DNA of 64,000 nt from an uncultured Spirochaetota bacterium. Lineage in GTDB: Bacteria > Spirochaetota > Spirochaetia > SZUA-6 > Fen-1364. Location of the stretch: positions 800,001 to 864,000 of the forward strand of contig CAWGAA010000003.1 in NCBI GenBank assembly GCA_963820525.1, in the 5' to 3' direction. Numbering within the stretch: the first letter of the stretch is position 1; every line of letters starts with the position of its first letter. The notes below the pieces were generated by a model. That model ran no database searches. It saw nothing but the letters and a program-made list of their open reading frames with translations, and was not told the DNA's origin. Of the stretch, positions 1 through 64,000 are shown piece by piece. The position numbers were made by a program, and so were the translations under genes.

Positions 1-1165
1 AATCCGCCGTGGTGCCCGTGATGCTCGTGTTCCAGTTTTTCTTCCGGTAGGTCAACTGCTGGCGTGTGTTCATCTCGGGCTCCACGCCCACCACGTTTGC
101 GATCTGGGCCTTGATGGCCGCCGCGTCGTCGAAGGTGAGGGTGGAGATGGAGCCGAAGCCCTGACGGGCGCCGCCCACATTGACGCTCCCTGGAACGACG
201 GTGAGGAGGTTGCTGCCCAGGCCCTCGATGCTCTTCTGCACTCCCACGGTGGCGCCCTGGCCCACCGAAACCATGGCGATCACGGCGCCCACCCCGATGA
301 GGATTCCCAAGATTGTGAGCACGGCCCTCATCCTGTTCTGCCAGAGAGAGCGGGCGGCGGAGCGGATGTTTTCCACGAGCTCCCCGGGGCTGAAGATCCC
401 GCGGCGCGCGCCGTTTCCCTCCGCCCGGGCGGAACGCAGCTTCGCCACGTCGATGCCGCTGCCGTTCGCCCGCGCGCTCCTCGTGACGGGCTCGTCGGAG
501 ACCACCACCCCGTCCTTGAACCTGATGAGGCGCCTGGCGTAGGCGGCGATGTCCTGCTCGTGAGTGACCATCAGGATCGTGATCCCTGTCTTGTTCAGGC
601 TGCGAAAGATCTCCATGATCTCCTGGCTGGTCTTGCTGTCGAGGTTTCCCGTCGGCTCGTCGGCCAGGATCAGGGCGGGCGAGTTGACCAGGGCTCGGGC
701 TATTGCGATGCGCTGCTGCTCTCCGCCGGAGAGCTCGTTGGGGGTATGATCCGCTCTGTTGGGAAGGCCTATCGCCTCCAGGAGGGCCAATGACTGGGAG
801 TTTGCCCGGCCGTCTCCCGAATAGATGAGGGGCAGCTCGATGTTCTGCCTCGCGTTTGTGCGCGACAGGAGATTGAAGCCCTGGAACACGAAACCGATGG
901 AGCGGTTTCGCACGGCAGCAAGCTCATCATCGGACATCGTGGACACATCGGTCCCGTTGAGCACGTACGAGCCGGAGCTGGGATGATCCAGGCAGCCCAG
1001 GAGGTTGAGGAAAGTGGACTTGCCGGAGCCCGAGGGCCCCATGACCGCCACGAACTCCCCTTCCCGCAGGGTCACGGAAACGCCCTTCAGGGCCTGGACC
1101 TCCACCCTCCCCGTCTCGTAGGTCTTGGTGAGATTCTCCACGACGATCAACGGCCGGCCGCTCAT
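1..1165 (-). CDS. MacB-like ABC transporter, ATP-binding plus permease (runs off window start)
   Basis: Manual translation from ATG 1165: [16 protein letters not shown]...GPSGSGKST (Walker A), LSGGEQQR signature, [11 protein letters not shown], then permease segment; GAGGAG RBS upstream. Confidence 0.9.
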
Positions 1166-1181
1166 TGCATTACTCCTCATG

Positions 1182-2486
1182 CTAGTGGAGCACCCGGAAG
1201 ACCTGGCCCATGTTCGACTGCCCCTGCCTTCCCTGCGTGCCCGCCGGAGCCTTTCGCGGCTGTACCACCACTTCCTGTCCCTCGTCCAGGCCGGCCAGGA
1301 TCTGGGTCTGCGAGCCGTCCGTGACGCCGGTCTGGACCTCCCATGCCACCGGCTTTCCCTCGTCGAGGATGGTCACCAGCGAGGAGCCATTGGAGTTTCT
1401 GATTGAAGAGCTGGGAAGAGTGAGCACATTGGGGAGGTTGAGAACGGTGACCGTGGCGTCCGCGTTCATCCCCCAGAGGATCTTCCCGTTCTTGTTGGGC
1501 ACCTCGATGGAGGCGATGAAGACGGAAACGTTGGACTGCACCTGGGCGTGGAGGTCGATCTGCGTGACGCGCCCCGTAAGGGTCATGTCGGGAAAGCCCG
1601 AGGGGGTCACGCTCGCAGCGTCCCCCGGCTTGATCCTCTCCATGTCGTTCTCGTTCACCTGGGCCTGCAGGACCATGGGATCGGGGTCCACCACCGTCAT
1701 GATGGCGGTGCTGGGGCTCACCAGGTCACCGACGTTCACGAGCACTTCCGCCACGACGCCGGAGACGGGCGAGCGGATCGTTGCGGAGGCCAGCACGATC
1801 CTGGCCATCTGGAGGTCATTGTCGGCCTGGGCGAATGCCGCCTGCTGGGCCTGGATCACGTCGTCCTGGGACTGGGCCTTCACGTTCTGGTAGGTGAGCC
1901 GGGACGCCTCGTATTTCGATCCGGCGATGGCGAGCTGGCGCTCCGCGTCGGCGAGCTGGCTCTTGGATGCGAGGCCCTGCTCGGCGAGCGCCTTGATGTT
2001 GGTGTAGTTGTCCTGCTGGCTGTCGAGGTTCAGCTTGTTGGTGGTGAGATCCGCCTCCGCCACCGCCACGTCCATTCCCACGGGCTTGGCCTTGAGGTTG
2101 TCGAGCTTCACCCTCTGCGACTGGTAATTGGCTTCGGCGCTCTTGACGCTCAGGTCGAGCCCCGTCGCGTCGATCTGGGCCAGGGCCTGGTTGGCGGCGA
2201 CACGCTCGCCCTCTTTCACCTGGATCCGCACGATCTTTCTTGTCGGCATGTTTGAATCGGGCCTGATCGTGGTGATGGTGTTGGGCTCGAACTGCCCGGA
2301 GGCGGAAACGGTCATGGTCATGTCGGCGCGCGTCACCTTCACCGTCGTGACGGCCACGGGGTCCTTCGGGTCAGCCCCGGGAAATACCTTTGCGCCCAGA
2401 ACGAATACGATGGCCGCCGCCACGACAACCGCGGCCGCCGCGATAATGGCGATGCGCATCATCTTCCCCTTTTTTCTGCCTTTCAC
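1182..2486 (-). CDS. Efflux periplasmic adaptor (MacA/HlyD-like)
   Basis: N-terminal TM, lipoyl-like half motifs (VKEGERV, IRSPVSGVV), coiled coil; lies between TolC and MacB genes. Confidence 0.9.
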   Translation of the reverse strand: MKGRKKGKMMRIAIIAAAAVVVAAAIVFVLGAKVFPGADPKDPVAVTTVKVTRADMTMTVSASGQFEPNTITTIRPDSNMPTRKIVRIQVKEGERVAANQALAQIDATGLDLSVKSAEANYQSQRVKLDNLKAKPVGMDVAVAEADLTTNKLNLDSQQDNYTNIKALAEQGLASKSQLADAERQLAIAGSKYEASRLTYQNVKAQSQDDVIQAQQAAFAQADNDLQMARIVLASATIRSPVSGVVAEVLVNVGDLVSPSTAIMTVVDPDPMVLQAQVNENDMERIKPGDAASVTPSGFPDMTLTGRVTQIDLHAQVQSNVSVFIASIEVPNKNGKILWGMNADATVTVLNLPNVLTLPSSSIRNSNGSSLVTILDEGKPVAWEVQTGVTDGSQTQILAGLDEGQEVVVQPRKAPAGTQGRQGQSNMGQVFRVLH

Positions 2487-2506
2487 GGTTTGCCTTCCTT
2501 TAGTTT

Positions 2507-3967
2507 CTACTCGCCCATCGCGTTCTGAAGGGCAAGCACGCCCAACTGCGAAGTGTTCTTCGCCTTGGCCAGGCCGACCTGCGCCGTGGTCAGCGTCACC
2601 GACGCGGTGAGAAGATCCAGCGCGGATATAACGCCCGCGTCGAATTGCGCCTTTGCCAGGTTGTACTGGTCCTGCGCCAGTGCGAGGTTCCTCTGCGCCA
2701 GGTCCGCCCGCGCCAGAAGGTCCTTCAGAGTGTAGACCGAGCCCTTGACCGTGGCCGCGATGTTCGACGTGAGCTGGTCGATCTTGATGTCGTCCGATTG
2801 CCCCTGAAGCTGGGCCTGCTTGATCTGGGATTCGGCAAGACCCGAGTCGAAGATGGGGACGTTCACCTGCACGCCCAGCGAATAGTCGGCGTAATCGTAG
2901 CCCGCCGTCCAGTCCCTATCCCACGAGACCCCACCCGTAGCGGCGACAACGGGGGATTGCAGCGCCTTCTTGAGCGCGAGGGCGATCGCGTCAGTGGATC
3001 TGGTGAGCTTCAGCTGCTTGAGATCCGCCCGCTGGCCGAACGCGGTCTGGACGGCCTGGTTCACGTCCAGATTCGGCACCGGCGGGTTTTCGACGTCCGA
3101 TACCGAATACACCTTGTCCGCCGGCCAGCCCACCAGGTTGGACAGCTTTTCCCTGTCCACCTCCAGGGTGGACTGCGCCAGGCTCAGGTCCAGCTCCGCG
3201 GTGCTCTCGTTGACCTCGGCCTGCTCCACATCGATCCTGGTTGCGTTCTCGTTCGCGAAGAGAGTCTGGATGCGCTTCAGCTCTTCCTGCCTCTGCTTCA
3301 CGGTATCCTGAAGCACTCCGATCTGCTGCAACTGTCCCAGCATCGTATAATAGGCCTGCTTCACGTTGTAGGCGATGGTCTTGCGCGTGGATTCATCCGC
3401 CGCCTGGGCGATCTGAAGCGCGATGCCCGCCTGCTCGACCGCCGCAGAGCCGCGTCCTCCCAGGTAACCGTCCCAGAGGGTCTGGCTGGCCGAAAGGGAA
3501 AGAGCGGACCTCTGATCGGAAAGGGCCTGCTCGTTGAGGTTGTAGGAGCCGGTCACGCTCACCGTCGTGGAAGGGCTGGAGGGCTGGGTGAGGGTAACGC
3601 CCGCCTGGGCGGAGTCCGTGGCGTTGGCGACGACCCCCGTGGTTGAAAAGGGGGAGGTGCTTCCCGTGTATTTGGAAGGCACCGTGTTCACGACGGGCTG
3701 CGAGCGGGTGGCGCCGGCAGTGGCGGAAAGGCCCAGCGAGTTCTGCGCCACGGCCTGAGAGTACTGGGCCTGGCTGGCCGCCAGCGTGGCGTTTGCCAGC
3801 TTGATATCCGGCGCATTCTGCATCGCCGCGTCAATACACTGGATGAGGGTTACGACGTTCTGTTGGTCATCTGCCATAACGGAAAGGGAGGAGGTGACGG
3901 CGATGAGTACGAGAACCGCAACCCTCGCCCGGTGCGATCGGAGAATCCAGTCCGCTCTCTTATTCAT
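2507..3967 (-). CDS. TolC-family outer membrane protein
   Basis: Signal peptide and two OEP-like helical repeats (VKQAYY, AQFDAGVISALDLL); start taken at MNKRADW. Confidence 0.85.
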   Translation of the reverse strand: MNKRADWILRSHRARVAVLVLIAVTSSLSVMADDQQNVVTLIQCIDAAMQNAPDIKLANATLAASQAQYSQAVAQNSLGLSATAGATRSQPVVNTVPSKYTGSTSPFSTTGVVANATDSAQAGVTLTQPSSPSTTVSVTGSYNLNEQALSDQRSALSLSASQTLWDGYLGGRGSAAVEQAGIALQIAQAADESTRKTIAYNVKQAYYTMLGQLQQIGVLQDTVKQRQEELKRIQTLFANENATRIDVEQAEVNESTAELDLSLAQSTLEVDREKLSNLVGWPADKVYSVSDVENPPVPNLDVNQAVQTAFGQRADLKQLKLTRSTDAIALALKKALQSPVVAATGGVSWDRDWTAGYDYADYSLGVQVNVPIFDSGLAESQIKQAQLQGQSDDIKIDQLTSNIAATVKGSVYTLKDLLARADLAQRNLALAQDQYNLAKAQFDAGVISALDLLTASVTLTTAQVGLAKAKNTSQLGVLALQNAMGE

Positions 3968-4034
3968 AACAAGAGGATACGCGCCGCGACGCCGGCGCTC
4001 CATAGATGGCGGGTAAAAAGAAAATAACTTCTTG

Positions 4035-5354
4035 TTATCCCCAGGAGGCCACCAGCGGGTGGCCAAGGGCCTCTTCGGGCCTCGCGCGATCCAGGGACTC
4101 GCCCACCGCAGCGAAGCGCCGGATCCTTTCGGCAAGCGGCAGGCCCGCCAGGGGGTTGTCCGGGCTGAACAGCGCATAGCGGGCGTCGGCCTGCGCCAGG
4201 TTCTCATGGGCGACCAGGGCCCAGGTGGCTGAAACCAGGTGGGAGAACTCCGGCAGGAGTATCTCGGGGCAGTGGAAGGATTGGCGCGGCTGGTTGATGT
4301 CTACCCCGCTCACCTCCATCAGCTGGTGGAGGGCGCACAACCGGCGAACTCTTGCCAGCTGCTCCCGGGTGTTTCGCGGCGGCATGTATGCCACGGCGCG
4401 CAGTCCCAGCCGCTTCACCTCCACGAAAAGCTCCTCGAGATACTCGTCCTCGAATTTTTCCGCCTTCTTGTCGCCCGTGGGGGAATCCGTCACGTCGCCG
4501 AGGTAGCCGTAACAGGCAATGGAGCCCGTCTCCTCCGAGATCCTGACCGCCTCACGCGCGGGCGGGCATTCATCGGAATCGGGCTGGATGAAGATCCGCT
4601 GGAGAAAGGAGCTTTTCAGAAAGCCCAGGAGATCGTACAGGAGGAAGGGATTCGAGTCATCCGCCAGGTTCGACGCCACGCGCCCCGTTGGCGGAAGCCC
4701 GAGGGGCCCTCTGAGGAAGGAGAGGAGCTTTTCTCCACGCCCGGCCTGTTCGACGATCCTGGCGCTCAATGCAAAGAGGATGTGGCGCTCGGTTATCGTG
4801 CCGCCCTCCGCCGCACGGGAACGGGAATGCACATCCCGGTCGAAATCCAGGGGCGCGAGGCCAAGCGCGCCAAGAATCGCGCTCAGCCTCTCGACCATCC
4901 GCCTGTTCCGTCTTTCGCGGGAGGCGCGGATCGGGGCCAGGAAGCCGTCGAAAGCGGCGCGGCTGCGCGTCGTGATCCCATGGACGATCACGTACATGAT
5001 CCCGGCGGAATCCGGGTTGTTGAGCTTCCTGCCCTCAAGGGCGGTGCCCGCGGCGCTGACGCGAAGCTCGACGCCGGCGGTGGTGGCGATGCCGAGGATC
5101 CTTCCGGCCTGACGCATCTCCGCCATGCCGGCCAGGCTCTCGTGGTCGACGATGCCCACGGCGAGGAGCCCCGCGGAATCGGCCAGATACGCCGCCTTGA
5201 CCGGCGAATACGGGCTGAAGGAATAGATGGTGTGAACGTGATTGTTCACCTCCCCGGTTCGGGGGACAGGCGCTCTTTCCCGCGCCATGCGAGCGAGGGC
5301 CGTCAGGCGCTCGGCGCTCGAGCCCGCGTTGAGAGGATCAGGGGTCGTTACCAT
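4035..5354 (-). CDS. PHP-domain protein
   Basis: NNHVHTIYS, IVDHES and GVEL metal-binding motifs. Confidence 0.8.
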   Translation of the reverse strand: MVTTPDPLNAGSSAERLTALARMARERAPVPRTGEVNNHVHTIYSFSPYSPVKAAYLADSAGLLAVGIVDHESLAGMAEMRQAGRILGIATTAGVELRVSAAGTALEGRKLNNPDSAGIMYVIVHGITTRSRAAFDGFLAPIRASRERRNRRMVERLSAILGALGLAPLDFDRDVHSRSRAAEGGTITERHILFALSARIVEQAGRGEKLLSFLRGPLGLPPTGRVASNLADDSNPFLLYDLLGFLKSSFLQRIFIQPDSDECPPAREAVRISEETGSIACYGYLGDVTDSPTGDKKAEKFEDEYLEELFVEVKRLGLRAVAYMPPRNTREQLARVRRLCALHQLMEVSGVDINQPRQSFHCPEILLPEFSHLVSATWALVAHENLAQADARYALFSPDNPLAGLPLAERIRRFAAVGESLDRARPEEALGHPLVASWG

Positions 5355-5413
5355 GGTTGAGACGAGGGTCGCTCTTCGCGGGCGGGATGGTCAAGGGCGC
5401 GGTGGGCTCCCGG

Positions 5414-6469
5414 TCAATACACGAATTGGACCACGCCGTACACCATGCCGGCGCTGGCGGGGCAGAAGACCACCTTGTTTCCGCGGGCGAGCCTTCCTTC
5501 CTTGATTGCCATGTCTATTCCGACCGGGATGCTGGCGGACACGAGGTTCCCGTAGGCGGGAAAGACCTTGGCGTACATCTTCTCCAGGGGGATGCCGATC
5601 TTCTTGCTCGCCGAGAGGTAGGCGGCGTCCGATGCGGCATGGGGGAAGTAGATGTCGGGCTCGTCGAGGTTGCCCACCGCCTCCTCGACAAGCGGAGCGA
5701 GCACCTCGTCGGCGTTGGCGAACATCTCCCGGCCGTAGGACACGAAGTTGTACAGCCCGTTCTTGGCCAGGCGTTGGCTGGGCTCCACGAAGCCCTCGTA
5801 GCCGTCCAGGGGGATGGTGCACAGGTCGCACAGCTCCGGCACGGTCTTGAACGTGAACTTCCACTCGCGGTCCGAAGGAACGAGGATCGTGGCCGTGGCT
5901 GCTTCCCCGATGGTATAGGTGGGAAAGGTGTACTCTATCTGGCGGAGGTTCTTCACCACGAAGTTGTCGGGGAAGCCGTGGTGGACGTTGAACTCGCCGT
6001 TCACGACCATGATGGTCTTGTAGCGCCCGCTCTTGAGGAACTCGTAGGAGATCTCCAGCGAGCGGATCCAGCTCATGCACGCGTCAGAGATGTCGAAGCA
6101 CGAGCATTCCATCTGCATGGCGCTGGCGTAGAAGTATGCGTTGGCCGGCTCCAGGAAGCCCTTGCCCACGCCGCAATAGATCAAAAGGTCGATATCGTCC
6201 TTGGAGCGGCCTGCCTTCTCCAGGGCGTCTTCCATGGCCCCTTTGATGAAGCCGATCGCCGCCTCCTGCTTCTCCGTGTCCCTGATGAAGCGGACCTCGG
6301 AGCCGGCCATCTTGAACAGGCCTTTGACCATCCTTTGATAGGTCTTCAGGACTACCTTGGAGATCCCATTGCTTTGGTCTTCGAGGAACTTCAGGATATC
6401 GTCATTCGTGACTTTCCGCGAAGGGAAACGTACCCCGATGGATTCTATCTTCATGAGCACCTCATTCAA
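5414..6469 (-). CDS. 3-oxoacyl-ACP synthase III family (FabH/OleA-like)
   Basis: DISDACMS catalytic Cys, FPHAAS His, YGNLVSASIP Asn. Confidence 0.85.
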   Translation of the reverse strand: MNEVLMKIESIGVRFPSRKVTNDDILKFLEDQSNGISKVVLKTYQRMVKGLFKMAGSEVRFIRDTEKQEAAIGFIKGAMEDALEKAGRSKDDIDLLIYCGVGKGFLEPANAYFYASAMQMECSCFDISDACMSWIRSLEISYEFLKSGRYKTIMVVNGEFNVHHGFPDNFVVKNLRQIEYTFPTYTIGEAATATILVPSDREWKFTFKTVPELCDLCTIPLDGYEGFVEPSQRLAKNGLYNFVSYGREMFANADEVLAPLVEEAVGNLDEPDIYFPHAASDAAYLSASKKIGIPLEKMYAKVFPAYGNLVSASIPVGIDMAIKEGRLARGNKVVFCPASAGMVYGVVQFVY

Positions 6470-6623
6470 TCAGAGGAAATTGCGCCAATTGACAGTGGCC
6501 CCGATCTTTGCTGGTTTTCTTGCCGGTTTCCTCGTCATAGTATACCATATTCCTTCCAATTGAACAGTACCATATCGGGGGTTCCCGCGGGATGAAACGC
6601 GGTGCCTCCTTGGGGGAGGGCGC

Positions 6624-7973
6624 ATGCGGATAGCGATCGTGGCCGTCGGCTCGCTGGGAGATGTGCGGCCATTCGTCGCGTTGGCGACCGGTCTGATTCG
6701 AAAAGGATATACGGTCCGCCTGGCAAGCCACGCTCCGTTCAGGGAGATGGCCGTGGACAATGGCCTGGAGTTCGCCCCCGTGGAAGGAAATCCCCGGGAC
6801 CTGGTGCGCGGAGAGGAGGGCCAGGCATGGCTGGCTTCCACCAACAATCCTCTCGCCTTTATGCTCCGCATGTCGAAGATCGCGGGTCTGGTCCTCGACA
6901 AGCTGAGCACCGACGCATTGGAGGCATCGCGGGGAAGCGACGCCGTCATCTACAACCTGCCGCTGGCGGCCTCGGGCTATTCGATAGCCGAAAGCCTCGG
7001 CGTGCCCGGCATCCCCGCCTCCCTCTACCCTCTCCACCCCACGCGGGCCTTTCCTTCGATTGTGGCCCCCTCCCTGCCGGTGAAAGGAGGGGCGGCGAAC
7101 TGGCTGAGCGGATTCCTGGCGGCGGAGCTCTTCTGGAGGATCTTCAGCTCGCACCACAACCGCTGGAGGCGGAAGACAGGGCTGCGAACGCTTCCATTCA
7201 ACGCGCCGCTTGGCCGTTTCGAGAGGGCAGCCGTGCCCTACCTCTACGGGTACAGCCCATCGGTTATCCCGATCCCGCGGGGCTGGAAAGAGTCGCGCGC
7301 GGTATGCGGCTACTGGTTCCTCGACCGCCCGCGCGAATGGCAGCCTCCCCGGAAGCTGCTCGACTTCCTTGGCCAGGGGGAGCCTCCGCTGTACGTCGGG
7401 TTCGGAAGCATGGCCGAGGGCAGCGGCGACCGGCTCACCGGCATCGTGCTGGAAGCCCTGGAAAGAACGGGACGGCGGGCCATCCTTGCCGCCGGCTGGG
7501 GCGAGCTGGGAACCCGAAGCCTCCCCGCGCGCGTACTCGGCGTCGAGTCGGTCCCGCACGATTGGCTTCTGCCCCGCGTTGCCGCAGCCATCCATCATGG
7601 AGGAGCGGGGACGACAGCCGCGGTCCTGCGCGCCGGGGTGCCTTCCATCACGGTCCCTTTCTTCGCAGACCAGTTTTTCTGGGGCGGACGGATCGCGGAG
7701 CTCGGCGTGGGTCCCGTGCCGATTCCCCGCAAGCGCCTGACCGTGAGCGCCCTGGTACAGGCCATAGAGGACATGCACGCTGACCGCGGCATGGGCAAAA
7801 GATGCCGTGCCCTGGCGCGGAGGATCGCGCTCGAGGATGGGATCGGCAAAGCGGCGGAAACGGTTGACCGCTACCTTCGAAGCACAACCCGGCGGATAAA
7901 CCAGCGCCGGAGCCTTCCGGGGAGAGCCGGGGCAAGCCTCCCGAGCAGCCGCGATTCCCAGCCCACGGCGTAG
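6624..7973 (+). CDS. GT1-type glycosyltransferase (sterol glucosyltransferase-like)
   Basis: GSLGDVRP N-terminus, HHGGAGTT and PFFADQFFW motifs. Confidence 0.88.
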   Translation: MRIAIVAVGSLGDVRPFVALATGLIRKGYTVRLASHAPFREMAVDNGLEFAPVEGNPRDLVRGEEGQAWLASTNNPLAFMLRMSKIAGLVLDKLSTDALEASRGSDAVIYNLPLAASGYSIAESLGVPGIPASLYPLHPTRAFPSIVAPSLPVKGGAANWLSGFLAAELFWRIFSSHHNRWRRKTGLRTLPFNAPLGRFERAAVPYLYGYSPSVIPIPRGWKESRAVCGYWFLDRPREWQPPRKLLDFLGQGEPPLYVGFGSMAEGSGDRLTGIVLEALERTGRRAILAAGWGELGTRSLPARVLGVESVPHDWLLPRVAAAIHHGGAGTTAAVLRAGVPSITVPFFADQFFWGGRIAELGVGPVPIPRKRLTVSALVQAIEDMHADRGMGKRCRALARRIALEDGIGKAAETVDRYLRSTTRRINQRRSLPGRAGASLPSSRDSQPTA

Positions 7974-8722
7974 CGCGTTCGGGGAGCCCGCGCGCTGAGC
8001 GCGCGCGCCACCACGCGGGCCACGCGGACGGCCGGGATGCCCGAGTGAGCGCTCCTGTCCGTGTATTCCTGGAAGGAAGCGGCGGCGCCGCGATAGGGAT
8101 CCCACCGTGGGCCCGCCTGTCCATTGGAAATGTCCTGCGCCAATCGTTTGGACTTCTCCCAGATCGGCGTCTTTATATTTCCCGGCTCGAGAATCGTCAC
8201 GCTGACCCCGCAGTCATGGAGCTCCATGCCCAGCGAGTCGGCGATGCCTTCCAGCGCGAACTTCGCACCGGCATACGCGCCCAGGAAGGGAAGGGCAAAT
8301 CTCCCCAGGATCGAACCCATGAGGATGATCCGGCCCCGCGCCGCGCGAAGGAGGGGGAGAAAGGCCTGCGTCACGGCGACCTGCCCCAGAACGTTCACTT
8401 CCAACTGATTTCGCAGCGCGGCGATTGGCAGGAGCTCGAGGGGTCCGGCCACCGAGATTCCCGCGTTGTTGACCAGGCCGTGAAGACCGGCCGCGCCGCA
8501 CTCGATTGCCACCGTTTGGGCTGCCGAATGGATGGATTGGCCGTCCGTCACGTCCAAAATGAGCGCGGAGAGGCCCTCGCCCGCGCTCCGCTTCAGGTCC
8601 TGCGCCGCCTCCTCGGTTCTGACGCCTGCAAAGACGCGAAAGCCGCGCGAAGCGAGCAGGAGGGCGCATTCCCTCCCAATCCCCGTCGATGCCCCAGTCA
8701 CGACAACGGTTTTGCCCTTCAT
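7871..8722 (-). CDS. SDR family oxidoreductase
   Basis: TGASTGIG, NNAG and YAGAK motifs; start at MKGKTV. Confidence 0.9.
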   Translation of the reverse strand: MKGKTVVVTGASTGIGRECALLLASRGFRVFAGVRTEEAAQDLKRSAGEGLSALILDVTDGQSIHSAAQTVAIECGAAGLHGLVNNAGISVAGPLELLPIAALRNQLEVNVLGQVAVTQAFLPLLRAARGRIILMGSILGRFALPFLGAYAGAKFALEGIADSLGMELHDCGVSVTILEPGNIKTPIWEKSKRLAQDISNGQAGPRWDPYRGAAASFQEYTDRSAHSGIPAVRVARVVARALSARAPRTRYAVGWESRLLGRLAPALPGRLRRWFIRRVVLRR

Positions 8723-8804
8723 AATCAGATTACTGACCGTAGCTGAAACGGAGAATGCTGTAAATATGCATGCCGAGTTGACAAAAAGGGGCCATCCCTT
8801 GATT

Positions 8805-10508
8805 ATGGGCAAAATGAAAACCATTTTACGGGCCGTCGCGGTTCTCTGGATCGCCCTGATGGGGGCGCGAGGGTGGGCCCTCTCCATCTATGACCCCAAC
8901 GACAGGATCTACACCTACCTGTCGGCCTGGGACGAAAAGGGCTACTACGACCCCCTGCCGATGCTTCGGCCATACCCCCCCCAGCTCATCCGAAGCTGCC
9001 TCGAGCAGGTCATGGCAAAGGGCGGCGAGCTGGACGCGGGCGTTGCCCGTGATTTCCTGGCTCAGATGAACGGAGAGGAAGCCCCCGCCGCGGTGCGGCC
9101 GGCCGAGGGGAGCCTTCTTCACATCGGCTTCGACTCCTCGGCGGAAGGATTCCTGAACGCGGGCACAGGCGATACATTCCTGCGGCCCGGCATCGAGCTT
9201 TCCCTCAATGGCGGCATCGGGCCGTATGTCCAGCTCTCCGGTATGACGGGGCTCTGGCTCTGGGACAAGAACGAGGCGGACTTCATCCCCTATAGGACCG
9301 AGGGCAGGATCTTCTATTCCGGCGGCGGCGGGGCCACGCTCACCATCGGCGGCACGAAATACAACCTCCCGAGCCTCTGGAAGGGGGGAATGTTCATTGG
9401 AAGCGATACCCTCTACTTCCAGGCCGGGCTCATGAAAAGCTCCTTTGGGCCGTTTTTCGATACGAGCGCCGTCCTCGGACCACAAGCCCCGGAGGCGGGG
9501 CACTTCTCCTTCACCTACAGGGGCGGATGGATCACGGTAAGCTCGGTGCTGCTGGATCTGTCGGCGACCACGGCGGTGGGATCGGGAAAACCCAATGCAA
9601 TCGGACAGACCTTTCCCTACGGCCAGCTCTACTCCCTGCATAGCAATCCGCCCGGGTTTTTTCCTTCAAAGTTCCTCGCTCTTCACTCCGCCTTGTTCAC
9701 CCCGCTGCCCTGGCTTGCCGTAGGCCTTCAGCAGGCGACGATGTTCGGCGCGAGGCTCGATCCCCTGTATCTCATTCCCTTCGGCTTCATCGCGGATTCC
9801 CAGATCTACTCCGGAGACTGGGACAACTCCATCATGGGCCTCTTTGCCCGCGCACGCCTTCCCTGGAACCTGACAGCCGATTTCTCCCTGTACATCGACG
9901 ACATGAACTCAAGCGAAGCCCTGAAGCTCAACTTCAACTCGGGCCAGGACAAGCTGGCCCTCCACGGCGGGATTCTCTGGACGCCGGACCTTCCCCTGTT
10001 CCTTCGCCTGTCTCTGGAATACCTCCTGATAACGCCGCACATGTACACGCACTCGCGCTTCGTTTACCTCAACTACATCAACTACACCAACTTCGACAGA
10101 AACCTCGGAAGCGTGCTGGATCCAAACTCCGATCAGCTCATTCTCAAGGCCCAGGTCCAACCCTGGACATGGCTCTTCGGCGAGACGTGGCTGAGGCTTG
10201 CCCGACACGGCAATGGTTCCGACCACGGAAGCGGCACGGTTGCCGGAGACGGCTCGATCTGGGACGACGGCTATGATTCAACCGGGACTGTGACCTTCTA
10301 CGGAAACTCCACCTTCCTCACGCAGAAGGTCCTCGAAGAGATCCTCCAGATCGGAGCGGCAGCGGAGGTCTCCCTCCCCGTCTCGGCTTTCAGGACGTGG
10401 TTTCGAGCCGAGTACGCCTTCGAGATCCTCAGGAACAAGGGACTGGTCGAGGGGGCCGATTCGATCAACAACTACCTGAAGCTCACCATCAGGGCGGGAC
10501 TGAAGTAG
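8805..10508 (+). CDS. Secreted/outer-membrane beta-barrel protein, Wzi-like
   Basis: Signal peptide, PMLRPY N-terminal motif, alternating beta-strand pattern, GSVLDPNSDQ motif. Confidence 0.55.
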   Translation: MGKMKTILRAVAVLWIALMGARGWALSIYDPNDRIYTYLSAWDEKGYYDPLPMLRPYPPQLIRSCLEQVMAKGGELDAGVARDFLAQMNGEEAPAAVRPAEGSLLHIGFDSSAEGFLNAGTGDTFLRPGIELSLNGGIGPYVQLSGMTGLWLWDKNEADFIPYRTEGRIFYSGGGGATLTIGGTKYNLPSLWKGGMFIGSDTLYFQAGLMKSSFGPFFDTSAVLGPQAPEAGHFSFTYRGGWITVSSVLLDLSATTAVGSGKPNAIGQTFPYGQLYSLHSNPPGFFPSKFLALHSALFTPLPWLAVGLQQATMFGARLDPLYLIPFGFIADSQIYSGDWDNSIMGLFARARLPWNLTADFSLYIDDMNSSEALKLNFNSGQDKLALHGGILWTPDLPLFLRLSLEYLLITPHMYTHSRFVYLNYINYTNFDRNLGSVLDPNSDQLILKAQVQPWTWLFGETWLRLARHGNGSDHGSGTVAGDGSIWDDGYDSTGTVTFYGNSTFLTQKVLEEILQIGAAAEVSLPVSAFRTWFRAEYAFEILRNKGLVEGADSINNYLKLTIRAGLK

Positions 10509-10571
10509 GAGAACACGGCGCGCGCCGAAGCCGGGAGCGCTGCGCGGGGCTCGCGGCGTGCCCCGCCGCCT

Positions 10572-12201
10572 TCAGAAGTGCACACGCACCGACGCAACGG
10601 CCTGGAAGTCCATCGCTGTAACCCCGCTTACGTTTCCGAAGTTTTCCGTGTAGATTCCGTAAAGATCCACCGCGCAGCGAAGGAATGAGAGCAGATCCAC
10701 GCCCGCGTTCAGGTGGATCACGTTCTTCTTTTCAGCCACTCCCGTCGGAGTCTGGAGGGCTACCGCCGCCGGCCCCTCGGCATACGGGGTGGCGAAGGTC
10801 TGCTCCCCCTTGAGCGCCAGCTTGTAGTCGAGGCTCACGGAGAAAGACCCCGGAACATTGTAGCCGGCCCAGGCTGAAAACACGATCGCGTCCGGGCCTT
10901 CGAAATACCCCAGGGGAGCCGAAACCCATTGGGTGGTTCCCGGCACATTGGATGCCTGCCACCTCCACCACTCAAAGCTGGTGAGGACGTTCTCCCGGAT
11001 GTACATCCAGGGGCTCACGTAGGCGATCTCCGTGCCGCCGTCCACGTAGCCTTCCCAAACGGGCACGCGGGTGCGCACCCCTCCCAGATATGCATCGGCG
11101 TTGGGGGTGTTGCTTGCCGCACCGCCGTAGCGGGCGATCTCGAAGGCGGATTGGATCTGGTTGTATGCGGCCTGGCCGTAGACCTCGATATACTGCCAGG
11201 GGTTGTAGCTCGCCTCCACGGCGAACATCTCCGAGGCGTTGTAGAAGTTGAAGAGGTCATGCAGGATCATGAAGGGATTGAAGTACGCAAGCTTTGGCTC
11301 GACGCCCCCGATAAGCACCCTCGATCAGGCCTATGGACAGCCTGTCGAAGAGGCAGAAATCGATCCTGTGAAGGATAAGGTTCCGGGGATAGGTTTGAAG
11401 GGGGTCCCCGGCCAGATCACCCGCTTTAATCGGGAATCGAAACGGGTCCAGGCTGGAATAGAGCATGACCCAGATCGCCGTGTACTTGAAGTCCCGCCAG
11501 TAGCCCGTTATCCGCATGAAATCGTAATAGTCGGGGGCATCGGAGAGGGTGAGGTCTCCGGTCTGTCCGCTGCCCCACGTGAAGCGATCCCGGCCGAACG
11601 TGAAGGACCAGTTATGCCCGCCCAGGGCCAGGAAGGCGCGGAAGGGAAGACTCACGTCGACAAAGGAAAGATCGAGGGGGACGTTCGCGTAATTCGCCGG
11701 AACGAGAGCCGGATTGACCGTATCGTGGAGCTCCCGAAGGGAAAGATCCATTGCGGCGTACACGTTCTCGCCGGCCCAGGCCTCGACGGGGATGGACACG
11801 AGGGGCTGCCTTTGGTTGTAGCCGTACTCCCATTCAGTGGTTGCCGGGTTTCCATTGGTGTGGAAATAGCCCTCCAGCGCGGCCGCCGGATGCCATGCAA
11901 AGCCGAGCCCCATTGGCTGGGCGGGGGAAAAGGTGGGAAGGGTCGCGCTTATCTCGTCATACGCGCGTTTCCCGGCCGGGGAGAGGGTCTGGGGGTCGAT
12001 CTTCTCCAGCATGAGCAGGATCTCGTCGACCGAGTACGGGCCGGCCGCGGACAGCGGTTCCTTTCCCTGCTCCAGGTAGATGCTCTTGAGAAGCTCGACG
12101 ACGGGAGAATCATAGGGAAGGACCGCCTGGTCGTTCTCGGCGAATGCGGCCGCCGGCGCCAGCACGGCGCACAGCGTCAACACAAGAGCGCGGGCTTTCA
12201 T
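10572..12201 (-). pseudogene. Wzi-like outer-membrane protein split by a frameshift near 11310 (real or sequencing error)
   Basis: ORFs 11257-12201 (signal peptide) and 10572-11318 (ends in C-terminal Phe) overlap and read as one protein. Confidence 0.6.
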
Positions 12202-12236
12202 CCCGGATCCCTCCTTTTGGAGGGATCATACCAGCC

Positions 12237-14087
12237 CTACAACGCCTTTTCCAGCGCCCGGTTGAGCCTCGCCACGAAGCCGGCGGGGTCCTTCAGCTCT
12301 CCGCCCTCGATCAACAGCGCCTCTTCCAGGAGCAGGCGGCTCGCGTCGGCGAGCGCCGCCTCGTCCTGAAGGGCCGCCATCTTGGCGATGATGGGATGCG
12401 AGGGGTTTATCTCGAGGATGGGCTTGAGCTCCGGCATCTCGGAGGTGCCCAGGCTCTTTAAGATCTGACGCAACTGCAGGCTGGGGTCACGGTCGTCGAG
12501 CACGATGCACGACGGGGAGCCGGTGAGGCGGGAGCTCGCCCTCACGTCCCTCACCTCGTCTCCCAGCGCCTTCTTGATCCGGGAGATCACCGGGGCCGCA
12601 TCCGCCGCCTTCTTCCTGTCCTCCTCGGTTTGGAGGTCCTCGGCGGTGCCGGTCCTGTTCACCTGCTTCAGCTCCGTCTCCATGAAGGTGCCGATGGCAG
12701 GCGCCACAAGCTCGTCGATCTCGTCGTCCATCAGCAGCACTTCCATCCCGCGGGCCGCATAGGACTCAAGGAGCGGCGAGCTTCGAAGGCTCGCCTCCCT
12801 GCCTCCCGTGATATAGTAGATGGCCTTCTGGTCCTTTTTCATCCGGTCACGGTACCCGGCCAGGCCGGTCCAGCCGTCCACGGCGGTGGTTTTGTAGCGC
12901 ACAAGCTCCAGGAGCTGGTCGCGATGCTCGAAATCCTGGAGCACTCCCTCCTTCAACGCCCGCCCGAACTCCGCCCAGAAAGCGGCGTATTCCTTGGGAT
13001 CCTTGGCCAGGTTCACCAGGTCCTGGAGGATCTTGCGCACGGAAGAGGAGCGGATGTTCGCCATGATCCGGTTCTTCTGGAGGATCTCGCGGCTGACGTT
13101 GAGGGGAAGATCCTCGGAGTCGATCACCCCGCGGACAAAGCGCAGGTACATGGGGAGGAGCTCCTTCTCGCTGTCCGTGATGAAGACCCGCTTGATGTAG
13201 AGCTTCACCCCAGGCTGCCAGTCGTAGCGGAAAAGGTCGAAGGGCGCCTTCCGGGGGATGTAGAAGAGGGTGGTATACGCAAGGGCCCCCTCCACGGAGT
13301 TGTGCATCCACAGAAGGGGATCTTCCGTGTCGTGGGTGAGGGTCTTGTAGAACTCCTTGTAGTCCTCCTCCTTGAGCTCCGACTTGGGCCGGGTCCAGAG
13401 CGCGAGGGCCGCGTTCACCTGCTCCACCTTGTCCACCGCGCCGCCATGCTGCCCCTCCTCCTGGTAATGGAGGTGGATGGGAAAGGCGATGTGGTTGGAG
13501 TACTTGCGGATGATCTCCAGTATCCGCCAGCGGTCCGCGAACTCTCCGCCCTGCTCGTTCAGGTGAAGGGTGACGGTGGTTCCGCAGCCGTCCCGCCTGG
13601 CTTCCGCGATCTCGTACTCTCCCTTGCCGTCGCTGGTCCAGCGCCACGCCTTCTCGTCACCGATCCGGCGGGAGATCACCTCCACGCTGTCCGCGACCAT
13701 GAAGGAGGAGTAGAACCCCACGCCGAACTGGCCGATAAGGTTGGTGCCCTTCTTGGCGTCCGCAGCCAGGGCCTGGAGGAACTCGCGGGTGCCCGAGCGG
13801 GCAATGGTTCCCAGGTTCTCCTCCAGCTCCTTGTCGTTCATCCCGATGCCGGAATCCGAGACGGTGAGGGTTTTCTTGTCCTTTGCGTCGAAGGAGATGT
13901 CGATGCGGGGCGTGAAGGGAATGCCCCTATACTCTTCCTGCGTCAGGGTGAGATAGCGCAGCCTGTCCAGGGCGTCCGACGCGTTGGAGACGAGCTCGCG
14001 CAGGAAGATCTCGGTATTCGAGTACAAGGAATGGACGATGAGGTTGAGCAGCTGGCTTACCTCGGCTTGGAACTGGTGCTTGGCCAT
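12237..14087 (-). CDS. htpG: Molecular chaperone HtpG (Hsp90)
   Basis: FLRELVSNASDA, IGQFGVGFYS and DSEDLPLNVSRE motifs. Confidence 0.98.
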   Translation of the reverse strand: MAKHQFQAEVSQLLNLIVHSLYSNTEIFLRELVSNASDALDRLRYLTLTQEEYRGIPFTPRIDISFDAKDKKTLTVSDSGIGMNDKELEENLGTIARSGTREFLQALAADAKKGTNLIGQFGVGFYSSFMVADSVEVISRRIGDEKAWRWTSDGKGEYEIAEARRDGCGTTVTLHLNEQGGEFADRWRILEIIRKYSNHIAFPIHLHYQEEGQHGGAVDKVEQVNAALALWTRPKSELKEEDYKEFYKTLTHDTEDPLLWMHNSVEGALAYTTLFYIPRKAPFDLFRYDWQPGVKLYIKRVFITDSEKELLPMYLRFVRGVIDSEDLPLNVSREILQKNRIMANIRSSSVRKILQDLVNLAKDPKEYAAFWAEFGRALKEGVLQDFEHRDQLLELVRYKTTAVDGWTGLAGYRDRMKKDQKAIYYITGGREASLRSSPLLESYAARGMEVLLMDDEIDELVAPAIGTFMETELKQVNRTGTAEDLQTEEDRKKAADAAPVISRIKKALGDEVRDVRASSRLTGSPSCIVLDDRDPSLQLRQILKSLGTSEMPELKPILEINPSHPIIAKMAALQDEAALADASRLLLEEALLIEGGELKDPAGFVARLNRALEKAL

Positions 14088-14187
14088 GACTCGACTCCTT
14101 TGAAGACGGTGCTTCGGATGAACGAGCTCTCGCTGTTTTACGACAAATTACTCAAAAGATGGGCATCGAGTAAAGCGGAAGGCCCGC

Positions 14188-14216
14188 TTGACACTTTTTC
14201 ATAATCCTGCTACTTT
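14188..14216 (+). promoter_or_regulatory. Sigma70-like promoter of trp operon
   Basis: TTGACA-17bp-TACTTT with TG extension, 11 bp upstream of leader ATG. Confidence 0.65.
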
Positions 14217-14227
14217 CCGCTCACGAT

Positions 14228-14287
14228 ATGAACAAGATGACCGGGCGCAAGATTACCGTTCTCATCAATTGGTGGTGGTGGACCTGA
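14228..14287 (+). CDS. trpL: trp leader peptide MNKMTGRKITVLINWWWWT
   Basis: 19 codons with four consecutive TGG, directly upstream of terminator and trpE. Confidence 0.9.
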   Translation: MNKMTGRKITVLINWWWWT

Positions 14288-14316
14288 GGTAGCCAGGACC
14301 ACCGTTTTCGCCAGGG

Positions 14317-14367
14317 AAACCGCGGGTTCTGGTTGCCGGACAACCAGGGCCTGCGGTTTTTCTATTT
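14317..14367 (+). terminator. trp attenuator terminator
   Basis: AAACCGCGGGTTCTGGTTG / CAACCAGGGCCTGCGGTTT stem with T-rich tail. Confidence 0.75.
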
Positions 14368-14370
14368 ATG

Positions 14371-14408
14371 AGCCGCAGAACCTGCAAAGAGGATCTGCGG
14401 CTTTTTTT
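14371..14408 (+). terminator. Second intrinsic terminator in trp leader
   Basis: AGCCGCAGA / TCTGCGGCT stem followed by a T run. Confidence 0.7.
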
Positions 14409-14523
14409 ATGCCGGCGGCGGTGCGCCGACGCCGGCAAGAGGGTGCCAAGAGGGCGTCGCCGGCCGGCTGCGGATCCGAGCGGGAAAGAGCGGGCCGCCT
14501 TCAATCATAAGGGAGGAAAGAGA

Positions 14524-15942
14524 ATGAGCGTTGCCGTTTCCGAAAAGACGGGGAGAGTGATCTACAGGAAAATCCCCGGAGAGAGGTTCACCCCCTTCGG
14601 CCTGGCAAAGAAGCTGCAAGCGAAGGTGCTATTGGAAAGCGCCTCTTTCCGCGGCGGCCGCGAGAGGTACTCCATCCTGATTCTCAAGGAAGCCTTCTCC
14701 ATCGTGGAGACGCGGGAAGGCATCTTCATGGAGAAGGGTGGGAAGAGACATCGCGTGAAGCACGGAGGCAAGGACCTCTTGAGCGTTCTCCTTTACTTTG
14801 CTGATCAGCATGCGGGAGAGGGCTCAGGCTTGCCGTTTCCCGTGGGAGGCGCCGGCTACCTCTCCTATGAGTATGCCGCGAAGTTCGACACGGTGCGCCT
14901 GTCCCGCAAGAGCGATCCCCTGGGGGTTCCCGAGGCGTACTTCATCTTCGGGCACGTGTACCTCGTCTTCGACCACTACACCGACACCCTCACCATCTTC
15001 GGGGTCAACTACCGCGAAGCGCACGTGGACTTGGAGAAGGAGATCCGCCAGACCGAGGAGCGGATCAATGACCTCGACTTCAACTACCTGGGCTCCCGCC
15101 CGGCGGACGCGCGGGCCACTCTTCTCACCCCTGCCTCCGAGCGGGAGGAGTACCTGGAGGGGGTGGCGAAGGTGAAGGATGAGATCGTGCGGGGCAACCT
15201 CCTTCAGGGGGTCCTTTCCCGGCGGCTTACCTTCCGCACCGAGGTCCCGGCCCTTGAAGCCTACAGGAACCTGCGCTCATTCAATCCTTCCCCCTATATG
15301 TTCTTCCTCGATTTCGGAGGCTTCCAGCTCTTCGGCTCCTCCCCCGAGGTCCACGTGAAGGTGAAGGACGGCAAGGCCGTCATGCGGCCCATCGCGGGAA
15401 CACGACCCCGGGGGGCCACCGAGGCCGAGGACGTCCGGCTGGAGAAGGAGCTGCTCTCCGACGAGAAGGAGAAGGCGGAGCACCTGATGCTGGTGGACCT
15501 GGCCAGAAACGACCTGGGAAGGATCTGCGTGCCGGGGACCGTCAGGGTGACGGAGAGCATGGTGATCGAGCGCTACTCCCACGTGATGCACATCGTGTCC
15601 CAGGTGGAAGGGGACCTGACGCCCGACAGGAGCGGGATCGATGCGATCCGGGCCACCTTCCCCGCCGGAACCGTGAGCGGCGCGCCGAAGATCAAGGCCA
15701 TGGAGATCATCGACGGGCTTGAGAAGGAGACGCGCGGCTTCTACGCGGGAATCGTCGGGTACCTGGAGCCGGGCGGGAACCTCGACACCTGCATCACGAT
15801 CAGGAGCGCGCTCAAGATGGGAGACCGGCTCGTTTTCCAGGCGGGCGCGGGGATCGTCTACGATTCCGTGCCGCAGAAGGAATACGAGGAAACGTCGGCC
15901 AAGCTCAGGGCGCTGGGCAAGGCCATTGGAGTGGAGGTGTAA
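14524..15942 (+). CDS. trpE: Anthranilate synthase component I
   Basis: NPSPYMF, PIAGTRPRG, EHLMLVDLARND and FPAGTVSGAPK motifs. Confidence 0.96.
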   Translation: MSVAVSEKTGRVIYRKIPGERFTPFGLAKKLQAKVLLESASFRGGRERYSILILKEAFSIVETREGIFMEKGGKRHRVKHGGKDLLSVLLYFADQHAGEGSGLPFPVGGAGYLSYEYAAKFDTVRLSRKSDPLGVPEAYFIFGHVYLVFDHYTDTLTIFGVNYREAHVDLEKEIRQTEERINDLDFNYLGSRPADARATLLTPASEREEYLEGVAKVKDEIVRGNLLQGVLSRRLTFRTEVPALEAYRNLRSFNPSPYMFFLDFGGFQLFGSSPEVHVKVKDGKAVMRPIAGTRPRGATEAEDVRLEKELLSDEKEKAEHLMLVDLARNDLGRICVPGTVRVTESMVIERYSHVMHIVSQVEGDLTPDRSGIDAIRATFPAGTVSGAPKIKAMEIIDGLEKETRGFYAGIVGYLEPGGNLDTCITIRSALKMGDRLVFQAGAGIVYDSVPQKEYEETSAKLRALGKAIGVEV

Positions 15943-15943
15943 A

Positions 15944-17563
15944 ATGACGCTGATCATCGACAACTACGATTCGTTCACGTACAACCTGTTCCAGATCCTG
16001 TGCGAGATCTCCGACGAGCCCGTGCGGGTGGTCAGAAACGACAGGATCACGATCAAGGAAATCTCCACCATGGCCCCCAAGCGGATCGTCGTTTCGCCGG
16101 GGCCCGGAACACCCGAGCAGGCGGGGATCACGGTTGAAGCCATCCGGACCTTCGCCGGCCAGATCCCCATCCTCGGTGTATGCCTTGGCCACCAATCTAT
16201 CGCGTACGCCTTCGGAGGCAAGATCACGGCGGCCAAGAGGATCGTGCACGGCAAAGTGGAGAAGATAACACTGGACGGCAAGGGGCTGTTCAGGAACCTC
16301 CCCTCCCCCTCCGCCTTCACCCGCTACCACTCCCTCGTTGTGGACCCCGAGAGCGTTCCCGAGGAGCTGGAGGTGAGCGCCACATCCAGCGATGGGGAGA
16401 TCATGGGCTTGAGGCACAAGCGCTTCCAGATCGAGGGCATCCAGTTCCACCCCGAGTCCATAGCCTCGGAGCACGGAAAGAGGATTCTCAAGAACTTCCT
16501 GGTCTATCGCAGGGAGCCCTTCGCTTCCACCGGGTCTCTGGGCAGGCTCATGGCGGGCAAGGACCTCGAGAACGCCGAGGTGGAGGGCTTCATGGAGGAG
16601 CTGACCGAGGGCAACCTCGACAAGTCCCAGATCGCCGCCTTCCTTTCCTGCCTCACCATGAAGGGCGTCACCCCGCAGGAGCTGGCGGCCATGGCGACGG
16701 TGCTCAGGAGAAAGATGAAGAGCGTGCCCTGCTCGAAGCTGGTTCTGGACACCTGCGGCACGGGAGGGGACGGGCTTTCCACCTTCAACATATCGTCGCT
16801 TGCCGCGCTGGTTGCCTCCGCGTGCGGCGCCTGGGTTGCAAAGCATGGAAACCGCGGAGCCAGCTCCCCCACGGGGAGCGCGGACTTTTACCGCTCCCTG
16901 GGCGTGGCCGTGGAGCTTCCCCCGCAAAAGGCGGCGCAGATGCTGAAGCGCACCGGGTTTACGTTCCTCTTCGCCCCCCTGTACCACGGAGCGATGAAGC
17001 ACGCGGCGGAGGCGCGCAAGGAGCTTCGCGTGAAGACCGTCATGAACCTGCTGGGCCCGCTCATCAACCCGGCCGAGTCCTCCTTCCAGCTCATCGGCGT
17101 GTTCGAGGACCGCTACTGCATGCCGATGGCGCAGGCGGCGCGGATGCTCGGGGCAACCAGGGTGATGGTGGTGCATGGGGCCGACGGCATGGACGAGATA
17201 TCGGTCACGGGCCCCACCCACATCGTGAAGATCGACGAGTCGGGCACGATCAGCGACACCCGATTCGATCCCGCGGAGATCGGGATCCCCGCCTACCGCC
17301 TGGAGGAGCTTCGCGGCGGAACGGCCCCGGAGAACGCCGAAACCGCCCGGCAGATCCTCTCCGGCGGCGGGTCCGAAGCCATCCGTGAGGCGGTTCTCCT
17401 GAACGCGGGGGCGGCCCTCCACGTGTGCGGGCTGGCGGGCGGGATCAAGGAAGGCTACCGCATGGCCAAGCAGTCCCTTGCCTCCGGCAAGGTCAAGGAG
17501 AAGCTGGAGCAGATCCTCAAGGAGGGCGCGCTCATCGCCTCCGCCGCGGAGAGCGTCGCCTGA
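15944..17563 (+). CDS. trpGD: Fused anthranilate synthase component II / anthranilate phosphoribosyltransferase
   Basis: IDNYDSFTYN, GVCLGHQ and QFHPES, then DTCGTGGDG and KHGNR. Confidence 0.95.
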   Translation: MTLIIDNYDSFTYNLFQILCEISDEPVRVVRNDRITIKEISTMAPKRIVVSPGPGTPEQAGITVEAIRTFAGQIPILGVCLGHQSIAYAFGGKITAAKRIVHGKVEKITLDGKGLFRNLPSPSAFTRYHSLVVDPESVPEELEVSATSSDGEIMGLRHKRFQIEGIQFHPESIASEHGKRILKNFLVYRREPFASTGSLGRLMAGKDLENAEVEGFMEELTEGNLDKSQIAAFLSCLTMKGVTPQELAAMATVLRRKMKSVPCSKLVLDTCGTGGDGLSTFNISSLAALVASACGAWVAKHGNRGASSPTGSADFYRSLGVAVELPPQKAAQMLKRTGFTFLFAPLYHGAMKHAAEARKELRVKTVMNLLGPLINPAESSFQLIGVFEDRYCMPMAQAARMLGATRVMVVHGADGMDEISVTGPTHIVKIDESGTISDTRFDPAEIGIPAYRLEELRGGTAPENAETARQILSGGGSEAIREAVLLNAGAALHVCGLAGGIKEGYRMAKQSLASGKVKEKLEQILKEGALIASAAESVA

Positions 17564-18981
17564 TGAGCATCGTGCGGAAGATCGTCGAACGGCGGCGGGA
17601 GCGGATCCGGGCCGAGGGCCACGCTCTGGGCGCGAGCCTGCCCGATTCGCGGCGGGCTCCGCTCGCGCCTCTCGGCCGCGAGCCTTTCCTGATCTGCGAA
17701 ATCAAGCGCCGTTCGCCGTCCAGGGGCTGGATCGCACGGGACCTGAACGCGGCAGGCCAGGCCAGGGCTTACCGCGGCCGGGGAATCCTGAGCATCTCGG
17801 TGCTCACGGAGGAAGACCACTTCTCGGGCTCCCTGAAAGACCTCATCGACGTGAAGGCGGCGGCGCCCGACGCGGCGGTGCTTCGAAAGGATTTCCTCCT
17901 GGACGAGGAAGATCTGGACGTGTCCTACAGGGCTGGGGCGGACGCAGTGCTTCTGATCGCCTCGGTGCTGTCCGGCGCCGAGCTGGCCGCGCTCTGCCAA
18001 AAGGCGGGGAGCCTCGGGATGGAAGCCCTGGTCGAGGTGCACGACGAAAAGGACGTTGAAAAGGCGAGGCCCCTGCGTCCCGCCTTCACGGGCATCAACT
18101 GCCGCAACCTCGCCACGTTCTCCACGGACCTCATCCAGCCCCTGAAGATCCGCCGCCTGATAGACTGGCCCACGCGCCTGATCTTCGAGTCCGGGATCAA
18201 AAGCCGTGAGGATGCCCTCTTCGTATTAAGCGCAGGCTTTTCGGGGATGCTGGCCGGAGAATCCGTGACCCGGGACCAAGGGCTGGTGGAGGAGATACTC
18301 GGGGCTTTCGGACAAAAACCGGGAGACTTCTGGCGCAAGCTCTTTGATCGTCACCGGCCGGGAAAGCCTCTTGTGAAGATCTGCGGAATCGCCCGGGAAG
18401 AAGACGGCCGCCTGGCGGCGGAGCTGGGCGCCGATGTCCTGGGATTCGTGCTCGCTCCATCCCCTCGTCGGGCGGACCCCGCCCTCATCAAGAAGCTTTC
18501 AGACCTGCGGGTCCCCAAGGTGGCCGTGGTTGTGGGGCCGGGAGACGAGGGAACCGCGCTCGCGCGCCGCCTGCTTCAAGACGGGCTCATAGATGCCGTC
18601 CAGTTTCACGGGGAGGAAGCGCCGGAGGAATGCTTTGCCGCCGCATTTCCCTACTATAAAACAGTGCGCGTGGCGGCCCCGAAAGACGTTGAAGAGATTG
18701 GAAGGTACCGCTCGCCTCGGGTGCTCGTGGACGCCAGGAGCCCCCGGGCTGCCGGCGGCACGGGGCAGAGGATTCCGGCATACCTGGTCTCCCTCGTGAA
18801 GGAGCGCCACCCGCTGTGGCTGGCGGGGGGGATCGGTCCTGAAAACGTGCGTGACATCGTGCGCGGTTTCTCACCCGAGCTGATAGATGCATCCAGCGGG
18901 CTGGAAAGCTCTCCGGGGAAAAAGGACCCGGACAGATTGAGGAGGTTTTTCAAGGAGATGGCAAATGACGAAACGGATTGA
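17563..18981 (+). CDS. trpCF: Fused indole-3-glycerol-phosphate synthase / PRA isomerase
   Basis: EIKRRSPSRG and LRKDF, then VKICGI and LAGGIGPEN; TGATG coupling with trpGD. Confidence 0.93.
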   Translation: MSIVRKIVERRRERIRAEGHALGASLPDSRRAPLAPLGREPFLICEIKRRSPSRGWIARDLNAAGQARAYRGRGILSISVLTEEDHFSGSLKDLIDVKAAAPDAAVLRKDFLLDEEDLDVSYRAGADAVLLIASVLSGAELAALCQKAGSLGMEALVEVHDEKDVEKARPLRPAFTGINCRNLATFSTDLIQPLKIRRLIDWPTRLIFESGIKSREDALFVLSAGFSGMLAGESVTRDQGLVEEILGAFGQKPGDFWRKLFDRHRPGKPLVKICGIAREEDGRLAAELGADVLGFVLAPSPRRADPALIKKLSDLRVPKVAVVVGPGDEGTALARRLLQDGLIDAVQFHGEEAPEECFAAAFPYYKTVRVAAPKDVEEIGRYRSPRVLVDARSPRAAGGTGQRIPAYLVSLVKERHPLWLAGGIGPENVRDIVRGFSPELIDASSGLESSPGKKDPDRLRRFFKEMANDETD

Positions 18982-20191
18982 CGGGTTCTTTGGCGAGTTC
19001 GGCGGACGCTACGTGGCCGAGGTCCTGGCGAATCCCCTGGCCGAGCTTGAAAAGGCGTTCCATGAAGCCCAGGCGGACAAAGCTTTCCGCGCCGAGTTCG
19101 ATGAGCTGTGCCGCAGCTACACGGGCAGGCCCACGCCCTTCCTGGCCGCCGAAAACGCAAGCCGCAAGCTGGGCGGCGCCCGGATCTTCGTGAAGCTTGA
19201 AGGGCTTGCCAACACGGGCGCGCATAAGATCAACAACGTCATTGGGCAGTGCCTCCTGGCCAGGCGCATGGGCAAGAAGAGGATCATCGCGGAGACGGGC
19301 GCGGGCCAGCACGGTTTCGCCACCGCCGCGATGTGCGCCAAGATGGGATTCACGTGCCGCGTGTACATGGGAGAGGTGGACATCCGCCGCCAACGGCCAA
19401 ATGTGTTCTGGATGGAGCTGTTCGGCGCCGAGGTCGTGCCCGTTTCCGGGACCTCCGGCACACTGAGCGATGCCATCAATGAAGCAATGCGGGATTGGGC
19501 TGACAGCTTCCAGGACACCCACTACCTGTTGGGCTCCGTGCTGGGACCGTCTCCGTACCCGGACATGGTGCGGGAGTTCCAGTCCGTGATAGGCCGGGAG
19601 GTTGAAGAGCAGGTTGCACAGGAGGGGCTGGACGTTGAAGCCCTGGTGGCCTGTGTGGGCGGGGGCTCAAACGCCATGGGCTTCTTCTCTCCGTTCATTG
19701 ACCGCGCAAAGCCGCGCCTCATAGGCGTGGAGGCGGGTGGAAGGGGAAAGGGCGCGGGAGAGCATGCCACACGCATGGACGGCTCCGGCATCCCGGGTAT
19801 TGTCCACGGATACAAGTCACTGTTTTTAGAGGATGAGGACGGCCAGCTCCTGCCCACCCATTCGATCTCAGCCGGCCTGGACTACCCCGGTATTGGGCCG
19901 CAGCTTGCCCACCTGGGAAAAACCGGCAGGGTGGAGTTCACGCGCGCCTCCGACTCCGAGGCGCTTGAAGCCGTGAGGTTCTTTGCGGAAAACGAGGGCC
20001 TGGTGTTTGCCATGGAATCAGCCCACGCCGCGGCCGCCGCTATGCGCCTGGCCCCGTCCATGCCGAAGAACAAGGCGCTGGTGGTCAACATGTCGGGCCG
20101 CGGGGACAAGGATATCTTCATCATGGCCCGGGCACTGGACGGGGCCAACTGGCGAACCTTCCTGCAGGAGGAGGTTGCCCGCAATGCCTAA
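18965..20191 (+). CDS. trpB: Tryptophan synthase beta chain
   Basis: TGAHKINN, ETGAGQHG and SAGLDYPG motifs. Confidence 0.97.
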   Translation: MTKRIDGFFGEFGGRYVAEVLANPLAELEKAFHEAQADKAFRAEFDELCRSYTGRPTPFLAAENASRKLGGARIFVKLEGLANTGAHKINNVIGQCLLARRMGKKRIIAETGAGQHGFATAAMCAKMGFTCRVYMGEVDIRRQRPNVFWMELFGAEVVPVSGTSGTLSDAINEAMRDWADSFQDTHYLLGSVLGPSPYPDMVREFQSVIGREVEEQVAQEGLDVEALVACVGGGSNAMGFFSPFIDRAKPRLIGVEAGGRGKGAGEHATRMDGSGIPGIVHGYKSLFLEDEDGQLLPTHSISAGLDYPGIGPQLAHLGKTGRVEFTRASDSEALEAVRFFAENEGLVFAMESAHAAAAAMRLAPSMPKNKALVVNMSGRGDKDIFIMARALDGANWRTFLQEEVARNA

Positions 20192-20945
20192 CAGGATCAT
20201 GGCCCACATGGTGGCCTTCTACCCGGATGAGACGCAGTGCCTGGAGGTAGCGCGCGCCCTGGTGGACGGCGGGGCAACCTACCTGGAGCTTCAGTTCCCC
20301 TTCAGCGATCCAACGGCTGACGGCCCTGTTATCCAGCGCGCATGCTCACGAGCGCTCAAGCAGGGCTTCACCGTTCAAAGGGGTTTGCGCATCCTGGAGC
20401 GCATCCGCGCCTTCACCCAGGTGCCCGTGTTCGTAATGAGCTACGCAAACCTCGCCGTGCGGCGCGGCACACGGGAATACGCGCGCCGCTGCAAGGAAGC
20501 CGGCGCCTTCGGGCTCATCGTGCCGGACCTTCCTCCTGATTTGGATGAGGGCCTGTATGCCGCGGGCAAGGCTGAGGGCCTGCACGTGGTTCCCGTTGTC
20601 GTGCCCACCATTACGGACAAAAGGCTTGCCCTGGTGCGCGCAAAGAAGCCGGCTTTCATCTATGCGGCGCTGCGCAAGGGCATTACGGGGGCCGCCACCA
20701 GGATCGGGGAGGAGAACCTCTCGTTCCTCTCCCGGCTGGCGGATGGTGAAACAAAGATCATGGCCGGGTTCGGCATTTCAGAGCGAGGCCAGGTGGAGGC
20801 GCTGGCGGAACATGTGCACGCGGTGATTATCGGGTCGGCGTTTGTCGCTGCGGCCGGGGGGGATGAGGATGGCCGGCTTGCGGCCGGCTCGCCCGCACCT
20901 TCGCCCTACGTCGCGGTGCTCTCGAAAATCCGCGGGCTCGTGTAG
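20184..20945 (+). CDS. trpA: Tryptophan synthase alpha chain
   Basis: ELQFPFSDPTADGPVIQ, GITG and AGFGIS motifs. Confidence 0.93.
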   Translation: MPNRIMAHMVAFYPDETQCLEVARALVDGGATYLELQFPFSDPTADGPVIQRACSRALKQGFTVQRGLRILERIRAFTQVPVFVMSYANLAVRRGTREYARRCKEAGAFGLIVPDLPPDLDEGLYAAGKAEGLHVVPVVVPTITDKRLALVRAKKPAFIYAALRKGITGAATRIGEENLSFLSRLADGETKIMAGFGISERGQVEALAEHVHAVIIGSAFVAAAGGDEDGRLAAGSPAPSPYVAVLSKIRGLV

Positions 20946-20980
20946 AATCAAAGCAGCGGCGGCGGTTGCACGAGGGTTCT

Positions 20981-21613
20981 ATGTTCTTAGGACATTTCGC
21001 GGTCGGATTAGCGGCCAAGCCAATCGCCCCAAAGGCATCTCTGGGAGTCCTCCTGGTCGCCACTCAAGTGATAGACATATTATACGCCGTATTCTTGATC
21101 GCCGGTGTCGATCTTGTAGGTGCTGCTAGCCCCTGGGATCATGGGCTTGTCATGTCCGCGGTCTGGTCGGTCGCGGCTTTCGCGATCGCCTTCTTGGTCT
21201 CCCGAGACCTACGGACTGGCATTGTAATCGGGCTCCTGGTCCTGAGCCATTGGGTGGGGGATTTCATCGCCTATGATCACGTCCTCCCGCTCGCGTTCGG
21301 CGGCTCTCCATCGGTCGGCATCGGCTTGTATAGCTCCGTCGTGGTGATGGTTGCCGGCGATGTTCTGCTGTTCGCCGGGGCGATCGCCATCTACCTCCTC
21401 AAGACAAAAGCGAAGGACCGCACGGGCAGGTGGTCGTTTTGGCTCATGGCAGCCTATATCTTCGCCATGATGCCGACGTGTGCATTACCGGGGAAGCTGG
21501 TAATCATTGCGGCTTTCCTGATGCTCACCTTGTTGCCGTTCGGAATCTGGATCGACCGCCATCGTTTCGTGATCCCCTCCCGTATCGACGGACAAGGAGG
21601 CAAAGATGTATAG
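20981..21613 (+). CDS. Membrane protein (metal-dependent hydrolase-like)
   Basis: MFLGHF, DHGL and SHWVGD motifs; several TM segments. Confidence 0.6.
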   Translation: MFLGHFAVGLAAKPIAPKASLGVLLVATQVIDILYAVFLIAGVDLVGAASPWDHGLVMSAVWSVAAFAIAFLVSRDLRTGIVIGLLVLSHWVGDFIAYDHVLPLAFGGSPSVGIGLYSSVVVMVAGDVLLFAGAIAIYLLKTKAKDRTGRWSFWLMAAYIFAMMPTCALPGKLVIIAAFLMLTLLPFGIWIDRHRFVIPSRIDGQGGKDV

Positions 21614-22169
21614 AGCTCTCAAGATCATAATCGCCATCTCGGCCATTTCCTTTTTCAGCGCAGGCTGCGAAACCTGGGACATGCCCGTGTATAAGGACCC
21701 CGTTGTTCTCGGATCCGACGGTTCCTCGGGCCGGATCGCCATTGTCTACCATCCCGGCGCAACGGCTTTTACGGAAAGCATGGTGACGAGATTGGGGCAG
21801 GAGCTGGCCTCCAGAGGCTACATTGCCACATTGTTCACGGCCAATCCCGAGCTTTCCCTGGATCAGGGAAGCTACACGGCGCTCGTCCTCGGCTCTCCAG
21901 TCTACGGAGCGGAGATACGTCCGCCGGTCAAGGATTTCATTATCGCGAACGCGCCCTTCTCCATTCCCGTCTTCGCTCTGCTCACCGGCGGCTTCGGGAC
22001 GGCGTGGTATGAAGAAAATGACCTCCCGGCGCTTATCAACTTTCTCAAGCAAGCGAACGTGAGCCTCACCGCTTGTGTCAAGATCGCTGCGGGAAGCTTC
22101 GAACCGGAAATCAAGAAACGCATCGCTTACTTGAGCGATGCGATCGACGGCGTTTTGGGGAATGACTGA
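21606..22169 (+). CDS. Flavodoxin-like lipoprotein
   Basis: Lipobox SAGC; LVLGSPVYG flavodoxin-like motif. Confidence 0.6.
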   Translation: MYRALKIIIAISAISFFSAGCETWDMPVYKDPVVLGSDGSSGRIAIVYHPGATAFTESMVTRLGQELASRGYIATLFTANPELSLDQGSYTALVLGSPVYGAEIRPPVKDFIIANAPFSIPVFALLTGGFGTAWYEENDLPALINFLKQANVSLTACVKIAAGSFEPEIKKRIAYLSDAIDGVLGND

Positions 22170-22197
22170 TGTCCCCGCTAAAAAGAGAGCCTTTGCG

Positions 22198-22656
22198 ATG
22201 AAGCGACGTGTCCCCGTCTTCATCATTCTGCTGCTCGTTTTCGCCGCGCTCCCCGCGGCTGCGCAGAAGGGGCCTCTCTCCATGGGGCCGATGGTTGGAG
22301 TCGTACCCGCGGGGGATTACTTCCTCATGCCCATAGGCGTGGACTTGCGCTACACCATCCTCGACTGGCTGTCATTAAGAGCGGACCTCTGTTACGCGCC
22401 CCTCGTCCCATCGGTCCAGGGCTATCCTGTCATTGCGGTCGGTGCGGAGATGGGCTCCGCGGGCTTCTACGGCAAGGTGATGGGCGAAACGCTGCTCGCC
22501 ATTGCGGAATCGCAGCTCTTCATTCCCATCGTCACCGCAGGCATGGGATTCGGCATCGTGGGGTTCTTCATAGAGATCGATTTCAATGTGCTCTTCGCCT
22601 ATGGCGCCATTGCGCCTTCCTTAGGCTCCACGTTGGGGTATCGCTTCGCGCTCTAG
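22198..22656 (+). CDS. Exported small beta-barrel-like hypothetical protein
   Basis: Signal peptide (PAAA), amphipathic strands, ends GYRFAL. Confidence 0.55.
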   Translation: MKRRVPVFIILLLVFAALPAAAQKGPLSMGPMVGVVPAGDYFLMPIGVDLRYTILDWLSLRADLCYAPLVPSVQGYPVIAVGAEMGSAGFYGKVMGETLLAIAESQLFIPIVTAGMGFGIVGFFIEIDFNVLFAYGAIAPSLGSTLGYRFAL

Positions 22657-23270
22657 TGACGCTCACCCCTTGGGCCCTTTCTGCCGGCCATCCGCAGTAT
22701 CTCCCCGAAAAGCTCGGCAACGACCGCTATCCCGTAATCCCTGAAGTTCTCTTCATTTTTCCAGAAGTCCTCCAGGCGCCCGCGGCCTTCCCGCTCGTAT
22801 CCCATCACCTTCGCCATCATCTGGACCTTGTCCAAACCCTTCACGAGCCGCGCTTCAGCCGAGGAGCCCGCCTGGAACTCCGCGAACAGCCGCTTCCACT
22901 GCGCATCCTGGCCGTCAAAGAGTCGATCGAACACATCGTTTTCCACAGCCGTCTTTGCGGCGCGAAACTGGGAGTCTCCCACCGGCATGGGGATGTCCAT
23001 CATCTTGGACTCCGGAAGGTCGTGGATCAGCGCCATCCGCATGGCGGCGAGTACGTCCATCGGCGGCTGTGCGAGGGGAGCCACGAGGCACACCAGAAGC
23101 GTCAGGGCATGGCTGTGGGCCGCAACGCTCTCGGGCTCTGCCACTCCGCGAAGGAGGTAACCGGACCTGGGGACCCGATCCAGCGGGTGAAGCTGAAGAA
23201 GCAGGTCAATGATCGCGCCGATTGAACCGGAAGGAGAAGGCTGAGCCGGCAATGTCATGCGCCGAATCAT
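22653..23270 (-). CDS. HD-domain hydrolase (YfbR/HDDC2-like)
   Basis: RSGY, ESVAAHS, LIHDLPE and LDKVQM motifs; start uncertain. Confidence 0.85.
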
Positions 23271-23335
23271 ATCACAGCGGCGCGTCTTGCGCCTCCACGC
23301 CCATTCACTGTACCTTCACTCTAAAGGAGGATGAT

Positions 23336-24121
23336 ATGAAGCGAATCGCGGTATCTCTGATCGCTCTCCTTGTCGCCTTCTCGACGTTCGCACAGGCAAA
23401 ACTGCCGGATCTGAAGGGCAGGACCATCCGTGCCGTCACGGAGAACGCCTACACCCCGCTCAACTTCGTGGATCCCAAGACGGGCAAAGCGATGGGGTGG
23501 GAATACGATGCCGTGAACGAAATCGGAAAAAGACTGAACGCAAAGATCGCCTGGAACATCTGCTCGTGGGACACGATGATCCAGGCCATCCGCGACGCCC
23601 AGTACGACGTGGGCATGGACGGGATCTCGATTACGGACGAGAGGAAGAAGCAGGTGGCGTTTTCAGATCCGTACATGGTGAGCCAGCAGTTCATGCTGGT
23701 GCGCAAGGGCGAAAACCGGTTCAAGAACGCGGCGGAGTTCGGCCCGGACCCGAAGCTTCTCATCGGCTCGCAGGCGGGCACGACGAACTTCTACGTGGCG
23801 GTGTACAACGTCCTGGACGGCAAGGAGGACAACCCGAGGATCAAGCTGTTCGAGACGTTCGGCGCCGCGGTCCAGGCGCTCATAGCCGGGGACGTGGATT
23901 GTGTGCTCATGGACGCCGCGTCCAGCAGGGGCTACGTAGGCGCCAACCCCGACAAGCTCAAGGTCATCGGAGACCCCCTGGGAACGGACTACTTCGGCTT
24001 CATCTTCAAGCTCGGGTCGGATCTGGTGGCGCCCTTCAACGCGGCCATCGCGGCGATGAAGACGGACGGCACGCTGGACAGGCTCAACACGAAGTGGTTC
24101 TACGAGTATAGCGCAAAATAG
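23336..24121 (+). CDS. Amino-acid ABC transporter substrate-binding protein
   Basis: Signal peptide, [24 protein letters not shown]. Confidence 0.9.
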
Positions 24122-24125
24122 CCCG

Positions 24126-24977
24126 GTGACCGGCAAACGGGAAGGCGGGGAGCGCTTCCTGCCTTTCGCGGACAGGCTGAAGCGGCTCCCCTTCTGGCTC
24201 CTGGGAATCATCCTGCTCGGCGTGCTGGTGCTCTGGAGCATCGCCAGCAGGAGCGACTACCGGGTCATCTTCCGGGCCACGGCGAAAGGGCTTCTCACGA
24301 CGCTGTGGGTATCCCTGATCGCCTACTTGTTTTCCATCGTCGTCGGCCTGTTCCTCGGCCTGTGCAGGACCTCCCCTTCCCGCGCCATACGGGAGATCGC
24401 CACCTTCTGGGTGGAGATCGTGCGGGGCGTCCCCATGCTCGTGATCCTGTACTACATCGCCTTCATCGGAGCCCCGGGGCTGGTGGAGGCGGTGAACTTC
24501 ATCCTCTCTCCCCTGGTGAGGGCCGGGATCCTGGCGCCCCTGAGTATCAGAAGCATCGATTTCAGCTGGAGGGCCATCATCGCCCTCACCCTCGGCTACG
24601 GCGCGTTCATCTCAGAGATATTCAGGGCGGGCATTGAATCCATCCAGGCCGGCCAGTGGGAGGCCGCCTTTGCCCTGGGGCTTCGAAGGGGACAGGTACT
24701 GCGCCTCATCGTCCTGCCCCAGGCGGTGCGAAACGTGCTTCCGCCGCTGGGCAACGAGTTCGTAGCGATGATAAAGGACTCGGCGCTTGTCAGTGCCCTG
24801 GGCGTGCAGGACGTGACCCAGATGGGCAAGGTCTATGCGGCGAGCACCTTCAAGTTCTTCGAGACGTACAACATAGTCGCCTTCCTCTACCTGTTCCTCA
24901 CCATCACGCTTTCCATGCTCGTGCGGCTTCTGGAGAAAAGGCTGAAAGCCGGCCGAAGCAGGGCCGTGGGCAGGTAG
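24126..24977 (+). CDS. Amino-acid ABC transporter permease
   Basis: [24 protein letters not shown] and IKDSAL motifs. Confidence 0.92.
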
Positions 24978-25033
24978 GAAAAATGCGCGCCGCGATGAAG
25001 CGGACGCATGGTTGAAAAAGGAGGCACGAGTCC

Positions 25034-25768
25034 ATGAAAACTGCGGGATCATCTCGAGAAGCCGGCAATCGTGCGGACCCATCCTGGAGGCTGCTCTATG
25101 CGGCAGGGAGCGCCTCGGCGCTGCTTTACGTCATCATGATCGTCATTCCCCTCACTCTTGTGTTCACCTCTCCCCAGCCTCCGAGCTCGGGAGGAGCGGC
25201 CGTATTGCAGTACATCGCGTCACACAAGGCAATCTACATGGTCGAGCTTGTGTGCTTTGTCGGCCTGAGCGTCCCGGCACTCGTCGTTTTCCTCGCTCTT
25301 TCGGTTTCCCTCAAAGAGCTGAACAAGAGCCTGGCTGCAATTGGCGCTTTGATCGGAATTGTTTCCGAAGTCCTGGCTTTGGCGTTGAACAGCAGCCCCC
25401 CGTCGCTCAACGGCAATCTGGTGTACCTCAGCGCTCAATACGCGGCGGCAGCCACCGATGCCCAGCGTCTGGCGGCGGCGGCCGCAGCCGAGGGTTTCAT
25501 CGCAGAGGCGAACGCCGTTTCTTCCGTCGGCTCATTGACCGCGCTCGGCATTCTGATCCTTTCAGTGGTCATGCTGAAGGGCGTCTTCCGCAAGGGTGCC
25601 GCGTACTTAGGCATTGCGACGGGTGTCGTGGGAATGGTCTTTGAAGCTCTCAGACCGCTGATTGGTTTCGCCTATGGCATCTATGGGCTTCTGCTGCCGG
25701 TATGGTTCGTGGTTGTCGGTTTGAAGCTGTATCAACTGAGCCGCAGTCCCCAACCCGGACAGGGGTGA
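25034..25768 (+). CDS. Membrane protein (DUF4386-like)
   Basis: Six TM segments; GGAGG RBS. Confidence 0.6.
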   Translation: MKTAGSSREAGNRADPSWRLLYAAGSASALLYVIMIVIPLTLVFTSPQPPSSGGAAVLQYIASHKAIYMVELVCFVGLSVPALVVFLALSVSLKELNKSLAAIGALIGIVSEVLALALNSSPPSLNGNLVYLSAQYAAAATDAQRLAAAAAAEGFIAEANAVSSVGSLTALGILILSVVMLKGVFRKGAAYLGIATGVVGMVFEALRPLIGFAYGIYGLLLPVWFVVVGLKLYQLSRSPQPGQG

Positions 25769-25825
25769 AAAAAGTGAAATTCACAATAACTGCCGGATCA
25801 TGGCGTTATTGCGAAATTCACACAA

Positions 25826-26623
25826 TTAGAGCGGGCTCTTGATCTTGGCGGCGGTTCTCTCCGTGACATGGAGATAGATCATAGTCGTTTTGACGCTCTT
25901 ATGCCCCAGAAGATCCTTTATCGAGCGTATGTCGATGCCGTTTGAAAGCAGAGCGGTAGCGAAAGAATGCCGTAGAGTGTGGCATGATGCCCGTTTTTGG
26001 ATGCCGCTGCCTTCATAGGCATGGGCGAAAATCGCCTGGACCGTTCTCTTGGTGTACGGTTTCCGGCTTTGGGTGAGGAAAAGGAACTCCTTGCCGTCCC
26101 GATCCCGTACAAGAGCCTTTAACTCCGCCGCGAGGGCTTCCGAGAATACCGTGATCCGGTCCTTGTTCTGCTTTGAATTGACTATCCGGACAGTCAGGGA
26201 AGGGAAATCAAGATCCCGGATTTTAATCCTCACGAGCTCACTCACCCTGAGGCCCGAGCCGAACAGCATGGAGATCATCAGGCGGTGCTTCGGGTTACGG
26301 ATCCTTGACAGAAGAATCAGAATGTCGGCTTTTTCCAGGAACGAGGGAAGCCGGTGTCTTGGACGGGCCTTTTCCAGCTTGTAGGGGCAGGGTTTTTTCA
26401 AAACCAGCTCGTAAAACAGCTTGATTGCGTTCCAGGCGATTCGTCTGGCTTCCTGCGATTCATAGGTGGACAGGAACCGGGATATCCTTTCCACAGGCTC
26501 GAATGCGGTCTTCTTGGAAAACTCAAGGAAGCGGCTTAAGCCGTTGCGATACGCCCTGATGGTGTTCGTTGCATATCCGCGGTTCCTCGATTCCCGAAGG
26601 AAAGCGTCCAGATAATGGTCCAT
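25826..26623 (-). CDS. Tyrosine recombinase, putative cassette integrase lacking the IntI-specific insertion
   Basis: GLRVSE, K, HTLRH, LLGH and TTMIY catalytic set; C-terminal SPL; divergent from cassette array. Confidence 0.93.
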   Translation of the reverse strand: MDHYLDAFLRESRNRGYATNTIRAYRNGLSRFLEFSKKTAFEPVERISRFLSTYESQEARRIAWNAIKLFYELVLKKPCPYKLEKARPRHRLPSFLEKADILILLSRIRNPKHRLMISMLFGSGLRVSELVRIKIRDLDFPSLTVRIVNSKQNKDRITVFSEALAAELKALVRDRDGKEFLFLTQSRKPYTKRTVQAIFAHAYEGSGIQKRASCHTLRHSFATALLSNGIDIRSIKDLLGHKSVKTTMIYLHVTERTAAKIKSPL

Positions 26624-26665
26624 GAAAAGCGCACTCCCCTACCTGTGTATACGGCGGGAACGTGC

Positions 26666-26693
26666 TTGATGATTGGGGAAGATGGTTTATAAT
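26666..26693 (+). promoter_or_regulatory. Putative cassette promoter (Pc-like)
   Basis: TTGATG-16bp-TATAAT pointing into the array. Confidence 0.6.
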
Positions 26694-26707
26694 GAGGCAG
26701 AAAAAGA

Positions 26708-26732
26708 GAAATTCACACACAACGAGTTGAAC
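26708..26732 (+). other. Putative primary attI-like site; crossover G|TTGAAC at 26726
   Basis: Identity with the other three transposase cassettes begins exactly at this GTTGAAC, with no hairpin upstream. Confidence 0.75.
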
Positions 26733-26808
26733 AAAATCGCTCCGCGATGGCTTTCATCAAGCCTTAGTCTTCATTCGCCGCCATGAAAGCAAGACAGATG
26801 TTTCCCGC

Positions 26809-28011
26809 TTGTTATACAGCATGGGCTATATTGAAGCGGCAACGGTTTTTCCAAGACCCAAATTCGAAGTCGCCGATGTTTTCAGACAAAGCACCCAGTT
26901 ACTGAAAGGCATCAGTTATGATCATTGGAAAGTCGTAAACGCAATCATAAACTGCCGCGGTCCGAAATTGGGCGGCCATAAACTTGTTTGCCATGAATGC
27001 GGGTATGAACAGATATCCTATAATTCATGCAGGAACCGGCATTGCCCCAAATGCCAGGCGAGCAAGCAGGCGCAATGGGTTTACGAGCGGACACAAGAGC
27101 TTCTGCCCATAAAATATTTCCATATCGTCTTCACCGTCCCGGCGGTATTGAATTCCCTTATTCTCCAGAATAAAAGAGTGCTCTACGACATTCTCTTTCA
27201 CGCCGCAAACGAGACTCTTCAAGAAGCCGCGGGAAACCCGAAGAATCTCGGCGCGAAGATCGGATTTATCGCCATTCTCCACACCTGGAGCCAAAACCTA
27301 CTTGACCATCCACATCTGCACTGCATTGTTACCGGAGGGGGATTGAGCCGGGATAAATCCGCATGGATTGAAAGCAGGAACAACTTCTTTATCTCGATAC
27401 ACATTCTCAATCGATTGTTCAGAGGTAAATACCTGCATTATTTGAAACAGGCATATGCAGCAAAAGAGTTGAGTTTCTTTGGTAAGTTACGCAAGACAGC
27501 AGAGACAGCCGGGTTTGCAAAGGTGTTGGATGAATGTTATGCGAAAAAATGGATCGTCTACGCCAAAAAGCCGTTTTCCAATCCGTTACGCGTACTGAAA
27601 TATATAGGGCACTATACGCATCGGGTAGCGATCAGCAACAAACGGATATTGAATTTCACCGGCGGAAACGTGAGCTTTATATGGAAGGACTACAGGAATA
27701 GAAACCGGAAAAAGGTAATGACACTTGGCGCCTCCGAGTTCATGAGAAGATTTCTCCTGCATGTGCTGCCGGAAGGATTCAAGCGTATACGATTTTACGG
27801 CCTCTTGAGCAACGGGCACAAAAATGAGAATCTGAAATACATCCGTCGTTTGTTATGCATCGATCTAGAATCTCAACAGCGATCGTATGATTTTTTCTTG
27901 GAAGCGCCTGAGACTATCGAAAAAAGATGTCCCCGCTGCAAGAGCGCGAATATTCAGATTATTGAGCTCCCGCCGGAAAATACCGCTGAAAGTTATTGGA
28001 ACAGCGCGTAA
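26809..28011 (+). CDS. IS91-family (Y2/HUH) transposase, cassette copy 1
   Basis: Zn motifs CHEC and CRNRHCPKC, HUH motif HPHLH, YIGHY; ATG start may be 26821. Confidence 0.92.
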   Translation: MLYSMGYIEAATVFPRPKFEVADVFRQSTQLLKGISYDHWKVVNAIINCRGPKLGGHKLVCHECGYEQISYNSCRNRHCPKCQASKQAQWVYERTQELLPIKYFHIVFTVPAVLNSLILQNKRVLYDILFHAANETLQEAAGNPKNLGAKIGFIAILHTWSQNLLDHPHLHCIVTGGGLSRDKSAWIESRNNFFISIHILNRLFRGKYLHYLKQAYAAKELSFFGKLRKTAETAGFAKVLDECYAKKWIVYAKKPFSNPLRVLKYIGHYTHRVAISNKRILNFTGGNVSFIWKDYRNRNRKKVMTLGASEFMRRFLLHVLPEGFKRIRFYGLLSNGHKNENLKYIRRLLCIDLESQQRSYDFFLEAPETIEKRCPRCKSANIQIIELPPENTAESYWNSA

Positions 28012-28041
28012 TAAAACCCATAGCGCGGGCGGAGCGACTTC

Positions 28042-28236
28042 GTTCAACATAGGGTTTACGCTCCGCTCCCTCCGGTCGCTCCGGGCTTCGCCACATGCCC
28101 CTCTGGCACAGGGCTTGCAGATCAAATCTTCTTACGGTCCTCTAAGATGTGTGGTACACTCTTTTCTATGTTTTGCGGGGCAACCCCTGTGCCAGCCCTT
28201 CGGGACGGGGCATGTCGTAAACCCTTTACGTTATAC
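28042..28236. repeat. Outer attC-like site (transposase subtype)
   Basis: GTTCAAC...GGGTTTACG/CGTAAACCC...GTTATAC with internal stems. Confidence 0.85.
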
Positions 28237-28240
28237 GCCA

Positions 28241-28280
28241 TTGCGCCTTTGTGCATCAGCTGTATAATATGATGTTAGCT
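28241..28280 (+). promoter_or_regulatory. Carrier head: promoter plus inner attI-like site
   Basis: TTGCGC-16-TATAAT-ATGAT-GTTAGCT. Confidence 0.7.
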
Positions 28281-28337
28281 CCTTTAAAGAATTTTTACGT
28301 CATTATTATATCTCTGGATTTTGCTTAGAAATACTAT

Positions 28338-28838
28338 ATGTCACAGAAAATGATGACTAGAAATTATCGGTCTGCAATAATTATTTTTATTGGCATTTTG
28401 TTAGTATCGCTTTTGGGATATTTTTTAATAACCAAGAACACTATTGTTGAAGTGTTAAAGTATAGAGAATTCAAAAATGAGCTTGATTCTTTTATAAAGA
28501 ATTTGAATAAGAATGAATTTGAAAAAGCTGCCTATCAATTCCATTTTCTTGAAGCACAAAGTATTGGAATTGAACAATTAAAAAGAAACTTAGAGTCTAT
28601 AAAGAATAGATTTGGTAAAATAATTAATGGATCTAATAATATAACTTATTTAAAAACTAATAATGATAATATTTCATATTATGCCATTATTAGAATAGAG
28701 AATCCAAAAAATGATGGTGAAGTATTAGAAATAGTTGTGTATGAAGAAAATGGATACGGGAAACCTACTATTACTATATTTAATGGAATTGAATTTAAGG
28801 ATGAAATAAATCTCACAGATTGGGTAATAATGAATTAA
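28338..28838 (+). CDS. AT-rich membrane-anchored hypothetical protein (inner cassette)
   Basis: 166-aa ORF with N-terminal TM, followed by attC. Confidence 0.75.
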   Translation: MSQKMMTRNYRSAIIIFIGILLVSLLGYFLITKNTIVEVLKYREFKNELDSFIKNLNKNEFEKAAYQFHFLEAQSIGIEQLKRNLESIKNRFGKIINGSNNITYLKTNNDNISYYAIIRIENPKNDGEVLEIVVYEENGYGKPTITIFNGIEFKDEINLTDWVIMN

Positions 28839-28846
28839 GGAAAAGG

Positions 28847-28965
28847 AGCTAACATGCTGTTGAACTTGACGCCTAACACTTGTTGCAGCCATAGTTGCCT
28901 ACGTCCATAGAACCTTATTGCTTTTGGCTTCGGGTCGGCGGCGCAAGTTAACAGCGTTGTTATCT
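28847..28965. repeat. Inner classical-type attC
   Basis: AGCTAAC-ATGCT-GTTGAACTTG...CAAGTTAAC-AGCGTT-GTTATCT, extrahelical base in L box. Confidence 0.85.
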
Positions 28966-29013
28966 GGCCCCAAGTCCTTTCAAGATTGCCGTGGCCAATA
29001 GGAGAACCGATGA

Positions 29014-31026
29014 ATGAGTGCCAAACGTGCAGCTGTGACCGCAGGACTCCATCCAGAAGCGAACCTTTCACATTTCACTCCGTACGAGCAGGAACTAATC
29101 CAGAAGCAGTTCTGCACCGAGTTCTATGTAACAAACCAAGGCGGCGTAGTCGAGCTGAGCAGGACATCGGTCTACAGATTCTTCTTGATCAAGCCAACCA
29201 CAGTCTATCAGGAGCAGTTTAACCTCGATCGGGAGATTGTCGTTCTCTTTAGCGACTATCCGAATTTTGAGCCGCGTACGCTGGATGCTATTGAGGAAGC
29301 TTATAAAAGGTACCAGGAACTCCGCATAGAGAAGATATGCTCAGTTCTTATAAGTAGAGATGTGGAAATTGAGCAAAAAATAAAAAGCCTCCTGAAAAAC
29401 ACCAGTGAGAGCCAGATCATCGTTCCATTCCACTACAAGGAGTTGCAGACAGTCTCCGACCTATATTTCTTCAGGAATAGATTCAAAGCCCATTTCTACA
29501 GCAGAGACCTTTTCTCATATGAATCTGCACTCAAGAAGGACCTCTACTTTTTCGGCAGGAGTGATCTCGTTCACAAGGTAGTCAATAGACATCGCAGTGG
29601 AGAGAATTCCGCACTTTTCGGGCTGAGGAAAACCGGTAAGACCTCTATCATTTTCGGAATACGCAGGGTGCTAAACGCGACTGAGGAGAACTCTGTCTAC
29701 ATCGACTGCCAGGACTCCGGCTTCTATTTAAAGAGATGGAATCACGCCCTTCGCTATATAATCGACGAAATAAAATCTCAAAACCACGCGTCCGTAATCT
29801 TGTCCGATGAATCCGAATACACTGAGGATGGCTGTAGCGCGGCTTTTGCAAGAGACATATCAAAGTTGCGCAAGAAACTCGGCGGTAAGCCGATAATGAT
29901 CATTTTCGATGAGCTGGAGCGTATAACATTCGGGCTTTCTTCGGCCGAGCATTGGAAAACGGGGAAGGACTTCGTCCATTTCTGGAGAACTCTTAGGTCT
30001 CTGTTTCAGAAGCTGGAGAGCGTTTTTACCTATCTTATTGTTAGCACGAACCCTCGCTCGGTAGAGACGCCTATGGTCAACGGTGACGAGAATCCCATCT
30101 TTTCTCAAGTTCCATACGAATATATCCCGCCATTTGATGTACCTCAGACGAAGGAAATGGTCGAACGCTTGAGCCAGATCATGGGCCTTCACTTCGATGA
30201 GATTCTGTATTCGAAATTGACGGAGGATTTTGGAGGCCATCCATTTCTCATTCGCATGGTTTGCAGCGCGATCAATCGCCTTTGTGACTCAACGCGGCCA
30301 GTGAGAGTCGATAAAACCGTTTACGAGAAAGGCAAGCAACTCTTCAATAAAGAATATAGTAGCTACATAGAGATGGTGGTCACTGTTCTTCGAGAGAGCT
30401 ATTCCGACGAGTTCGAAATGCTCAAGTTCCTAGCGCTTGGCGACATACCGACCTTTATGGAGTTCGCCTCCGCATCTCGAGAGTACACAAATCACCTTCT
30501 CGGCTACAACATCGTTGATCAAAATAACCAATCCTACTCCTTCAAGATCGAATCGATCAGGGAGTATCTGATATCCGAGAACAAGTACAAGAAGCTAGGC
30601 TTAACAAAGAAAGAGATGCTTGCCGAGATATCCGAACGTCGCAATGAACTGGAACCCCGGCTGAGAAACTTGGTGCGCCAAATTCTGCTTGTGGCAATCG
30701 GCGAGTCTGCCGCCGCCACCCTGGTTCGCAATATCTACGGTGATCCGAGAAAAACTAGATATGCTGGCCTTTCCTACAAAGAATTGTTTAATCCAAATAG
30801 GGTAGATATCTATTGGGACGATCTTCAAAAGATTGTCTTAGCCGAATGGGACCACTTCCAGAATGTGTTCGAAAGAGACAGAGAGGCGTTCATCGTGAAT
30901 ATGAAGGCCGTCAACAAGTATCGGTCTGACGCACACGCAAAGGATATCTCTCCGGAAGAGATGGAACTCTTTCGAGTGTGCGCGACGAGATTGGAGACGC
31001 AGATACGAAACTTCTTCGGAGGATAG
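29014..31026 (+). CDS. P-loop ATPase (STAND/AAA-like) with possible C-terminal HEPN-like domain
   Basis: GLRKTGKTS Walker A, IIFDELE Walker B, GGHPF, C-terminal YRSDAH. Confidence 0.75.
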   Translation: MSAKRAAVTAGLHPEANLSHFTPYEQELIQKQFCTEFYVTNQGGVVELSRTSVYRFFLIKPTTVYQEQFNLDREIVVLFSDYPNFEPRTLDAIEEAYKRYQELRIEKICSVLISRDVEIEQKIKSLLKNTSESQIIVPFHYKELQTVSDLYFFRNRFKAHFYSRDLFSYESALKKDLYFFGRSDLVHKVVNRHRSGENSALFGLRKTGKTSIIFGIRRVLNATEENSVYIDCQDSGFYLKRWNHALRYIIDEIKSQNHASVILSDESEYTEDGCSAAFARDISKLRKKLGGKPIMIIFDELERITFGLSSAEHWKTGKDFVHFWRTLRSLFQKLESVFTYLIVSTNPRSVETPMVNGDENPIFSQVPYEYIPPFDVPQTKEMVERLSQIMGLHFDEILYSKLTEDFGGHPFLIRMVCSAINRLCDSTRPVRVDKTVYEKGKQLFNKEYSSYIEMVVTVLRESYSDEFEMLKFLALGDIPTFMEFASASREYTNHLLGYNIVDQNNQSYSFKIESIREYLISENKYKKLGLTKKEMLAEISERRNELEPRLRNLVRQILLVAIGESAAATLVRNIYGDPRKTRYAGLSYKELFNPNRVDIYWDDLQKIVLAEWDHFQNVFERDREAFIVNMKAVNKYRSDAHAKDISPEEMELFRVCATRLETQIRNFFGG

Positions 31027-31033
31027 TGGGGAT

Positions 31034-31147
31034 GGATAGCATGCGGTTGAAGCTGACGGTTTGCTTTTGTCTGATCGGTTCGCCATATCATGTTATAGAC
31101 TGTACTCTTATTAGCTGACTCGACGCAACTTAACCGCGTTTTTATAG
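31034..31147. repeat. Inner attC, degenerate
   Basis: GCGGTTGAAGCTG / CAACTTAACCGC arms; R boxes are GGATAGC and TTTATAG. Confidence 0.7.
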
Positions 31148-31196
31148 GCTGTAAATGGTAGAAAAAGGAAGTAGTTTACTACAAAGGCGCATCGGC

Positions 31197-31330
31197 GCAT
31201 AACGGCACATTGGCGTTCCGGTGCCCTACGGGCACCTTCGGGCTCCGCGGCGCTGCGGCGCGCCGCTCCGCCAAATGTCCCTCGGCCCTGTTGGCCTCTG
31301 GCCACTTCGCCAATGTGCTGCACGTTAAGT
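31197..31330. repeat. Outer attC-like site
   Basis: GCATAAC...GCACATTGGCG/CGCCAATGTGC...GTTAAGT. Confidence 0.85.
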
Positions 31331-31457
31331 GTAATGCCCGACGGAGCGCCCGCGGTATCGGACGACTAAGGTCGTCTTGCTTTGCATCCTTGGCTTGGAT
31401 AGGAGAAATGAATTGACATTAACATGAGATTCAACTTCTATTTATTGGGGTCACTGA

Positions 31458-34400
31458 TTGCCTGACGAAAATAATCAAGTTGATCATGAAAAACTGAATG
31501 CTCTTTTCGCTGAACAATACCGGTGGGCAAGTCTATCTGTAACCATCGAAGAGATTGCGAAAGAAAACAAATTACTTATTCGTGATCTTTCCAGATACGA
31601 TCAAACCATCGCTATTCCTCTCCTGGCAAGTCTCTTAACACTTCCCGAACTGCAATCGCATTGTATTCGTCTTGAAATTCTCAGTTGCCTTGGCAGTGGT
31701 GTATTGCCGCGGCAGTAAGAAAGCAAATATAAAGCAATTAGTTCGTTGGTTCTCCCAGATCGGCAAATCGCAATGTGTGACGGGTGAAGATCCGGCTGAA
31801 GATGTCTTCGTCTACCTAGTGCAGGATGTGCACGGAGACTACCGGCTTATCGGAGGTATATGGGAGTCGGCTGGCTTCTATACTCAGCGCGTTCTCGATG
31901 TAATTTCTACGATGCCTAACACCGGACAATTCGAGCAAATCAAGAGGAGTGTCCGCGCACTACTTATAATCTCCGATATAGTATGTGGCAAAGCTGGGCT
32001 GAACCGCTATCAGCTCGGCTCTGATGAACACCATTCGAAACTATCGCCGCGCATACTCGCAGGGCACAAACCCCTAATATCTAGTGTGACGATCTCCTTT
32101 GCCGAGCTCAATGAACACAGTATCACACCTGACGATATCGAGCCATTCCTCTTGCATCCGCAGATGAAAAAAGACTTACCTCTGCAGCAGATCGGCCTTA
32201 GCTATTTGGATCGCTGCCCGTTGATCGTGCATGGCGTGACGCATCTAACAGTTGCGCTCCCCTCAGCGCTATCCATTGCCATGCGAGACTACGTGATCGC
32301 GAAAGTTATTGAAGGAGGGCTAGTCAACACCTTTGATAGCGTACTTGCGCAGAACTATTCGAGCCTATTCTTCGACACACCCCTCCTTGGCGGGCCATTA
32401 CGAGCGCCAGTCCATTGGAAGAAGTCTGGCGCGCACCAATGGTCGAATTTCTACCTCAGGGTTGATGAGGGCTACTTCATTTCGTTCCACCTCTTCTTGC
32501 CATCGGTACAGACGCATCCCAATGGCGGTTTCAAGGGCGTTTATCGAGACGAGGGCGCCCTGACCGAAACGCTGCAAACCTCGATCAATGAGATTCTCAA
32601 TCATTTCGAAGGGCGGGTCGATTTCAAAGAAGGGCTCGTTGTTCTGGTCGGCTGCGGCTGGGGTAAAGGCTATGCCACCCAAGCTATTGAACTGGAACAT
32701 GAACATTGGCGATTCGAAAGTATGTCTGCGGCTGACCTCGTGCGACTCAGTTGGCTTGGAGATATGAACCCTGCCTACTTCTGGCGCATCCAAGACGGGC
32801 TGGAAGCTGTGAGGAAGGCTGGAGTCCAGATCGTCAATCCCAATGGGATTCTGAATCTGATTGGATGGGTGCGCAGCAACGACGGCCACTTCGTGCCACA
32901 TGCACAGTTACCGGAGGGCGAGATTTCGCCAGAACGGCCTTTGACGCTATACCCGCCCCTCAACCTTCTGCGGGAAGTGCGCGCTGACTCCGATCGTGGT
33001 TATGACCGCCACTGTGCGATTGATAACACTGGGACTTGCCACAACGTCCAGCATGCCTCGTCGAAGCCGTTCTTCAGCAGTGAAAGTGCTAGGCGCGTTT
33101 ATGCCTCTATGGACGACGTGCGAAACAGGACACTTACGTCAGTGTATGAGGGCAAGCTCAAACTTTGGCTGTCCGTGGCCACACCCAACATTGCTGAAAG
33201 AGATGTCGAGTACGGGCTTTGGGAAATGGCGGGCGAATGGCTGCATCGCATAGGAAATGCTCTTGATGAGCGCGGCGAGACTACAACTGAGACGCATAGT
33301 CTCAGGGTCTATATTGAATTCCGTGACGGCAATCCAACAAAGGAAAAGGGTGAAAAACCGGCTCTCAAAGACCTTTTCCCACTCTGTACAATCGAACCTC
33401 ATAGTGAGCCTAGCGCATGCAAAGCCGTCTTCCAAGCCGGATTTCTGGCTGGCTTTCGCATTGCCGAGAACGTTGCTGAGCGTCTCTTTGTTCGCACGCT
33501 ATCGCGGGCTTACCTGCATCTCCTTGGCGTAGAAGATTGCGACGGCGAGGCCGAGGCTGTTGAGGCCCTCGTTGTGCCCAACGATTTTGCTCGCAGCTTC
33601 CATCTTTTTCAAACGCAGCAATTCATAGATTATATCCGGGATACGCTACCCAAAAAGCTCATTGCCATCGATCCGGTGGATGATGCCGCAACGAGAATAG
33701 GTCTTGGCGGGCGTGTCCTTGAAAAAGGGCAGAGCAACAAGATCGAAGGCAGAGAAGCATGCACGGTTTTTCTTGGTAAGGTCGTCGATACCTTGCTAGC
33801 TGAGATATTCGAGGCTCTCGCCGCGTTCAGCCGGCTTTCAACACTCAAACGCCTTGTGGCCAATTGCGAGAAAGCAAATGCCGAGGAAGACCATTGGAAG
33901 CGGACATCAGCCGCTGTCCCAGGCCTACACGGCAACGAGCCAGATACCACCGATCGCTTTATCAAGCAGCTATCGAAGTTTGCTGGTGCTGCAATCGCAA
34001 GCCGTATCTTAACTGAGATCGCTTTATGCGTCTGTCCGGCTGGGGATGCCATACAGATATCGGATATCGAACTGAGCAAATTGATCGCACGCGCTGCGTT
34101 GGTGGTACGAATTGGTGGTCTATCAGATGCTATCTATTACAACGCACTCCCTCCGGAAGCTCACGATCTCGCCATTAGGCGATGTACTTTTTCGCGATGA
34201 ATTTGGGCACTTGGTGGTTGAACCTATGCTGGCTCGCGTGATTGGGGAAAAACTCATTGCCGACGCACCTTTGCAGAAGAGGAACTATGAAGATCCAGAA
34301 TTCTTACCTCGGCCAAAGAAAAGATTGGTGATGAATTCTGGAACATCTGGAATCTCGAGATGGATTTCAGCATAGATGAAGCCCGAAACATTATTGGCGC

Positions 34401-35247
34401 ATTGGAGGATAAAGGTATTGCGGATCACACCGCGATATTCACGATTAAGCAGAGCGAGTACCTATCTCTCGTTTGCTCTGACCAAGTCTCCGGAAATGCA
34501 GCCAGAAGGTTCCTTGATCAGTTTTCGCTTGCTGCGCGGCCACGCTGGAATATGCCGCCTATAGGCTTCAACGCCAAAGACATTTATCCTTGGCGTTTTG
34601 GCCGACGGCTGTCCTTTGTAACGCGCCCAATTCTGAAAGTAGATGATAGCGATGACCCTCTGCTGATCATTGCTCCCGCCTCTCTGAGAAATGGCTTTGC
34701 TTACGTTTTTGATGGTGCTTATAACGGACGGCTTGAGCAAGCATTCTTCCACAGCAAGGAAATGAGGAATACCTGGTGGGGCAAAGCAAGCGAAGGTCAC
34801 ACCTTCAATGCAGAGGTTGCGAAGGAGCTGTCGGAGAAAGGATGGCAAGTTCGCGAGAACGTCGGGATGCCCGAGCTCCTCAATCGCAAGATCGAGCAGG
34901 ACTATGGAGATGTCGATGTGCTTGCGTGGCGGACCGATCGCGAAGAGGTTCTGGTAGTAGAATGTAAAGACCTATCATTGGCACGCAACTATTCGGAGAT
35001 TGCCGCTCTGCTTTCGGACTATCAAGGTGCTGAATCTGAGGGCGAGCCAGATAAGCTCAGAAGACATCTCAACCGTGTCGAGTTTCTTCAAGACAATTGC
35101 GACCAGCTCCAGCACTTCACCGGAGTTCAGGGACCGCGGATTGTATCCTGTCTAGTTTTCAGCGGCGTTGTCCCTATGCAGTACGCTAAGATCGACGCTC
35201 TAGCAAATACTCATGTCGGCGGGATCCCGAACATTCTGGAACTTTAG
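31458..35247 (+). pseudogene. Large (~1260 aa) protein with C-terminal PD-(D/E)XK nuclease-like domain, about three frameshifts
   Basis: Overlapping ORFs 31458-31718, 31672-34200, 34112-34375 and 34360-35247; GDVDVLAW...VVECK motif. Confidence 0.65.
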
Positions 35248-35337
35248 TTTGACTACAACGACACCGAGTTCAGTATTGATCAGGCCGGTAACAAAGTAAC
35301 GAAGCGGGGTTGGGCTAGATTTCAGAGACCTTTAAAG

Positions 35338-35400
35338 CAGTAACAGGGGTTGAACGGTGAACGTCGAAGTACATCAATGTACTTTGACGAGCTTTTAACC
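35338..35400. repeat. Possible inner attC remnant
   Basis: TAAC-AGG-GGTTGAA...CGTCGAAGTACA/TGTACTTTGACG...TTTAACC, no downstream GTT. Confidence 0.4.
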
Positions 35401-35418
35401 ATGAGAGTCGGGCACTAC

Positions 35419-35551
35419 ACTTAACAGCACGTATACGCTTCGGCGCCCGGTAGGGCGCCTCGGGCTCCGCGGCGCTTCAGCGCGCCGCTACGCCACATGG
35501 CCTTCGGCCTTGTTGGCCTCGGGCCACGTCGTATACGTGCGGCCGTTGAAC
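35419..35551. repeat. Outer attC-like site
   Basis: ACTTAAC...GCACGTATACG/CGTATACGTGC...GTTGAAC. Confidence 0.85.
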
Positions 35552-35627
35552 AAAATCGCTCCGCGATGGTTTTCATCGAGCCCTAGTCTCCATTCGCCGC
35601 CCTGAAAGCAAGACAGATGTTTCCCGC

Positions 35628-36830
35628 TTGTTATACAGCATGAGCTGTATTGAAGCGGCAACGGTTTTTCCAAGACCCAAATTCGAAGTCGCCGATGTTT
35701 TCAGACAAAGCACTCAGTTGCTAAAAGGCATCAGTTATGATCAGTGGAAAGTCGTAAACGCAATCATAAACTGCCGCGGTCCGAAATTGGGCGGCCATAA
35801 ACTTGTTTGCCATGAATGCGGGTATGAACAAATATCCTATAATTCATGCAGGAACCGGCATTGCCCCAAATGCCAGGCGAGCAAGCAGGCGCAATGGGTT
35901 TACGAGCGGACACAAGAGCTTCTACCCATAAAATATTTCCATATCGTCTTCACCGTCCCGGCGGTATTGAATTCCCTTATTCTCCAGAATAAAAGAGTGC
36001 TCTACGACATTCTCTTTCACGCCGCAAACGAGACTCTTCAAGAAGCCGCGGGAAACCCGAAGAATCTCGGCGCTAAGATCGGGTTTATCGCCATTCTCCA
36101 CACCTGGAGCCAAAACCTACTTGACCATCCACATCTGCACTGCATTGTTACCGGAGGGGGATTGAGCCGGGATAAATCCGCATGGATTGAAAGCAGGAAC
36201 AACTTCTTTATCTCGATACACATTCTCAATCGACTGTTCAGAGGTAAATACCTGCATTATTTGAAACAGGCATATGCAGCAAAAGAGTTGAGTTTCTTTG
36301 GTAAGTTACGCAAGACAGCAGAGACAGCCGGGTTTGCAAAGGTGTTGGATGAATGTTATGCGAAAAAATGGATCGTCTACGCCAAAAAGCCGTTTTCCAA
36401 TCCGTTACGTGTACTGAAATATATAGGGCGCTATACGCATCGGGTAGCGATCAGCAACAAACGGATTTTGAATTTCACCGGCGGAAACGTGAGCTTTATC
36501 TGGAAGGACTACAGGGATAGAAACCGAAAAAAGGTAATGACACTTGCCGCCTCCGAGTTCATGAGAAGATTTCTCCTGCATGTGCTGCCGGAAGGATTCA
36601 AGCGTATACGATTTTACGGCCTCTTGAGCAACGGGCACAAAAATGAAAATCTGAAATACATCCGTCGTTTGTTATGCATCGATCTAGAATCCCAACAACA
36701 ATCGTTTGAATCTTTCTCGGAAGCACCTGAGATCATTGAAAAACGATGCCCGCGCTGCAATAGTGCTAATATACAAATCATTGAACTTCCACCGGAAGAG
36801 GCATCTGAAAGTTATTGGAACAGCGCGTAA
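35628..36830 (+). CDS. IS91-family (Y2/HUH) transposase, cassette copy 2
   Basis: HPHLH, YIGRY and Zn motifs. Confidence 0.92.
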   Translation: MLYSMSCIEAATVFPRPKFEVADVFRQSTQLLKGISYDQWKVVNAIINCRGPKLGGHKLVCHECGYEQISYNSCRNRHCPKCQASKQAQWVYERTQELLPIKYFHIVFTVPAVLNSLILQNKRVLYDILFHAANETLQEAAGNPKNLGAKIGFIAILHTWSQNLLDHPHLHCIVTGGGLSRDKSAWIESRNNFFISIHILNRLFRGKYLHYLKQAYAAKELSFFGKLRKTAETAGFAKVLDECYAKKWIVYAKKPFSNPLRVLKYIGRYTHRVAISNKRILNFTGGNVSFIWKDYRDRNRKKVMTLAASEFMRRFLLHVLPEGFKRIRFYGLLSNGHKNENLKYIRRLLCIDLESQQQSFESFSEAPEIIEKRCPRCNSANIQIIELPPEEASESYWNSA

Positions 36831-36860
36831 TAAAACCCATAGCGCGGGCGGAGCGACTTC

Positions 36861-37056
36861 GTTCAACATAGGGTTTACGCTCCGCTCCCTTTGGTCGCTC
36901 CGGGCTCCACCACATGCCCCTCTGGCACAGGGGTTGCAGGTCAAATCTTCTTACGGTCCTCAAAGATGTGTGGTACACTCCTGTCTATGCTTTGCGGGGG
37001 CAACCCCTGTGCCAGCCCTTCGGGACGGGGCATGTCGTAAACCCTTTACGTTAAAT
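36861..37056. repeat. Outer attC-like site (transposase subtype)
   Basis: GTTCAAC...GTTAAAT; near-identical to 28042-28236. Confidence 0.85.
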
Positions 37057-37367
37057 GACAGCGCAACGGGATTTGGAAGTGCGACCATTTGAAGAATTCA
37101 TTTGGGTAATTAGCCTGATGCGTTATGGTTTTTAGATTTCTTTACTTGTCTTTTCTACGACATCTGCGGCCTTCCTCGCCGCATTTCGGAGTCCTCTTGT
37201 GGGGGTGCGATCACTTTATGAGTAGCTGATCTCTCAACGTGGGAGAACAGGCCGCAGAATCAACGTAGTATTCTAGTATAAATGCCTTCTATATACCTGC
37301 TCTTGAGAGCCGTGGGTTGTTCGTAATTGACTGGCAGAGTATATTCCAAAGGGCGCCGTCATTTAAC
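37050..37367. other. ORF-less cassette with conserved stem and outward promoter-like motif
   Basis: Homologous to 48799-49119; TTGTTC-17-TATATT at 37317-37345. Confidence 0.65.
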
Positions 37368-37496
37368 AGAGCGTATATGCTCCGGCGCCCTGTTCGGGCG
37401 CCTCCGGGCTCCGCGGCGCTGCGGCGCGCCGCTCCGCCACATGGCCCTCGGCCTTGTTGGCCTCGGGCCACGTCGTATACGCTCGGCCCGTTGAAC
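37361..37496. repeat. Outer attC-like site
   Basis: ATTTAAC...GAGCGTATATG/CGTATACGCTC...GTTGAAC. Confidence 0.85.
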
Positions 37497-37572
37497 AAAA
37501 TCGCTCCGCGATGGTTTTCATCGAGCCCTAGTCTCCATTCGCCGCCCTGAAAGCAAGACAGATGTTTCCCGC

Positions 37573-38775
37573 TTGTTATACAGCATGAGCTGTATTGAAG
37601 CGGCAACGGTTTTTCCAAGACCCAAATTCGAAGTCGCCGATGTTTTCAGACAAAGCACTCAGTTGCTAAAAGGCATCAGTTATGATCAGTGGAAAGTCGT
37701 AAACGCAATCATAAACTGCCGCGGTCCGAAATTGGGCGGCCATAAACTTGTTTGCCATGAATGCGGGTATGAACAAATATCCTATAATTCATGCAGGAAC
37801 CGGCATTGCCCCAAATGCCAGGCGAGCAAGCAGGCGCAATGGGTTTACGAGCGGACACAAGAGCTTCTACCCATAAAATATTTCCATATCGTCTTCACCG
37901 TCCCGGCGGTATTGAATTCCCTTATTCTCCAGAATAAAAGAGTGCTCTACGACATTCTCTTTCACGCCGCAAACGAGACTCTTCAAGAAGCCGCGGGAAA
38001 CCCGAAGAATCTCGGCGCTAAGATCGGGTTTATCGCCATTCTCCACACCTGGAGCCAAAACCTACTTGACCATCCACATCTGCACTGCATTGTTACCGGA
38101 GGGGGATTGAGCCGGGATAAATCCGCATGGATTGAAAGCAGGAACAACTTCTTTATCTCGATACACATTCTCAATCGACTGTTCAGAGGTAAATACCTGC
38201 ATTATTTGAAACAGGCATATGCAGCAAAAGAGTTGAGTTTCTTTGGTAAGTTACGCAAGACAGCAGAGACAGCCGGGTTTGCAAAGGTGTTGGATGAATG
38301 TTATGCGAAAAAATGGATCGTCTACGCCAAAAAGCCGTTTTCCAATCCGTTACGTGTACTGAAATATATAGGGCGCTATACGCATCGGGTAGCGATCAGC
38401 AACAAACGGATTTTGAATTTCACCGGCGGAAACGTGAGCTTTATCTGGAAGGACTACAGGGATAGAAACCGAAAAAAGGTAATGACACTTGCCGCCTCCG
38501 AGTTCATGAGAAGATTTCTCCTGCATGTGCTGCCGGAAGGATTCAAGCGTATACGATTTTACGGCCTCTTGAGCAACGGGCACAAAAATGAAAATCTGAA
38601 ATACATCCGTCGTTTGTTATGCATCGATCTAGAATCCCAACAACAATCGTTTGAATCTTTCTCGGAAGCACCTGAGATCATTGAAAAACGATGCCCGCGC
38701 TGCAATAGTGCTAATATACAAATCATTGAACTTCCACCGGAAGAGGCATCTGAAAGTTATTGGAACAGCGCGTAA
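37573..38775 (+). CDS. IS91-family (Y2/HUH) transposase, cassette copy 3
   Basis: Protein identical to copy 2 in the ORF track. Confidence 0.92.
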   Translation: MLYSMSCIEAATVFPRPKFEVADVFRQSTQLLKGISYDQWKVVNAIINCRGPKLGGHKLVCHECGYEQISYNSCRNRHCPKCQASKQAQWVYERTQELLPIKYFHIVFTVPAVLNSLILQNKRVLYDILFHAANETLQEAAGNPKNLGAKIGFIAILHTWSQNLLDHPHLHCIVTGGGLSRDKSAWIESRNNFFISIHILNRLFRGKYLHYLKQAYAAKELSFFGKLRKTAETAGFAKVLDECYAKKWIVYAKKPFSNPLRVLKYIGRYTHRVAISNKRILNFTGGNVSFIWKDYRDRNRKKVMTLAASEFMRRFLLHVLPEGFKRIRFYGLLSNGHKNENLKYIRRLLCIDLESQQQSFESFSEAPEIIEKRCPRCNSANIQIIELPPEEASESYWNSA

Positions 38776-38805
38776 TAAAACCCATAGCGCGGGCGGAGCG
38801 ACTTC

Positions 38806-39001
38806 GTTCAACATAGGGTTTACGCTCCGCTCCCTTTGGTCGCTCCGGGCTCCACCACATGCCCCTCTGGCACAGGGGTTGCAGGTCAAATCTTCTTACG
38901 GTCCTCAAAGATGTGTGGTACACTCCTGTCTATGCTTTGCGGGGGCAACCCCTGTGCCAGCCCTTCGGGACGGGGCATGTCGTAAACCCTTTACGTTATA
39001 G
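38806..39001. repeat. Outer attC-like site (transposase subtype)
   Basis: GTTCAAC...GTTATAG. Confidence 0.85.
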
Positions 39002-39005
39002 GCCA

Positions 39006-39044
39006 TTGCGCCAAGAGTTTTTGCAGTATAAGGTATTTTTATGC
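39006..39044 (+). promoter_or_regulatory. Carrier head, degenerate
   Basis: TTGCGC-15-TATAAG-GTATT-TTTATGC (GTT replaced by TTT). Confidence 0.5.
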
Positions 39045-39292
39045 GTCTATTTTTTGGATGGCTCCCAATGTACAAGGGCCTCCAACGAAAGCCCAGCGAC
39101 ACAGAACTTAACGCGTTCGGTGCTGGTACTCGCGATCCTAGTCGATACTCCGTGATTAAGTGCACAGCTCAGCACGAAACCCATATTATATTGGATAGCA
39201 CTACTTGCCGGGCTGTGTTGCAATCCCCCGTCACCGGGGGGTCGCACTCTCACGAAAAGTAGCGCGCCGTGTAGCTTTCCAAGGAGGGTTCC

Positions 39293-39841
39293 ATGCTTCC
39301 TAATGTCCTTAACAGCACTGGACTCCTTGCATTCACAATCGGGATAGGCTACTCTGTACTCGTTCCCATTTGGCCGCTCTTGCGTATTCCACACTACCTC
39401 TGGCTTAAGATCCTCCATGACAAGAAGATCGACGCTAGATACACATACGCTGATCGTAGAAAGGACTTGCCGTGCATCCTGGGAGTAATAGAGAGAATGC
39501 TCTACCTCCTCTCCATGCTCTACGGCCATCCCGAATTCGTTGCACTATGGCTTGGGCTCAAATCGGCCGGACAGTGGAAATCTTGGTCGAAAGGAGAGAC
39601 CTATCCGATATCTTCGACGAATAAGCAACCTGCAACCGAAACAATCAACGGCAGATCAATCGCCTCCATTTTCTTCATCGGCAGCGGGCTATCTCTCCTG
39701 TTCTCGGCTGGGGGATTCTTGTTGGCAACGGGCTGGGATTGTCAGCGCGTGGACGCCATCACAGTCGCGGCTGGTATACTCATCCTCACATCGCTGATCC
39801 ATCTCTTTCTCTTCGCAAGGTTCAAGCGCTACGATCCATGA
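39293..39841 (+). CDS. Membrane protein (inner cassette)
   Basis: AGGAGG RBS, LGVIER motif, TM segments, followed by attC. Confidence 0.75.
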   Translation: MLPNVLNSTGLLAFTIGIGYSVLVPIWPLLRIPHYLWLKILHDKKIDARYTYADRRKDLPCILGVIERMLYLLSMLYGHPEFVALWLGLKSAGQWKSWSKGETYPISSTNKQPATETINGRSIASIFFIGSGLSLLFSAGGFLLATGWDCQRVDAITVAAGILILTSLIHLFLFARFKRYDP

Positions 39842-39846
39842 TGGAC

Positions 39847-39953
39847 GAATAACAAATCGTTGACCGCCGTGCTGCTGTCTATGAGACTCGCCTTAGTCTG
39901 GAAGTCATGAGGATGCAGGGGGCTCTACGGGGCGGCAGCTCAGCTTTATTTTA
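39847..39953. repeat. Inner attC, interrupted by MITE at its right end
   Basis: GAATAAC-AAATC-GTTGACC...GCAGCTCAGC. Confidence 0.65.
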
Positions 39954-40267
39954 GGCTCTTCGCGGAATCGAGTGGGTAAAATTCGGGTGATTTTTAGCGG
40001 TTTGTGGTTCTGCATCCGAGAATTATGCGCATGCAACATGAGTTCATCCCAAATTCCCTCGAATTCCCACGGTTTTCTGAGCATTCTTGGTAACGAAATC
40101 TCGCTCGTTTTATTTCATGACACCTAAAATCTACCCACGAACGGCGTTGACTGCCTTTCATATTTGTAACACATTTTTAGGCACGATAACACCACCTAAT
40201 CCTTTACTGAGTAATAAGATACGTCCCATTCTACTACTTTTTTACCCACTCGAGAACACGAAGACCC
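39954..40267. mobile_element. MITE (314 bp), possibly IS1595-derived
   Basis: Imperfect terminal IRs with core TCGAGTGGGTAAAA/TTTTACCCACTCGA; 8-bp direct repeat TTATTTTA on both flanks. Confidence 0.75.
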
Positions 40268-40353
40268 TTATTTTATATTTTTAAGGGGATCTAAATATAA
40301 TTGAACGATCAATATATAATGGCGCAACGGTCTATAATTGGAGTTATAGGCCA

Positions 40354-40385
40354 TTGCGCCAGGCTGACATAATGTAATGTTAGAT
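40354..40385 (+). promoter_or_regulatory. Carrier head / inner attI-like site
   Basis: TTGCGC-8-CATAAT-GTAAT-GTTAGAT; spacing too short for that -35. Confidence 0.6.
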
Positions 40386-40407
40386 GCCATTAAAGGGAAA
40401 GGGTATA

Positions 40408-41607
40408 ATGAGTCTGCCACACTGGTTGCGTTCCATCGACAACGGCAGGATTGGAGAGGCGCGTACACGTGCTATACTGATCGATCGCTTCTGGATTCTG
40501 GAACGGAGCGTTGATATTGAGGGCGCCGATTTCATCGTCCAGCGCAAGATCTGGGGCCGCAATCTCCTAGACGAAAGGGCTCCACGACTGGGATATGTAC
40601 AGTCTAAGTTCGCCCAGGACGAGGCAACCAGACTGGAGATACATTCCGACTATGTGCTTGATTCCGATAAACAGCCGCGTGACGAATTCTTCCTATTTGT
40701 ACATACTGGAGTGCCTGGTTCTGAGACGATCTACTTTTTTGCCGCTCGAGACATCATTCAAACATTTCACAAGGGTGCCGACTGCTTCATGGTGTCAATG
40801 GGAGATGTGAAAAAGCTGCCCGATTCTCAAGTCCATTCCACAGACTACGTGCTGTCGGTCATCGAGCACGCCCTGACTCAGGCAGATTTCCGGAAGAATC
40901 GCCTTTTCTATCACTACTTGAGGCTTGATGATACAATTGACACTCCAATTGACCACGATTTCACACTTCCACTAAGCAACTATTGGGGCGATGTCGTGCA
41001 TGGCATCCAGGAGATAAAGTTAAGAACCAACACACTAATTCATGACCTTGAACACGATATTGCGAAGCTCAAGGTGGCTTTAGGGACTTCTGACCCAGTT
41101 CAGTTTATGGAGACTTTTGAATTCGAGCATTTCTACGTCCTTGAAGACTTCTTCTATCGAAACAGCAAATACTTCGATAGCGAATTCTATAATGTATTGG
41201 TCAATCACAAGAAGAGAGTCAAATTACTCAGGGGGCGCGGCCTGTTGCAACAGTTCATTCTATTAAAATCGCACGTGGCTCGAGAAGTGGAGGCTAGAAT
41301 AGGAAAACACAAGGAGGAGGTCGAAGAGTATTTTTGTGTTGAGTTCAGATTACGGACAAGCGATCTATCAATTCTCGAAGTTAAGGACTATGGCGCTAAG
41401 CGCGAGAAAGTAGTTCCCCCCAAGCCCAGCGGCGTCCAGGAGTTTTATGGGGTGATCAACACAGACGACACCTACACCTTGTACGTTCGAGGTATGGATG
41501 TATTCTCGGGTGACGATGTAGCCAAGCGAGCACTCAGCTACTTAACCGACAAGTTTGATGAGGTGCTTCTTGAGCAACTATTCGGAGAAGCTGAACTCTA
41601 TGGCTGA
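40408..41607 (+). CDS. PD-(D/E)XK nuclease-like protein (DUF4365-like N-terminus)
   Basis: IGE...ERSVDIEGADF...YVQSK motif. Confidence 0.65.
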   Translation: MSLPHWLRSIDNGRIGEARTRAILIDRFWILERSVDIEGADFIVQRKIWGRNLLDERAPRLGYVQSKFAQDEATRLEIHSDYVLDSDKQPRDEFFLFVHTGVPGSETIYFFAARDIIQTFHKGADCFMVSMGDVKKLPDSQVHSTDYVLSVIEHALTQADFRKNRLFYHYLRLDDTIDTPIDHDFTLPLSNYWGDVVHGIQEIKLRTNTLIHDLEHDIAKLKVALGTSDPVQFMETFEFEHFYVLEDFFYRNSKYFDSEFYNVLVNHKKRVKLLRGRGLLQQFILLKSHVAREVEARIGKHKEEVEEYFCVEFRLRTSDLSILEVKDYGAKREKVVPPKPSGVQEFYGVINTDDTYTLYVRGMDVFSGDDVAKRALSYLTDKFDEVLLEQLFGEAELYG

Positions 41608-41611
41608 TGGC

Positions 41612-41727
41612 ATCTAGCAAATCGTTAAAGTTATCCGTCTGAGAGCCTCTTGGAACTGTCTTTTTTTTCCGCAGAACTGTAAGTACATGGCTTCCGGTGG
41701 GGCGCCAACTCAACTCTATGGTTATAG
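41612..41727. repeat. Inner attC (left R box AAC changed to AGC)
   Basis: ATCTAGC-AAATC-GTTAAAGTT...AACTCAAC-TCTATG-GTTATAG. Confidence 0.75.
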
Positions 41728-41836
41728 CGCTTCAGTTCTGGGTCGCGACCGATCCAACCCGTTGCCTCGAAAGCGTCCTGATAACCTGCCTTGAAATGTG
41801 CCTTATCTTCTTGTACCCTGGTCTTGGAGTCCAATA

Positions 41837-42922
41837 ATGACGACAACGCTGGCTGAAAGAATCCTATCCAGTGGCGCTTCTTCCGAGACGTTCTCCGAGG
41901 CGCTTTCGAAACAAGATCTATCCCCGGTATTTGTATGCGGGGACGCTCTGGAAACACTCCGGAAGTTTCCTTCTGAGTCTATTGACTCCTGCCTTACAAG
42001 TCCTCCGTATTGGGGAAAACGCGAGTACGACTCAGGTGGCATTGGCCTCGAACCTACTCACAAACTATATATCGACCATTTGGCTGAAGTGTTCTCGGAG
42101 CTACGGCGCGTCCTTAAATTGACCGGTTCCTTCTGGCTTAATATTGGTGACTCCTACCAAAACAAAGCGCTTCTCGGCATTCCTTGGAGGCTTGCTCTAC
42201 GGTTGGTTGACACTCAAGGCTGGGTACTTCGTAACAGCGTAATATGGAACAAAGTGAAGGGCGGGCCGGACAATACCGGCGACAGACTTAGAAACATACA
42301 TGAGGATCTTTTTCATTTCGTTAAGTCCGCGAAAGACTACTACTATGATTCAGCCTCAATCCGGACAAATCCGCACCAAGCCAAGGTAGTAAACGGCGCC
42401 ATCGTATCAGCAACTGGTGTAACAGGCGTCAGGTACCGAAGGCAGATTGAGCTTTCGACCTCGCTGACTGAGTCCGAGAAGGAGACAGCGCTGTCTGAAT
42501 TAGAGAAGATGCTCGATAGAATTAGGAACAAAGAAATTGCCGACTTTCGGATGATCATCCGCGGGCAGCAGAGAACAACTCACTCGGATTCCACTAGGGT
42601 ATCGGGACGAGCAAAGGAGCTTGCCACAAAAGGGTTCTACTTCCTCATTTATCATCCGGACGGCAGCAAACCAAGTGACGTCTGGGAGATTATCCCGGAG
42701 GACACGCAGAAGCGTGAAGCCCATTTTGCTCCTTATCCGGAAGACCTTTGTCGAATTCCGATCCTCTCGACTTGCCCTCCCGGTGGTGTGGTAATCGATC
42801 CCTTCGTTGGTACTGGAACAACCACTTTGGTAGCATTCAAGTTGCAGAGAAGGTCCATTGGAATCGATATCTCCGAAGCATATCTCAGGCACGCCAGCGA
42901 AAGGTGTAACCTGCTGCTATGA
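41837..42922 (+). CDS. N4/N6 DNA methyltransferase (beta class)
   Basis: TSPPY motif IV precedes DPFVGTGTT motif I; HFAPYP. Confidence 0.9.
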   Translation: MTTTLAERILSSGASSETFSEALSKQDLSPVFVCGDALETLRKFPSESIDSCLTSPPYWGKREYDSGGIGLEPTHKLYIDHLAEVFSELRRVLKLTGSFWLNIGDSYQNKALLGIPWRLALRLVDTQGWVLRNSVIWNKVKGGPDNTGDRLRNIHEDLFHFVKSAKDYYYDSASIRTNPHQAKVVNGAIVSATGVTGVRYRRQIELSTSLTESEKETALSELEKMLDRIRNKEIADFRMIIRGQQRTTHSDSTRVSGRAKELATKGFYFLIYHPDGSKPSDVWEIIPEDTQKREAHFAPYPEDLCRIPILSTCPPGGVVIDPFVGTGTTTLVAFKLQRRSIGIDISEAYLRHASERCNLLL

Positions 42923-43768
42923 GCCGAATATCGGAACTATTCGCCCATTCCACCATGAGCACGGGAATAGAGTGGAAGGACGTGGTTGAAAAACAGTACT
43001 GTCCCTATCTGAACAGGAAATGCCTGAAGATACGAAAAAGCGATCCTGATGTCTCAATCGGAACTTGCAGCGTTCTTTATGGCGATCCGAAAGGCATCGT
43101 CTTAATATGCCCATTTCGGCTACTCGAACGTAAGCAGATATTCTTCGACGCCTTGCATCTTCTAACTCATCACGAACCGGGCAACGAATTGCATGTGGTC
43201 CCTGAGATCAGTCTTCCCGGGGGCAGCGTCGACTACTTCCTGGTTTCGGCAAACGCTGACTACATCAGGGACTTTGTTGGAATTGAACTGCAGAGCAATG
43301 GACACAACTGGCACGGTGTGGCCCGAGCGTCAGCGATTCCTCAAGGAGTCCAGCGTTTCGGTCTTGAAATCAGAAACATCCTCGGAAAAAGGCTTCGGAA
43401 TCAACTGGAAGATGACCGCAAAAACAACACTGATTCAGCTTCTCCACAAGATCCAGACATTCCAGAAACTAAATCGGCACCTCGCTCTCGTGATTCAAGA
43501 CACCTTTCTTGCCTATCTTCGAGATCAGTTCAGGTTCGACCACATAAAGAAAGTCAGCATAGGTGATCCCATGCACTTTCACGCCTACAAAGTGAACCTC
43601 AGAAAGCGACGATACAGAATCGAGCTCAGCGAAAGAGTAAGTACCAACTCAGACGGAATTGAAACATGCCTCGGTCTGCAGGCAGACACTAATGTTGAAC
43701 TCGTGAGTATCGAAGAACAGATACGGAAGAAGATGTCTGACAGGACACTTCTGATACTCGAATCCTAG
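42919..43768 (+). pseudogene. NotI-like type II restriction endonuclease, frameshifted near 43295
   Basis: CPY..CLK..GTC..CP Cys cluster and VDYFLV..GIELQ; continues as MDTTG..NW in another frame; ATGA overlap with MTase. Confidence 0.7.
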
Positions 43769-43839
43769 TAGAACGTGGGTGCTCCCAAATGAGGCGCTAT
43801 AACATGTGGTTAGATTTGATATCGTGTGGCCGCAACGGC

Positions 43840-43938
43840 CTATAACAACGCGTACACGCTCCGCTCCCTTCGGTCGCTCCGGGCTTCGCCACATGCCTCG
43901 CTTCGCTCGGCACGTCGTGTACGCGCGGGACGTTATGG
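43840..43938. repeat. Outer attC-like site
   Basis: CTATAAC...CGCGTACACG/CGTGTACGCG...GTTATGG. Confidence 0.85.
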
Positions 43939-43942
43939 GCAA

Positions 43943-43981
43943 TTGCGCCAGGAGTCTTTCCAGCATAATGCAATGTTATGG
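43943..43981 (+). promoter_or_regulatory. Carrier head: promoter plus inner attI-like site
   Basis: TTGCGC-15-CATAAT-GCAAT-GTTATGG. Confidence 0.65.
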
Positions 43982-44928
43982 CTCTAGAAATCCGGCACGG
44001 AAGCGCTGGGAAGGTGGACATGGTACCTCGGAAGTCGCACGATCGCGAAGTCTTCTACAAGTATCGATCGGTGGAAGGCGCCCTGGAAATCCTCGGCAAA
44101 CTTCACGTCTGTTGTACCTCGCCACGTTTGTTTAATGATCCCTTCGATACCCTTATTGAACTGCGCCTCGGCTTTGATCCCGCAATGGCTCCAAGGCTAA
44201 TGTGGGAGAGAATTCAACAGATCGACCAGGGTACCATCCAGTACGACTGTCCGGACACCACTCTACTCGGCTGGATGATAAATCAGCTCAAGGCGAACCC
44301 GGTCAAGGGGAGGCCTGCGATCCGATGGGAAGACGTCTCGCAGAACTTCAATCCCGCTGAGGCGAAAAGGGTAGCCGATAGCATTCTTCAAGACTCAAAC
44401 AAGATTTGGTTCGAGTTCATAGAAAACGAGCGCATATTCTGCATGTCGGAGGTCCCTGACGAAATACTCATGTGGTCCCATTACGCTGACCAACATCGGG
44501 GCGCGGTTGTGGAATTCAAATGCGTACCCACCCTTGATACGACGTTCAACGTGGCCTCAAGAGTGACATACTCTTCAGTGAAACCCACCTTTGGCACGTT
44601 TGAGGAATGGTTTGACCATGCGTCTGGACGTAAAGAAATAGATCCCATGGAAATGTCAAAAGTGTACTCGTTCACGAAGAGCCTACATTGGCAGTACGAA
44701 AGGGAATGGCGCTTTGCCCTCAAAAAGAAAGCAGCCAGTAGCGATCTTTTCGAATATCGAGACATCCTTCCCCAAGAGCTAAACGCTATTTACCTCGGTT
44801 GCAGAATGCCGGACGCGGACAAGGAGAGAATAATTGGGTTGGTCAAGAAGTTCCTTGCTCACATGCACGTATACCAAAGCCACCCGGATCAGACAGAGTA
44901 CAAGCTACAGTTTGAGAGAATCCTGTGA
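43978..44928 (+). CDS. DUF2971-like protein
   Basis: YKYR, FNDPFD, LMWSHYADQHRG and WQYEREWR motifs; start may be 44020. Confidence 0.85.
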   Translation: MALEIRHGSAGKVDMVPRKSHDREVFYKYRSVEGALEILGKLHVCCTSPRLFNDPFDTLIELRLGFDPAMAPRLMWERIQQIDQGTIQYDCPDTTLLGWMINQLKANPVKGRPAIRWEDVSQNFNPAEAKRVADSILQDSNKIWFEFIENERIFCMSEVPDEILMWSHYADQHRGAVVEFKCVPTLDTTFNVASRVTYSSVKPTFGTFEEWFDHASGRKEIDPMEMSKVYSFTKSLHWQYEREWRFALKKKAASSDLFEYRDILPQELNAIYLGCRMPDADKERIIGLVKKFLAHMHVYQSHPDQTEYKLQFERIL

Positions 44929-44942
44929 ATGCGTCAGAAACA

Positions 44943-45056
44943 TCGGTACATGTCGTTATAGCTAACCACGGTACTTGCGTATGAAACCTGAGCTTGAGCT
45001 CATGTGAACCGCGTTATGGTCCCCCAACGGCGCGGCAACTCAACTCTATGTTAGCA
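44943..45056. repeat. Inner attC, left R box degenerate
   Basis: Right arm GCAACTCAAC-TCTAT-GTTAGCA matches other inner sites. Confidence 0.65.
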
Positions 45057-45079
45057 ATTCTTGACTCGGTTCCTGAGCA

Positions 45080-46171
45080 ATGGTAGCGTATTTTATGATG
45101 CGCCATGGTCACGATCGTGCCAAGAGTGAGGCCGGTATGAAAAGTGATACGATATCGCCTTTTGAAGCTTCCGAAATACTTATAATAACCTTCTCAACCG
45201 AGTACGGAAAGCTGCTCACGAAAGCCCTAATAGACCAAGCAAAGGTGATGGACTCGCTACAGCCTATTCAAGCTGAGAACTTTTTCTTCAGCCTCTTTTC
45301 CATCGATTCATACCTTAATGGTATAGAAACTGACCAAAGCCTCCGGGAAAAGTTGTTCAATGAATTGGTGGATAGCTATTATAGAGAGAATCACATTCCA
45401 AATCGAGAAACAATGGATCTACTAATCAATAACAGGCTCCAGCAGTACTCCAAAGCATTCAACTTGCCGCAGCCTTCAAATCTAAAGGAGATAATAGCGA
45501 TTCATGGACAGCTTATTGCCAAAGCATGTCTTTCCGGCTCCAATGACTTGTACGTTCACGGAGAATCACCAATTGAAGACGATCTGATGCTCATTGCACT
45601 CATTAACGGTATTGACACGATACTTATAGAAAAACTGTATTTAGGCCTTAGAATGTTGAAGGAAGTACTTTTAGTCAATTCTGCCCCGCAATCCACCGTT
45701 GCTGGTCGATCATTAAATGCACATTTTTGCCATGACAGCTTACCCTCTATCTTGTTCAAGAGCAAAGAAAGCGTCCTCGACGAGTTTCTTGCCTATCCGG
45801 AGCGTACTGTAACAAAATTGTGGCAGTTCTGTGCTGCGACCTTTAAGGTGCAGTTGGATAGTCCTGTTTACACTACAGTACATGATGCAAAGAACGCGAA
45901 AATTGTGTTCATCAACATGCCAAAGCCAAAGCAGCCTACTGATTGCTACTATTGCGCCATCGTCTTCCATTACGAAAAGCGGCTGTTGTCCACGAACATC
46001 CAAAAGATCGCTTACTATACCCTTGAGCATGGAATAGATATTATCAACAAACAGACGCTGTATTTCATGTGTCGCTGGGAAAATGAAGCAAAGCATGTAA
46101 ATCTTGGACAACAGGCCGATAATAACGCAAGCAGATTTCATCAAAGTGTTCGTCAGATGGAATCCCTGTAG
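45080..46171 (+). CDS. Hypothetical protein (inner cassette)
   Basis: 363-aa ORF between GTTAGCA and GGCTAAC. Confidence 0.75.
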   Translation: MVAYFMMRHGHDRAKSEAGMKSDTISPFEASEILIITFSTEYGKLLTKALIDQAKVMDSLQPIQAENFFFSLFSIDSYLNGIETDQSLREKLFNELVDSYYRENHIPNRETMDLLINNRLQQYSKAFNLPQPSNLKEIIAIHGQLIAKACLSGSNDLYVHGESPIEDDLMLIALINGIDTILIEKLYLGLRMLKEVLLVNSAPQSTVAGRSLNAHFCHDSLPSILFKSKESVLDEFLAYPERTVTKLWQFCAATFKVQLDSPVYTTVHDAKNAKIVFINMPKPKQPTDCYYCAIVFHYEKRLLSTNIQKIAYYTLEHGIDIINKQTLYFMCRWENEAKHVNLGQQADNNASRFHQSVRQMESL

Positions 46172-46268
46172 AAAGGATTATGGATAGACTGTGCTGTCGA
46201 GATTGTGATTGGCATCAATAAATGAATGGCTAACATGCGCTTGGAGCGGCGCCGGAAGGCGCAACAGC

Positions 46269-46407
46269 CCATAACAGAGCGTACATGCTTCGCCGCCCTT
46301 GCGGGCGGCTCGGGCTCCGCGGCGCTGCGCCGCTCCGCTCCGCTCCGCCACATAGCCCTCGGCCTTGTTGGCCTCGGGCCACGTCGTGTACGCTCGGGAC
46401 GTTATGT
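46269..46407. repeat. Outer attC-like site
   Basis: CCATAAC...GAGCGTACATG/CGTGTACGCTC...GTTATGT. Confidence 0.85.
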
Positions 46408-46491
46408 GCCATTGTGCCATATAGCATTTTCTCGATTTCTACTGGCTGTTGAAACTAGTCACAGAGTAGAGTACATTGCGACCTAAGGTGC

Positions 46492-47154
46492 ATGTTCATG
46501 AATTATGAAGTAATTCTGTTAGAAGAATACAAAGTTTGCCAACAAGCCCTGCAGGAAAAAGATAAATCCATTTGGCAAAGTTTTGGCATCCTCGGCGCAG
46601 GTACACTCGGTTCATTCGCCCTCATTGCTCGAGAGACAACACCTGCAGCTCTCGGTGTCTTTATAATTGGTCTCGTGTCGTCATCCGCCTCATGGATTTG
46701 GTGGGTTATCGCCAGCCGGTGGTGGCAACTCCAACACACCGATCTTCTACGAATGCGACACATTGAGAAGGAGCTGGCACCGAAATATAGCAGCCCTTTG
46801 CGTATTCACTATTCGGTCATTCGTGATGGCGGAGCATTACCTGCCCTCTCTTCGGTACCTTCCAAGCATTGGGATTTTATTCCTCTGCACCAGCAACGGT
46901 GGTTCGGCGTTCAGAACGCGATGATCTTTTATCCACTAATTGTAACTATCGCTTGGGCTACCTATACAATCAGTACAGTTTTGGGAGGAGACGTCATGTC
47001 GAACTGGATCATTACTGCACTTGTGGGCATTACCGGGATAGCCATTGGTTTATTGTCGGGGATCTTTATAAGGGCGAAGACATTAGGGACTCAACTTGAT
47101 CAGATCCGCGCACTGTGCAAGGAGATTTCTGAAAGCGTTCAGAAGAAACATTGA
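46492..47154 (+). CDS. Membrane protein (about 4 TM)
   Basis: 220-aa ORF with EEY N-terminus and hydrophobic pairs. Confidence 0.7.
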   Translation: MFMNYEVILLEEYKVCQQALQEKDKSIWQSFGILGAGTLGSFALIARETTPAALGVFIIGLVSSSASWIWWVIASRWWQLQHTDLLRMRHIEKELAPKYSSPLRIHYSVIRDGGALPALSSVPSKHWDFIPLHQQRWFGVQNAMIFYPLIVTIAWATYTISTVLGGDVMSNWIITALVGITGIAIGLLSGIFIRAKTLGTQLDQIRALCKEISESVQKKH

Positions 47155-47226
47155 TAATGAAATATCGCAAAGTACTATCATTTGATACATTCAATAAATG
47201 AATCCTCGGAAAGTAGGCACAACGGC

Positions 47227-47362
47227 ACATAACCGCCCGTAATGTGCATCGGCGCCCTACGGGCGCCTCGGGCTACGCGGCGCTACGGCGCGCCGCTCCG
47301 CCACATGGCCCCTCGGCCCTGTTGGCCTCGGGGCCACGTCACATACGGGCATCCCGTTAGCC
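47227..47362. repeat. Outer attC-like site
   Basis: ACATAAC...GCCCGTAATGTG/CACATACGGGC...GTTAGCC. Confidence 0.85.
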
Positions 47363-47457
47363 GAGATTGCGCGGAAGAAAGCTATGGCTTGGAAGATAAA
47401 TATTTTTGTAGGAAAGATGGGTGTTCGATATTCCTTGACCGCGCAACCTCGGCTAAC
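47356..47457. other. Empty 102-bp cassette
   Basis: Bounded by a 19-bp IR GTTAGCCGAGATTGCGCGG / CCGCGCAACCTCGGCTAAC. Confidence 0.8.
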
Positions 47458-47588
47458 AGCGTATTTGTGCTTCGCGCGCCAGTAGGCGCGCTCGGGGCTT
47501 CGCCCACATGCTCGCCGGCGCGTGTTATAATAGTGAAGGATTTGTAGTCGCGCTGGCTCGCACGTCGCAAATACGCGAACCGTTAGGC
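47451..47588. repeat. Outer attC-like site (subtype 2)
   Basis: GGCTAAC...GCGTATTTGTG/CGCAAATACGC...GTTAGGC. Confidence 0.85.
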
Positions 47589-47619
47589 GCCATATCTGCC
47601 CAGAGCGAAAAGGTAGTAC

Positions 47620-48648
47620 GTGAATGATATGACAACAGTTAATGTTAATGATTTCAACCAAGAAAAAGAATGCATCTATAAAGGAGAACGCTATTCCGTT
47701 CGGGACAATGGAGCGGTATTTCGACATCAACGAAACGGAAAGCGTAAGCGCCCCAATGATAATCAATGGACATTTGGAAAGGAAAAAATTGAAAATCCCT
47801 ATTTGCTTATCTCGAATATTCGCGTTCATAGAATTGTGGCCACAGCTTTTCACGGAGAGCCACCTGACCCTAAATATGTTGTAGATCATATTGATTCAAA
47901 TTGTAGGAATAATCGACCTGAGAATCTGAGATGGCTCACCCGCTTAGAAAATGCACTTAAAAATCCAGCGACTCGAAAAAAGATTGAATATCTATGTGGC
48001 AGCGTTGAAGCATTTCTTGAAAATCCTTCGATGTTAAATGATCTTCAAAGTGATCCCAACTTCACATGGATGCGAACAGTCACGCCAGAAGAAGCACAAA
48101 ACTGTATGAGGCGTATGTCTCTTTGGGCAAACACTAATAAAAAATCTACAAAATCAACCAGTATGATCAATTACAAAAGTTCTTTTGGCAAAAGAGCGCT
48201 AAAACCACTTCAAAAGTGGGAAGCTGGTCTAGCTGGAGAGCCGGGATTAGATTTTGCTTTAACGCCATGCTGTGGACAATATATGTGGGGGGCAGATGCT
48301 TATTTCCCTTGTTGTCCACAAAATTTTGGAGATGATCCTCTTGATGATTACTTTCAAAATCTTAAGGTTGGTGCTGTGTTTGCTTATAATGATGATGATA
48401 TTTTTCCAAAACTTACAGTATTTAAATCTGTAATCCTTAAAAGCAAATCATCAATTATAGTGATGTGCGAAAGATCAGATTGTAATTGGTCAATTGTTGG
48501 AATTATGCTTAATGAGAAATCACATTTTATTCATTTCTATCTCGGATCATACTCTAATAAAAGGGAAGCCGACAATGCATTTTCCATCAAAAAAGGTTTA
48601 AATGACTTTTGGTCAGATGGATATGCTAAATCCTGGGATCTTAACTGA
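47620..48648 (+). CDS. HNH endonuclease domain protein
   Basis: VHRIVATAF...VDHIDSNCRNNRPENLRW. Confidence 0.85.
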   Translation: MNDMTTVNVNDFNQEKECIYKGERYSVRDNGAVFRHQRNGKRKRPNDNQWTFGKEKIENPYLLISNIRVHRIVATAFHGEPPDPKYVVDHIDSNCRNNRPENLRWLTRLENALKNPATRKKIEYLCGSVEAFLENPSMLNDLQSDPNFTWMRTVTPEEAQNCMRRMSLWANTNKKSTKSTSMINYKSSFGKRALKPLQKWEAGLAGEPGLDFALTPCCGQYMWGADAYFPCCPQNFGDDPLDDYFQNLKVGAVFAYNDDDIFPKLTVFKSVILKSKSSIIVMCERSDCNWSIVGIMLNEKSHFIHFYLGSYSNKREADNAFSIKKGLNDFWSDGYAKSWDLN

Positions 48649-48667
48649 TTTCTCTCGCAGATACGGC

Positions 48668-48805
48668 GCCTAACAGCGTATTTGCGCTTCGCGCGCCAGG
48701 AGGCGCGCTTGGGGCTTCGCCCACATGCTCGCCGACGCGAGTATATACAGGGAAGGATTTGTAGTCGCGCCGGCTCGCGCGTCGCAAATACGCTAACCGT
48801 TAAAT
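48668..48805. repeat. Outer attC-like site (subtype 2)
   Basis: GCCTAAC...AGCGTATTTGCG/CGCAAATACGCT...GTTAAAT. Confidence 0.85.
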
Positions 48806-49119
48806 GACAGCGCAAATAAAGTGAAAAGTGAAAGCTTCTTAATATTCTGGTTCTGTGAATCCGCCTGAAGCCTAAGGGTGCTTCGATATCTTTCTTTGCT
48901 TTTTCTATCACATCTGCGGCCTGCTCTTCTTTGAGGGTAGTTCTCCTTCGGCGGGGCGAACGATTATTAATTGTCCTGATGATCATGTTTGTGAGATCGC
49001 AGGCCGCAGAATCGCCATAATATTCCAGCGTATGTGCCTCTTCCATACCCGCTCTTGAGAGCGAATGGTTGTTCGTTGTTGACTGGTAGAGTATTATCAT
49101 GAAGGCGCCGTCATTTAAC
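48799..49119. other. ORF-less cassette, diverged homologue of 37050-37367
   Basis: Shared TCTGCGGCC/GGCCGCAGA stem and GCTCTTGAGAGC; TTGTTC-17-TATTAT at 49069-49097. Confidence 0.65.
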
Positions 49120-49249
49120 AGCGTATTTACGCTTCGCACGCCAGTAGGCGTGCTCGGGGCTTCGCCCACATGCTCGCCGGCGCGAGTATAAATATGAATG
49201 GGTTTGACGTCGCGCCGGCTCGCACGTCGAAAATACGCGACCGTTATAT
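49113..49249. repeat. Outer attC-like site (subtype 2)
   Basis: ATTTAAC...GCGTATTT/AAATACGC...GTTATAT. Confidence 0.85.
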
Positions 49250-49390
49250 GCCATAGCCAGCCCAACCAGCTGGTGTGCCCGCCCTCCATGGCGGGCGCTA
49301 TAAAAAGATTCTTACTATAGATTATTATAAAGTATATTTTTGCAAAATGGTAGCTTATCGGCTATAATTTATAAATGGAAAGGAAAGAAT

Positions 49391-50857
49391 ATGCTTAAAG
49401 AAGCATATACCCTAGAGCATATTTTTCTAAAGGGATTGCTTCTAGCGACTGTCGGATTATGGCTTTCGAACTGTCCGATGCCTACACCTCCCACCTCTAC
49501 AAATCATATTCCTGTAATAACATCCAGCCCAGTCACACAGGTTGATGAAGGAAACTCTTATAATTATGATGTTAATGCAATAGACAGTGATGGGGATAAT
49601 CTGACATATTCTTTGACCCAAGCTCCTGCATGGCTGTCTATGAATTCAAATACAGGAATGATTTCAGGAACAGCCCCTGAAGTTAGTTCAGATGAATATC
49701 ATAATATTTCAGTTAAAGTTTCAGATGGGATAAGTTTTGACACACAGAATTACACACTAACTGTAAAAGATGTTCCCCCTCCCCCTCCTCCTGATTATCT
49801 GGATATTTCCGGAAGAATGGAAGACTGCGAAACAAATACAGGAAGACATGGAATTATTAGAGTTTATGATGATAGAATAAATACAGAATCAAGAGCGTAT
49901 TTTGGTCCTGTTTGGGAATATAGCAACTTATTGGGAGAATTTGAAACTGATTCAAACGGGAATTTTTCTTTTACATTGAACAAATTAGTTGATGCTAATG
50001 ATAAAATATATCTTAGGGCAGTAATTGGAGCAAATTGGAGCGGAAAAGAAAGTTACATTAGGACTGTTGAATTAGATGCTACAGACAACAATCCAATTAC
50101 AGATACGAGAGCAAATCCTGCAATTAAACCTGTAATGTTTGATAATCCTAATAGTTCTTATGATGATGGGTTGTTAGATACAGAACAGAAAAAAATTGAT
50201 TTTAGAGAACACATGGGAAGAATAAATGTTTGGTCTGCAGATGAAAGATATTATAAAGATTTTTTAAATGGACAATTATTGGCTGATGGTATGAATGGAA
50301 ATCCTTATCATGGACTCAAAAAAATGAGTTTCAATAGAGGATTGCCTGAAGATTTTAAAGGAATAGAAGTGTCTTCTGATGATTATACTAACGAAGAATA
50401 TAATACTATCAAAAATATAATCCTAAATTGTGGTTATATTAGAGCACAAGAAATATCAGATAAAACAATATGGGGAAATAATCATCAAGATGGTGATTCA
50501 GGCTGGGGCTCTGTAGTTAAATCTGCATTAGGAGACGGGCCATATGCAATTTTATATGATGGTTATCAAAATGGGTATCTTGATATTTTTGGAATTCATT
50601 TGAATACACTTGCTCCTGAAATAGTAATTCATGAAATAGTTTATCATGGGCTTTTAAGTTGTGTCGGACATTCAAATGGAAGACATGGAAATGGCTCAGA
50701 AATTCCTGAATTATTCTCTTCTGTAGGAGTATATACAGGTCCACATCCTTCTCCACCTGATAAAATAACTACTGTTGATATCAAAGCAAATTACCTTATA
50801 GATGAAGATACTTACATGGGAATGGACACATTGGATGATATTTTGGGAATGAATTAA
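49391..50857 (+). CDS. AT-rich putative lipoprotein with cadherin/Ig-like domain and possible metallopeptidase motif
   Basis: LWLSNC lipobox-like; PVITS..DSDGDNLTYSL..PAWLS..GMISGT; HEIVYH. Confidence 0.7.
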   Translation: MLKEAYTLEHIFLKGLLLATVGLWLSNCPMPTPPTSTNHIPVITSSPVTQVDEGNSYNYDVNAIDSDGDNLTYSLTQAPAWLSMNSNTGMISGTAPEVSSDEYHNISVKVSDGISFDTQNYTLTVKDVPPPPPPDYLDISGRMEDCETNTGRHGIIRVYDDRINTESRAYFGPVWEYSNLLGEFETDSNGNFSFTLNKLVDANDKIYLRAVIGANWSGKESYIRTVELDATDNNPITDTRANPAIKPVMFDNPNSSYDDGLLDTEQKKIDFREHMGRINVWSADERYYKDFLNGQLLADGMNGNPYHGLKKMSFNRGLPEDFKGIEVSSDDYTNEEYNTIKNIILNCGYIRAQEISDKTIWGNNHQDGDSGWGSVVKSALGDGPYAILYDGYQNGYLDIFGIHLNTLAPEIVIHEIVYHGLLSCVGHSNGRHGNGSEIPELFSSVGVYTGPHPSPPDKITTVDIKANYLIDEDTYMGMDTLDDILGMN

Positions 50858-51008
50858 ATTTTGCAGTATATCTGTATGAAATATCTTTTGCTTTTTTAAA
50901 ATTAATATTTTATAGGAGAGAAACATTATAAACTTTAATAGAGAATCAGTACCTAAATGGATAGCTTGTGCATGTGTTTGTTTTGTTGGAGGAATATCAT
51001 TTTTATTC

Positions 51009-51221
51009 ATGAAAGACAAATATGGCGATCCAAAATTTGATGAATTCTTAAGTCTTATCAGCTTTATGCTATCTGCAATTTTTTTTCTTTTTGGTATTAT
51101 TAGCGGTATTTTTGGTGAAGATAATGGCAGAACACGATCAAATATCCTGTTAATGATTATTGAAATCATTGGACTTATTTCTAGCATCATTACAATCATA
51201 AATTTCTTAAAAGGAATGTAA
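51009..51221 (+). CDS. Small membrane protein (frame open from about 50925)
   Basis: Two hydrophobic segments; same AT-rich cassette. Confidence 0.45.
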   Translation: MKDKYGDPKFDEFLSLISFMLSAIFFLFGIISGIFGEDNGRTRSNILLMIIEIIGLISSIITIINFLKGM

Positions 51222-51339
51222 GATAGAAAATACTTATTATAATTTTAGGTGTTAATTAAAATATACAAAAAAAGCATAATTTAATATCGCCTCAGCCGTC
51301 CATGGCTTCGGCGGAATTTTAAAAGGGGCTGGCTACGGC

Positions 51340-51429
51340 ATATAACAGCCGGTTGCCGGCGTCGCTACGCTCCGCTCAAATCGCGCTCCCGTTGGTCGCG
51401 CGACTTCGGCAACCGGCGGGACGTTATGC
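51340..51429. repeat. Outer attC-like site (short subtype)
   Basis: ATATAAC...GCCGGTTGCCG/CGGCAACCGGC...GTTATGC. Confidence 0.85.
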
Positions 51430-51433
51430 GCCA

Positions 51434-51473
51434 TTGCACCAAGAGGTATTTACTACATAGTATATTGTTATGC
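51434..51473 (+). promoter_or_regulatory. Carrier head: promoter plus inner attI-like site
   Basis: TTGCAC-16-CATAGT-ATATT-GTTATGC. Confidence 0.65.
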
Positions 51474-52787
51474 GCGCCTTTGCATCGATAGAACATGCAA
51501 ACGCGGCCATTGCCGTGCCGATGAAATTGCGAGCGCAGATTACGGGAGGCAATCGGCTTTAATAGCGCCGTTCGCCATGCTATGATCGTCGACAATAGGA
51601 AGATTGCAGTGGATCACGACAATGCGGGATCTAATCCAATTATCAGTCTGTCAAGCCATTTTCACGATAATATCGCCCAATACGAGGCAGACGGATATGA
51701 TGAAGCGAACGTGCGCGTTGACTTCATTGACAAAATGTTCGAACTCCTGGACTGGGACGTTCGAAACGACACCAATGCAAGCGAACGCTTTCGCGACGTT
51801 GTTCGAGAAGACAAGATTGAGATTGGCGGAAGAGAGAAGGCACCTGATTATAGCTTCAGAATTGGAGGGCAGAGGGTATTCTTTGTCGAAGCCAAAAAGC
51901 CGCACATTCGGATAGGAAGTGACCTTGGAGCCGCCTACCAGCTAAGAAGGTATGGCTACTCTGCGAAGCTTCCAGTTTCTATCCTAACCAACTTCAAGGA
52001 ATTCGCAGTATATGATACCCGGATTAAGCCGAACCACGGAGACGAGAGCGCCGTTGCAAGGCTCTTCTATTGCACATATGAGGACTATCCAGAACAGTTT
52101 CCGTTTCTCTATAGCACCTTTTCTAAGCCTTCCGTGATTAAAGGGGACCTCGACCGCTACGTCATAGACAATCGCACCAAGAAGGGTACTGCTGAAGTTG
52201 ACGAGGATTTTCTTTCATTGCTCTCGGGCTGGCGTAAAATCCTGGCAAAGCGAATTTCATCGCAGAACCCAGACATTGACGTCTTCCAGCTCAACCATGC
52301 AATCCAAGTACTTATTGACCGTATGGTCTTCCTTCGTATTGCAGAAGCTCACGACCTTGAAGAATACGCAACTCTCCAAAAAGCCGTCGAAAAAGCGAAC
52401 GGCTATTGGAATCTGAAAGGCGTGTTCGCCCTAGCCGATCAAAAGTACAATTCAGGGTTGTTTGCAGTGGATGATTTCCTTAATTCGCTAAAGATCGAGG
52501 ACAATGTTTTTCGGGACATAGTACAGGACCTCTATTATCCCAAGTGCCCGTATGAGTTCAGTGTTCTGCCTATAGAGATACTTGGTAAAGCATACGAGCA
52601 GTTTCTCGGACAAATCATTCGGCTAACTCCCTCACATCAAGTGAAGATTGAAGAAAAGCCCGAGGTGCGGAAAGCTGGCGGGGTCTTCTACACCCCAGAG
52701 TACATTGTGAGATATATCGTCCAATACACCCTGGGAGAGAAATTGAAGAAGGCATCGCCACAGGACGTGCCCGCTCTTTCCGTCCTA

Positions 52788-53926
52788 GTGTAGTGCGTCT
52801 CACGCTTCTTTACATTTGGCGATTTTGGCGAGGATGCGCTCAACCGGGGCACTCCAGACGAAGGCTTGCGGGTTTTGATTGTGATTCTCAAGGTACTGCT
52901 TAATAGCCGCAATCAGAGTCTGGACGTTGGGGAAAGTCCCACGACGAATTCTTTTATCGGTTATCTCACGAAACCAGCGTTCGACCATATTCAACCACGA
53001 ACTAGACGTCGGGATGAAATGCAGATGGTAGCGGGGGTGGCGTTGAATCCATGCTTTCACCCGAGCATGTTTGTGAGTCCCGTAGTTGTCCACGATCAGG
53101 TGAAGCTCCAATTCTGGTGGTGTCTCGACATCGATTTTTTTCAGAAACCGGATGAACTCCTGATGCCGATGCCGTGGCATGCAATCACCGATGACCCGTC
53201 CATCCAGCATGCTCAGAGCGGCGAACAACGTTGTCGTGCCGTTGCGTTTATAGTCGTGCGACTGACGAGCTGGAACACCCGGCCGCATGGGCAACAGCGG
53301 CTGGGTTCGGTCGAGCGCTTGAATCTGGCTCTTTTCATCCACACATAATACAAGAGCCTTATCCGGTGGATTCAGATACAGTCCGACTACGTCCTTCAGC
53401 TTCTCCACGAAGTTTTTATCACGACTGAGTTTGAACGTTTCCACCAGATGGGGTTTGAGATTGTGTTGTTTCCAGATGCGGCGAATACTGGCTTCGGAGA
53501 GTTTCTGTGCTCTGGCCATGCTCCGCGTACTCCAATGGGTGGCGTTTGCGGGAGTACTGTGCAAGGTTGCCTCTACCACTTTCTTGATTTTTCCTGCTGA
53601 GATGCGGGGATTTCTTCCCGGCCGGGGCGCGTCCTTCAGCAAACCCTCCACGCGCAGGGCGAGAAATCGCTGACGCCAAAGCTGAACCGTGGGACGTGAC
53701 ACGTGCAAAGCCCTGGCGATGTCCTGACTGTCTTGGCCATCAGCCGCTCGTGTGATGATCTGTGCGCGAATCACCTGCCGGTGAGGGAGACTTCTACTGT
53801 GTTTCCACGTGTCCAGCGTCCCGCGCTCGGCTTCGCAGAGTATAATCGCTTGGGCTTTCCTGCTCATTTCAAGGGTAGTATACAAGGAAGCGAGACATAT
53901 GTCAATAGATTTGTGACGCACTACAC
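52788..53926 (-). mobile_element. IS630-family insertion sequence
   Basis: IRs GTGTAGTGCGTC / GACGCACTACAC with TA duplication. Confidence 0.93.
52800..53867 (-). CDS. IS630 transposase
   Basis: CVDEKSQIQAL, IVDNYGTHK and SWLNMVE DDE motifs. Confidence 0.95.
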   Translation of the reverse strand: MSRKAQAIILCEAERGTLDTWKHSRSLPHRQVIRAQIITRAADGQDSQDIARALHVSRPTVQLWRQRFLALRVEGLLKDAPRPGRNPRISAGKIKKVVEATLHSTPANATHWSTRSMARAQKLSEASIRRIWKQHNLKPHLVETFKLSRDKNFVEKLKDVVGLYLNPPDKALVLCVDEKSQIQALDRTQPLLPMRPGVPARQSHDYKRNGTTTLFAALSMLDGRVIGDCMPRHRHQEFIRFLKKIDVETPPELELHLIVDNYGTHKHARVKAWIQRHPRYHLHFIPTSSSWLNMVERWFREITDKRIRRGTFPNVQTLIAAIKQYLENHNQNPQAFVWSAPVERILAKIAKCKEA

Positions 53927-55604
53927 TAGATCCGGCGTGTGGAAGCGGCAGCTTTTTGATCAGCGCTTACGATTATCTGCTTGGCTGGCACCTTGACTTA
54001 TACTCAAGAGAAGAGAACGTTAAGAAGGCACTAAAAGGCGGACGCATTTATCAATTAAAAGGAGGAGGCTACCGTCTCACAATAGAAGAGAAGCAGCGCA
54101 TTCTCCTGAACAACATATTCGGTGTGGACATAGATCAGCAAGCTGTAGAAGTCACCCGACTCTCTCTCCTGATTAGGCTAATGGAGGGCGAGAACCGCCA
54201 GAGTTCAGGCGAGCTCTTCAAACACAGTGACTTCAAGCTACTTCCGAATTTGAACGAGAACATCAAGTGCGGTAACAGTCTGATAGGAACTGATTTCTAT
54301 GCGGCCCAAAAGCAGGATCTCTTCGCGATGGACGACATGCGTCGAATTAATGCGTTTGACTGGAAGACCGAATTCCCTGCCGTGATGGATCGCGGCGGCT
54401 TTGACTGCGTCATAGGCAATCCTCCATATACCTACCTCATTCAAGAGGCCGAGCAAAAGTACTTTGTAGCGAAGTACAGGTTCCAAGACTACCAGAAGGA
54501 CCTATACCTACTGTTTCTTGAACGGTATCAGTTCTTGCTCAAGGCTGGCGGTCTACTTGGAGTAATAGTTTCCAATACTTGGATGCCTTCGCTCACGTAT
54601 TCGAGCATTCGCAGCTACCTGGTAACCAACTACATCTGGAAGAGGGTACTCCATCTGCCGGAAAAGGTGTTCGAAGCCGTTGTCGATACTCACGTGCTCG
54701 TGTTTGAAAAGGGAACTCCTCCCAAGAACCGAAATGTAGAATTTGTCGTTGACGAAATGCGACGAGAGAAGATCTCGCGGCTTCACATCCTGAACATGTC
54801 CGATCTGCCGTTGGATGGGGAACCAATAAACATCCAATCGAGTCCAAGGGAGATGGCGCTTTTCAAGAGGATCGAGAGGTCCTGCTCGCCTCTGTCAGAT
54901 CATTTTTCCGTTTTCAACGGCGTTAAGCCGTTCGAGAAGGGCAAGGGAAAACCACCACAAACCGAAAAGATTTGCCAGGAGAAGCCCTTCGTAGTCGAAG
55001 GCAAGAGGCCGGACGCGACTTGGTCCCCGTTGCTTCGCGGTGGCCTAATTGGACGGTATGTCAATCTCTGGAACAAGGACTATTGGATTCTTTACGGGGA
55101 CTGGCTTGCCGCCCCACGTGATCCGAAGATCTTCGACGAGCCGGAGAAGATCGCAATAAGACAAACGGGAGATTCGCTAATCGCAACGTTGATTGGTCGA
55201 GGATATGTCATGAGAAACAACATGCATATAATTCTTCCGAAGACAGGAAAGCTTGATCTAAGATATCTCCTGGGGCTGCTAAATTCTCGGCTGTTCGACT
55301 TCATATACACAACCATGAATCCCGAGAAAGGTGAAGCACTGGCGGAGGTGAAAAAGCAGCACGTCGAAAGGCTACCCATCCACATAGTTAGGCAAGATAG
55401 CGCTTCCGAGGTGTCTTTGGCAGATAAGCTGATCGCTCTCGTTGACAATATCTTGCAGGCCCGAAAGGAAGCAATTATACACGCAAAGACCGAGCATGAC
55501 AAGAAACTTGTTGATTCTCGTGTTGCCGAAATGCAGAAGGAGATCGACGAGATTGTATTCGCACTCTATGGCATGAATCGAGACGACCTTGAAATCCTGG
55601 GCAT

Positions 55605-55718
55605 GCATAACAAATCGTTGCAGTAGTCGCCTTTAGAGCCGTCTGGATCGGAAGTTGCAGTTCGGAATACAAGATGAGGCGGGTTGATGTGGCGGCGCTA
55701 CTGAACTCTATGTTATGC
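55605..55718. repeat. Inner classical-type attC
   Basis: GCATAAC-AAATC-GTTGCAGTAG...CTACTGAAC-TCTAT-GTTATGC. Confidence 0.88.
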
Positions 55719-55780
55719 TTCTTTTTGCTAAATGATCATGCATGTTGCAAAGCGCGGCAATATGATGGTAGCCTCCTAAA

Positions 55781-56962
55781 GTGATTCGAAGTAAACAAAA
55801 CCAACGCCCTTGGTATATAAACCAAGCCTATTGGCATGATCTTGCTACGAGATATATTGTGTCTGTTCAAAAAGTGAAAATGGGATCGCCTTATGCGGCA
55901 GAAATTGACGCTTTTCGCGAATTCAACATTGCTAAAGTCATCTTCGAAAGCAATCTCATTGAAGGGGCTGGACGTCCACTTGGTGAGACAAGGAAATTGA
56001 TTCTAGAATACTTTCCTCGATTCCCTTCAACTTTCACAGAATTCTATGGAACTGATGAGCGCGTGGATCTTCCACGGCTTCTCCTCAAGAATGGGCCATT
56101 TGCACAGATAAATGAGGAATTGCGCTCCTTGGGGTACGATCCAGCGCGCTTCACCCCAAGCATCAGCATGGCTGGGAGTTCAAGATCTGTAAAAGAGGTT
56201 GTTCAGCATCATAGCGCAATTCTCTATGCAATGTTTCATTCAATAGATTATCTCATCCATAGGACAATGTATGATTGGGCTCAGAGTCTTAAGACCGACA
56301 AACTTGATAAAAAATTGCAAAAAGAACTGGAAGAAGCAATCCTTAAGGAATACCCCCACGCAAGCACTCTAGAAGATATTCAAAGCCCAAAATTATTCGC
56401 CGAAAAAACAGTCAGCGAGTTGCATAAAACAATTGCTGAAGGAATTCTTCCAAACGATGCTAAGGTGGAAGCTGGAGAGTATAGAATTGATAACAGAATC
56501 GTCGGCTGGGACATAGTTTTCCCTTCACCAGAACTAATCTCCTTGATGATGCCGAAATTTGTGGATCGCGCAAATGACATTGTTCAGGGCATCCCTGTGA
56601 GAAAGCTGAACTTATTCGAGGCTGCAGCACGCATTTCGCATGATTTTGTTACAATTCATCCTTTTCCAGATTTCAATGGCAGGATCTCCAGAATTCTGAT
56701 GAACATGGTTTTACTCGCACATAATTGTCCATTTCCAGTAGCTCTTAAAGGCGGAAGCAAAGCCAAAGGCAAGTACTTTACCTCATTGAAGCGTGCGAAT
56801 AATGGCAATTTCATAGCACTATCCTCGCTTATCGCAATGCGGGTTACGGAGACATTCGAAGAACTCGACACGCATCTTAAGCGTGCTGGCCTTAGGAGCC
56901 TACTCACTTTGTCAAACCGGACACAGCGGAGCAACATTAGAAAATCAAACCCGAGAGATTAG
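55781..56962 (+). CDS. Fic family protein
   Basis: HPFPDFNGRISR Fic motif; SNLIEG inhibitory motif. Confidence 0.88.
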   Translation: MIRSKQNQRPWYINQAYWHDLATRYIVSVQKVKMGSPYAAEIDAFREFNIAKVIFESNLIEGAGRPLGETRKLILEYFPRFPSTFTEFYGTDERVDLPRLLLKNGPFAQINEELRSLGYDPARFTPSISMAGSSRSVKEVVQHHSAILYAMFHSIDYLIHRTMYDWAQSLKTDKLDKKLQKELEEAILKEYPHASTLEDIQSPKLFAEKTVSELHKTIAEGILPNDAKVEAGEYRIDNRIVGWDIVFPSPELISLMMPKFVDRANDIVQGIPVRKLNLFEAAARISHDFVTIHPFPDFNGRISRILMNMVLLAHNCPFPVALKGGSKAKGKYFTSLKRANNGNFIALSSLIAMRVTETFEELDTHLKRAGLRSLLTLSNRTQRSNIRKSNPRD

Positions 56963-56976
56963 GCAGAAGTACAGAA

Positions 56977-57088
56977 TCATAACAAGTTATGGGAGCTGTC
57001 TCCTTGAGTTCCGGTTGTTTTTATTTTGCATTGTTTGCTGTGTTTATAGAGGTCTGATTCGGCGGCGCAGCTCCACTCTATCATATGT
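56977..57088. repeat. Inner attC, right R box degenerate
   Basis: TCATAAC...TGGGAGCTG/CAGCTCCA-CTCTAT-CATATGT. Confidence 0.65.
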
Positions 57089-57135
57089 TGAAGAGATCTG
57101 GATAGAAATACATTATTATAATCTGGCGCAACGGC

Positions 57136-57205
57136 CTATAACCGCCCGTAATGTGCTTCGGTGCCCGCAAGAGCACCGAAGCACATTACGGGCAGCACGT
57201 TATAC
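57136..57205. repeat. Outer attC-like site (minimal unbranched subtype)
   Basis: CTATAAC...GCCCGTAATGTGCTTCGGTGC/GCACCGAAGCACATTACGGGC...GTTATAC. Confidence 0.85.
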
Positions 57206-57283
57206 GACATTTTTTGTTGCAAGGTTCTTTTCCATGTTTATACTGTTTAGTAATCGCCCTGCATTTATCGGAGGTTAATCTTT

Positions 57284-58036
57284 ATGGACCAACTAGTTTA
57301 TGATTATTTCACACCTGAAGTCATATCCAAGCTCAAAACCTATGTTTATAGGTTGATTGATCCTCGAAATGGTGAAACTTTCTACATTGGCAAAGGAAAA
57401 GGAAACCGTATCTTCTCTCATATTAGTGCAGAAAAGAAGATAGAAGGAGACGATTATAGCAATAAAATCAAGCGTATACGTGAAATACGTTTAGCTGGAT
57501 TTGAAGTGGCTCATGTTATTCATAGGCATGGAATGGATGATTCTACCGCTTTTGAAGTTGAATCAGCTCTTATTGATGCATATCCCGGGCTTACAAACAT
57601 TGTAGACGGCAGTGGCGGGAATGAATTTGGAGCAATGCATGCTAAAGAAATAATCAAGCGCTATTCTGCAGAACCAGCAATTTTCAAACATAAAGCATTA
57701 CTTATAACTATCAATAGAACCGCAACCGAACAGTCAATATATAACGCAACTCGATTTGCCTGGAAAATAAGCAAATCAAAGGTTAAGGATGTGGAAATAG
57801 TGTTATCAACTGTTCAGGGTTTATTTGTGGGAGCCTTTATCCCATTAAAATGGCTTGATGCCACTGCGGAAAACTTTCCTGATCGCGCACAAGGTGAGGA
57901 CCGACCTGGTAGAATTGGATTTATAGGCAAGGAAGCTCCAGATGATATAAAACGTATGTATGTGGGTAAACGTATACCAGATGGATTTAGACCGCGGGGA
58001 GCCGCCAATCCCATAATGTATACATGGTCCCGATAA
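57284..58036 (+). CDS. GIY-YIG (LEM-3-like) nuclease domain protein
   Basis: YVYRLIDPRNGETFYIGKGKGNR, ESALID, LTN; own TTGCAA-16-TATACT promoter-like motif. Confidence 0.85.
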   Translation: MDQLVYDYFTPEVISKLKTYVYRLIDPRNGETFYIGKGKGNRIFSHISAEKKIEGDDYSNKIKRIREIRLAGFEVAHVIHRHGMDDSTAFEVESALIDAYPGLTNIVDGSGGNEFGAMHAKEIIKRYSAEPAIFKHKALLITINRTATEQSIYNATRFAWKISKSKVKDVEIVLSTVQGLFVGAFIPLKWLDATAENFPDRAQGEDRPGRIGFIGKEAPDDIKRMYVGKRIPDGFRPRGAANPIMYTWSR

Positions 58037-58088
58037 TTTGCTAATCATACTACCGGAAGTCGGCTCATGACGGGTAACAAAAAACGCC

Positions 58089-58222
58089 GTATAACAGCGC
58101 GTAATGTGCATCGCCGCCCTACGGGCGGCTCGGGCTCCGCGGCGCTGCAGCGCGCCGCTCCGCCACATGGCCCTCGCCCTTGTTGGGCTCGGGCCACGTC
58201 ACATACGCGCGGCTCGTTGAAC
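58089..58222. repeat. Outer attC-like site
   Basis: GTATAAC...GCGCGTAATGTG/CACATACGCGC...GTTGAAC. Confidence 0.85.
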
Positions 58223-58298
58223 AAAATCGCTCCGCGATGGTTTTCATCGAGCCCTAGTCTCCATTCGCCGCCCTGAAAGCAAGACAGATGTTTCCCGC

Positions 58299-59501
58299 TT
58301 GTTATACAGCATGAGCTGTATTGAAGCGGCAACGGTTTTTCCAAGACCCAAATTCGAAGTCGCCGATGTTTTCAGACAAAGCACTCAGTTGCTAAAAGGC
58401 ATCAGTTATGATCAGTGGAAAGTCGTAAACGCAATCATAAACTGCCGCGGTCCGAAATTGGGCGGCCATAAACTTGTTTGCCATGAATGCGGGTATGAAC
58501 AAATATCCTATAATTCATGCAGGAACCGGCATTGCCCCAAATGCCAGGCGAGCAAGCAGGCGCAATGGGTTTACGAGCGGACACAAGAGCTTCTACCCAT
58601 AAAATATTTCCATATCGTCTTCACCGTCCCGGCGGTATTGAATTCCCTTATTCTCCAGAATAAAAGAGTGCTCTACGACATTCTCTTTCACGCCGCAAAC
58701 GAGACTCTTCAAGAAGCCGCGGGAAACCCGAAGAATCTCGGCGCTAAGATCGGGTTTATCGCCATTCTCCACACCTGGAGCCAAAACCTACTTGACCATC
58801 CACATCTGCACTGCATTGTTACCGGAGGGGGATTGAGCCGGGATAAATCCGCATGGATTGAAAGCAGGAACAACTTCTTTATCTCGATACACATTCTCAA
58901 TCGACTGTTCAGAGGTAAATACCTGCATTATTTGAAACAGGCATATGCAGCAAAAGAGTTGAGTTTCTTTGGTAAGTTACGCAAGACAGCAGAGACAGCC
59001 GGGTTTGCAAAGGTGTTGGATGAATGTTATGCGAAAAAATGGATCGTCTACGCCAAAAAGCCGTTTTCCAATCCGTTACGTGTACTGAAATATATAGGGC
59101 GCTATACGCATCGGGTAGCGATCAGCAACAAACGGATTTTGAATTTCACCGGCGGAAACGTGAGCTTTATCTGGAAGGACTACAGGGATAGAAACCGAAA
59201 AAAGGTAATGACACTTGCCGCCTCCGAGTTCATGAGAAGATTTCTCCTGCATGTGCTGCCGGAAGGATTCAAGCGTATACGATTTTACGGCCTCTTGAGC
59301 AACGGGCACAAAAATGAAAATCTGAAATACATCCGTCGTTTGTTATGCATCGATCTAGAATCCCAACAACAATCGTTTGAATCTTTCTCGGAAGCACCTG
59401 AGATCATTGAAAAACGATGCCCGCGCTGCAATAGTGCTAATATACAAATCATTGAACTTCCACCGGAAGAGGCATCTGAAAGTTATTGGAACAGCGCGTA
59501 A
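58299..59501 (+). CDS. IS91-family (Y2/HUH) transposase, cassette copy 4
   Basis: Protein identical to copies 2 and 3 in the ORF track. Confidence 0.92.
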   Translation: MLYSMSCIEAATVFPRPKFEVADVFRQSTQLLKGISYDQWKVVNAIINCRGPKLGGHKLVCHECGYEQISYNSCRNRHCPKCQASKQAQWVYERTQELLPIKYFHIVFTVPAVLNSLILQNKRVLYDILFHAANETLQEAAGNPKNLGAKIGFIAILHTWSQNLLDHPHLHCIVTGGGLSRDKSAWIESRNNFFISIHILNRLFRGKYLHYLKQAYAAKELSFFGKLRKTAETAGFAKVLDECYAKKWIVYAKKPFSNPLRVLKYIGRYTHRVAISNKRILNFTGGNVSFIWKDYRDRNRKKVMTLAASEFMRRFLLHVLPEGFKRIRFYGLLSNGHKNENLKYIRRLLCIDLESQQQSFESFSEAPEIIEKRCPRCNSANIQIIELPPEEASESYWNSA

Positions 59502-59531
59502 TAAAACCCATAGCGCGGGCGGAGCGACTTC

Positions 59532-59727
59532 GTTCAACATAGGGTTTACGCTCCGCTCCCTTTGGTCGCTCCGGGCTCCACCACATGCCCCTCTGGCACA
59601 GGGGTTGCAGGTCAAATCTTCTTACGGTCCTCAAAGATGTGTGGTACACTCCTGTCTATGCTTTGCGGGGGCAACCCCTGTGCCAGCCCTTCGGGACGGG
59701 GCATGTCGTAAACCCTTTACGTTATGG
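59532..59727. repeat. Outer attC-like site (transposase subtype)
   Basis: GTTCAAC...GTTATGG. Confidence 0.85.
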
Positions 59728-59731
59728 GACA

Positions 59732-59772
59732 TTGCGTCTTTGAGCATGTACAGTATAATCGTAATGTTAGGC
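59732..59772 (+). promoter_or_regulatory. Carrier head: promoter plus inner attI-like site
   Basis: TTGCGT-16-TATAAT-CGTAAT-GTTAGGC. Confidence 0.7.
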
Positions 59773-59813
59773 CCTGACCGAATTTATTCACACCCGTAAG
59801 GAGATTTCTCACA

Positions 59814-60560
59814 ATGGACATCCCACGTATATTCAACATCACTGAAAGTGCTCACCGCATCCACAACCCGATCACACCCGAAAAGCTTGCCACTCTCGGC
59901 GCTGCGCTGCGTCTGGAATCGGGGGCCCGAGTGCTCGACCTCGGCAGCGGTTCGGGGGAGATGCTATGCACCTGGGCACGCGATCACGGCGTCATCGGCA
60001 CCGGCATCGACATGAGCCAGTTGTTCACCGAGCAAGCGAGACTCCGTGCTGAAGAACTCGGCGTCGCCGATCAAGTCAAGTTCATCCATGGCGATGCTGC
60101 CGGCTATGTCTCTGACGAGAAGGCCAGTGTGGCAGCCTGTGTCGGTGCCACTTGGATCGCCGGTGGAGTCGTCGGCACTATCGAGCTTCTGGCGCGGAGC
60201 CTGCGCACCGGAGGGATCATCCTCATCGGCGAGCCCTACTGGCGGCAAACACCGCCGACGGAAGATGTTGCCAAGGGGTGTCTTGCCAACTCAATCTCCG
60301 ACTTTCTCATGCTTCCAGAACTTCTCGCGTCTTTCGGCCACCTTGGCTACGACGTCGTTGAAATGGTTCTGGCTGACCAAGACGGCTGGGACAGATACGA
60401 GGCGGCCAAATGGCTCACCATGCGCCGATGGCTTGAAGCCAATTCCGGCGACGAGTTCGCGAAAGATGTTCGAGCCAAACTGACCTCGGAACCCGAGCGC
60501 TACGCCGCTTACACGCGTGAATACCTGGGCTGGGGTGTGTTCGCGCTGATGCTGCGCTGA
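59814..60560 (+). CDS. Class I SAM-dependent methyltransferase (YjhP-like)
   Basis: VLDLGSGSGE motif I; MDIPRIF N-terminus and YLGWGVF C-terminus. Confidence 0.88.
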   Translation: MDIPRIFNITESAHRIHNPITPEKLATLGAALRLESGARVLDLGSGSGEMLCTWARDHGVIGTGIDMSQLFTEQARLRAEELGVADQVKFIHGDAAGYVSDEKASVAACVGATWIAGGVVGTIELLARSLRTGGIILIGEPYWRQTPPTEDVAKGCLANSISDFLMLPELLASFGHLGYDVVEMVLADQDGWDRYEAAKWLTMRRWLEANSGDEFAKDVRAKLTSEPERYAAYTREYLGWGVFALMLR

Positions 60561-60698
60561 TGCGTTGGCGCATCCGGCGGATCGTCAACGGCTGTGCCGC
60601 GCAACAGCTGGTGGCTCGCCGAGATGTGATTGCGCCTGAATTCATTTCTTATGGTCTAGTCATCCGTGCAATCAACAGAAAGCTCTGTCTCAAGCAGG

Positions 60699-60817
60699 GC
60701 CTAACGAATCGTTGCAGCTCTCCGCCGGAGCGCTGCTCGTGCAGTGTGGGCTTCAGCCGGGTAATGCGGTCAGAACGTGGTTTCATGTCGGGGCGTGAGC
60801 TGAACTCTATGTTACCT
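60699..60817. repeat. Inner classical-type attC
   Basis: GCCTAAC-GAATC-GTTGCAGCTC...GAGCTGAAC-TCTAT-GTTACCT. Confidence 0.85.
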
Positions 60818-60868
60818 AGCGATACTCATGCTAATGGGGTGACATTCAAAGACGCAGCGTCCCATAAC

Positions 60869-62585
60869 GAGTCTGTAGGAAAATATAGCCCAAAAGACAA
60901 CAGTTCTCCTTCAAACTCGATTCAAAAACGATTTATGAATGATCAGAAACCAAAAACCACTCTATCGATATAGATCATCGGACAATCGGTGTCCATTTTC
61001 TTTTCCATCATGCATTCACTCCAGACATCGCCTTTGAAATCTTTCCTATATTATGAACCATGCAATATAATAGCCATTGAATATTCACTTTCGCTTTCGT
61101 TCTCAGAGTGAATCTGTTCAGTCTCTTATGGAATGTGATATTCGCAAACACTGGTTCGATGATTGCCATCCGTCTTGAATATAAATCCCTGACCTCCGGC
61201 CGGTCGATCTTCTGGATCATTTGTGCCGAATAATTGGTGGAATTATCCTTGTCATCTATAAAGAGTGTCCGCTTGCCGCTGCTATTCTTTTTGCGATGAA
61301 AGCATTTATTTGTAAACCGACACCCCTTACAGTCGGACGCTTTGGATTGATAACGATGCCCCGAAGATCCATGAAGTATTGCATGTCCTATATGTTTCAG
61401 TGTTTTCCCGTTGGGACATGTATACGTGTTTGTTTTCTCATCATATGTGAAATTTTGAAATCCAAACTTATACTCGATACCCGAATGATCTTTCCTGTCC
61501 ACGAAGCGCTCGTCTCGTTTTCGAAAGTTGTAGTCCGGGATGATCGCCTCGATTTTCTTATCCGCGGCTGTTTTTAGGTTTTCTTCACAGAAGTAATTCG
61601 TGTCCGCAAGTACGGTCTTTCCTGAAAGAGGTTCTTCCTTGTCGGTGATGGCTTTCAGATTCTCTTCCGCCATTTCAAGAACGGGCTTGAATGTCCCATG
61701 TTCTTGCCCTTTCCCATAGGCTTCGGTGGCTATAATGACCTGGTTTTGTTCATCCGCGAGGGCGATCCCGTTATACCCCTGGATCATTCCGTGAGAAGTC
61801 TTGATCTTTGCGCTATCGTTATCCGTGATATTCGACTGTATTTCCTTGCCACGGTTGCCCTGTTTCGGCGTTTCTGTTTTAAGGAAGTCCTCGATGCGCT
61901 TGATCTTTGAGTCGATCCTATCAATGGCTTTCTTCTTTGGCGAAACTTCGGATCCTGATGCGGTTTCAGCTCTGTCGGTTACAGTATGCTTTTGAATGAG
62001 CAGTTTTACCGTTCTTTCAAGTTTTTCTTTTCTCCTTTTGAGATCCCTGAAGGTGCCGCTCGATTCTTTGGACGCGTTGGACGGCAGCTTGCATCCGTCA
62101 ATCGCAAACAGCTTTCCGCCGATGAGCTCCATTTCCTGGCACACCATGAGGATTTTCAGAAATATGCCGGCGATTTCATCCTTCATCGATGAGATGAAAT
62201 CCGCTATGACCGTGAAATGCGGGATGGAGTTTGCCGAAAGCGCTTTGGCTATGATATTCGTCTCGCAAAGCTCCATGATCCGTCGTGATGAAAATATGCC
62301 TCTGGAGTAGGCGAAAAGAATGATTTTCAGTAAAACCCGAGGATCATATGCAGGAGCACCGGTAAGATCGTTCTTATACTTTGAATCGAGCGCTGATAAA
62401 TCTATTTTCTCGTTGATCAGGTGATTGAGCGTGTATTCGAAGGTATCCATAAGCAGTTGCTCGCTGAACTGGACGACAATAAACTCGCCTTGATCCTGAT
62501 TATGATCCTTATACCGCGCCATGAAGCTATTGTGCGCTGGATATCAAATAGCGTAAAGTAGGCGCGTGGCTTTTCCTACAGAATC
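60869..62585 (-). mobile_element. IS1182-family insertion sequence inside an outer att site
   Basis: IRs GAGTCTGTAGGAAAA / TTTTCCTACAGAATC; AAC duplicated on both flanks. Confidence 0.88.
61008..62522 (-). CDS. IS1182 transposase
   Basis: GAPAYDPRVLLK, SSRRI, AIDGCK, LADTNY and IEPVFANI motifs. Confidence 0.92.
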   Translation of the reverse strand: MARYKDHNQDQGEFIVVQFSEQLLMDTFEYTLNHLINEKIDLSALDSKYKNDLTGAPAYDPRVLLKIILFAYSRGIFSSRRIMELCETNIIAKALSANSIPHFTVIADFISSMKDEIAGIFLKILMVCQEMELIGGKLFAIDGCKLPSNASKESSGTFRDLKRRKEKLERTVKLLIQKHTVTDRAETASGSEVSPKKKAIDRIDSKIKRIEDFLKTETPKQGNRGKEIQSNITDNDSAKIKTSHGMIQGYNGIALADEQNQVIIATEAYGKGQEHGTFKPVLEMAEENLKAITDKEEPLSGKTVLADTNYFCEENLKTAADKKIEAIIPDYNFRKRDERFVDRKDHSGIEYKFGFQNFTYDEKTNTYTCPNGKTLKHIGHAILHGSSGHRYQSKASDCKGCRFTNKCFHRKKNSSGKRTLFIDDKDNSTNYSAQMIQKIDRPEVRDLYSRRMAIIEPVFANITFHKRLNRFTLRTKAKVNIQWLLYCMVHNIGKISKAMSGVNA

Positions 62586-62717
62586 AACAGCGGTTAATGC
62601 GCATCGCCGCCCTTCGGGCGGCTCGGGCTTCGGCGCGCTGCGCCGCGCGCCTCAGCCACATGGCCCTTCGGCCTTGTTGGCCTCAGGGCCACGTCTCATA
62701 ACCGCGGCACGTTATGC
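62586..62717. repeat. Outer attC-like site (left box separated by IS1182)
   Basis: AAC-AGCGGTTAATGCG...CTCATAACCGC...GTTATGC. Confidence 0.82.
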
Positions 62718-62721
62718 GCCA

Positions 62722-62761
62722 TTGCACCAGCTTAGATTTTCTGCATAATATGATGTTGGGC
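62722..62761 (+). promoter_or_regulatory. Carrier head: promoter plus inner attI-like site
   Basis: TTGCAC-16-CATAAT-ATGAT-GTTGGGC. Confidence 0.65.
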
Positions 62762-62856
62762 GCACTTCTAATTGTGATGTCACCGTCGCATGCCAGTGGC
62801 GGTTTTTAACGAATGATCGAGTGGCTAACCTCCGCGCGTAGGGGTATACTCAAGAC

Positions 62857-63459
62857 ATGCCAAATATCCTCGCAACGCTCTCAGTCTCTCACATCGTGCA
62901 GGCAATCATCGTAGGCGGCGTGCTGGCGTTTCTCACGGCAAATATCATTATGAACGCCGCGGTCAAGACCGTGACGACGACCGTCAATGGTTGGAGCACC
63001 ACCTTAAAATGCGGCCAACCCGGCAATGGCATCCTCCTGCGGGCCGCATGCGCTAAAATCCTGCCCGCCGTCAATGTGGCGCAAGAGGCCGCGTACTGGA
63101 CGACGACCATCGACAGTGCGGGGCAGACGCTGAACGGCAAGCACGATTACGTCCTGCGCTTTCCGGCAGGACAGCTCCCGCCGAACGATGCCTTTTGGTC
63201 GCTCACGATGACCGATGTTGTCGGTTACATGGTGAGTAACCCGATCGATCGCTACAGCGTCGGCGACCGATCCGGCCTCGTGCCGAACGCCGATGGCTCA
63301 ATCGACATTTATATCCAGAGCACGGCTCCGGCAGGCCATGAGGCCAGCTGGCTGCCTGCGCCGGCAGGCAACTTCAAACTGATGCTCCGCGCGTATCGGC
63401 CCGGCCGCGCTGTCCTCGACGGCGAGTACCACGTGCCGCCAGTCCTTAAGGTGCAATGA
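62857..63459 (+). CDS. DUF1214-like protein
   Basis: GQLPPNDAFWSLTM, NADGSIDIYI, WLPAP and LMLRAY motifs. Confidence 0.82.
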   Translation: MPNILATLSVSHIVQAIIVGGVLAFLTANIIMNAAVKTVTTTVNGWSTTLKCGQPGNGILLRAACAKILPAVNVAQEAAYWTTTIDSAGQTLNGKHDYVLRFPAGQLPPNDAFWSLTMTDVVGYMVSNPIDRYSVGDRSGLVPNADGSIDIYIQSTAPAGHEASWLPAPAGNFKLMLRAYRPGRAVLDGEYHVPPVLKVQ

Positions 63460-63460
63460 T

Positions 63461-64000
63461 ATGAACAGGTTTATTCTGAAACACAAATACCTCGTTACAT
63501 TCGTCATCCTGGCAATCCTTGCATGGTTCGTCTACAGGCAGTTCATTGTGGTGAGGAGCCCACTCTTTCCGTTCGCCGCAGTGGTAGCCATAGTATGGGG
63601 ACTCGGCACGTTCGTTTTCCTTTATTTTTGGCCGCCCATCACGTACAGTGCCTACAAAAGAGCGATCGTTCAGCATGGGTTCGGCGGCGGTCCAATCCCC
63701 GTCAATACGCTTTACGCCATGCCCCATCTCGCTTCGCCCTCGGCGTCAGGCTCCAGCCTATTAGCAACGGGGACCAACGACGTGCTCTACATCGGTGGCT
63801 GGCTCGACCTCTCCAAAGGGCCGCGAGTCCTGCACGTGCCGGACTTCTCCAGGCGTTACTACAGTGTGCAGTTCACCGATCCCTCGGACGGCGCCGACTT
63901 CGCCTATGTCGGCACGCGTACCACGGGTACGCAGGCGGGAGACTATCTCATTACGGGGCCAGGTTGGAAAGGACAGGTACCGAGCGGTATGACGCAGATA
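63461..64000 (+). CDS. DUF1254-like membrane protein (runs off window end)
   Basis: Manual translation: MNRFILK...NDVLYIGGWLDLSKGPRVLHVPD...RYYSVQFTD...GPGWKG. Confidence 0.8.
   Translation, partial: MNRFILKHKYLVTFVILAILAWFVYRQFIVVRSPLFPFAAVVAIVWGLGTFVFLYFWPPITYSAYKRAIVQHGFGGGPIPVNTLYAMPHLASPSASGSSLLATGTNDVLYIGGWLDLSKGPRVLHVPDFSRRYYSVQFTDPSDGADFAYVGTRTTGTQAGDYLITGPGWKGQVPSGMTQI

Follow-up and report, generated by a model that had tools for sequence, protein, structure and literature searches.

Organisation of the locus

The window analysed here (the whole 64,000-nt stretch of DNA) carries a gene for a 265-aa tyrosine recombinase and, about 100 nt away and divergent from it, a promoter-like site, an attI-like GTT and 17 co-oriented sites, referred to below as N-type sites. 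The features are as follows.

Platform left edge, 25765..25825, plus strand: two exact GAAATTCACA motifs (25776 and 25813) flanking a small ATAAC...GTTAT palindrome
Recombinase gene P0001, 25826-26623, minus strand: IntI-like tyrosine recombinase of 265 aa without the IntI-specific insertion
Candidate Pc, 26666-26693, plus strand: sigma-70-like promoter TTGATG-16-TATAAT facing the array, a consensus match only
attI-like region, 26693..26725, plus strand: contains the third GAAATTCACA and ends in the crossover GTT at 26723-26725
Cassette 1, 26726..28232, plus strand: IS91-family HUH/Y2 transposase gene (26809-28011); N-type site 28046-28232
Cassette 2, 28233..31326, plus strand: shell (R' extension, TTGCGC-N-TATAAT, inner GTT at about 28274) with two canonical cassettes, the first a 166-aa ORF with canonical attC 28847-28965, the second a 670-aa STAND-like NTPase with degenerate canonical attC 31034-31147; N-type site 31201-31326
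Cassette 3, 31327..35547, plus strand: ORFs of 842 and 295 aa, neither with a Pfam match; N-type site 35423-35547
Cassettes 4-6, 35548..38997, plus strand: cassettes 4 and 6 are IS91 (sites 36865-37052 and 38810-38997); cassette 5 has 440 nt and no long ORF (N-type site 37365-37492)
Cassettes 7 and 8, 38998..46403, plus strand: each starts with a shell; encoded proteins are, among others, an N6/N4 DNA methylase and a DUF2971 protein; weak or degenerate canonical attC 39847-39951, 41612-41727 and 44944-45056; N-type sites 43844-43934 and 46273-46403
Cassettes 9-13, 46404..51425, plus strand: among the encoded proteins are an 8xMP membrane protein, an Ig-domain protein and an HNH endonuclease; N-type sites 47231-47358, 47455-47584, 48672-48801, 49117-49245 and 51344-51425
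Cassette 14, 51426..57201, plus strand: shell, then an HSDR_N protein; IS630-like insertion (52800-53921, minus strand); Eco57I-like methylase with canonical attC 55605-55718; Fic protein with canonical-type site 56977-57088; closing 62-nt N-type site 57140-57201
Cassettes 15 and 16, 57202..59723, plus strand: 15, GIY-YIG protein, site 58093-58218; 16, IS91, site 59536-59723
Cassette 17, 59724..62713, plus strand: shell, methyltransferase cassette with canonical attC 60699-60817; DDE transposase insertion (61008-62522, minus strand); N-type site 62586-62713
Start of cassette 18, 62714..64000, plus strand: shell, then DUF1214 and DUF1254 genes

The GAAATTCACA 10-mer has three exact copies in the window, all on the plus strand and all within less than 1 kb of the recombinase gene. 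At the left edge, where GC content drops from about 0.60-0.66 to 0.37-0.55, likeness to a paralogous platform copy on C1 also ends, and positions 25765-25790 are similar to the left half of the attI-like region. The recombinase of the C1 copy has an internal deletion, while the TTGATG-16-TATAAT sequence is preserved there; in the window a single sigma-70-like match was found against a shuffle mean of 1.0, i.e. no excess. The GTT at 26723-26725 bounds cassette 1 on the left and is the exact point from which the four IS91 cassette copies are alike; motifs akin to the attI-like region occur upstream of homologues in L104 and L105. As in integrons, an attI thus lies beside the integrase gene with insertion at G|TT. 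A contig of public run X2 joins 26725 to 28230, cassette 1 being absent or replaced exactly at two GTTs; this joint is a single contig of depth 3.7, flagged 'between: not known' and compatible with any enzyme as its maker, and the junction was not found in the assembly.

The IS91-family transposase gene is present in four copies in the window (NF033538, 420-428 bits), each in a cassette with GTT at both boundaries and its own 187-188-nt site. Two of cassettes 9-13 are short and have no long ORF, and the R'' of cassette 17 mismatches the start of its own cassette. The array extends past the window to at least about C3:891443. The sequence-only reading, which had described a recombinase divergent from a promoter and an attI-like GTT, together with HUH-transposase cassettes and a two-tier array, was borne out in this layout, the promoter by consensus match, and several N-type cassettes proved to be shells holding canonical cassettes. 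Its count of at least 19 co-oriented units was right in order of magnitude, the figures obtained here being 17 N-type sites with three strong and five weak canonical-type ones.

A short recombinase outside the canonical IntI clade

The 265-aa recombinase matched Pfam Phage_integrase (E 1.6e-39), and its nearest solved structure was the Vibrio integron integrase VchIntIA (2a3v), with query residues 12-170 and 195-265 aligned to chain residues 13-179 and 247-317, respectively. The insertion region held 24 residues against 67 in 2a3v, and the IntI model TIGR02249 matched in two stretches (profile 3-178 and 238-312), with 179-237 unmatched. In a 94-row alignment this region comprised 24-29 residues in the short forms, 66-73 in 43 canonical IntI and 33 in the two Xer-like proteins of the genome; the estimate made from the letters, of only about 25 residues where IntI has its insertion, agrees with the 24-25 counted. 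The predicted model was confident and compact over the shortened region, with no helix between H162-172 and H192-206.

Identity as an ordinary IntI was rejected on the TIGR02249 score (191 bits, below the curated cut-off of 265), the missing insertion and a position outside the canonical IntI clade. An Xer resolvase (XerC, XerD, XerA) was likewise rejected, all scores lying under their cut-offs (XerA, 201.6 bits against 220; XerD, 157 against 329.6; XerC, 152.4 against 335) and separate Xer-like genes being present on C1. The short-recombinase family holds about 60 protein clusters of 265 aa (65-90% identity); its length and catalytic residues are kept across many clusters, down to 47% identity, and R126, K151, H215, R218, H241 and Y250 were invariant in 16/16 aligned members. 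When 16 members were put to the curated IntI cut-off test, the best E-value was 8.6e-66. In phylogenetic analysis the short clade (12 rows; SH-aLRT 98-100) fell outside the canonical IntI clade whether the insertion columns were kept or removed, and the 43 canonical IntI formed one clade (SH-aLRT 100) that excluded it, although a tree uniting the short clade with the genome's two IntI was not formally rejected by the AU test (p 0.069) and the trees did not fix the order in which the clades branch. The separate class proposed in the sequence-only reading, which depended on the protein not scoring as an ordinary IntI, is supported: the recombinase is a member of a conserved 265-aa family.

Structure of the N-type sites

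Each N-type site consists of AAC, 0-2 nt, a perfect stem of 11-12 bp around a branched loop of three hairpins, a bulge of 4-5 nt and GTT, the bulge being one-sided (0-2 x 4-5 nt). A covariance model run with filters off found 17 such sites in the window, all on the plus strand and none upstream of the recombinase gene, and a simple grammar scan over both strands of the 5.05-Mb genome gave 40 matches, 16 of them inside C3:828046-876364 on the plus strand. Across 24 aligned sites, 97.4% of 348 pair cells were paired and 8/11 stem pairs showed compensatory changes; in 500 shuffles neither the pairing nor the covariation score of the real sites was reached once, and sliding the register lowered pairing to 22-49%.

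Each cassette opens with 18-21 nt that repeat, in reverse complement, the bases directly before its own N-type site. At position 11 of this R extension the R' side has A and the reverse complement of R'' has G, so that the top strand carries an A·C mismatch where the bottom strand carries a G·T wobble. This pattern occurred in 16/17 window cassettes and in 6/6, 2/3 and 2/2 cassettes of three other loci. Folding of the reconstituted site with DNA parameters favoured the bottom strand in 17/17 cassettes (mean difference 5.7 kcal/mol). Because of the stem covariation, the bottom-strand G·T wobble and this stability bias, the data point to a folded single strand as the substrate. In its co-oriented cassettes, each closed by an AAC...GTT hairpin whose R'' and R' are complementary, the array is that of an integron, whereas the extrahelical bases and the unpaired central spacer on both arms are absent from the N-type sites.

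Canonical integron parts in the same genome

Elsewhere in the genome lie two intact canonical IntI genes (448.6 and 410.7 bits), with 161 canonical attC sites beside IntI-B and four beside IntI-A. All 167/167 canonical sites of the genome pair only with a 1-nt bulge, the extrahelical base, in keeping with the earlier suggestion that the array has an att grammar of its own, with several perfectly paired stems. None of the 25 N-type model matches fell in the IntI-A or IntI-B arrays, including the 140-kb canonical array. This segregation of the two site types within one genome is an internal control. With both systems side by side in a single genome, a clean two-by-two specificity comparison is possible.

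Inside the window, the canonical-attC model found three strong and five weaker or degenerate canonical-type sites, all on the plus strand. They relate to the shells, which stand at the start of many N-type cassettes and consist of an R' extension, the promoter-like TTGCGC-N-TATAAT and an inner GTT resembling the attI of IntI-B. In cassettes 2, 17 and 14, the inner GTT together with 7-12 nt matches, in reverse complement, R'' of the canonical attC that follows. Of six occurrences of the shell pattern in the genome, five lie at N-type cassette starts, and the motif ATAATAT-N1-3-ATGTT occurs four times in the genome, including the IntI-B attI and two shells. Canonical cassettes may have been inserted at the inner GTT; since the shells hold such cassettes, the short enzyme would then shuffle super-cassettes that are themselves small canonical arrays.

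Co-occurrence of short recombinase and N-type sites

Among 92 genomes of the order, which are related and not independent samples, N-type matches occurred in 9/11 with the short enzyme and 5/81 without it, and five of the nine positive genomes are independent of the model, since the other four (G000, G050, G051 and G028) supplied its sites. The two short-enzyme genomes without an N-type match were G075 and G086, and no N-type site was found in the 28 genomes of the order with canonical IntI only. A canonical IntI was also present in 7/11 short-enzyme genomes; none was found in the other four (MAGs, 87-95% complete).

Ten metagenome loci of the short family had at least 500 nt upstream, and N-type matches were found in seven of these and not in the remaining three. 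All 14/14 metagenome matches lay upstream and on the divergent strand, though several loci hold 6-10 kb downstream, and the same arrangement was seen in L100, L101, L102, L009 and L010. Altogether, at least 12 loci of other genomes or metagenomes show the short gene adjoining an N-type array in divergent orientation, so that the neighbouring arrays to be looked for beside homologues according to the sequence-only reading do exist. On C1, two smaller N-type clusters have no intact recombinase.

Discussion

The anatomy, covariation, strand bias, co-occurrence and cassette-level polymorphism described above are consistent with an integron-like cassette platform that is probably run by its own recombinase, an IntI relative of Xer length without the I2 helix. 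Like integrons, including the sedentary chromosomal ones, it has a promoter-like site, an attI-like site and a long array of co-oriented cassettes, all divergent from the recombinase gene, and a G|TT crossover; a hairpin site at each cassette's 3' end (AAC...GTT, R'/R'' complementarity) with the bottom strand favoured; and cargo of lower GC than the surrounding chromosome, with many defence-type and unknown genes. Unlike integrons, the recombinase lacks the insertion and falls outside the canonical clade; the sites, where integrons have extrahelical bases and a two-sided spacer, show a perfect 11-12 bp stem and a bulge of 0-2 x 4-5 nt, and they have a loop of three hairpins and R segments complementary over 18-21 nt with a wobble at a fixed position; and many cassettes bring their own promoter-like element.

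The canonical integrases of the genome offer another account, in which the array is a CALIN served in trans by IntI-A or IntI-B while the short recombinase does some other job, such as Xer-like resolution or local inversion. The two clusters on C1 without an intact recombinase do resemble CALINs. In favour of this account, both canonical genes are intact, canonical-type attC sites occur inside the array, most short-enzyme genomes co-carry a canonical IntI and the I2 helix is held to have enabled single-strand recombination (PMC7790495). Here, however, a related recombinase adjoins the array and co-occurs with the site type, being beside and divergent from N-type arrays in locus after locus; genomes with canonical IntI only, as well as the 140-kb canonical array, are without N-type sites; four short-enzyme genomes, albeit incomplete MAGs, show no canonical IntI; and the N-type sites have no extrahelical bases for a canonical IntI to read. 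We consider this account unlikely.

In the IS91 family, some elements also bring a tyrosine recombinase ORF, and an IS91-family transposase is the first gene beside the recombinase both here and in the C1 copy, so the recombinase could belong to such an element and the hairpins be IS ends. Against this, tblastn with the transposase matched 0/13 homologous loci, three IS91 copies of the window have no adjoining recombinase, and the transposase gene lies inside an ordinary GTT-bounded N-type cassette whose kind of site is shared by 13 non-IS cassettes, all of which makes an IS91 origin barely credible. A decayed, inactive IntI that has lost its insertion, with hairpins that are relics or unrelated repeats, would fit scores below every curated cut-off (IntI, XerA, XerD) and the C1 copy with its internal deletion; it is nevertheless very improbable, given a length and catalytic residues conserved over many clusters, a clade separate from canonical IntI, a confident and compact model over the shortened region, sites with compensatory changes and strand-specific wobble, and a population polymorphic at a cassette boundary (26725/28230).

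For the platform with its own recombinase, we propose that the short enzyme would bind the folded bottom strand of each cassette's site, which would present a pair of arms with an unpaired, asymmetric centre between them. The R stem (AAC/GTT, lengthened by as much as about 20 bp when the cassette is a free circle) would form one arm and the 11-12 bp L stem, whose length may fit an Xer-type binding arm, the other; in the centre, 5 nt would lie on the cleaved side against 0-2 nt opposite. At G|TT a single strand would be swapped, the partner being either the attI-like site (26723-26725) in double-stranded form or the site of another cassette; replication would resolve the product, and the bulge and the bottom-strand G·T wobble may take the strand-choosing role of the extrahelical bases and I2 helix.

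A parallel to the proposed mechanism is the XerCD/CTX system, where recombinases without I2 act on a single-strand hairpin that mimics a two-arm core site with an imperfect centre, and where one strand is exchanged and replication resolves. The mechanism proposed above is alike in pairing an I2-less enzyme with a single-strand hairpin and one-strand exchange; in the CTX case, unlike here, host enzymes act on a phage genome at a single chromosomal target, and no dedicated recombinase gene lies beside a cassette array. The integration of folded single-stranded CTX-phage DNA by XerCD at dif is mentioned in PMC7790495.

Messier and Roy (2001) is reportedly the work cited for the IntI insertion in attC recombination. 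The insertion is held necessary for that reaction (PMC4792948 and PMC7790495), and its gain is presented in PMC7790495 as the step turning a double-strand recombinase into a single-strand one. An 'integron-like' subgroup of simple tyrosine recombinases was described by Smyshlyaev et al. 2021 (PMC8138268), so insertion-less IntI relatives were already known as sequences; in the portion of that article available, the insertion is termed essential for integron function and insertion-less members are given no cassette arrays or recombination sites. Because its integrase lacks the part thought essential and its sites fold by different rules, the present platform looks like an overlooked sister system to integrons.

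A wider reading, taken jointly, has about even chances of being right: the platform may represent a widespread, unrecognised sister lineage of integrons in which an I2-less, Xer-length IntI relative captures and shuffles cassettes via folded bottom-strand hairpins, bulge and wobble setting the strand, and which is nested with a canonical integron. As parts of this joint reading, the shells would be a mobile 'promoter + attI' loaded with ordinary cassettes by canonical IntI, and kin in a Firmicutes MAG and in Flavobacteriales would comprise I2-less relatives beside arrays with matching asymmetric hairpins. We know of no earlier case of a cassette system packaging the attI and promoter of another, and nested shells would give small canonical arrays a route to move as units.

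Both integron biology and its detection software are built on the IntI-specific insertion; software applying the usual criteria would probably class the present array as a CALIN or overlook it, and it stands for a class of arrays that current surveys would miss or file as integrase-less. If the interpretation is true, the platform would test whether the insertion is necessary or other site geometries can substitute for it, and would offer a candidate relative, or a parallel solution, for tracing the origin of integrons, in which case the I2 helix would be one solution to single-strand cassette recombination and not the sole one.

Sequence, fold and phylogeny of the short recombinase

The open reading frame at 25826-26623 (-) encodes 265 residues and was identified as a tyrosine recombinase (Pfam Phage_integrase, E 1.6e-39) with a SAM-like N-terminal domain. 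It scored below every curated cut-off, including those for archaeal XerA (201.6 against 220 bits), the integron integrase (IntI) profile TIGR02249 (191 against 265) and XerD (157 against 329.6), and thus does not score as an ordinary IntI. TIGR02249 aligned to it as two pieces (profile positions 3-178 and 238-312), as did its closest solved relative by sequence, the Vibrio integron integrase 2a3v, which has 67 residues at the insertion region where the short enzyme has 24; XerA (5hxy) aligned in a single piece. These values bear out the sequence-only reading of a short Y-recombinase with about 25 residues in place of the IntI-specific insertion (I2 helix). In an AlphaFold model built with 16 homologues as input (mean pLDDT 85.8), helices H162-172 and H192-206 follow one another with no helix between them; the connecting stretch was modelled confidently, and a Foldseek search with this model ranked 2a3v and XerA jointly at the top. 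Residues R126, K151, H215, R218, H241 and Y250 were invariant across 16 aligned family members.

In the protein database, ~60 clusters of 265 aa share 65-90% identity with the short enzyme and further ones reach down to 47%, the named clusters being from Spirochaete MAGs or labelled XerD. Two canonical IntI genes, IntI-A and IntI-B, are present in the same genome, both on contig C1 (448.6 and 410.7 bits; 39% and 33% identical to the short enzyme). In a 94-row tree (the trees were quick ones, with SH-aLRT support and without bootstraps), 43 canonical IntI proteins, IntI-A and IntI-B included, formed a single clade (support 100), and the Spirochaete short proteins formed a separate clade (98) outside it, grouped with the protein of a Firmicutes MAG (L011) and a Bacteroidota short clade in a branching order that the tree did not settle; DPANN-archaeal short forms and Xer lay further out. 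A tree without the insertion columns gave the same clades, with support of 100 and 99-100. The insertion region was 24-29 residues long in every short form, against 66-73 in canonical IntI; the two Xer-like proteins of this genome had 33. Given these identities and the separate clade, the short enzyme is unlikely to be a recent deletion derivative of an integrase of this genome; because an AU test with the short clade, IntI-A and IntI-B forced into a single clade gave p 0.069, a tree uniting them is disfavoured, yet not formally rejected.

N-type sites and the array

The N-type sites were first located by repeat and hairpin scans, and a covariance model was then built from 24 of them. With filters off, the model returned 17 sites in the window, every one of them on the + strand and downstream of 26725, the last base of the attI-like GTT (26723-26725), in agreement with the co-oriented array of AAC...GTT hairpin units described previously. 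Each site consists of AAC, 0-2 nt, an 11-12 bp stem, a loop (as a rule of three hairpins), the returning stem, 4-5 unpaired nt ending in C, and GTT, with a total length of 62 to 188 nt. Across the site alignment 97.4% of 348 pair cells were paired, in line with the earlier claim that several stems are perfectly paired and have no extrahelical base; 8 of the 11 stem pairs showed changes on both sides, none of 500 shuffles reached the observed pairing or covariation, and pairing dropped to 22-49% when the register was slid.

When applied to the whole genome, the covariance model found 25 N-type sites, and a plain grammar scan of both strands gave 40 matches, of which 16 fell within C3:828046-876364 (+) and 3 at other IS91 or N-type sites on C1. 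The array extends to C3:891443, two smaller N-type clusters lie on C1 (one at ~2.07-2.10 Mb, spanning C1:2,067,835-2,099,300, and one at 3.085-3.097 Mb), and GC content changes from ~0.60-0.66 left of the platform to 0.37-0.55 within the array. The attI region was not alignable across distant homologues, the recurring element being only a short GAAATTCA..ACA...AGTT motif in two loci around recombinase homologues (L104 and L105). Three exact copies of the 10-mer GAAATTCACA are present in the window (25776-25785, 25813-25822 and 26708-26717), always on the + strand and around the recombinase gene, with the two left copies bracketing a small ATAAC...GTTAT palindrome; these copies may serve recombinase binding or regulation, or may mark where a mobile platform ends.

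Cassette boundaries and strand bias

Four IS91 transposase units are alike exactly from the left GTT to the GTT of their own 187-188-nt sites, which upholds the HUH-transposase cassettes of the sequence-only reading; each site is thus carried along at the 3' end of its gene, as in integrons. In 16 of 17 cassettes, the first 18-21 nt past the upstream GTT (R') are the reverse complement of the bases preceding the AAC of the cassette's own site (R''), which would give a cassette in free circular form a long R stem. This stem has a single kind of mismatch, with A on the R' side and G in the reverse complement of R'', and the A/G mismatch at position 11 recurs in 16/17 window cassettes and next to homologues (6/6 at L101, 2/2 at L138 and 2/3 at L135, where the third is out of register). 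The position-11 pair is an A·C mismatch in the top strand and a G·T wobble in the bottom strand, and on folding of the reconstituted sites with DNA parameters the bottom strand was the more stable in 17/17, by a mean of 5.7 kcal/mol. Since a double-strand reaction gives no reason for such a strand bias, the folded bottom strand of the N-type site is likely to be the substrate.

The IS91 transposase is full length (model positions 2-355 of 356); outside the R extensions, just ~60 nt precede its gene and 15 nt follow it within the cassette. The possibility that the recombinase is an IS91-linked component was rejected because the transposase was found in 0 of 13 homologous loci; the transposase may either help to move the platform or merely ride in it. 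A second platform (L127; C1 ~3,085,116-3,097,300) has, near 3,097,070, the same left-edge motifs, attI-like region and IS91 first cassette. It is 98.3% identical to the window platform over 1662 nt, after which different N-type cassettes follow, and its recombinase gene has a 705-bp internal deletion.

Canonical sites and shells within N-type cassettes

A model of the canonical site (the classical attC with an extrahelical base) identified three good sites on the + strand of the window (28847-28965, 55605-55718 and 60699-60817; 61-84 bits) and five weaker ones (16-44 bits), several with mutated AAC or GTT triplets. Six N-type cassettes (numbered from the attI-like GTT) open with the same shell, a promoter-like element with an inner GTT, in keeping with the two-tier array proposed earlier.

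Shells (promoter-like elements) at the starts of N-type cassettes
28233-28276, shell of cassette 2
38998-39045, shell of cassette 7
43935-43978, shell of cassette 8
51426-51470, shell of cassette 14
59724-59768, shell of cassette 17
62714-62760, shell of cassette 18

The shell (TATAATATGATGTT and variants) comprises, in order, the R' extension, a TTGCGC-like hexamer, ~16 nt, a TATAAT-like hexamer, 5-6 nt and the inner GTT; as the -35-like hexamer lies within the R' extension of the site, shell cassettes would not need one common promoter upstream. For cassettes 2, 17 and 14, the stretch formed by the inner GTT and the following 7-12 nt is reverse-complementary to R'' of the nearest downstream canonical site, and a canonical cassette therefore starts at the inner GTT. 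At IntI-B, the attI sequence is TATAATATAAATGTT; the first cassette comes after it and has a matching R''. The pattern ATAATAT-N1-3-ATGTT occurs four times in the genome (the attI of IntI-B, two shells and one other place), and the full shell pattern six times, with five occurrences at the start of an N-type cassette. The shells may be portable promoter-plus-attI modules, which a canonical IntI would have loaded with ordinary cassettes, and the composite would move, or would once have moved, as a single N-type cassette.

Ordinary DDE transposase genes lie inside cassettes 14 (52800-53921 (-), IS630-like DDE_3) and 17 (61008-62522 (-), DDE_Tnp_1_6 with DUF772), the latter being the cassette whose R'' no longer matches its own start. 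Short N-type cassettes without a convincing ORF were found at 37053-37492 (440 nt), 48802-49245 (444 nt) and 47359-47584 (226 nt); the 440-nt and 444-nt cassettes are ~75% alike, and a relative (G050, locus L101) has four ~445-nt cassettes with near-identical starts repeated in its array. Genes of defence type or acting on DNA are abundant in the cargo at 28338-63459 (STAND-like NTPase, N6/N4 and Eco57I-like methylases, HSDR_N, HNH, GIY-YIG and Fic), and 9 of the 25 ORFs scanned there had no Pfam match.

Canonical integrons of the same genome

A classical-site pattern (YAAC, 5 nt, GTT..., ...AAC, 5-6 nt, GTTR) found 167 sites in the genome: 161 beside IntI-B, 4 beside IntI-A, 1 on contig C2 and 1 in the window. 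A scan for perfect 8-mers beside the canonical IntI genes had returned no sites, the 167 being found when a 1-nt bulge was allowed. One extra base in the 5' arm, the classical extrahelical base, was needed for pairing in 167/167, and two extrahelical bases are visible in their alignment. N-type sites lack the extra base, and none of the 25 genome-wide N-type matches lies within the canonical arrays; two distinct grammars are therefore kept apart in one cell, and the claim of an array with its own att grammar holds. One of 19 window ORFs has a relative in the canonical array, at 34% identity. The array beside IntI-B (C1:683767-824373) is very large (~140 kb with at least 161 classical attC sites, each 107-112 nt long), and its 411-aa integrase has an N-terminal extension of ~90 residues; the second canonical IntI (C1:1954216-1955187) has at least 4 sites.

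Variation at cassette boundaries

Contigs of four public metagenome runs were mapped to 25501-45500 and, being assembled, give no reading of depth, start or strandedness. In run X2, a single contig of depth 3.7 connects 26725 with 28230 (flagged 'between: not known'), the two sides sharing the letters GTT and the shorter one covering 53 nt. Cassette 1 is therefore missing or replaced, with breakpoints precisely at the attI-like GTT and at the GTT of its own site; this junction is not in the assembly, and each half is unique to the window locus. The third IS91 cassette is missing in another joint, a weaker one whose shorter side spans 21 nt, and several loose contig ends begin directly after the GTT of N-type sites. 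Joints inside repeated N-type sites, several 'goes back' ones included, may be assembly paths, and a 25866-to-26572 joint is accounted for by the 705-bp deletion of the second platform on C1. The contig joints show variation at cassette boundaries, whichever enzyme made it.

Co-occurrence of short enzymes and N-type arrays

Among 92 genomes of the order, the short enzyme was found in 11, canonical IntI in 35 and N-type matches in 14; only counts are given because related genomes are not independent. Homologues and arrays co-occurred, a relationship that the sequence-only reading had set as a check: N-type matches were present in 9/11 genomes with the short enzyme (4 of the 9 supplied sites to the covariance model and 5 did not) and in 5/81 without it. 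Among metagenome loci with at least 500 nt upstream, 7/10 had N-type sites, and 14/14 N-type matches in metagenome loci were upstream of the gene and divergent, though several loci hold 6-10 kb downstream. N-type sites were likewise upstream of the homologue gene and on the divergent strand at L100, L101, L102, L009 and L010.

Outside the Spirochaetes two loci, the only ones so checked, were inspected by eye. A Firmicutes MAG (L011; short enzyme 40% identical) has five repeats ~1 kb apart, upstream of and divergent from the gene (within 229-4733), of the form AAC, 3-4 nt, stem ... stem, 7 nt, GTT. A Flavobacteriales MAG (L029; 31%) has 46-nt hairpins with a 3 x 5 loop, downstream and co-oriented (within 12961-15410), in which R' of one site and R'' of the site after it are reverse complements. 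A crude 'stem plus chain' detector flagged 4/38 short-type, 0/41 canonical and 1/79 shuffled loci; it has little sensitivity for canonical arrays either. In a Bacteroidales MAG (L015), the region just upstream of the short recombinase gene belongs to a repeat recurring about every 6 kb (3529-3828, 9756-10055 and 15693-15992) and containing palindromic AAC...GTT elements; it may be a tandem mobile element.

Which enzyme serves the array

The main rival explanation, that a canonical IntI acts in trans on the N-type array, seems improbable to us. Two such integrases are encoded in this genome; N-type matches were found in 0/28 genomes with canonical IntI only, and in one genus with canonical IntI in 15/21 genomes both the short enzyme and N-type matches numbered 0. 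No canonical IntI was found in 4 of the 11 short-enzyme genomes, although its absence there is unproven because these genomes are 87-95% complete. A passage of PMC4792948 describes extrahelical bases as determining strand choice and contacting the integrase-specific I2 helix, and one of PMC7790495 attributes the shift of IntI from double- to single-strand recombination to the gain of that helix. Full-text searches of the literature outside subscription journals and supplements listed no work linking insertion-less IntI relatives to cassette arrays, although such work may exist.

An integron-like array beside a short integrase is thus confirmed as an observation, and its interpretation as a separate cassette-shuffling platform is supported as the best explanation: the array is, quite probably, an integron-like platform run by its own short enzyme. 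The platform would work like an integron, with the short enzyme as its putative recombinase, but it fails the defining tests of integron membership on both the enzyme and the site.

Follow-up and report, generated by a model that had tools for sequence, protein, structure and literature searches.

The recognition of folded single-stranded DNA by integron integrases is explained by an extra protein domain together with extrahelical bases in the recombination site. In the VchIntIA structure, the IntI insertion is said to hold these extrahelical bases. Xer sites are double-stranded, with arms of about 11 bp around a centre of 6-8 bp.

In classical attC sites G:T mispairs are commoner on the bottom strand (1.24 vs 0.39), a bias which favours folding of that strand and which is given, in the available part of the study, as an average count with no fixed place (Nivina et al., 2016, PMC5027507). 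An "integron-like subgroup" of tyrosine recombinases has been described from IS91 and IS3 elements (Smyshlyaev et al., 10.1101/542381); the excerpted text of that work deals with the proteins, without cassette arrays or sites. The DUF1874 motif, a multi-stem element found in consecutive intergenic regions, has been considered a possible unusual attC, with no integrase beside it in the part of the source at hand (Weinberg et al., 2017, PMC5737381).

The window analysed here (64,000 nucleotides from an uncultured Spirochaetota bacterium) contains an array of cassettes beside a divergently placed tyrosine recombinase gene (Table 1), as in the classical attC/IntI systems (class 1; VCR and VchIntIA of V. 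cholerae, PDB 2a3v). Other features are shared with those systems: the sites are hairpins of the form R''...AAC and GTT...R', their bottom strand is favoured, and each cassette opens with the remaining half of its own R box. The terminal repeats of the units are the R' and R'' halves of attC-like hairpin sites.

The recombinase differs from classical IntI in lacking the IntI insertion. The IntI model TIGR02249 matched it in two stretches with 191 bits, below the cut-off of 265, while the two classical IntI genes of the same genome scored 410 and 449 bits. The best full-length profile match was XerA (NF040815, 201.6, under the cut-off of 220), a threshold passed by the relatives in genomes G399 and G149 (222.3 and 223.5). 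IntI4 (PDB 2a3v), the closest solved structure by sequence, was matched at residues 12-170 and 195-265 only; the window recombinase is about 43 residues short of it, the alignment gap also appears against the two true IntI proteins of the genome, and it recurs in relatives that are 39-71% identical. In being near relatives of IntI without its insertion, these proteins resemble the subgroup of Smyshlyaev et al. (10.1101/542381), and an IS91 transposase gene adjoins the recombinase here too, but the relatives identified in our analysis head arrays free of IS91.

The attI-like region is kept in a copy (C1) whose recombinase gene is deleted. An integrase gene, an attI and a co-oriented cassette array are found in one locus, a layout that recurs in L020, L099 and G399, and the first cassette lies 100-350 nt from the recombinase gene in G000, L020, L099 and G399. 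In L018 and L019, 1.2-5 kb of other genes separate recombinase and array. The array adjoins a recombinase, as the DUF1874 motif does not in what its source relates, and no Rfam family reached its gathering score in the array (two miRNA matches at 57132-57210, E 0.8-0.9, are at chance level).

Table 1. Recombinase, cassettes and hairpin cores of the locus, in window numbering.
Position	Strand	Feature	Basis
25826..26623	-	Tyrosine recombinase, 265 aa, IntI/XerA-like, without IntI-specific insertion	Pfam Phage_integrase 1.6e-39
26624..26725	.	attI-like region, recombinase start codon to first GTT (...ACAACGA/GTTGAAC, slash at border)	sequence
26726..28048	+	Cassette 1, IS91-family transposase; end repeat 20 nt, A/G at positions 8 and 11	
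28049..28229	+	Hairpin core (L''...L' and spacer), 181 nt; travels with transposase cassette	
28230..31203	+	Cassette; end repeat 23 nt, mismatches 6, 11, 12	
28850-28962, 31038-31139		Two classical attC inside 28230-31203	
31204..31323	+	Hairpin core, 120 nt	
31324..35425	+	Cassette; end repeat 19 nt, sole mismatch position 11	
35426..35544	+	Hairpin core, 119 nt	
35545..36867	+	Cassette, IS91 transposase copy 2	
36868..37049	+	Hairpin core, 182 nt	
37050..37367	+	Cassette, 318 nt; end repeat 15 nt	
37368..37489	+	Hairpin core, 122 nt	
37490..38812	+	Cassette, IS91 transposase copy 3	
38813..38994	+	Hairpin core, 182 nt	
38995..40338	+	Cassette, decayed end (AAT); R'' arm, then only TGGA before next GTT; no core	
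40343..43846	+	Cassette; end repeat 16 nt; nested classical cassette 41721-43803	
43847..43931	+	Hairpin core, 85 nt	
43932..46275	+	Cassette; end repeat 18 nt, mismatches 10, 11; classical attC 44948-45052	
46276..46400	+	Hairpin core, 125 nt	
46401..47233	+	Cassette; end repeat 18 nt	
47234..47355	+	Hairpin core, 122 nt	
47356..47457	+	"Empty" cassette, 102 nt; end repeat 19 nt	
47458..47581	+	Hairpin core, 124 nt	
47582..48674	+	Cassette (HNH protein); end repeat 18 nt	
48675..48798	+	Hairpin core, 124 nt	
48799..49119	+	Cassette, 321 nt; end repeat 15 nt	
49120..49242	+	Hairpin core, 123 nt	
49243..51346	+	Cassette; end repeat 21 nt	
51347..51422	+	Hairpin core, 76 nt	
51423..57142	+	Composite unit, position 11 still A/G	
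52800-53921	-	IS630-type IS within composite unit	
55608-55714, 56980-57077		Classical attC sites within composite unit	
57143..57198	+	Hairpin core, 56 nt, simple hairpin	
57199..58095	+	Cassette (GIY-YIG protein); end repeat 20 nt, mismatches 9, 11	
58096..58215	+	Hairpin core, 120 nt	
58216..59538	+	Cassette, IS91 transposase copy 4	
59539..59720	+	Hairpin core, 182 nt	
59721..60868	+	Cassette; end repeat 23 nt, mismatches 11, 12; made up of 45-nt leader, classical cassette (59766-60705) with its attC, and trailer	
60869..62585	-	DDE-type IS, inserted right behind R'' AAC; AAC on both flanks	
62589..62710	+	Hairpin core of 59721-60868, 122 nt, displaced by DDE-type IS	
62711..64000	+	Next cassette, runs past window; end at 64167 (window numbering); position 11 A/G	

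The most constant feature of the repeats lies at position 11, counted from the G of GTT as position 1 when the start of a unit is compared with the reverse complement of its end. The initial annotation had claimed that every complete unit has A at this place of the start opposite a top-strand C at the end (G in the reverse complement), and our recount between 26726 and 60868 bore this out in 18/18 units, 15 of them distinct since the four transposase units are copies. All 18 start with GTT and all end with AAC, except 38995-40338. The A/G at position 11 was also present in 3/3 units of the same array beyond the window, in 17/18 units of related MAG and metagenome contigs (L018, L019, L020, L123, L142, L150, L165 and L175; the sole exception, L165 889-1534, has A/T), in 21/21 units of genome G399 and in 3/3 candidate units of genome G149. 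The overall tally is 62/63 units. Scans that left position 11 unconstrained include the one that yielded the units of G399 and G149. The classical integron of the same genome, which served as an internal control, has A/G at position 11 in 1/74 distinct units, and a Bacteroidota element (L029) has it at position 8 instead. The annotation had proposed lack of conservation in homologous arrays as grounds for rejecting its claim; the position is conserved there, and because it is kept in arrays whose recombinases are only 39-71% identical, a refutation of this kind fails. We found no fixed wobble within a long R stem in the literature; the classical bias described by Nivina et al. (2016, PMC5027507) likewise involves wobble pairs that favour the bottom strand, but here a single R-stem position is invariant, with no bias at the remaining stem mismatches.

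A clear own repeat of 15-23 nt was seen in 16/18 window units. The weaker ones are 38995-40338, with its AAT end and no hairpin after it, and 51423-57142, whose ends agree at 15/20 positions while its end matches the start at 40343 at 19/20. When 33 distinct units, taken from the window and from related DNA, were compared, own ends matched at 0.79-0.97 per position (positions 5-18) against 0.24-0.88 for non-own ends, and 0/10000 reshufflings of the ends reached the observed pairing score, confirming that the repeats covary end to end. In G399 own ends matched at 0.95-1.0 (positions 4-18) and non-own ends at 0.23-0.49 at variable positions; only G1, T2, T3, G8 and position 11 are invariant there, with T12 in 20/21 units. 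The repeats can be called private, as had been done, in so far as own ends covary, but a consensus GTTATnnGCCATTGCGCC is common to many units. The 20-mer of the transposase unit was found 8 times against 0 expected, with four minus-strand matches of 2 mismatches each, while the bare GTTRRRY core is not enriched window-wide (95 found vs 90 expected). The mismatch pattern first reported holds for the A/G at position 11 everywhere; it overlooked a second A/G at position 8 of the transposase unit, additional mismatches at positions 6 and 12 of 28230-31203 and one further mismatch in several other units. Taken over the R stems, mismatches outside position 11 have no strand bias (bottom-G:T 6, top-G:T 7, transversions 18).

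Each site consists of an R stem of about 18-23 bp, a one-sided bulge of 3-5 nt, an L stem and a variable tip that often has three hairpins, and AAC/GTT borders and folding are present in all sites. Classical attC sites have an R stem of 7 bp, and neither the fixed T-G at position 11 nor the tip with three hairpins belongs to them. The earlier remark on a 7-bp R box as all that a canonical attC requires has to be qualified: in the classical integron of this genome the R stems extend to 12-13 bp, falling off after position 12-13. Both arms of attC are described as having 5-6 unpaired nt at the centre (PMC5027507), a spacer absent here, where 3-5 nt precede GTT, 0-1 nt follow AAC and the predicted bulge is one-sided. 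Folding predictions that used DNA parameters favoured the bottom over the top strand of the circle form in 14/14 sites (mean -57.7 vs -51.3 kcal/mol), and the bottom strand again in 20/20 sites of G399. The bottom-strand mean in array context was -44.9 kcal/mol, as against -57.7 for the circle. These modelled energies agree with the proposal that the substrate would be a bottom-strand fold of the excised circle, and the repeats behave like the stem of a single-stranded fold which reaches completion only once both ends of one unit come together. In the array, R'' of one cassette pairs with R' of the next, so that excision must manage with a shorter stem. Contig joints, looked at for recombination, gave only a weak signal.

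The wobble may work through stability alone, weakening the top hairpin and sparing the bottom one with no read-out by a protein, as the bottom-strand G:T bias of classical attC sites has been explained (PMC5027507, in its available part). In silico repair of position 11 stabilised the top strand more (by 4.6 kcal/mol) than the bottom strand (by 3.2). Yet a stability device could sit anywhere, and the wobble is fixed at 11 in 62/63 units although the recombinase lineages are only 39% identical; the remaining R-stem mismatches are evenly split between the strands (6 vs 7). Once the pair was changed to Watson-Crick the bottom strand was still ahead by about 5 kcal/mol (-60.9 vs -55.9), so the wobble is not needed for the energy bias. 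We regard this account as unlikely, though it deserves to be taken seriously. Quite improbable is that A11 and its partner reflect two independent preferences for double-stranded sequence in which pairing is irrelevant, for example an A with a -35-like TTGCGC at the start and a second AAC triplet at the end. It is true that TTGCRY occupies positions 12-17 in 6/16 unit starts, followed 15-18 nt on by a TAnnnT hexamer, and that T12 and T13 create an AAC at R'' positions 13-11 in 20/33 distinct units. However, A11 is just as fixed where TTGCRY is missing (GTTAAGTGTAATGCC, GTTAAATGACAGCGC and most of G399), strict covariation is seen at the flanking positions on either side, and a promoter scan did not single out the unit starts.

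The presence of four transposase cassettes within the array, three of them identical, could also suggest that the repeats are the terminal inverted repeats of a transposon, or nicking marks of an IS91 HUH transposase that moves the units. The protein does belong to the IS91 family (NF033538, 420 bits with a cut-off of 125; Pfam Y2_Tnp and Zn_Tnp_IS91), and its cassette ends in ...GTTCAAC, which contains a tetranucleotide presumably used by IS91 as target. Against this, no IS91 gene turned up at any of the loci or stretches (12/12) where related recombinases or arrays of this site design occur, the repeats vary between units of one array, and in place of target duplications there are common GTT and AAC borders with a hairpin core after each unit, which leaves this the least probable of the explanations considered. 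The transposase copies themselves bear cassette borders (GTT, and AAC with the hairpin): a core of 181-182 nt follows 6/6 copies in the genome, and identical cassettes with their core have four different upstream and six different downstream sequences, which places the unit borders at GTT. As the relatives head similar arrays without an IS91 gene, the HUH protein is cargo. Its suggested part in the system had to be given up, and nothing points to nicking at position 11, one of the roles that had been suggested for the wobble.

On balance we favour, as somewhat probable, an array of integron-like cassettes with split long-hairpin sites, in which the wobble marks the folded bottom strand for an IntI/XerA-like recombinase without the extra domain. 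Strand exchange would take place within the conserved GTT (bottom-strand AAC), a crossover point suggested purely by the shared cassette borders. Insertion would cut the site in two, the R' arm (GTT and about 17 nt) becoming the first bases of the cassette and the R'' arm remaining at its end, ahead of the hairpin core; the arms would pair once more when the cassette is excised as a circle, or when it loops out of single-stranded DNA. Such splitting and re-pairing would give each unit its own covarying terminal repeat. Only the bottom strand, probably the strand used, can form an unbroken stem, with T-G at 11, the top strand having an A-C mismatch in mid-stem. Lying roughly a helical turn away from the point of cleavage, the wobble would, along with the invariant G8 and T12, most likely flag the folded bottom strand, in a role comparable to that of the extrahelical bases of classical attC sites. 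The recombinase may read the wobble, and the missing IntI insertion fits the idea of a wobble in place of extrahelical bases. The wobble need not "replace" such bases, however, given that a one-base bulge in the L stem is predicted in 4/14 bottom-strand folds. The XerA-like character of the protein offers another comparison: a Xer arm of about 11 bp would presumably place position 11-12 at its outer edge, but the arms are here 56-212 nt apart and paired as a hairpin.

A wider reading is possible but doubtful. The arrays might form a distinct integron class spread over three phyla or more (Spirochaetota, Bacteroidota and Planctomycetota), with Xer/XerA-like recombinases that never gained the extra domain of IntI and would recognise the bottom strand, once folded, by a fixed T-G accompanied by G8 and T12 in a long R stem, a helical turn away from where cleavage occurs. 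Some cassettes would then be small mobile landing pads (a promoter-like leader and an attI-like GTT) into which ordinary cassettes are placed by the cell's own classical integrase, making a two-tier integron.

The locus provides a natural relative of IntI that is devoid of the extra domain and appears to use differently built hairpin sites, with a single wobble pair as a simple and mutable candidate for the identity mark. The classical cassettes nested in its units suggest traffic between two recombination systems of one cell. Arrays of this kind are probably missed by integron finders that require the IntI domain, and cassette reservoirs may therefore be under-counted.

The G+C content drops from 0.59-0.66 to 0.37-0.55 at about 26 kb of the window, and a run of plus-strand genes begins at 26726. 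This run includes four copies of an IS91-family transposase, while the remaining cargo comprises a STAND NTPase, DNA methylases, an HNH protein, a Fic protein, a GIY-YIG protein and many genes without a Pfam match (threshold E 0.001). The genes are organized in an array of units (cassettes), each opening with GTT and closing with AAC. The AAC is separated from the following GTT by a self-complementary core of 56-182 nt, whose first bases (L'') are complementary to its last ones (L'), and by 3-5 unpaired bases after L', the last of which is a C. The array extends past the window to about 76931 (window numbering), where foreign sequence appears right after the AAC of the last unit. An Rfam search of 25000-62000 (E up to 1) returned nothing relevant.

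The same core of 181-182 nt was found behind the transposase cassette in all six genome copies, in contexts that differ (four were seen before GTT and six after the core). A constant cassette and core with changing flanks indicates that the mobile unit is the cassette plus the core that follows it, permuted at GTT exactly as in integron cassettes. Insertion at GTT would make one outer arm (R') the beginning of the cassette and leave the other (R'') as its tail, and the two arms would rejoin in the excised circle. We have folded this circle form, taken as the last 22 nt of a unit, its core and the unit's first 22 nt, using DNA parameters. The predicted structure has an R stem, a one-sided bulge of 3-4 nt, an L stem and as many as three hairpins, and the predictions make the bottom strand more stable than the top in 14/14 sites (mean -57.7 vs -51.3 kcal/mol). 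For the array form a lower stability is predicted than for the circle form (-44.9 vs -57.7 kcal/mol). In G399, a distant complete genome, folding favored the bottom strand in 20/20 cases. At 40321-40360 an R'' arm, TGGA and an R' arm follow each other with no hairpin between, resembling a double-stranded simple site; the TATAATTGGA seen there, with GTTAT directly after it, also precedes the recombinase-adjacent first cassette in the more distant element L099.

Contigs of public sequencing runs (of low depth) contained no circle junctions. Some showed joints across the array: 52818 joined to 53897, with an IS630-type element absent (X1), and 55633 joined to 57050, 57054 or 57055, that is, with the nested Fic cassette lost (X2 and X4), all weak evidence given that the sides measure only 26-34 nt. 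Joints between the hairpin cores of different sites appeared in X4, with sides of 21-33 nt and possibly from the DNA of other organisms.

The ends of every unit were compared by setting its opening 25 nt against its closing 25 nt in reverse complement. The initial annotation had claimed terminal inverted repeats private to each unit, with A always opposite C at position 11 (counted from the G of GTT). The second part was borne out, since A/G (A at the start; G once the end is reverse-complemented, a C on the top strand) was found there in 18/18 units of 26726-60868, which amount to 15 distinct ones, the four transposase units being copies; repeat length is 15-23 nt. The list of mismatches was right about this position but had overlooked a second A/G in the transposase unit, at position 8, and a few mismatches in other places. 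The privacy of the repeats needs qualification: many units have GTTATnnGCCATTGCGCC in common, but across 33 distinct units own ends match far better than those of others, and the covariation score observed was never reached in 10000 reshufflings. Two units are weaker. In 38995-40338 the end is decayed and no hairpin core follows it, and the ends of 51423-57142 agree in 15/20 positions with each other and in 19/20 when its end is compared with the start at 40343.

The rule holds beyond the window, and the observation as a whole is confirmed and extends to other genomes. Three further complete units of the same array past the window edge (3/3) have A/G at position 11. Relatives of the recombinase occur in Spirochaetota MAGs (71, 69, 53, 51 and 48% identity), and more arrays were retrieved by scanning metagenomes with the hairpin-core motif; among these related arrays 17/18 complete units have A/G, the lone exception being L165 889-1534 (A/T). 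Two distant complete genomes, G399 and G149, contain relatives of 39 and 38% identity (tblastn), and a unit scan that left position 11 unconstrained found A/G in 21/21 units of the former and 3/3 candidate units of the latter. The stems of G399 are 18 bp long; apart from the A/G at position 11, only G1, T2, T3 and G8 are invariant (T12 in 20/21). Positions 6, 7, 9, 10 and 13-18 are free to vary and yet covary, own ends matching at 0.95-1.0 vs 0.23-0.49 for the ends of other units. Overall, position 11 is conserved in 62/63 units, those of the window included. The same border design and A/G at position 11 were seen in more distant elements (Terrimonas L027, Neorhodopirellula L077, L099), and a Bacteroidota element (L029) has the A/G at position 8 instead. 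Scan matches in L042 and L085 were discarded as chance, there being no hairpin past the AAC. Two more small arrays of this kind lie on contig C1 of the source genome: 3094904-3096990, with an internally deleted recombinase gene, a transposase cassette and then a cassette also found at 76362-76931 (window numbering), and 2097892-2099259, whose transposase gene has a TAG stop.

Contig C1 also contains a very large classical integron (~683-822 kb, about 135 kb), in which a pattern search located at least 105 attC sites, with 5-nt spacers on both arms. Its integrase genes, one of 411 aa beside the array and one of 323 aa elsewhere on the contig, score 410 and 449 bits against TIGR02249 (cut-off 265), and a cassette of ~291 bp recurs many times. 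The ends of these classical cassettes pair too, over 12-13 nt only, so that pairing ends are the normal outcome of an attC cut in the R box, and an attC stem can exceed the textbook 7 bp. A/G at position 11 was found in 1/74 distinct units. What sets the window array apart is its longer stem together with a fixed mismatch.

Several units carry C1-type classical attC sites inside them (see table). Units of this sort are composed of a leader, then one classical cassette or two, and a trailer. The leader (~45 nt) consists of the R' arm, a TTGCRY hexamer (positions 12-17), a second hexamer resembling a -10 element, and a final AAT before GTTA; the trailer (~55 nt) has the R'' arm at its end. Metagenome contig L175 (3368-4404) has the leader and trailer of 59721-60868 with a different cargo, switching exactly between AAT and GTTAG and between TCTAT and G(T/C)TACC, which suggests that classical cassettes use some of the units as mobile landing pads. 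In 6/16 unit starts a TAnnnT hexamer stands 15-18 nt beyond the TTGCRY at 12-17, with a second GTT at +37 to +46. Cassettes may have promoters of their own; a sigma-70 promoter scan did not have the cassette leaders among its predictions.

Positions of features of the array (window numbering)
Feature	Position	Strand	Remarks
Tyrosine recombinase gene, 265 aa	25826-26623	minus	at the G+C border
DDE-type IS, 504-aa transposase (DUF772, DDE_Tnp_1_6)	60869-62585		directly after R'' AAC, AAC on both sides
Classical attC sites, C1 type	28850-28962, 31038-31139, 44948-45052, 55608-55714, 56980-57077		inside units
Further classical attC sites, C1 type	about 39929, 41699, 60790		nested
Unit starts with TTGCRY and TAnnnT	28230, 38995, 40343, 51423, 59721, 62711

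The recombinase matches the IntI profile in two pieces only, under the cut-off, whereas its match to the XerA profile is full-length and falls slightly under the cut-off. The closest solved structure by sequence is IntI4 of V. cholerae (aligned residues 12-170 and 195-265), of which ~43 residues have no counterpart. Alignment with the IntI proteins of the genome itself leaves the same gap, and relatives from L019, L020, G399 and G149 show the same pattern. According to a preprint (10.1101/542381), the nearest relatives of IntI, from IS91 and IS3 elements, are without the insertion. The array-linked recombinases of G399 and G149 (L102 1219-2319 and L101 964-2118) are encoded by open reading frames with ~95-112 extra N-terminal residues, which match none of the profiles used. 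Around the window gene GAAATTCACA is found three times, twice past the stop codon (25776-25785 and 25813-25822) and once just ahead of the first GTT (26708-26717); these repeats may be binding sites.

The recombinase and the IS91 gene could be read as a single IS that inserted in front of a foreign array. For this lineage the reading was rejected, since in relatives the recombinase comes with an array and no IS91 gene was found in 12/12 of their loci or stretches; the ordinary cassette borders of the transposase copies also speak against it. The first cassette begins 100-350 nt from the recombinase gene in the source genome, L020, L099 and G399 (L018 and L019 have 1.2-5 kb of other genes in between). 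We have concluded from this proximity and the missing IS91 genes that the recombinase is part of the array and the transposase a cassette within it. This HUH transposase cassette is the only one multiplied within the array; the copies at 35545-36867, 37490-38812 and 58216-59538 are mutually identical and 96% identical to that at 26726-28048.

The feature at position 11 is a sharp form of the G:T bias published for attC bottom strands (PMC5027507). The literature searched, with few subscription journals among it, contained no account of an array like this, nor of a wobble with a fixed place in an attC stem. A general strand bias of R-stem mismatches was not found, those at other positions being evenly divided (6 bottom-G:T vs 7 top-G:T, with 18 transversions). 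This lack of bias and the fixed place in distant lineages speak for a role of the wobble beyond stability. Repairing position 11 in silico left the bottom strand ahead by about 5 kcal/mol, which speaks against the wobble being needed for strand bias. Nothing was found pointing to nicking at position 11, or to a part for the HUH protein. We favor the reading that the T-G, together with G8 and T12, lies roughly a helical turn away from the cleavage point and is putatively read there by the recombinase as the mark of a folded bottom strand. The sites are of the integron type in a new design, paired with a recombinase without the IntI domain.

Follow-up and report, generated by a model that had tools for sequence, protein, structure and literature searches.

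A probable mobile cassette carrying an IS91-family transposase gene in the integron-like arrays of an uncultured Spirochaetota bacterium

Integron cassettes are normally regarded as passive cargo. Recombination at attC uses the bottom strand, canonical integrases read the folded attC sites through the IntI additional domain, and a preference for attI is a known trait of integrase-mediated insertion. Other mobile elements exploit these sites from outside, e.g., IS1111-attC elements and group IIC-attC introns, which split attC and are not cassettes themselves. Within the IS91 family, which includes IS91, IS801, IS1294 and the ISCR relatives, ISfinder lists members with an upstream integrase-like ORF. 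According to the part of the family account available to us, these elements contain a cleavage tetranucleotide within the left end, border on an external 5'-GTTC or 5'-CTTG at the right (oriIS) end, and insert without duplicating the target (PMC13181058). A second source, likewise available in part, mentions the IS1111-attC group and the group IIC-attC introns, and places ISShvi3 beside an attC in a Shewanella integron (PMC9229058). That is a single case in a canonical IntI integron, mentioned in passing, and the available part of the account gives no amplification, attI copies or boundary analysis for it (PMC9229058).

The stretch of DNA analysed here, hereafter the window (64,000 nucleotides), belongs to a metagenome-assembled genome of 5.05 Mb in four contigs. 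Its array platform (Table 1) is laid out as in sedentary chromosomal integrons: a divergent recombinase gene, then attI with an outward promoter, then an array in one orientation, whose units each close with an imperfect palindrome that can fold and has RYYYAAC...GTT boxes. A crossover in GTT, self-complementary cassette ends, duplicated cassettes and insertion at attI complete the likeness. Two other spirochaetes, G044 and G149, have the same layout, with hairpins that are recognised by the profile from this genome, and G044 has a motif similar to GAAATTCACACA ahead of its first cassette. The promoter-like site of the attI region (TTGATG-16-TATAAT, 26666-26693; 10/12 matches) points into the first cassette; such sites number three in this region, which equals the shuffle expectation, while the site and GAAATTCACACA are both conserved at a second attI locus (C1). 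Cassette 2 starts with a conserved leader holding a further promoter-like site, TTGCGC-16-TATAAT, and has ORFs of 166 aa and 670 aa, the latter STAND/AAA-like.

The first-pass annotation had assumed an ordinary integron, an assumption that fails at the recombinase. The protein keeps the catalytic R, H-x-x-R, H and Y together with a C-terminal SPL motif, and the database has over 50 clusters of exactly 265 aa at 65-90% identity to it. Against TIGR02249 it scores 191 bits, below the cut-off of 265; the two canonical IntI of the same genome score 448.6 and 410.7 bits. Its alignment to the model falls into two stretches (3-178 and 238-312) with 179-237 missing, and an IntI insert of ~29 aa is absent. 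With this sub-cut-off score and no additional domain, a canonical integron integrase was rejected as its identity. On a tree from a quick search, in which IntI was represented by two sequences, both from this genome, the recombinase belongs to the spirochaete clade nearest IntI. The array further differs from sedentary chromosomal integrons in its long hairpins (~150-190 nt), in R-box pairing extended to 10-20 bp, and in having many multi-gene cassettes of 3-5 kb.

A repeat search and column-wise comparison confirmed that the four transposase units in the window are real, and that copy 1 is the first unit past the recombinase gene. The units are 1507 or 1508 bp long with GTT on either side. 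Over 1508 bp copies 2-4 do not differ at all, and copy 1 has 62 differences from them in 1507 positions. Identity between copies begins at GTTGAAC and stops at ...TTTACGTT, with unrelated flanks beyond; across all six copies in the assembly it runs from a GTTGAAC start to an ACGTT end, again between unrelated flanks, which indicates a discrete unit with one site at its 3' end. The boundaries had been placed exactly between the G and the first T of successive GTT boxes. The units do end in a shared GTT, but because this triplet is common to both flanking junctions the crossover can be placed only within it, and cuts before the G, between the two Ts or after them are equally compatible. Judged on sequence, the boundary fits recombinase cleavage after the G as well as HUH nicking before it.

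Table 1. Features of the array platform and of the transposase units, in window coordinates
Feature	Position	Strand	Evidence or remark
Array recombinase, 265 aa, IntI-like tyrosine recombinase	25826..26623	-	Pfam Phage_integrase 1.6e-39
attI-like region	26624..26725	+	motif GAAATTCACACA directly before crossover
IS91 cassette copy 1, first position	26726..28232	+	repeat search, Pfam/NCBIfam, folding
Copy 1 left 20-nt arm	26726-26745		
Copy 1 tnpA ORF	26809-28011	+	likely ATG 26821
Copy 1 right arm	28029-28048		
Copy 1 hairpin	~28042 to 28232		
Cassette 2, after copy 1	28230..31326	+	own attC 31164-31335 by profile
IS91 cassette copy 2	35545..37052	+	preceded by attC of 4.2-kb cassette 31324-35544
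Short cassette (~440 bp) between copies 2 and 3	37050..37492	+	
IS91 cassette copy 3	37490..38997	+	repeat search, comparison
IS91 cassette copy 4	58216..59723	+	repeat search, comparison, short-read junction

Every window unit contains an intact 400-aa transposase ORF and its own attC-like hairpin. The ORF scores 427.7 bits against NCBIfam NF033538 'IS91 family transposase' (cut-off 125) and also matches Pfam Zn_Tnp_IS91 (PF14319) and Y2_Tnp (PF04986). The Zn, HUH and YxxxY motifs are intact, as had been claimed, since the Cys cluster, H167/H169/H171 and Y265/Y269 fall in invariant columns among 32 aligned family members. Between the two intact transposase lineages there are 30 synonymous and 17 non-synonymous differences, giving a dN/dS of 0.14.

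The hairpin measures ~190 nt and in copy 1 extends from GTTCAAC (ending at 28048) through the GTT at 28230-28232. Folded as single-stranded DNA it reaches -49.9 kcal/mol (z -6.9; 0/200 shuffles as good), and the attC of a neighbouring cassette folds with z -3.4; the minimum-energy fold is not the textbook R/L-box drawing. The array attC profile matches the hairpin (E 1.3e-5), and 42 nt of the hairpin recur at 93% in the resident attC (43856-43897). An inverted repeat reported earlier as '+11 IR' is also present: the first 20 nt of the unit are the reverse complement of the 20 nt ending at the hairpin AAC (18/20). Scanning for complementary GTT...AAC pairs of 14 nt, with at least 12 matches counted, gave 12/14 for the unit ends, and 25 pairs in 26000-64000 compared with 5 in 1-25800 and 1-11 in ten shuffles. 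Neighbouring cassettes obey the same end-pairing rule, e.g., the start GTTAAATGACAGCG of the short cassette between copies 2 and 3 pairs with CGCCGTCATTTAAC ahead of its own attC (13/14). As the unit ends are self-complementary, a circularised unit would rebuild a complete site.

The unit also resembles IS91 elements, with which it shares a Zn-finger plus Y2-HUH transposase and, set against the ends described in the available part of PMC13181058, GTT-type tetranucleotides at both ends and a subterminal stem-loop. The R boxes do contain GAAC and GTTC, which as a fact of sequence agree with the target tetranucleotides under the rule in that part (PMC13181058). A GTTC adjoins the inner inverted repeat 35 nt past the transposase stop codon, a stem-loop of 5 bp adjoins the left end, and both coincide with the R-box arms of the cassette. 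The unit begins GTTG, and the next letters after it are GTTA in five copies and GTTG in one. Unlike IS91 elements, its copies are found in arrays only and none is flanked by an outer GTTC or CTTG target, while the unit is never without its attC-like hairpin and conforms to the cassette rule.

The whole assembly holds six copies, the four in the window and two more (C1A and C1B). A search of all 5.05 Mb for copies outside arrays placed 6/6 within three arrays and none elsewhere; these three intervals also contain all 32 profile matches of the attC family. The copies do not behave as scattered IS insertions, with 0/6 at unrelated targets outside the three arrays. Interruption of attC by an IS of the IS1111-attC type was likewise rejected, since the upstream attC is complete to its GTT and the downstream hairpin lies inside the repeated unit. 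The likeness to attC-invading elements is that of mobile elements specialised on integron recombination sites; the difference is that here the upstream attC is left unbroken and the downstream hairpin moves as part of the unit.

All three arrays have an IS91 unit at the end nearest the platform, and the third starts with a 5'-truncated copy adjoining chromosomal genes. Copy 1 is identical to the copy at C1:3095567-3097073 (1507/1507), and the flanks of these two attI copies agree in 148/206 columns on the left (attI and recombinase 5' end) and 111/216 on the right. An identical unit in diverged flanks shows that the unit by itself entered two different attI sites, and did so recently. The 'carrier unit' that had been remarked on downstream of three copies is no enrichment, as about 8 of the 17 other cassette starts are of the same type, which is chance level.

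Metagenomic contigs provide further arrangements. A contig from run X2 joins 26725 to 28230 at a common GTT, the shorter side measuring 53 nt, i.e., attI without the unit; this is a single contig of 209 nt at depth 3.7, and it could represent the ancestral arrangement or a strain whose cassettes are ordered differently. In run X3, from another study, the unit lies behind a different attC end and before another cassette. Run X1 may be the source sample; one of its short-read contigs holds the left junction of copy 4 with 18 letters of the upstream attC end (joint 31305>26726). Summed contig depth in X1 is 16-25 over the unit and 2-6 on both flanks, which is a hint only, because contig depths are not copy numbers.

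We put at roughly 65% the probability that this 1.5-kb unit is a genuine mobile cassette belonging to an integron-like array, with an IS91-family rolling-circle transposase gene as its sole cargo. The proposal that the copies move as cassettes and not as IS insertions gains support from the array-only copies, the GTT boundaries, the self-complementary ends, the two diverged attI sites and the empty-site contig. The array's 265-aa recombinase would excise and re-insert the unit in trans on the folded hairpin, preferentially at attI, where the promoter would read into it. Its lack of the domain through which canonical integrases recognise folded attC counts against this. The unit would be mainly a selfish passenger. 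As its transposase is under purifying selection, the protein presumably continues to serve the unit in some way, most plausibly by making extra single-stranded unit copies by rolling-circle displacement, which would explain the amplification to six.

Relatives of the transposase suggest where such a cassette may have come from. The pairing of IS91-like genes with a tyrosine recombinase, stated in the first-pass annotation, is borne out: in 151 of 165 relatives' loci a homologue lies directly upstream on the same strand, in a count that leaves out the closest relatives, P0001-P0012 (58-95% identity). The divergent arrangement occurs in 0/165, and among the 14 loci without an upstream recombinase gene, 11 have <100 nt of upstream sequence. 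Within the window unit, only 95 nt separate the start from the ATG, and a recombinase gene inside the unit is absent in 6/6 copies. Given the upstream gene in 151/165 relatives, the unit would be a recombinase-less derivative. Members of this two-gene IS91 subgroup have transposases 43-60% identical to that of the window unit. The pattern 'GTTxxAC arm ... arm-GTxCAAC, hairpin, (C)GTT' recurs in the spirochaete relative L016, whose two non-coding ends are both common to the window unit, and in the two-copy element L076/L077, which is laid out likewise, its copies sharing identity from CGTTT to CGTTT. The subgroup differs in that the window recombinase lies outside the unit, is divergent and belongs to another clade. 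The unit may thus have descended from this widespread subgroup (IntI-like recombinase gene, then tnpA) with the same end architecture, losing its own recombinase gene and coming to depend on the resident one, and part of its hairpin would be of the resident array's type.

Movement by the unit's own HUH transposase is an unlikely alternative. Here rolling-circle transfer would run from the right boundary to the left into GTT(A/G) targets, with the array GTT boxes as preferred targets and the hairpin as oriIS. The GTTG start with GTTA or GTTG after the end, the 5-bp left stem-loop, the GTTC beside the inner repeat and an intact transposase under purifying selection all accord with this, and copy C1B, with its right end kept and its left cut, looks as abortive rolling-circle copies would. 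Yet neither GTTA nor GTTG is among the IS91 targets listed in the available part of PMC13181058, and 0/6 copies lie outside arrays. Two full copies and probably the third, truncated one occupy attI instead of any of the numerous GTT boxes of attC. The boundary rule is shared by all other cassettes, which encode no transposase, and the unit hairpin is partly of the resident attC type.

We think it rather improbable that the transposase is a domesticated helper, which would nick GTT/GTTC boxes and peel off single-stranded cassette DNA for the recombinase, and would owe its retention in first position to being expressed there. The platform-proximal placing in all three arrays behind a promoter-like site conserved at both attI loci, the dN/dS of 0.14, and the use of the bottom strand by IS91 circles (according to the part of PMC13181058 available), as by attC recombination, are in its favour, and the linkage of IntI-like recombinase and IS91 transposase in 151/165 loci suggests that the enzymes cooperate. 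However, in G044 and G149, which have the same recombinase family, there is no IS91 gene in the 14-19 kb beside the recombinase, and two of five such genomes, G399 (99% complete) and G104 (87% complete), have no Y2_Tnp match. First position follows more simply from recent insertion, since no difference separates the two copies that stand first while their platforms have diverged; furthermore, copies 2-4 are silent-looking internal duplicates and an empty-site variant is present. That the copies are assembly artefacts or segmental duplications of a repeat is very improbable: copies 2-4 are 100% identical in a metagenome-assembled source of four contigs, but unique flanks differ per copy, identity stops within 3 nt at both ends, and short-read contigs of X1 and X2 show distinct junctions (copy 4 left, C1A right, C1B right), with the X1 depth (16-25 versus 2-6) as a hint.

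If the unit is a mobile cassette, then a cassette of these arrays codes for an enzyme producing single-stranded DNA circles, the very substrate of attC recombination, and it has been amplified and stands repeatedly in the expressed first position. Its transposase relatives almost always accompany an IntI-like recombinase of a sister clade and share the hairpin-and-GTT end architecture. This connects, in a concrete and testable way, IS91-type rolling-circle transposons with integron-type recombination, two kinds of mobile element that work through single-stranded DNA, with a bearing on cassette creation, cassette duplication and the origin of integrons. On the practical side, integron-finding software would label such arrays integrase-less if it requires the IntI domain. 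A bolder and doubtful reading is that IS91 transposases and IntI-like recombinases are an ancient working pair. In this joint scheme, the HUH enzyme would start at GTT/GTTC boxes and release the bottom strand as single-stranded circles for the recombinase to fold and integrate, two-gene IS91 elements would be self-sufficient 'cassettes with their own integrase', and the spirochaete system would represent this machinery divided between a resident platform, with an IntI relative lacking the additional domain, and a free-riding copy-out transposase cassette. Were this true, integrons could descend from, or share an origin with, rolling-circle elements.

The first-pass annotation had described an IS91-family HUH transposase unit present four times in the window. 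A repeat search with column-by-column comparison confirmed four units with sharp GTT-side identity limits and unrelated flanks in the window, which is C3:800001-864000 (C3 being one of the four contigs of the source assembly, the 5.05-Mb genome of an uncultured spirochaete). The shared identity runs from GTTGAAC at the start to ...TTTACGTT at the end, with copies 2-4 identical across 1508 bp and copy 1 differing from them at 62 of 1507 positions. Every unit holds a 400-aa ORF which matches the IS91-family transposase model NCBIfam NF033538 at 427.7 bits (cut-off 125), as well as Pfam Zn_Tnp_IS91 and Y2_Tnp. The zinc, HUH and YxxxY motifs, which had been read as intact, were borne out, as the Cys cluster, H167/H169/H171 and Y265/Y269 occupy columns that are invariant in 32 aligned relatives. 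The true start of the gene is likely the ATG at 26821, which would give a protein of 396 aa, a length typical of the closest database relatives. The two intact transposase lineages are separated by 30 synonymous and 17 non-synonymous substitutions (dS 0.13, dN 0.018), and the resulting ratio of 0.14 indicates that the transposase is under purifying selection.

Each unit also has the anatomy of a cassette. GTTCAAC lies 35 nt past the transposase stop codon and is followed by a ~180-nt G+C-rich imperfect palindrome ending ACGTT; its single-strand fold reaches −49.9 kcal/mol (z −6.9; 0/200 shuffles equally good), in agreement with the earlier proposal that each copy has its own att hairpin. The unit opens with a 20-nt arm that matches, at 18 positions, the reverse complement of a second 20-nt arm whose last bases are the hairpin AAC; a circularised unit would therefore restore a complete site. 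We dropped the idea that this 20-nt inverted repeat represents IS ends separate from the cassette, as extended pairing of this kind, over 10-18 nt, is also seen in neighbouring cassettes. A search for GTT-started 14-mers pairing at ≥12/14 positions with AAC-ended 14-mers 150-7000 nt downstream gave the counts shown in the table; the true pairs form a head-to-tail chain along the array, in which neighbouring cassettes follow the end rule of the unit. A profile of this array's attC family, built from three neighbouring hairpins and iterated across the genome, found 32 sites, all confined to three intervals. The unit hairpin matches this profile (E 1.3e-5) and, over a stretch of 42 nt, is 93% identical to the resident site at 43856-43897.

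Features of the IS91 units and their arrays (coordinates without prefix are window positions; C1 and C3 are contigs of the source genome)
Feature	Coordinates	Basis or remark
IS91 unit copy 1	26726-28232	repeat search and column-by-column comparison
IS91 unit copy 2	35545-37052	repeat search and column-by-column comparison
IS91 unit copy 3	37490-38997	repeat search and column-by-column comparison
IS91 unit copy 4	58216-59723	repeat search and column-by-column comparison
C1 copy, full length	C1:3095567-3097073	
C1 copy, first 141 nt missing	C1:2097889-2099255	
attC-profile interval	C3:828-891 kb	overlaps window
attC-profile interval	C1:3085-3096 kb	
attC-profile interval	C1:2068-2098 kb	
GTT...AAC pairs, array	26000-64000	25
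GTT...AAC pairs, control	1-25800	5
GTT...AAC pairs, ten shuffles of array region		1-11
Carrier leader starts	28230-28273, 38995-39040, 43932-, 46401-, 59721-59765	

The whole-genome search of the 5.05-Mb assembly returned six unit copies, four in the window and two on C1. All six lie within the three attC-profile arrays and none outside them; by this check the units behave as cassettes. The full-length C1 copy is identical to copy 1 at 1507 of 1507 positions and, like copy 1, is immediately preceded by a recombinase gene with its attI-like region. Comparing the surroundings of these two copies, 148 of 206 aligned columns match across the 200 nt to the left and 111 of 216 across the 200 nt to the right. 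As the flanks have diverged yet the units are identical, the platforms are old and the cassette is a recent arrival at both. At the C1 locus (C1:3097074-3097330; L005/L184), which is a second platform of the same type, the recombinase gene has a ~700-bp internal deletion fusing its 3' and 5' ends, so a recent insertion of the identical first cassette would have depended on the C3 enzyme acting in trans. The truncated C1 copy, which has a premature stop, heads the third array and adjoins ordinary chromosomal genes, including a leucyl-tRNA-synthetase-like ORF. A promoter-like TTGATG-16-TATAAT (26666-26693) reads into copy 1 and is kept at the second attI locus. The recombinase gene of the window is flanked by GAAATTCACA(C/A)A motifs (25775-25830 and 26700-26725), with a small hairpin (...CACAATAAC, 14 nt, GTTATTG...) just past its 3' end, and the same arrangement is seen at the C1:3097 kb locus. 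These motifs may serve as binding repeats for the recombinase; alternatively, the gene may itself be part of a cassette-like unit.

The recombinase at the head of the window array (25826-26623, minus strand; 265 aa) is not, on its sequence, a canonical integron integrase. Its match to TIGR02249 is split in two (model positions 3-178 and 238-312) and scores 191 bits, under the 265-bit cut-off. In an alignment it lacks the ~29-residue IntI insert and a second insert of ~10 residues; it retains the catalytic Arg, His-x-x-Arg, His and Tyr as well as the SPL motif at the C terminus. The two canonical IntI of this genome (C1:1954228-1955157 and C1:682092-683030) match the whole model at 448.6 and 410.7 bits. 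The missing insert is not a one-off deletion, since >50 database clusters of exactly 265 aa are 65-90% identical to this protein, several of them named spirochaete proteins. In a first tree the window protein was an unresolved long branch. After 19 relatives were added (46 rows, quick search, SH-aLRT support values, two of the genome's Xer-like proteins as root, IntI represented by the genome's two) it fell in a clade of short spirochaete proteins (support 98) that groups with the two IntI (94). The recombinases linked to IS91 genes formed a separate clade (96) and all were split from Xer (99); this second tree rejects the suggestion that the window protein is an IS91-linked recombinase turned around. 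Near the two canonical IntI genes the attC profile had no match, thus two recombinase/site systems seem to coexist in this genome without sharing the IS91 cassette.

Relatives of the recombinase (38-53% identity) were found in five of 400 other genomes of the phylum searched. Two of these spirochaetes, G044 and G149, carry the gene in divergent orientation to a series of units with hairpins that match the profile from our genome, and the first unit in G044 begins at GTT behind a similar GAAAT(A/T)CACA motif. The 14-19-kb stretches examined in these two genomes held no IS91 gene, and IS91 cassettes were absent from all five loci examined. Three of the five genomes have Y2_Tnp genes, all of them remote in sequence (24-43% identity) and none of the cassette type; the search for Y2_Tnp gave no match in the other two.

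Contigs of four public metagenome runs were aligned to 25500-31500, with coverage gaps and summed depths weighed as a hint at most. Run X1 gave the best match and may be the sample of origin. A 209-nt contig of run X2 (depth 3.7) is mismatch-free over 26570-26725 and then resumes at 28230, so that attI runs straight into the following cassette and the IS91 unit is missing; GTT fits both sides of the joint, and the shorter side spans 53 nt. In run X3, from another study, the unit sits behind a different attC end, with 18 letters between at the joint, and runs into the beginning of a cassette that this genome has at C3:875439. Run X4 yielded a contig with a variant of the unit hairpin that is missing 72 central nt (28113-28186), so the long loop looks like an insertion into a shorter site. 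The left junction of copy 4 recurs in contigs of X1 and X2, as do the right junctions of the two C1 copies. Across the unit, contig depths in X1 add up to 16-25, against 2-6 on either side, no more than a hint of multiple copies.

To place the transposase we collected at least 165 loci of 43-60% identical relatives, drawn from genomes, metagenomes and this phylum, leaving out the closest proteins P0001-P0012 (58-95%). A single-protein scan of genome contigs found no DNA for close relatives, alignment-based scans of genome and metagenome contigs gave relatives at ≤56% identity among the matches listed, and none exceeded 53% in 400 genomes of the phylum. The pairing of IS91-like genes with a tyrosine recombinase, stated in the first-pass annotation, was borne out, since an IntI-like homologue, also ~265 aa and without the extra domain, lies directly upstream on the same strand at 151 of 165 loci among the matches listed; a divergent recombinase occurred at 0 of these 165. 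The other 14 comprise 11 with <100 nt of upstream sequence, two with ample sequence and no recombinase, and one other case. The two with ample sequence (L069 and L078), the only such loci among the matches listed, may likewise be derivatives devoid of a recombinase gene. Among the matches listed, L016, in a Spirochaetota MAG, is the closest relative whose context is known, and by eye both of its non-coding ends are common to the window unit: GTTG.AC.AAATCGCT.CGCGATGG on the left, and on the right AAAACCCATAGC ... AGCGA.TTCGT.CAAC, then a hairpin of unrelated sequence. In an acidobacterial MAG, a two-copy element of 2530 bp (L076/L077) is 100% identical from CGTTTGAAC to ...AACGTTTT, including a ~100-nt hairpin behind GTTCAAAC. 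These ends suggest that the whole two-gene IS91 subgroup has cassette-like ends, of which the window unit, with only 95 nt between its start and the transposase ATG, would be a member that lost its recombinase gene.

The reading of the IS91 unit as a cassette is well supported by these comparisons. The unit has precise GTT limits and self-complementary ends, keeps to one site family and arrived recently at two diverged attI. The resident short IntI-like recombinase would excise and integrate it through the folded hairpin, with attI preferred, which would explain why two full copies, and probably a third, truncated one, are platform-proximal. At first position the promoter-like site at attI would read into the unit. 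The unit is probably selfish, a passenger of the array. Its transposase, kept by selection, may contribute further copies through replicative rolling-circle synthesis, and this would account for the six copies.

Insertion by the HUH transposase itself at GTT targets is unlikely, even though it fits the formal IS91 rule (PMC13181058), in which the left end carries a tetranucleotide inside the element and the right end borders a target outside it, and even though sequence cannot tell a cut before GTT from one after its G. It leaves unexplained why attI is preferred, why all other cassettes obey an identical boundary rule and why the hairpin is of the resident type. We consider it slightly less likely still, and less likely than the cassette reading, that the transposase is a domesticated helper feeding single strands to the recombinase. 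The linkage of the two families at 151 of 165 loci among the matches listed makes this attractive, but same-type arrays exist with no IS91 gene nearby (G044, G149), two of the five recombinase-family genomes have no Y2_Tnp match and an empty-site variant exists in X2. That the copies are an assembly artefact is very improbable, as every copy has unique flanks and junctions were seen independently in short-read contigs.

The other cassettes of the array have features of their own. Many open with a conserved leader, GTTATRNGCCATTGCGCC, in which TTGCGC-16-TATAAT forms a promoter-like site. Past the leader comes another GTT...AAC complementary pair, internal to the first (28274/28853; 41721/43803 within 38995/43846), as if one cassette were nested inside a promoter-bearing carrier. 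The first-pass annotation had linked the IS91 copies to such carriers; the next cassette is of carrier type for three of four window copies (4/6 genome-wide) against about 8 of 17 non-IS91 cassette starts, and this link did not stand as an enrichment. Cassettes 2 and 3, at 3.1 and 4.2 kb and with two genes apiece, are of unusual size. Within them (stretches 29014-31026 and 31672-35247), one gene encodes a 670-aa STAND/AAA-like NTPase with sub-threshold Pfam matches only, and a Pfam search gave no match for their 842-aa and 295-aa ORFs. These genes may be defence-type cargo.

IS elements embedded in cassettes are known, as are the attC-invading IS1111-attC group and group IIC introns (PMC9229058), and the formation of a cassette by an IS91 element is the subject of a one-sentence remark on ISShvi3 in Shewanella in the same paper. 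Beyond this remark, the freely readable literature yielded nothing on amplification of IS91 genes in cassette form, on such cassettes in an attI position, or on arrays served by IntI relatives that lack the additional domain. What is new here is an IS91 cassette that has no recombinase gene and has been amplified in an integron-like array, the integrase of which is without the IntI hallmark.

Follow-up and report, generated by a model that had tools for sequence, protein, structure and literature searches.

Cassettes of a second integron-like system hold canonical integron cassettes at a fixed position in a spirochaete genome

Integrons are described as flat arrays, with one attI per platform and the cassettes placed side by side. 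The nearest described departures are the insertion of cassettes by IntI at GWT sites in the genome, termed attG (as outlined in bioRxiv 10.1101/2022.09.11.507474), and the gene-less promoter cassettes outlined for the superintegrons of the Vibrionaceae (bioRxiv 10.1101/2023.11.21.568050 / PMC11014356). In a stretch of 64,000 nucleotides (the window) from an uncultured spirochaete, ordinary integron cassettes are held at one exact nucleotide of a conserved head that opens the cassettes of another system, and I therefore consider two gene-capture systems to be probably nested (probability roughly 0.6), with the cassettes of the second system (System 2) acting as carriers of canonical cassettes loaded in trans by a canonical IntI. 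The host is a sediment spirochaete. I found no description of a nested arrangement of two gene-capture systems in the literature. As in a canonical integron platform, a G|TT junction links cassettes that have canonical-type attCs to a putatively double-stranded site. As with attG, going by the outline in that source, insertion is outside attI and attC at a GTT, and expression from attG depends on a nearby promoter; attG sites are there given as scattered and structurally different from attI, whereas the carriers reuse a single position in a conserved, mobile module of 45 bp. Like the Vibrionaceae promoter cassettes, the carriers possibly bring a promoter into the array. Those cassettes, however, affect neighbours downstream of them that belong to their own system, and the opening of their abstract reports neither inner cassettes nor an attI-like site.

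The array of System 2 runs from 26727 to beyond 64000 and adjoins a tyrosine recombinase of 265 amino acids (25826..26623, - strand; PF00589 Phage_integrase, 1.6e-39), whose R, HxxR, H and Y motifs can be made out in the alignment. The protein has the catalytic domain of a tyrosine recombinase but lacks the IntI-specific segment: TIGR02249 matches in two stretches (97 and 96 bits) that skip its positions 179-237, and the score of 191 bits stays below the cut-off of 265. Aligned with the two canonical IntIs of the same genome, it is short of about 25, 6 and 11 residues (about 42). Orthologues of this short recombinase were found in G000, G001 and G004, those of G001 and G004 (69-71% identity) adjoining like arrays so that the layout of recombinase and array is repeated there, and in none of 21 genomes of genus g3. 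The recombinase is divergent from the cassette array, the sites fold, the crossover is at G|TT and the bottom strand is favoured, as in an integron-like platform. The attI of System 2 (26624..26728, + strand) has the crossover ...CACACACAACGAG|TT, with the G at 26726, and contains one of three occurrences of the repeat GAAATTCACA (0.18 expected). Its crossover coincides with the start of the first copy of a cassette with an IS91-family transposase and its own long-type attC (26727..28231, + strand; NF033538, 7e-126), and the same start is observed after three long attCs. As the four copies of this cassette (the others at 35546-37050, 37491-38996 and 58217-59722; 96-100% identical) diverge directly past the first GTT, this GTT is the crossover.

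System 2 cassettes end in an attC-like site of 100-145 nt with a cassette-specific stem of 18 bp. Stem position 11 is an invariant A-C pair on the top strand and a G-T pair on the bottom strand (30/30), and the bottom strand is the more stable in 29/29 sites, by a mean of -5.6 kcal/mol; these long sites behave like attCs. In 32 of 40 cassettes (2 worse, 6 ties) the 18 nt past the first GTT are more complementary to the start of the long attC that follows than to the start of the one before, which bears out the first-pass annotation in treating the outer units as cassettes of a second system. Among cassettes with a head the following attC is better in 17 of 19, with none worse and 2 ties. This speaks against the reverse nesting, in which the mobile unit would be an ORF-less module of tail, long attC and head that invades a canonical array. 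Its topology is equivalent, with two kinds of site alternating, and the tails are indeed short (24-70 nt); yet no such module is present in the canonical array of 176 sites in this genome, and one carrier (G, below) retains its cargo while the upstream attC changes, so that I regard this reading as very improbable.

Eight cassettes in the window begin with the conserved head, which consists of GTTATNNGNCATTGCRYC, about 14 nt, YAYAAT, 5-6 nt and G|TT and measures 45-48 bp, except for a shorter one in carrier C (40343), where the spacer between head start and box is 8 nt less. Seven of these had been recognised beforehand as outer units, and the pattern GTTATRSGVMATTGCRY indeed occurs exactly seven times, at those positions, always on the + strand (0.00 matches expected, 100 shuffles); the -10-like boxes and second GTTs assigned to them are also present, with GTT in six and TTT at 38995. 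A slightly relaxed pattern adds the eighth head at 46401 and no further match elsewhere in the 5.05-Mb genome, and an RT variant of the pattern gives an additional match on contig C1. G000, G001, G003 and G004 are the only genomes in which heads were found; single matches in G006 and G028 deviate from the pattern. The YAYAAT box is conserved across genera and adjoins the second site of the head. The head may drive transcription; in a consensus promoter scan no head passes the threshold, because the -35 (TTGCRY) matches in 3/6 positions only.

The second GTT was claimed to be a true cassette start, complementary to the left box of a classical attC behind the gene, with no attC preceding it. All of this holds: GTTAGCTCCTTT at 28274 pairs with AAAGGAGCTAAC at 28843, GTTAGATGCCA at 40379 with TGGCATCTAGC at 41608, GTTATGC at 51467 with GCATAAC at 55603, and GTTAGGCCCTG at 59766 with CAGGGCCTAAC at 60698, and no attC lies in front of any second GTT. 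When the 11 nt at the second GTT are compared with the R'' box of the first inner attC in 12 non-identical units from the window, relatives and metagenomes, cognate pairing averages 9.2/11 (at least 9 in 8 of 12 units, perfect in 5), as opposed to 5.8 in 132 non-cognate pairs (at least 9 in 5, maximum 9). One unit in the window, at 43975, pairs poorly (4/11). The second site is a G|TT junction between a left arm that is not an attC and the first cassette.

All eight canonical-type attCs in the window are located inside six carriers, the first inner cassette starting at the second G|TT; the carriers all lie on the + strand. Carrier A (28230..31326; head 28230-28274, inner pairing 11/11) holds a cassette for 166 amino acids (attC 28843-28961) and one for a STAND-like NTPase of 670 amino acids with a degenerate attC (31030-31143; R'' AGC, R' TTT), and ends in a tail (31142-31185) and a long attC (31186-31326). 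In Carrier B (38995..40345; head 38995-39037) the second site is mutated to TTT (39038-39040), the attC of its 182-aa cassette (39845-39957) also has TTT as R', and the long attC (40321-40345) has collapsed to R''-TGGA-R'. Carrier C (40343..43934; short head 40343-40379, long attC 43832-43934) has a first cassette of 407 amino acids (attC 41608-41723, R'' TAGC) and a second with an N6/N4 methylase and a 215-aa product, whose attC is truncated past the R''-spacer (43801-43831). Carrier D (43932..46403; head 43932-43975, long attC 46258-46403), the poorly pairing unit, contains a DUF2971 cassette (attC 44946-45052) and a 363-aa cassette with a truncated attC (46236-46257). The carrier-like cassette E (46401..47358; head start GTTATGTGCCATTGTGCC) is without a clear -10 box or inner attC and encodes an 8xMP-like protein; its start has 1 mismatch to its own long attC vs 4 to the preceding one. 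In Carrier F (51423..57201; head 51423-51467, inner pairing 9/11) a type IIG restriction-modification gene (attC 55603-55714), split by an IS630-like element (52800-53921), is followed by a Fic cassette (attC 56973-57089), a tail (57088-57124) and a short attC (57125-57201). Carrier G (59721..62713; head 59721-59766, inner pairing 11/11) carries a methyltransferase (attC 60698-60814) and an IS (about 60976-62588) that encodes a DDE transposase of 504 amino acids and has inserted at the R'' of the long attC (62584-62713). Carrier H (62711..64000; head 62711-62755 with a second GTT) carries DUF1214 and another ORF, with no inner attC seen; its long attC, at about 64151-64292 just beyond the window, has 1 mismatch to the carrier start. 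The cargo is mostly defence-like, with restriction-modification, a STAND-like NTPase, Fic, and HNH and GIY-YIG nucleases.

Nesting of this kind recurs in two related genomes and on six contigs from metagenomes. In System 2 arrays 19 of 20 matches to canonical-type attCs follow a head with no long attC in between, the twentieth lying at the start of a contig, and inner attCs are present in 10 of 22 cassettes with a head vs 0 of 21 without (Fisher p = 5e-4), an automated count that omits the loaded window carriers A, B, C and G. The expectation that carriers hold one or two ordinary cassettes stands for the loaded ones, but not for the 12 of 22 heads that have cargo without an inner attC. Empty carriers, the search for which had been suggested beforehand, were found neither in the genome itself nor at 5 loci of relatives and 16 metagenome loci (the metagenome loci were chosen with a pattern demanding the second GTT).

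The inner attCs are of the ordinary kind, as had been claimed. They have the R''-spacer-L''...L'-spacer-R' layout and are homologous to attCs beside bona fide IntI genes. A profile built from six inner attCs and one other finds 193 sites in the genome, 176 of them in a canonical integron (C1:683,760-824,377), 7 beside a second IntI gene, 4 on C2 and, on C3, only the six inner ones. Both canonical IntI genes, which could act in trans, are on contig C1, the one at C1:682092-683030 adjoining the integron of 176 sites. No paralogues of 15 cargo proteins were found in the canonical array of this genome, and no canonical IntI was found in G003, which has a nested unit (94% complete, 490 contigs). 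One may propose instead that a single integrase serves both types of attC in an ordinary mixed array, the head being a conserved 5' leader and the inner cassettes being neighbours fused by chance loss of sites. Long and canonical sites do have the R''-L''...L'-R' layout and G|TT crossovers in common, and several inner sites are decayed or truncated. However, every canonical cassette requires a site for recombination to its left, and this partner is a head in 19/19 and never a long attC; the head covaries with the long attC on the far side of the inner cassettes (17/19); and the two site families are kept apart in the genome, with no long attCs in the array of 176 sites and no canonical attCs in the other clusters of long attCs. 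Fusion within one system therefore seems improbable to me.

The nested arrangement of two systems raises the question what the second site is. Similar to a canonical attI, it has an inverted L-like box, a spacer of 5-6 nt, an R box and a nearby -10-like box. The attI of the 176-site integron reads TATAATATAAATG|TT (CTATAATATAAATG|TT in the comparison of left arms), the canonical attI of locus L090 TAGAATATGATG|TT next to TATAATATGATG|TT in head 28230, and eight other related canonical attIs are roughly TAATAT(G/A)WTTG|TT, so that the left arm of the second site is up to 11/12 identical to canonical attIs of the family. The own attI of System 2, CACACAACGAG|TT, is unlike the second site. With a position weight matrix (PWM) of 10 canonical attIs the head sites rank 15-81 of 1644 GTT positions (Mann-Whitney p = 3e-5), and 11-57 of 299 when the comparison is limited to GTT sites whose left side is as rich in A/T; with a 17-nt matrix five of six rank 18-106 among the matches listed. 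In its left arm the second site resembles canonical attIs, in keeping with the attI-like geometry proposed in the first-pass annotation, but the likeness is modest by PWM, and AAAAC, a motif found upstream in the canonical sites, has no counterpart in the heads. In contrast to a canonical attI, which lies beside its integrase once per platform, the head site is present in 8 copies in the window, all inside mobile System 2 cassettes. These copies lie at distances of 1.6-36 kb from the System 2 recombinase, the canonical IntIs are on a different contig, and the site overlaps a stem that belongs to another recombination site.

A rival explanation is an opportunistic hot spot, where the second GTT is an ordinary attG-type GWT site behind a cassette-borne promoter, IntI inserts there as anywhere, only expressed insertions are kept, and the head has no evolved docking role. 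According to the outline in bioRxiv 10.1101/2022.09.11.507474, IntI1 inserts at GWT sites in the genome at up to about 1e-3, and about 10% of such insertions are expressed near a resident promoter and can be excised again; moreover, with A/T content matched, the PWM likeness to attI is modest, and the GTT is not conserved in unloaded heads, several heads without an inner attC having the conserved G followed by TC, CA or CG in place of TT. From this it also follows that head and cargo meet at the same nucleotide even without a recognisable canonical cassette, a constant boundary that a reading of the site as an attI and nothing more does not explain. Against the hot spot, at least 12 different inner cassettes, from three genomes and six metagenome contigs, in several genera and samples, are inserted at one nucleotide 5-6 nt past the box; the absence of canonical attCs from all 21 non-head cassettes and the 11/12 left arm argue in the same direction; and the explanation depends on promoter activity of a head that is itself a putative promoter and is not called by the scan. 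I consider it unlikely. It is possible, though I propose this tentatively, that the head is a portable attI, and that a second-tier integron whose recombinase is without the insert uses one family of its own cassettes as mobile docking-and-expression modules for cassettes from the canonical pool.

In the nested reading, System 2 comprises the short IntI-like recombinase, its attI and the array, and its cassettes cross over at the first G|TT. A carrier head opens with 18 nt that make up the 3' arm of the stem of its own attC. It closes with about 13 nt (YAYAAT, 5-6 nt, G|TT) that would act as a double-stranded site and are similar to the simple site, made of L box, spacer and R box, in canonical attIs of this spirochaete family. 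A canonical integrase, probably the enzyme at the second site, would in trans recombine this site, which may have been selected for docking, with the folded attC of a canonical cassette in its free form, and set one or two canonical cassettes directly behind the -10-like box. The loaded carrier would still be a System 2 cassette, movable as a whole by recombination at the first GTTs. Movement as a block, as had been proposed, is in fact seen for Carrier G, since it occurs with its cargo behind three different upstream sequences, with identity beginning at the first GTT; at L064 and L077 its head and the start of its cargo are 98.5-99.2% identical, and the DNA upstream differs. Boundaries, nesting, site families, recurrence and block movement are all read directly from the DNA. 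Later decay of the inner sites (GTT to TTT, AAC to AGC or TAC) or truncation of the inner attC would lock the cargo in.

The locus presents recombination sites of two systems nested in each other, and an attI-like site that travels on cassettes. Its natural substrates, with their extended stem of 18 bp and an invariant G-T pair at position 11, could show how folded sites are recognised by a relative of IntI in which the IntI-specific segment is missing. Should the head function in the way suggested, cassettes could be exchanged between integron systems with different recombinases, a promoter-proximal slot could be multiplied along an array, and genes could switch their cassette 'badge'. If it is a portable attI, the decay and truncation of inner attCs in carriers A, B, C and D would turn captured cassettes into System 2 cassettes, a natural route to a new cassette identity that would bear on the unsolved origin of cassettes.

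From window position 26000 onward the GC content drops to ~48%, the preceding housekeeping DNA (1-25800, with trpE, trpB, htpG and an ABC permease) having ~63%. A tyrosine recombinase of 265 aa is encoded on the minus strand (25826-26623; PF00589, 1.6e-39), whose nearest families are the integron integrases, with a score below the cut-off. The TIGR02249 profile matches it in two pieces, skipping profile positions 179-237, and by alignment ~25, 6 and 11 residues of the IntI-specific region that both canonical IntIs of the genome possess are missing, the catalytic motifs being retained. Full-length orthologues (69-71% identity) adjoin like arrays in two relatives, G001 and G004, and homologues with 47-54% identity occur in three further families of the order. 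Next to the distant homologues in the relatives G025, G026 and G039, neither attC profile finds an attC-like site within the short flanks of 1.5 kb. Around the recombinase gene, GAAATTCACA occurs three times as direct repeats (25776-25822 and 26708-26717; 0.18 expected), the left pair surrounding a small inverted repeat, CAATAAC...GTTATTG; these repeats may be the outer boundary of the platform or binding sites of the recombinase.

The recombinase, its attI (26624-26728) and the plus-strand array to its right form what I call System 2, in which cassettes end in terminal sites of 100-145 nt with the order R''(YATAAC)-L''...L'-R'(GTT). Its crossover is revealed by a cassette with an IS91-family transposase and its own long-type attC (R'' GTTCAAC), present in the window in four copies of 96-100% identity (26727-28231, 35546-37050, 37491-38996 and 58217-59722) and twice more on contig C1 (~2,097,890-2,099,255 and 3,095,568-3,097,073). 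The first copy is the first cassette after attI (...CACACAACGAG^TT, the caret marking the junction) and the other three window copies lie behind long sites; because divergence from the neighbouring DNA sets in immediately past GTT, the first GTT of a unit is the crossover. The 18 nt past it complement the 18 nt ending in the R'' AAC of the cassette's own long site, the next one downstream: 40 cassette starts are flanked by sites to the left and right, and the better fit is to the following site in 32 of them and to the preceding one in 2, the remaining 6, all tandem look-alikes, being tied. At stem position 11, all 30 well-paired cassettes have A opposite C on the top strand, hence G-T on the bottom strand (e.g. 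46258-46418), and the bottom strand folds more stably in 29 of 29 long sites (mean -5.6 kcal/mol, circular-form sites, DNA parameters). From the 18-nt pairing, position 11 and the bottom-strand stability it follows that the long sites behave like attCs, with an R stem that is much longer and cassette-specific. The G-T pair is possibly a mark for strand choice, used by a recombinase without the IntI segment. Rfam, searched over 25000-64000 with E values up to 0.1, has no match and nothing resembling the long sites.

Two cassettes of this array, 37051-37491 and 48802-49245, are paralogues (~75% alike) without a long plus-strand ORF and with differing attC subtypes. An insertion sequence at ~60976-62588, encoding a 504-aa DDE transposase on the minus strand (DDE_Tnp_1_6/DUF772; 61008-62522), terminates in ...CCTACAGAATCAAC; here and at two other places, near 3,086,309 on C1 and near 875,317 on C3, this end coincides precisely with the R'' of a long attC, which suggests that the element targets attC.

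Eight System-2 cassettes of the window, carriers A to H, open with a conserved head of ~45 bp (28230, 38995, 40343, 43932, 46401, 51423, 59721 and 62711). The head pattern reported in the first-pass annotation has 7 matches in the window against 0.00 expected, and a relaxed pattern adds 46401. The layout is GTTATNNGNCATTGCRYC, ~14 nt (7 in 40343), YAYAAT, 5-6 nt and a G, which begins the second GTT as that annotation had stated; TT follows this G in six of seven heads, and 38995 reads TTT. In 17 of 19 cases the better fit of a head is to the following long site and in none to the preceding one, with two ties; heads are thus the 5' ends of System-2 cassettes, and the outer units already noticed from the sequence are such cassettes. 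A composite attC, with long attC plus head as the loop of a canonical attC, is rejected, as in carrier A a tail comes after a complete inner attC and the heads covary with the following attC.

What the carriers enclose belongs to another family of sites. With a profile made from six inner sites and one site on C1, 193 sites are found across the genome: one array next to a canonical IntI (C1:682092-683030, 410 bits) has 176 of them, another canonical IntI (C1:1954228-1955157, 448 bits) has seven at its side, C2 has four, and C3, the contig of the window, has the six inner sites only. The large array (C1:683,760-824,377) is a canonical chromosomal integron with its 176 attC matches spread over 140 kb and an IntI with a long N-terminal extension (411-aa ORF); the second integron is small (C1:1,954,228-1,967,484). 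A laxer search adds inner attCs at 39845-39957 and 60698-60814, and all eight canonical-type attCs of the window fall inside carriers. Carriers A and F hold two each, B and G one each, C and D one each plus a truncated one, and E and H none. That the second G^TT starts the first inner cassette, as had been proposed, is borne out by pairing: the 11-nt stretch at this point pairs with the first inner attC's R'' at a mean of 9.2/11 over 12 non-identical units (five perfect, eight scoring at least 9, and a poor 4/11 in unit 43975), and the 132 non-cognate pairs have a mean of 5.8 and a maximum of 9.

Between the last inner attC and the carrier's own long site lies a tail of 24-70 nt without clear conservation. 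Carriers D and E share TCAATAAATGAAT near their 3' ends (46225-46240 and 47195-47212), GAATGAAAT and GTGAATGGG are other short motifs shared near carrier 3' ends (an example tail is 7790-7805 of locus L005), and purine-rich runs (ATAGAAAGRGRAAGA) stand directly ahead of the long attC in several tails. In carrier F, an IS630-like element on the minus strand (DDE_3; 52800-53921) interrupts a type IIG-like restriction-modification gene (HSDR_N and Eco57I/TaqI_C; 51582-52793 and 53956-55626).

The nesting is not confined to this genome. Among 40 relatives, heads occur in G001 (seven), G004 (two) and G003 (two), with one pattern-deviant match each in G006 and G028. A scan of genome-collection contigs gave 57 loci, mostly chance matches in unrelated phyla, the real ones being only the Spirochaetota records of the same three genomes; a metagenome scan, whose pattern demanded the second GTT, gave 17 rows representing 16 loci, of which ~13 are real. 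The full order of head, canonical cassette, canonical-type attC, short tail and long site is found in G001 (locus L003) and G003 (L005), and in the metagenome loci L063, L070 (twice), L071, L074, L075 and L077. In the System-2 arrays analysed, a head precedes 19 of 20 canonical-type attCs without an intervening long site, and the remaining one stands at a contig start. Where both cassette ends are known, such an attC is present in 10 of 22 head cassettes and in 0 of 21 others (Fisher p = 5e-4), a count that excludes carriers A, B, C and G of the window, since their upstream site went unrecognised by the script, and in which the sequences are related rather than independent and the metagenome loci were ascertained through their heads. 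With respect to movement, the head and cargo start of carrier G recur in L077 (99.2% identity over 123 nt) and L064 (98.5% over 131 nt); the first GTT is where the identity starts, and each of the three places has different DNA upstream (an IS91 cassette for the window copy, other units for the two loci). Contigs of two DNA runs over 28100-35500 are short low-depth pieces without an informative joint, with loose ends at 28233 and 28244 that could come from further IS91-cassette copies.

How far the second site resembles a canonical attI was judged from 24 canonical intI loci of this genome and its relatives, in 10 of which the attI junction could be fixed, the other 14 having no attC in the available stretch. 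The attI of the 176-site integron, from its first cassette, reads ...AAAACTCTATAATATAAATG^TTATATCC, with R'' GGATATAAC at 683,760. The second integron of the genome, one of the 10 junctions, has an attI unlike the heads; the other nine read roughly AAAAC-N3-5-TAATAT-(G/A)WTT-G^TTA, and TAGAATATGATG^TT in L090 can be compared with TATAATATGATG^TT in the head at 28230. With a 13-nt weight matrix from 10 canonical attIs (those nine and that of the 176-site integron), six window head sites rank 15, 21, 24, 48, 77 and 81 among 1644 GTTs (Mann-Whitney p = 3e-5), but they rank only 11-57 among the 299 GTTs whose left side is just as rich in A/T. An ungapped 17-nt matrix is weak, five of the six head sites ranking 18-106 among the sites listed. 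The upstream AAAAC motif is absent from the heads, and System 2's own attI is unlike the second site. The likeness to canonical attIs thus appears real but modest. The main rival is insertion of the attG type; a preprint (bioRxiv 10.1101/2022.09.11.507474) describes IntI-mediated insertion at GWT sites of the genome, with expression near promoters. The stronger argument for a specific site, compared with the likeness to attI, is that many different cassettes begin at the same nucleotide.

Several observations are at odds with the head being simply an attI. An inner attC is lacking in 12 of the 22 head cassettes, and several of those 12 show the conserved G followed by TC, CA or CG (e.g. in L002, L003, L004 and L070); the conserved head gives way to variable cargo at one constant nucleotide, both in units with a recognisable canonical cassette and in those without. 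Empty carriers, which the first-pass annotation proposed to look for, were not found in this genome or in the loci of relatives and metagenomes (head with a long-attC start within 330 nt); a 227-bp ORF-less cassette (47358-47584), whose start differs from the heads and has no clear box, was excluded. The 15 cargo proteins compared with the canonical array of the genome have no paralogue there, and in G003 (94% complete, 490 contigs) the nesting is present and a canonical IntI was not found.

The head could also be a promoter. The YAYAAT box and its 16-17-nt spacing to TTGCRY are conserved across genera, and both elements also double as L-like box and stem arm, respectively. The -35 matches at 3/6 positions only, and a consensus promoter scan calls none of the heads (totals of 20 vs 22.8 expected and 42 vs 29.6 expected). 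The nearest idea to a cassette bringing a promoter is that of gene-less promoter cassettes, going by the title and abstract opening of that report (10.1101/2023.11.21.568050). In titles and abstract openings, a literature search found no attI-like site inside cassettes and no nested cassettes, which is not proof of absence.

Several inner sites show signs of decay. Crossover triplets are changed: R'' reads AGC at 31030 and 41608 and TAC at 44946, R' reads TTT at 31141 and ~39950, and TTT likewise stands at the second site of carrier B. The last inner attC of carriers C and D ends after R'', the spacer and ~18 nt, fused directly to the long site (43801-43831 and 46236-46257), and the two truncations are alike. 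This looks like a locking of the cargo into its carrier.

The observation of heads and nesting is hereby confirmed and generalised. Judged from sequence, the core proposal of the first-pass annotation holds as well: ordinary cassettes would have been loaded at a fixed attI-like site, and the carriers would be movable as a block.
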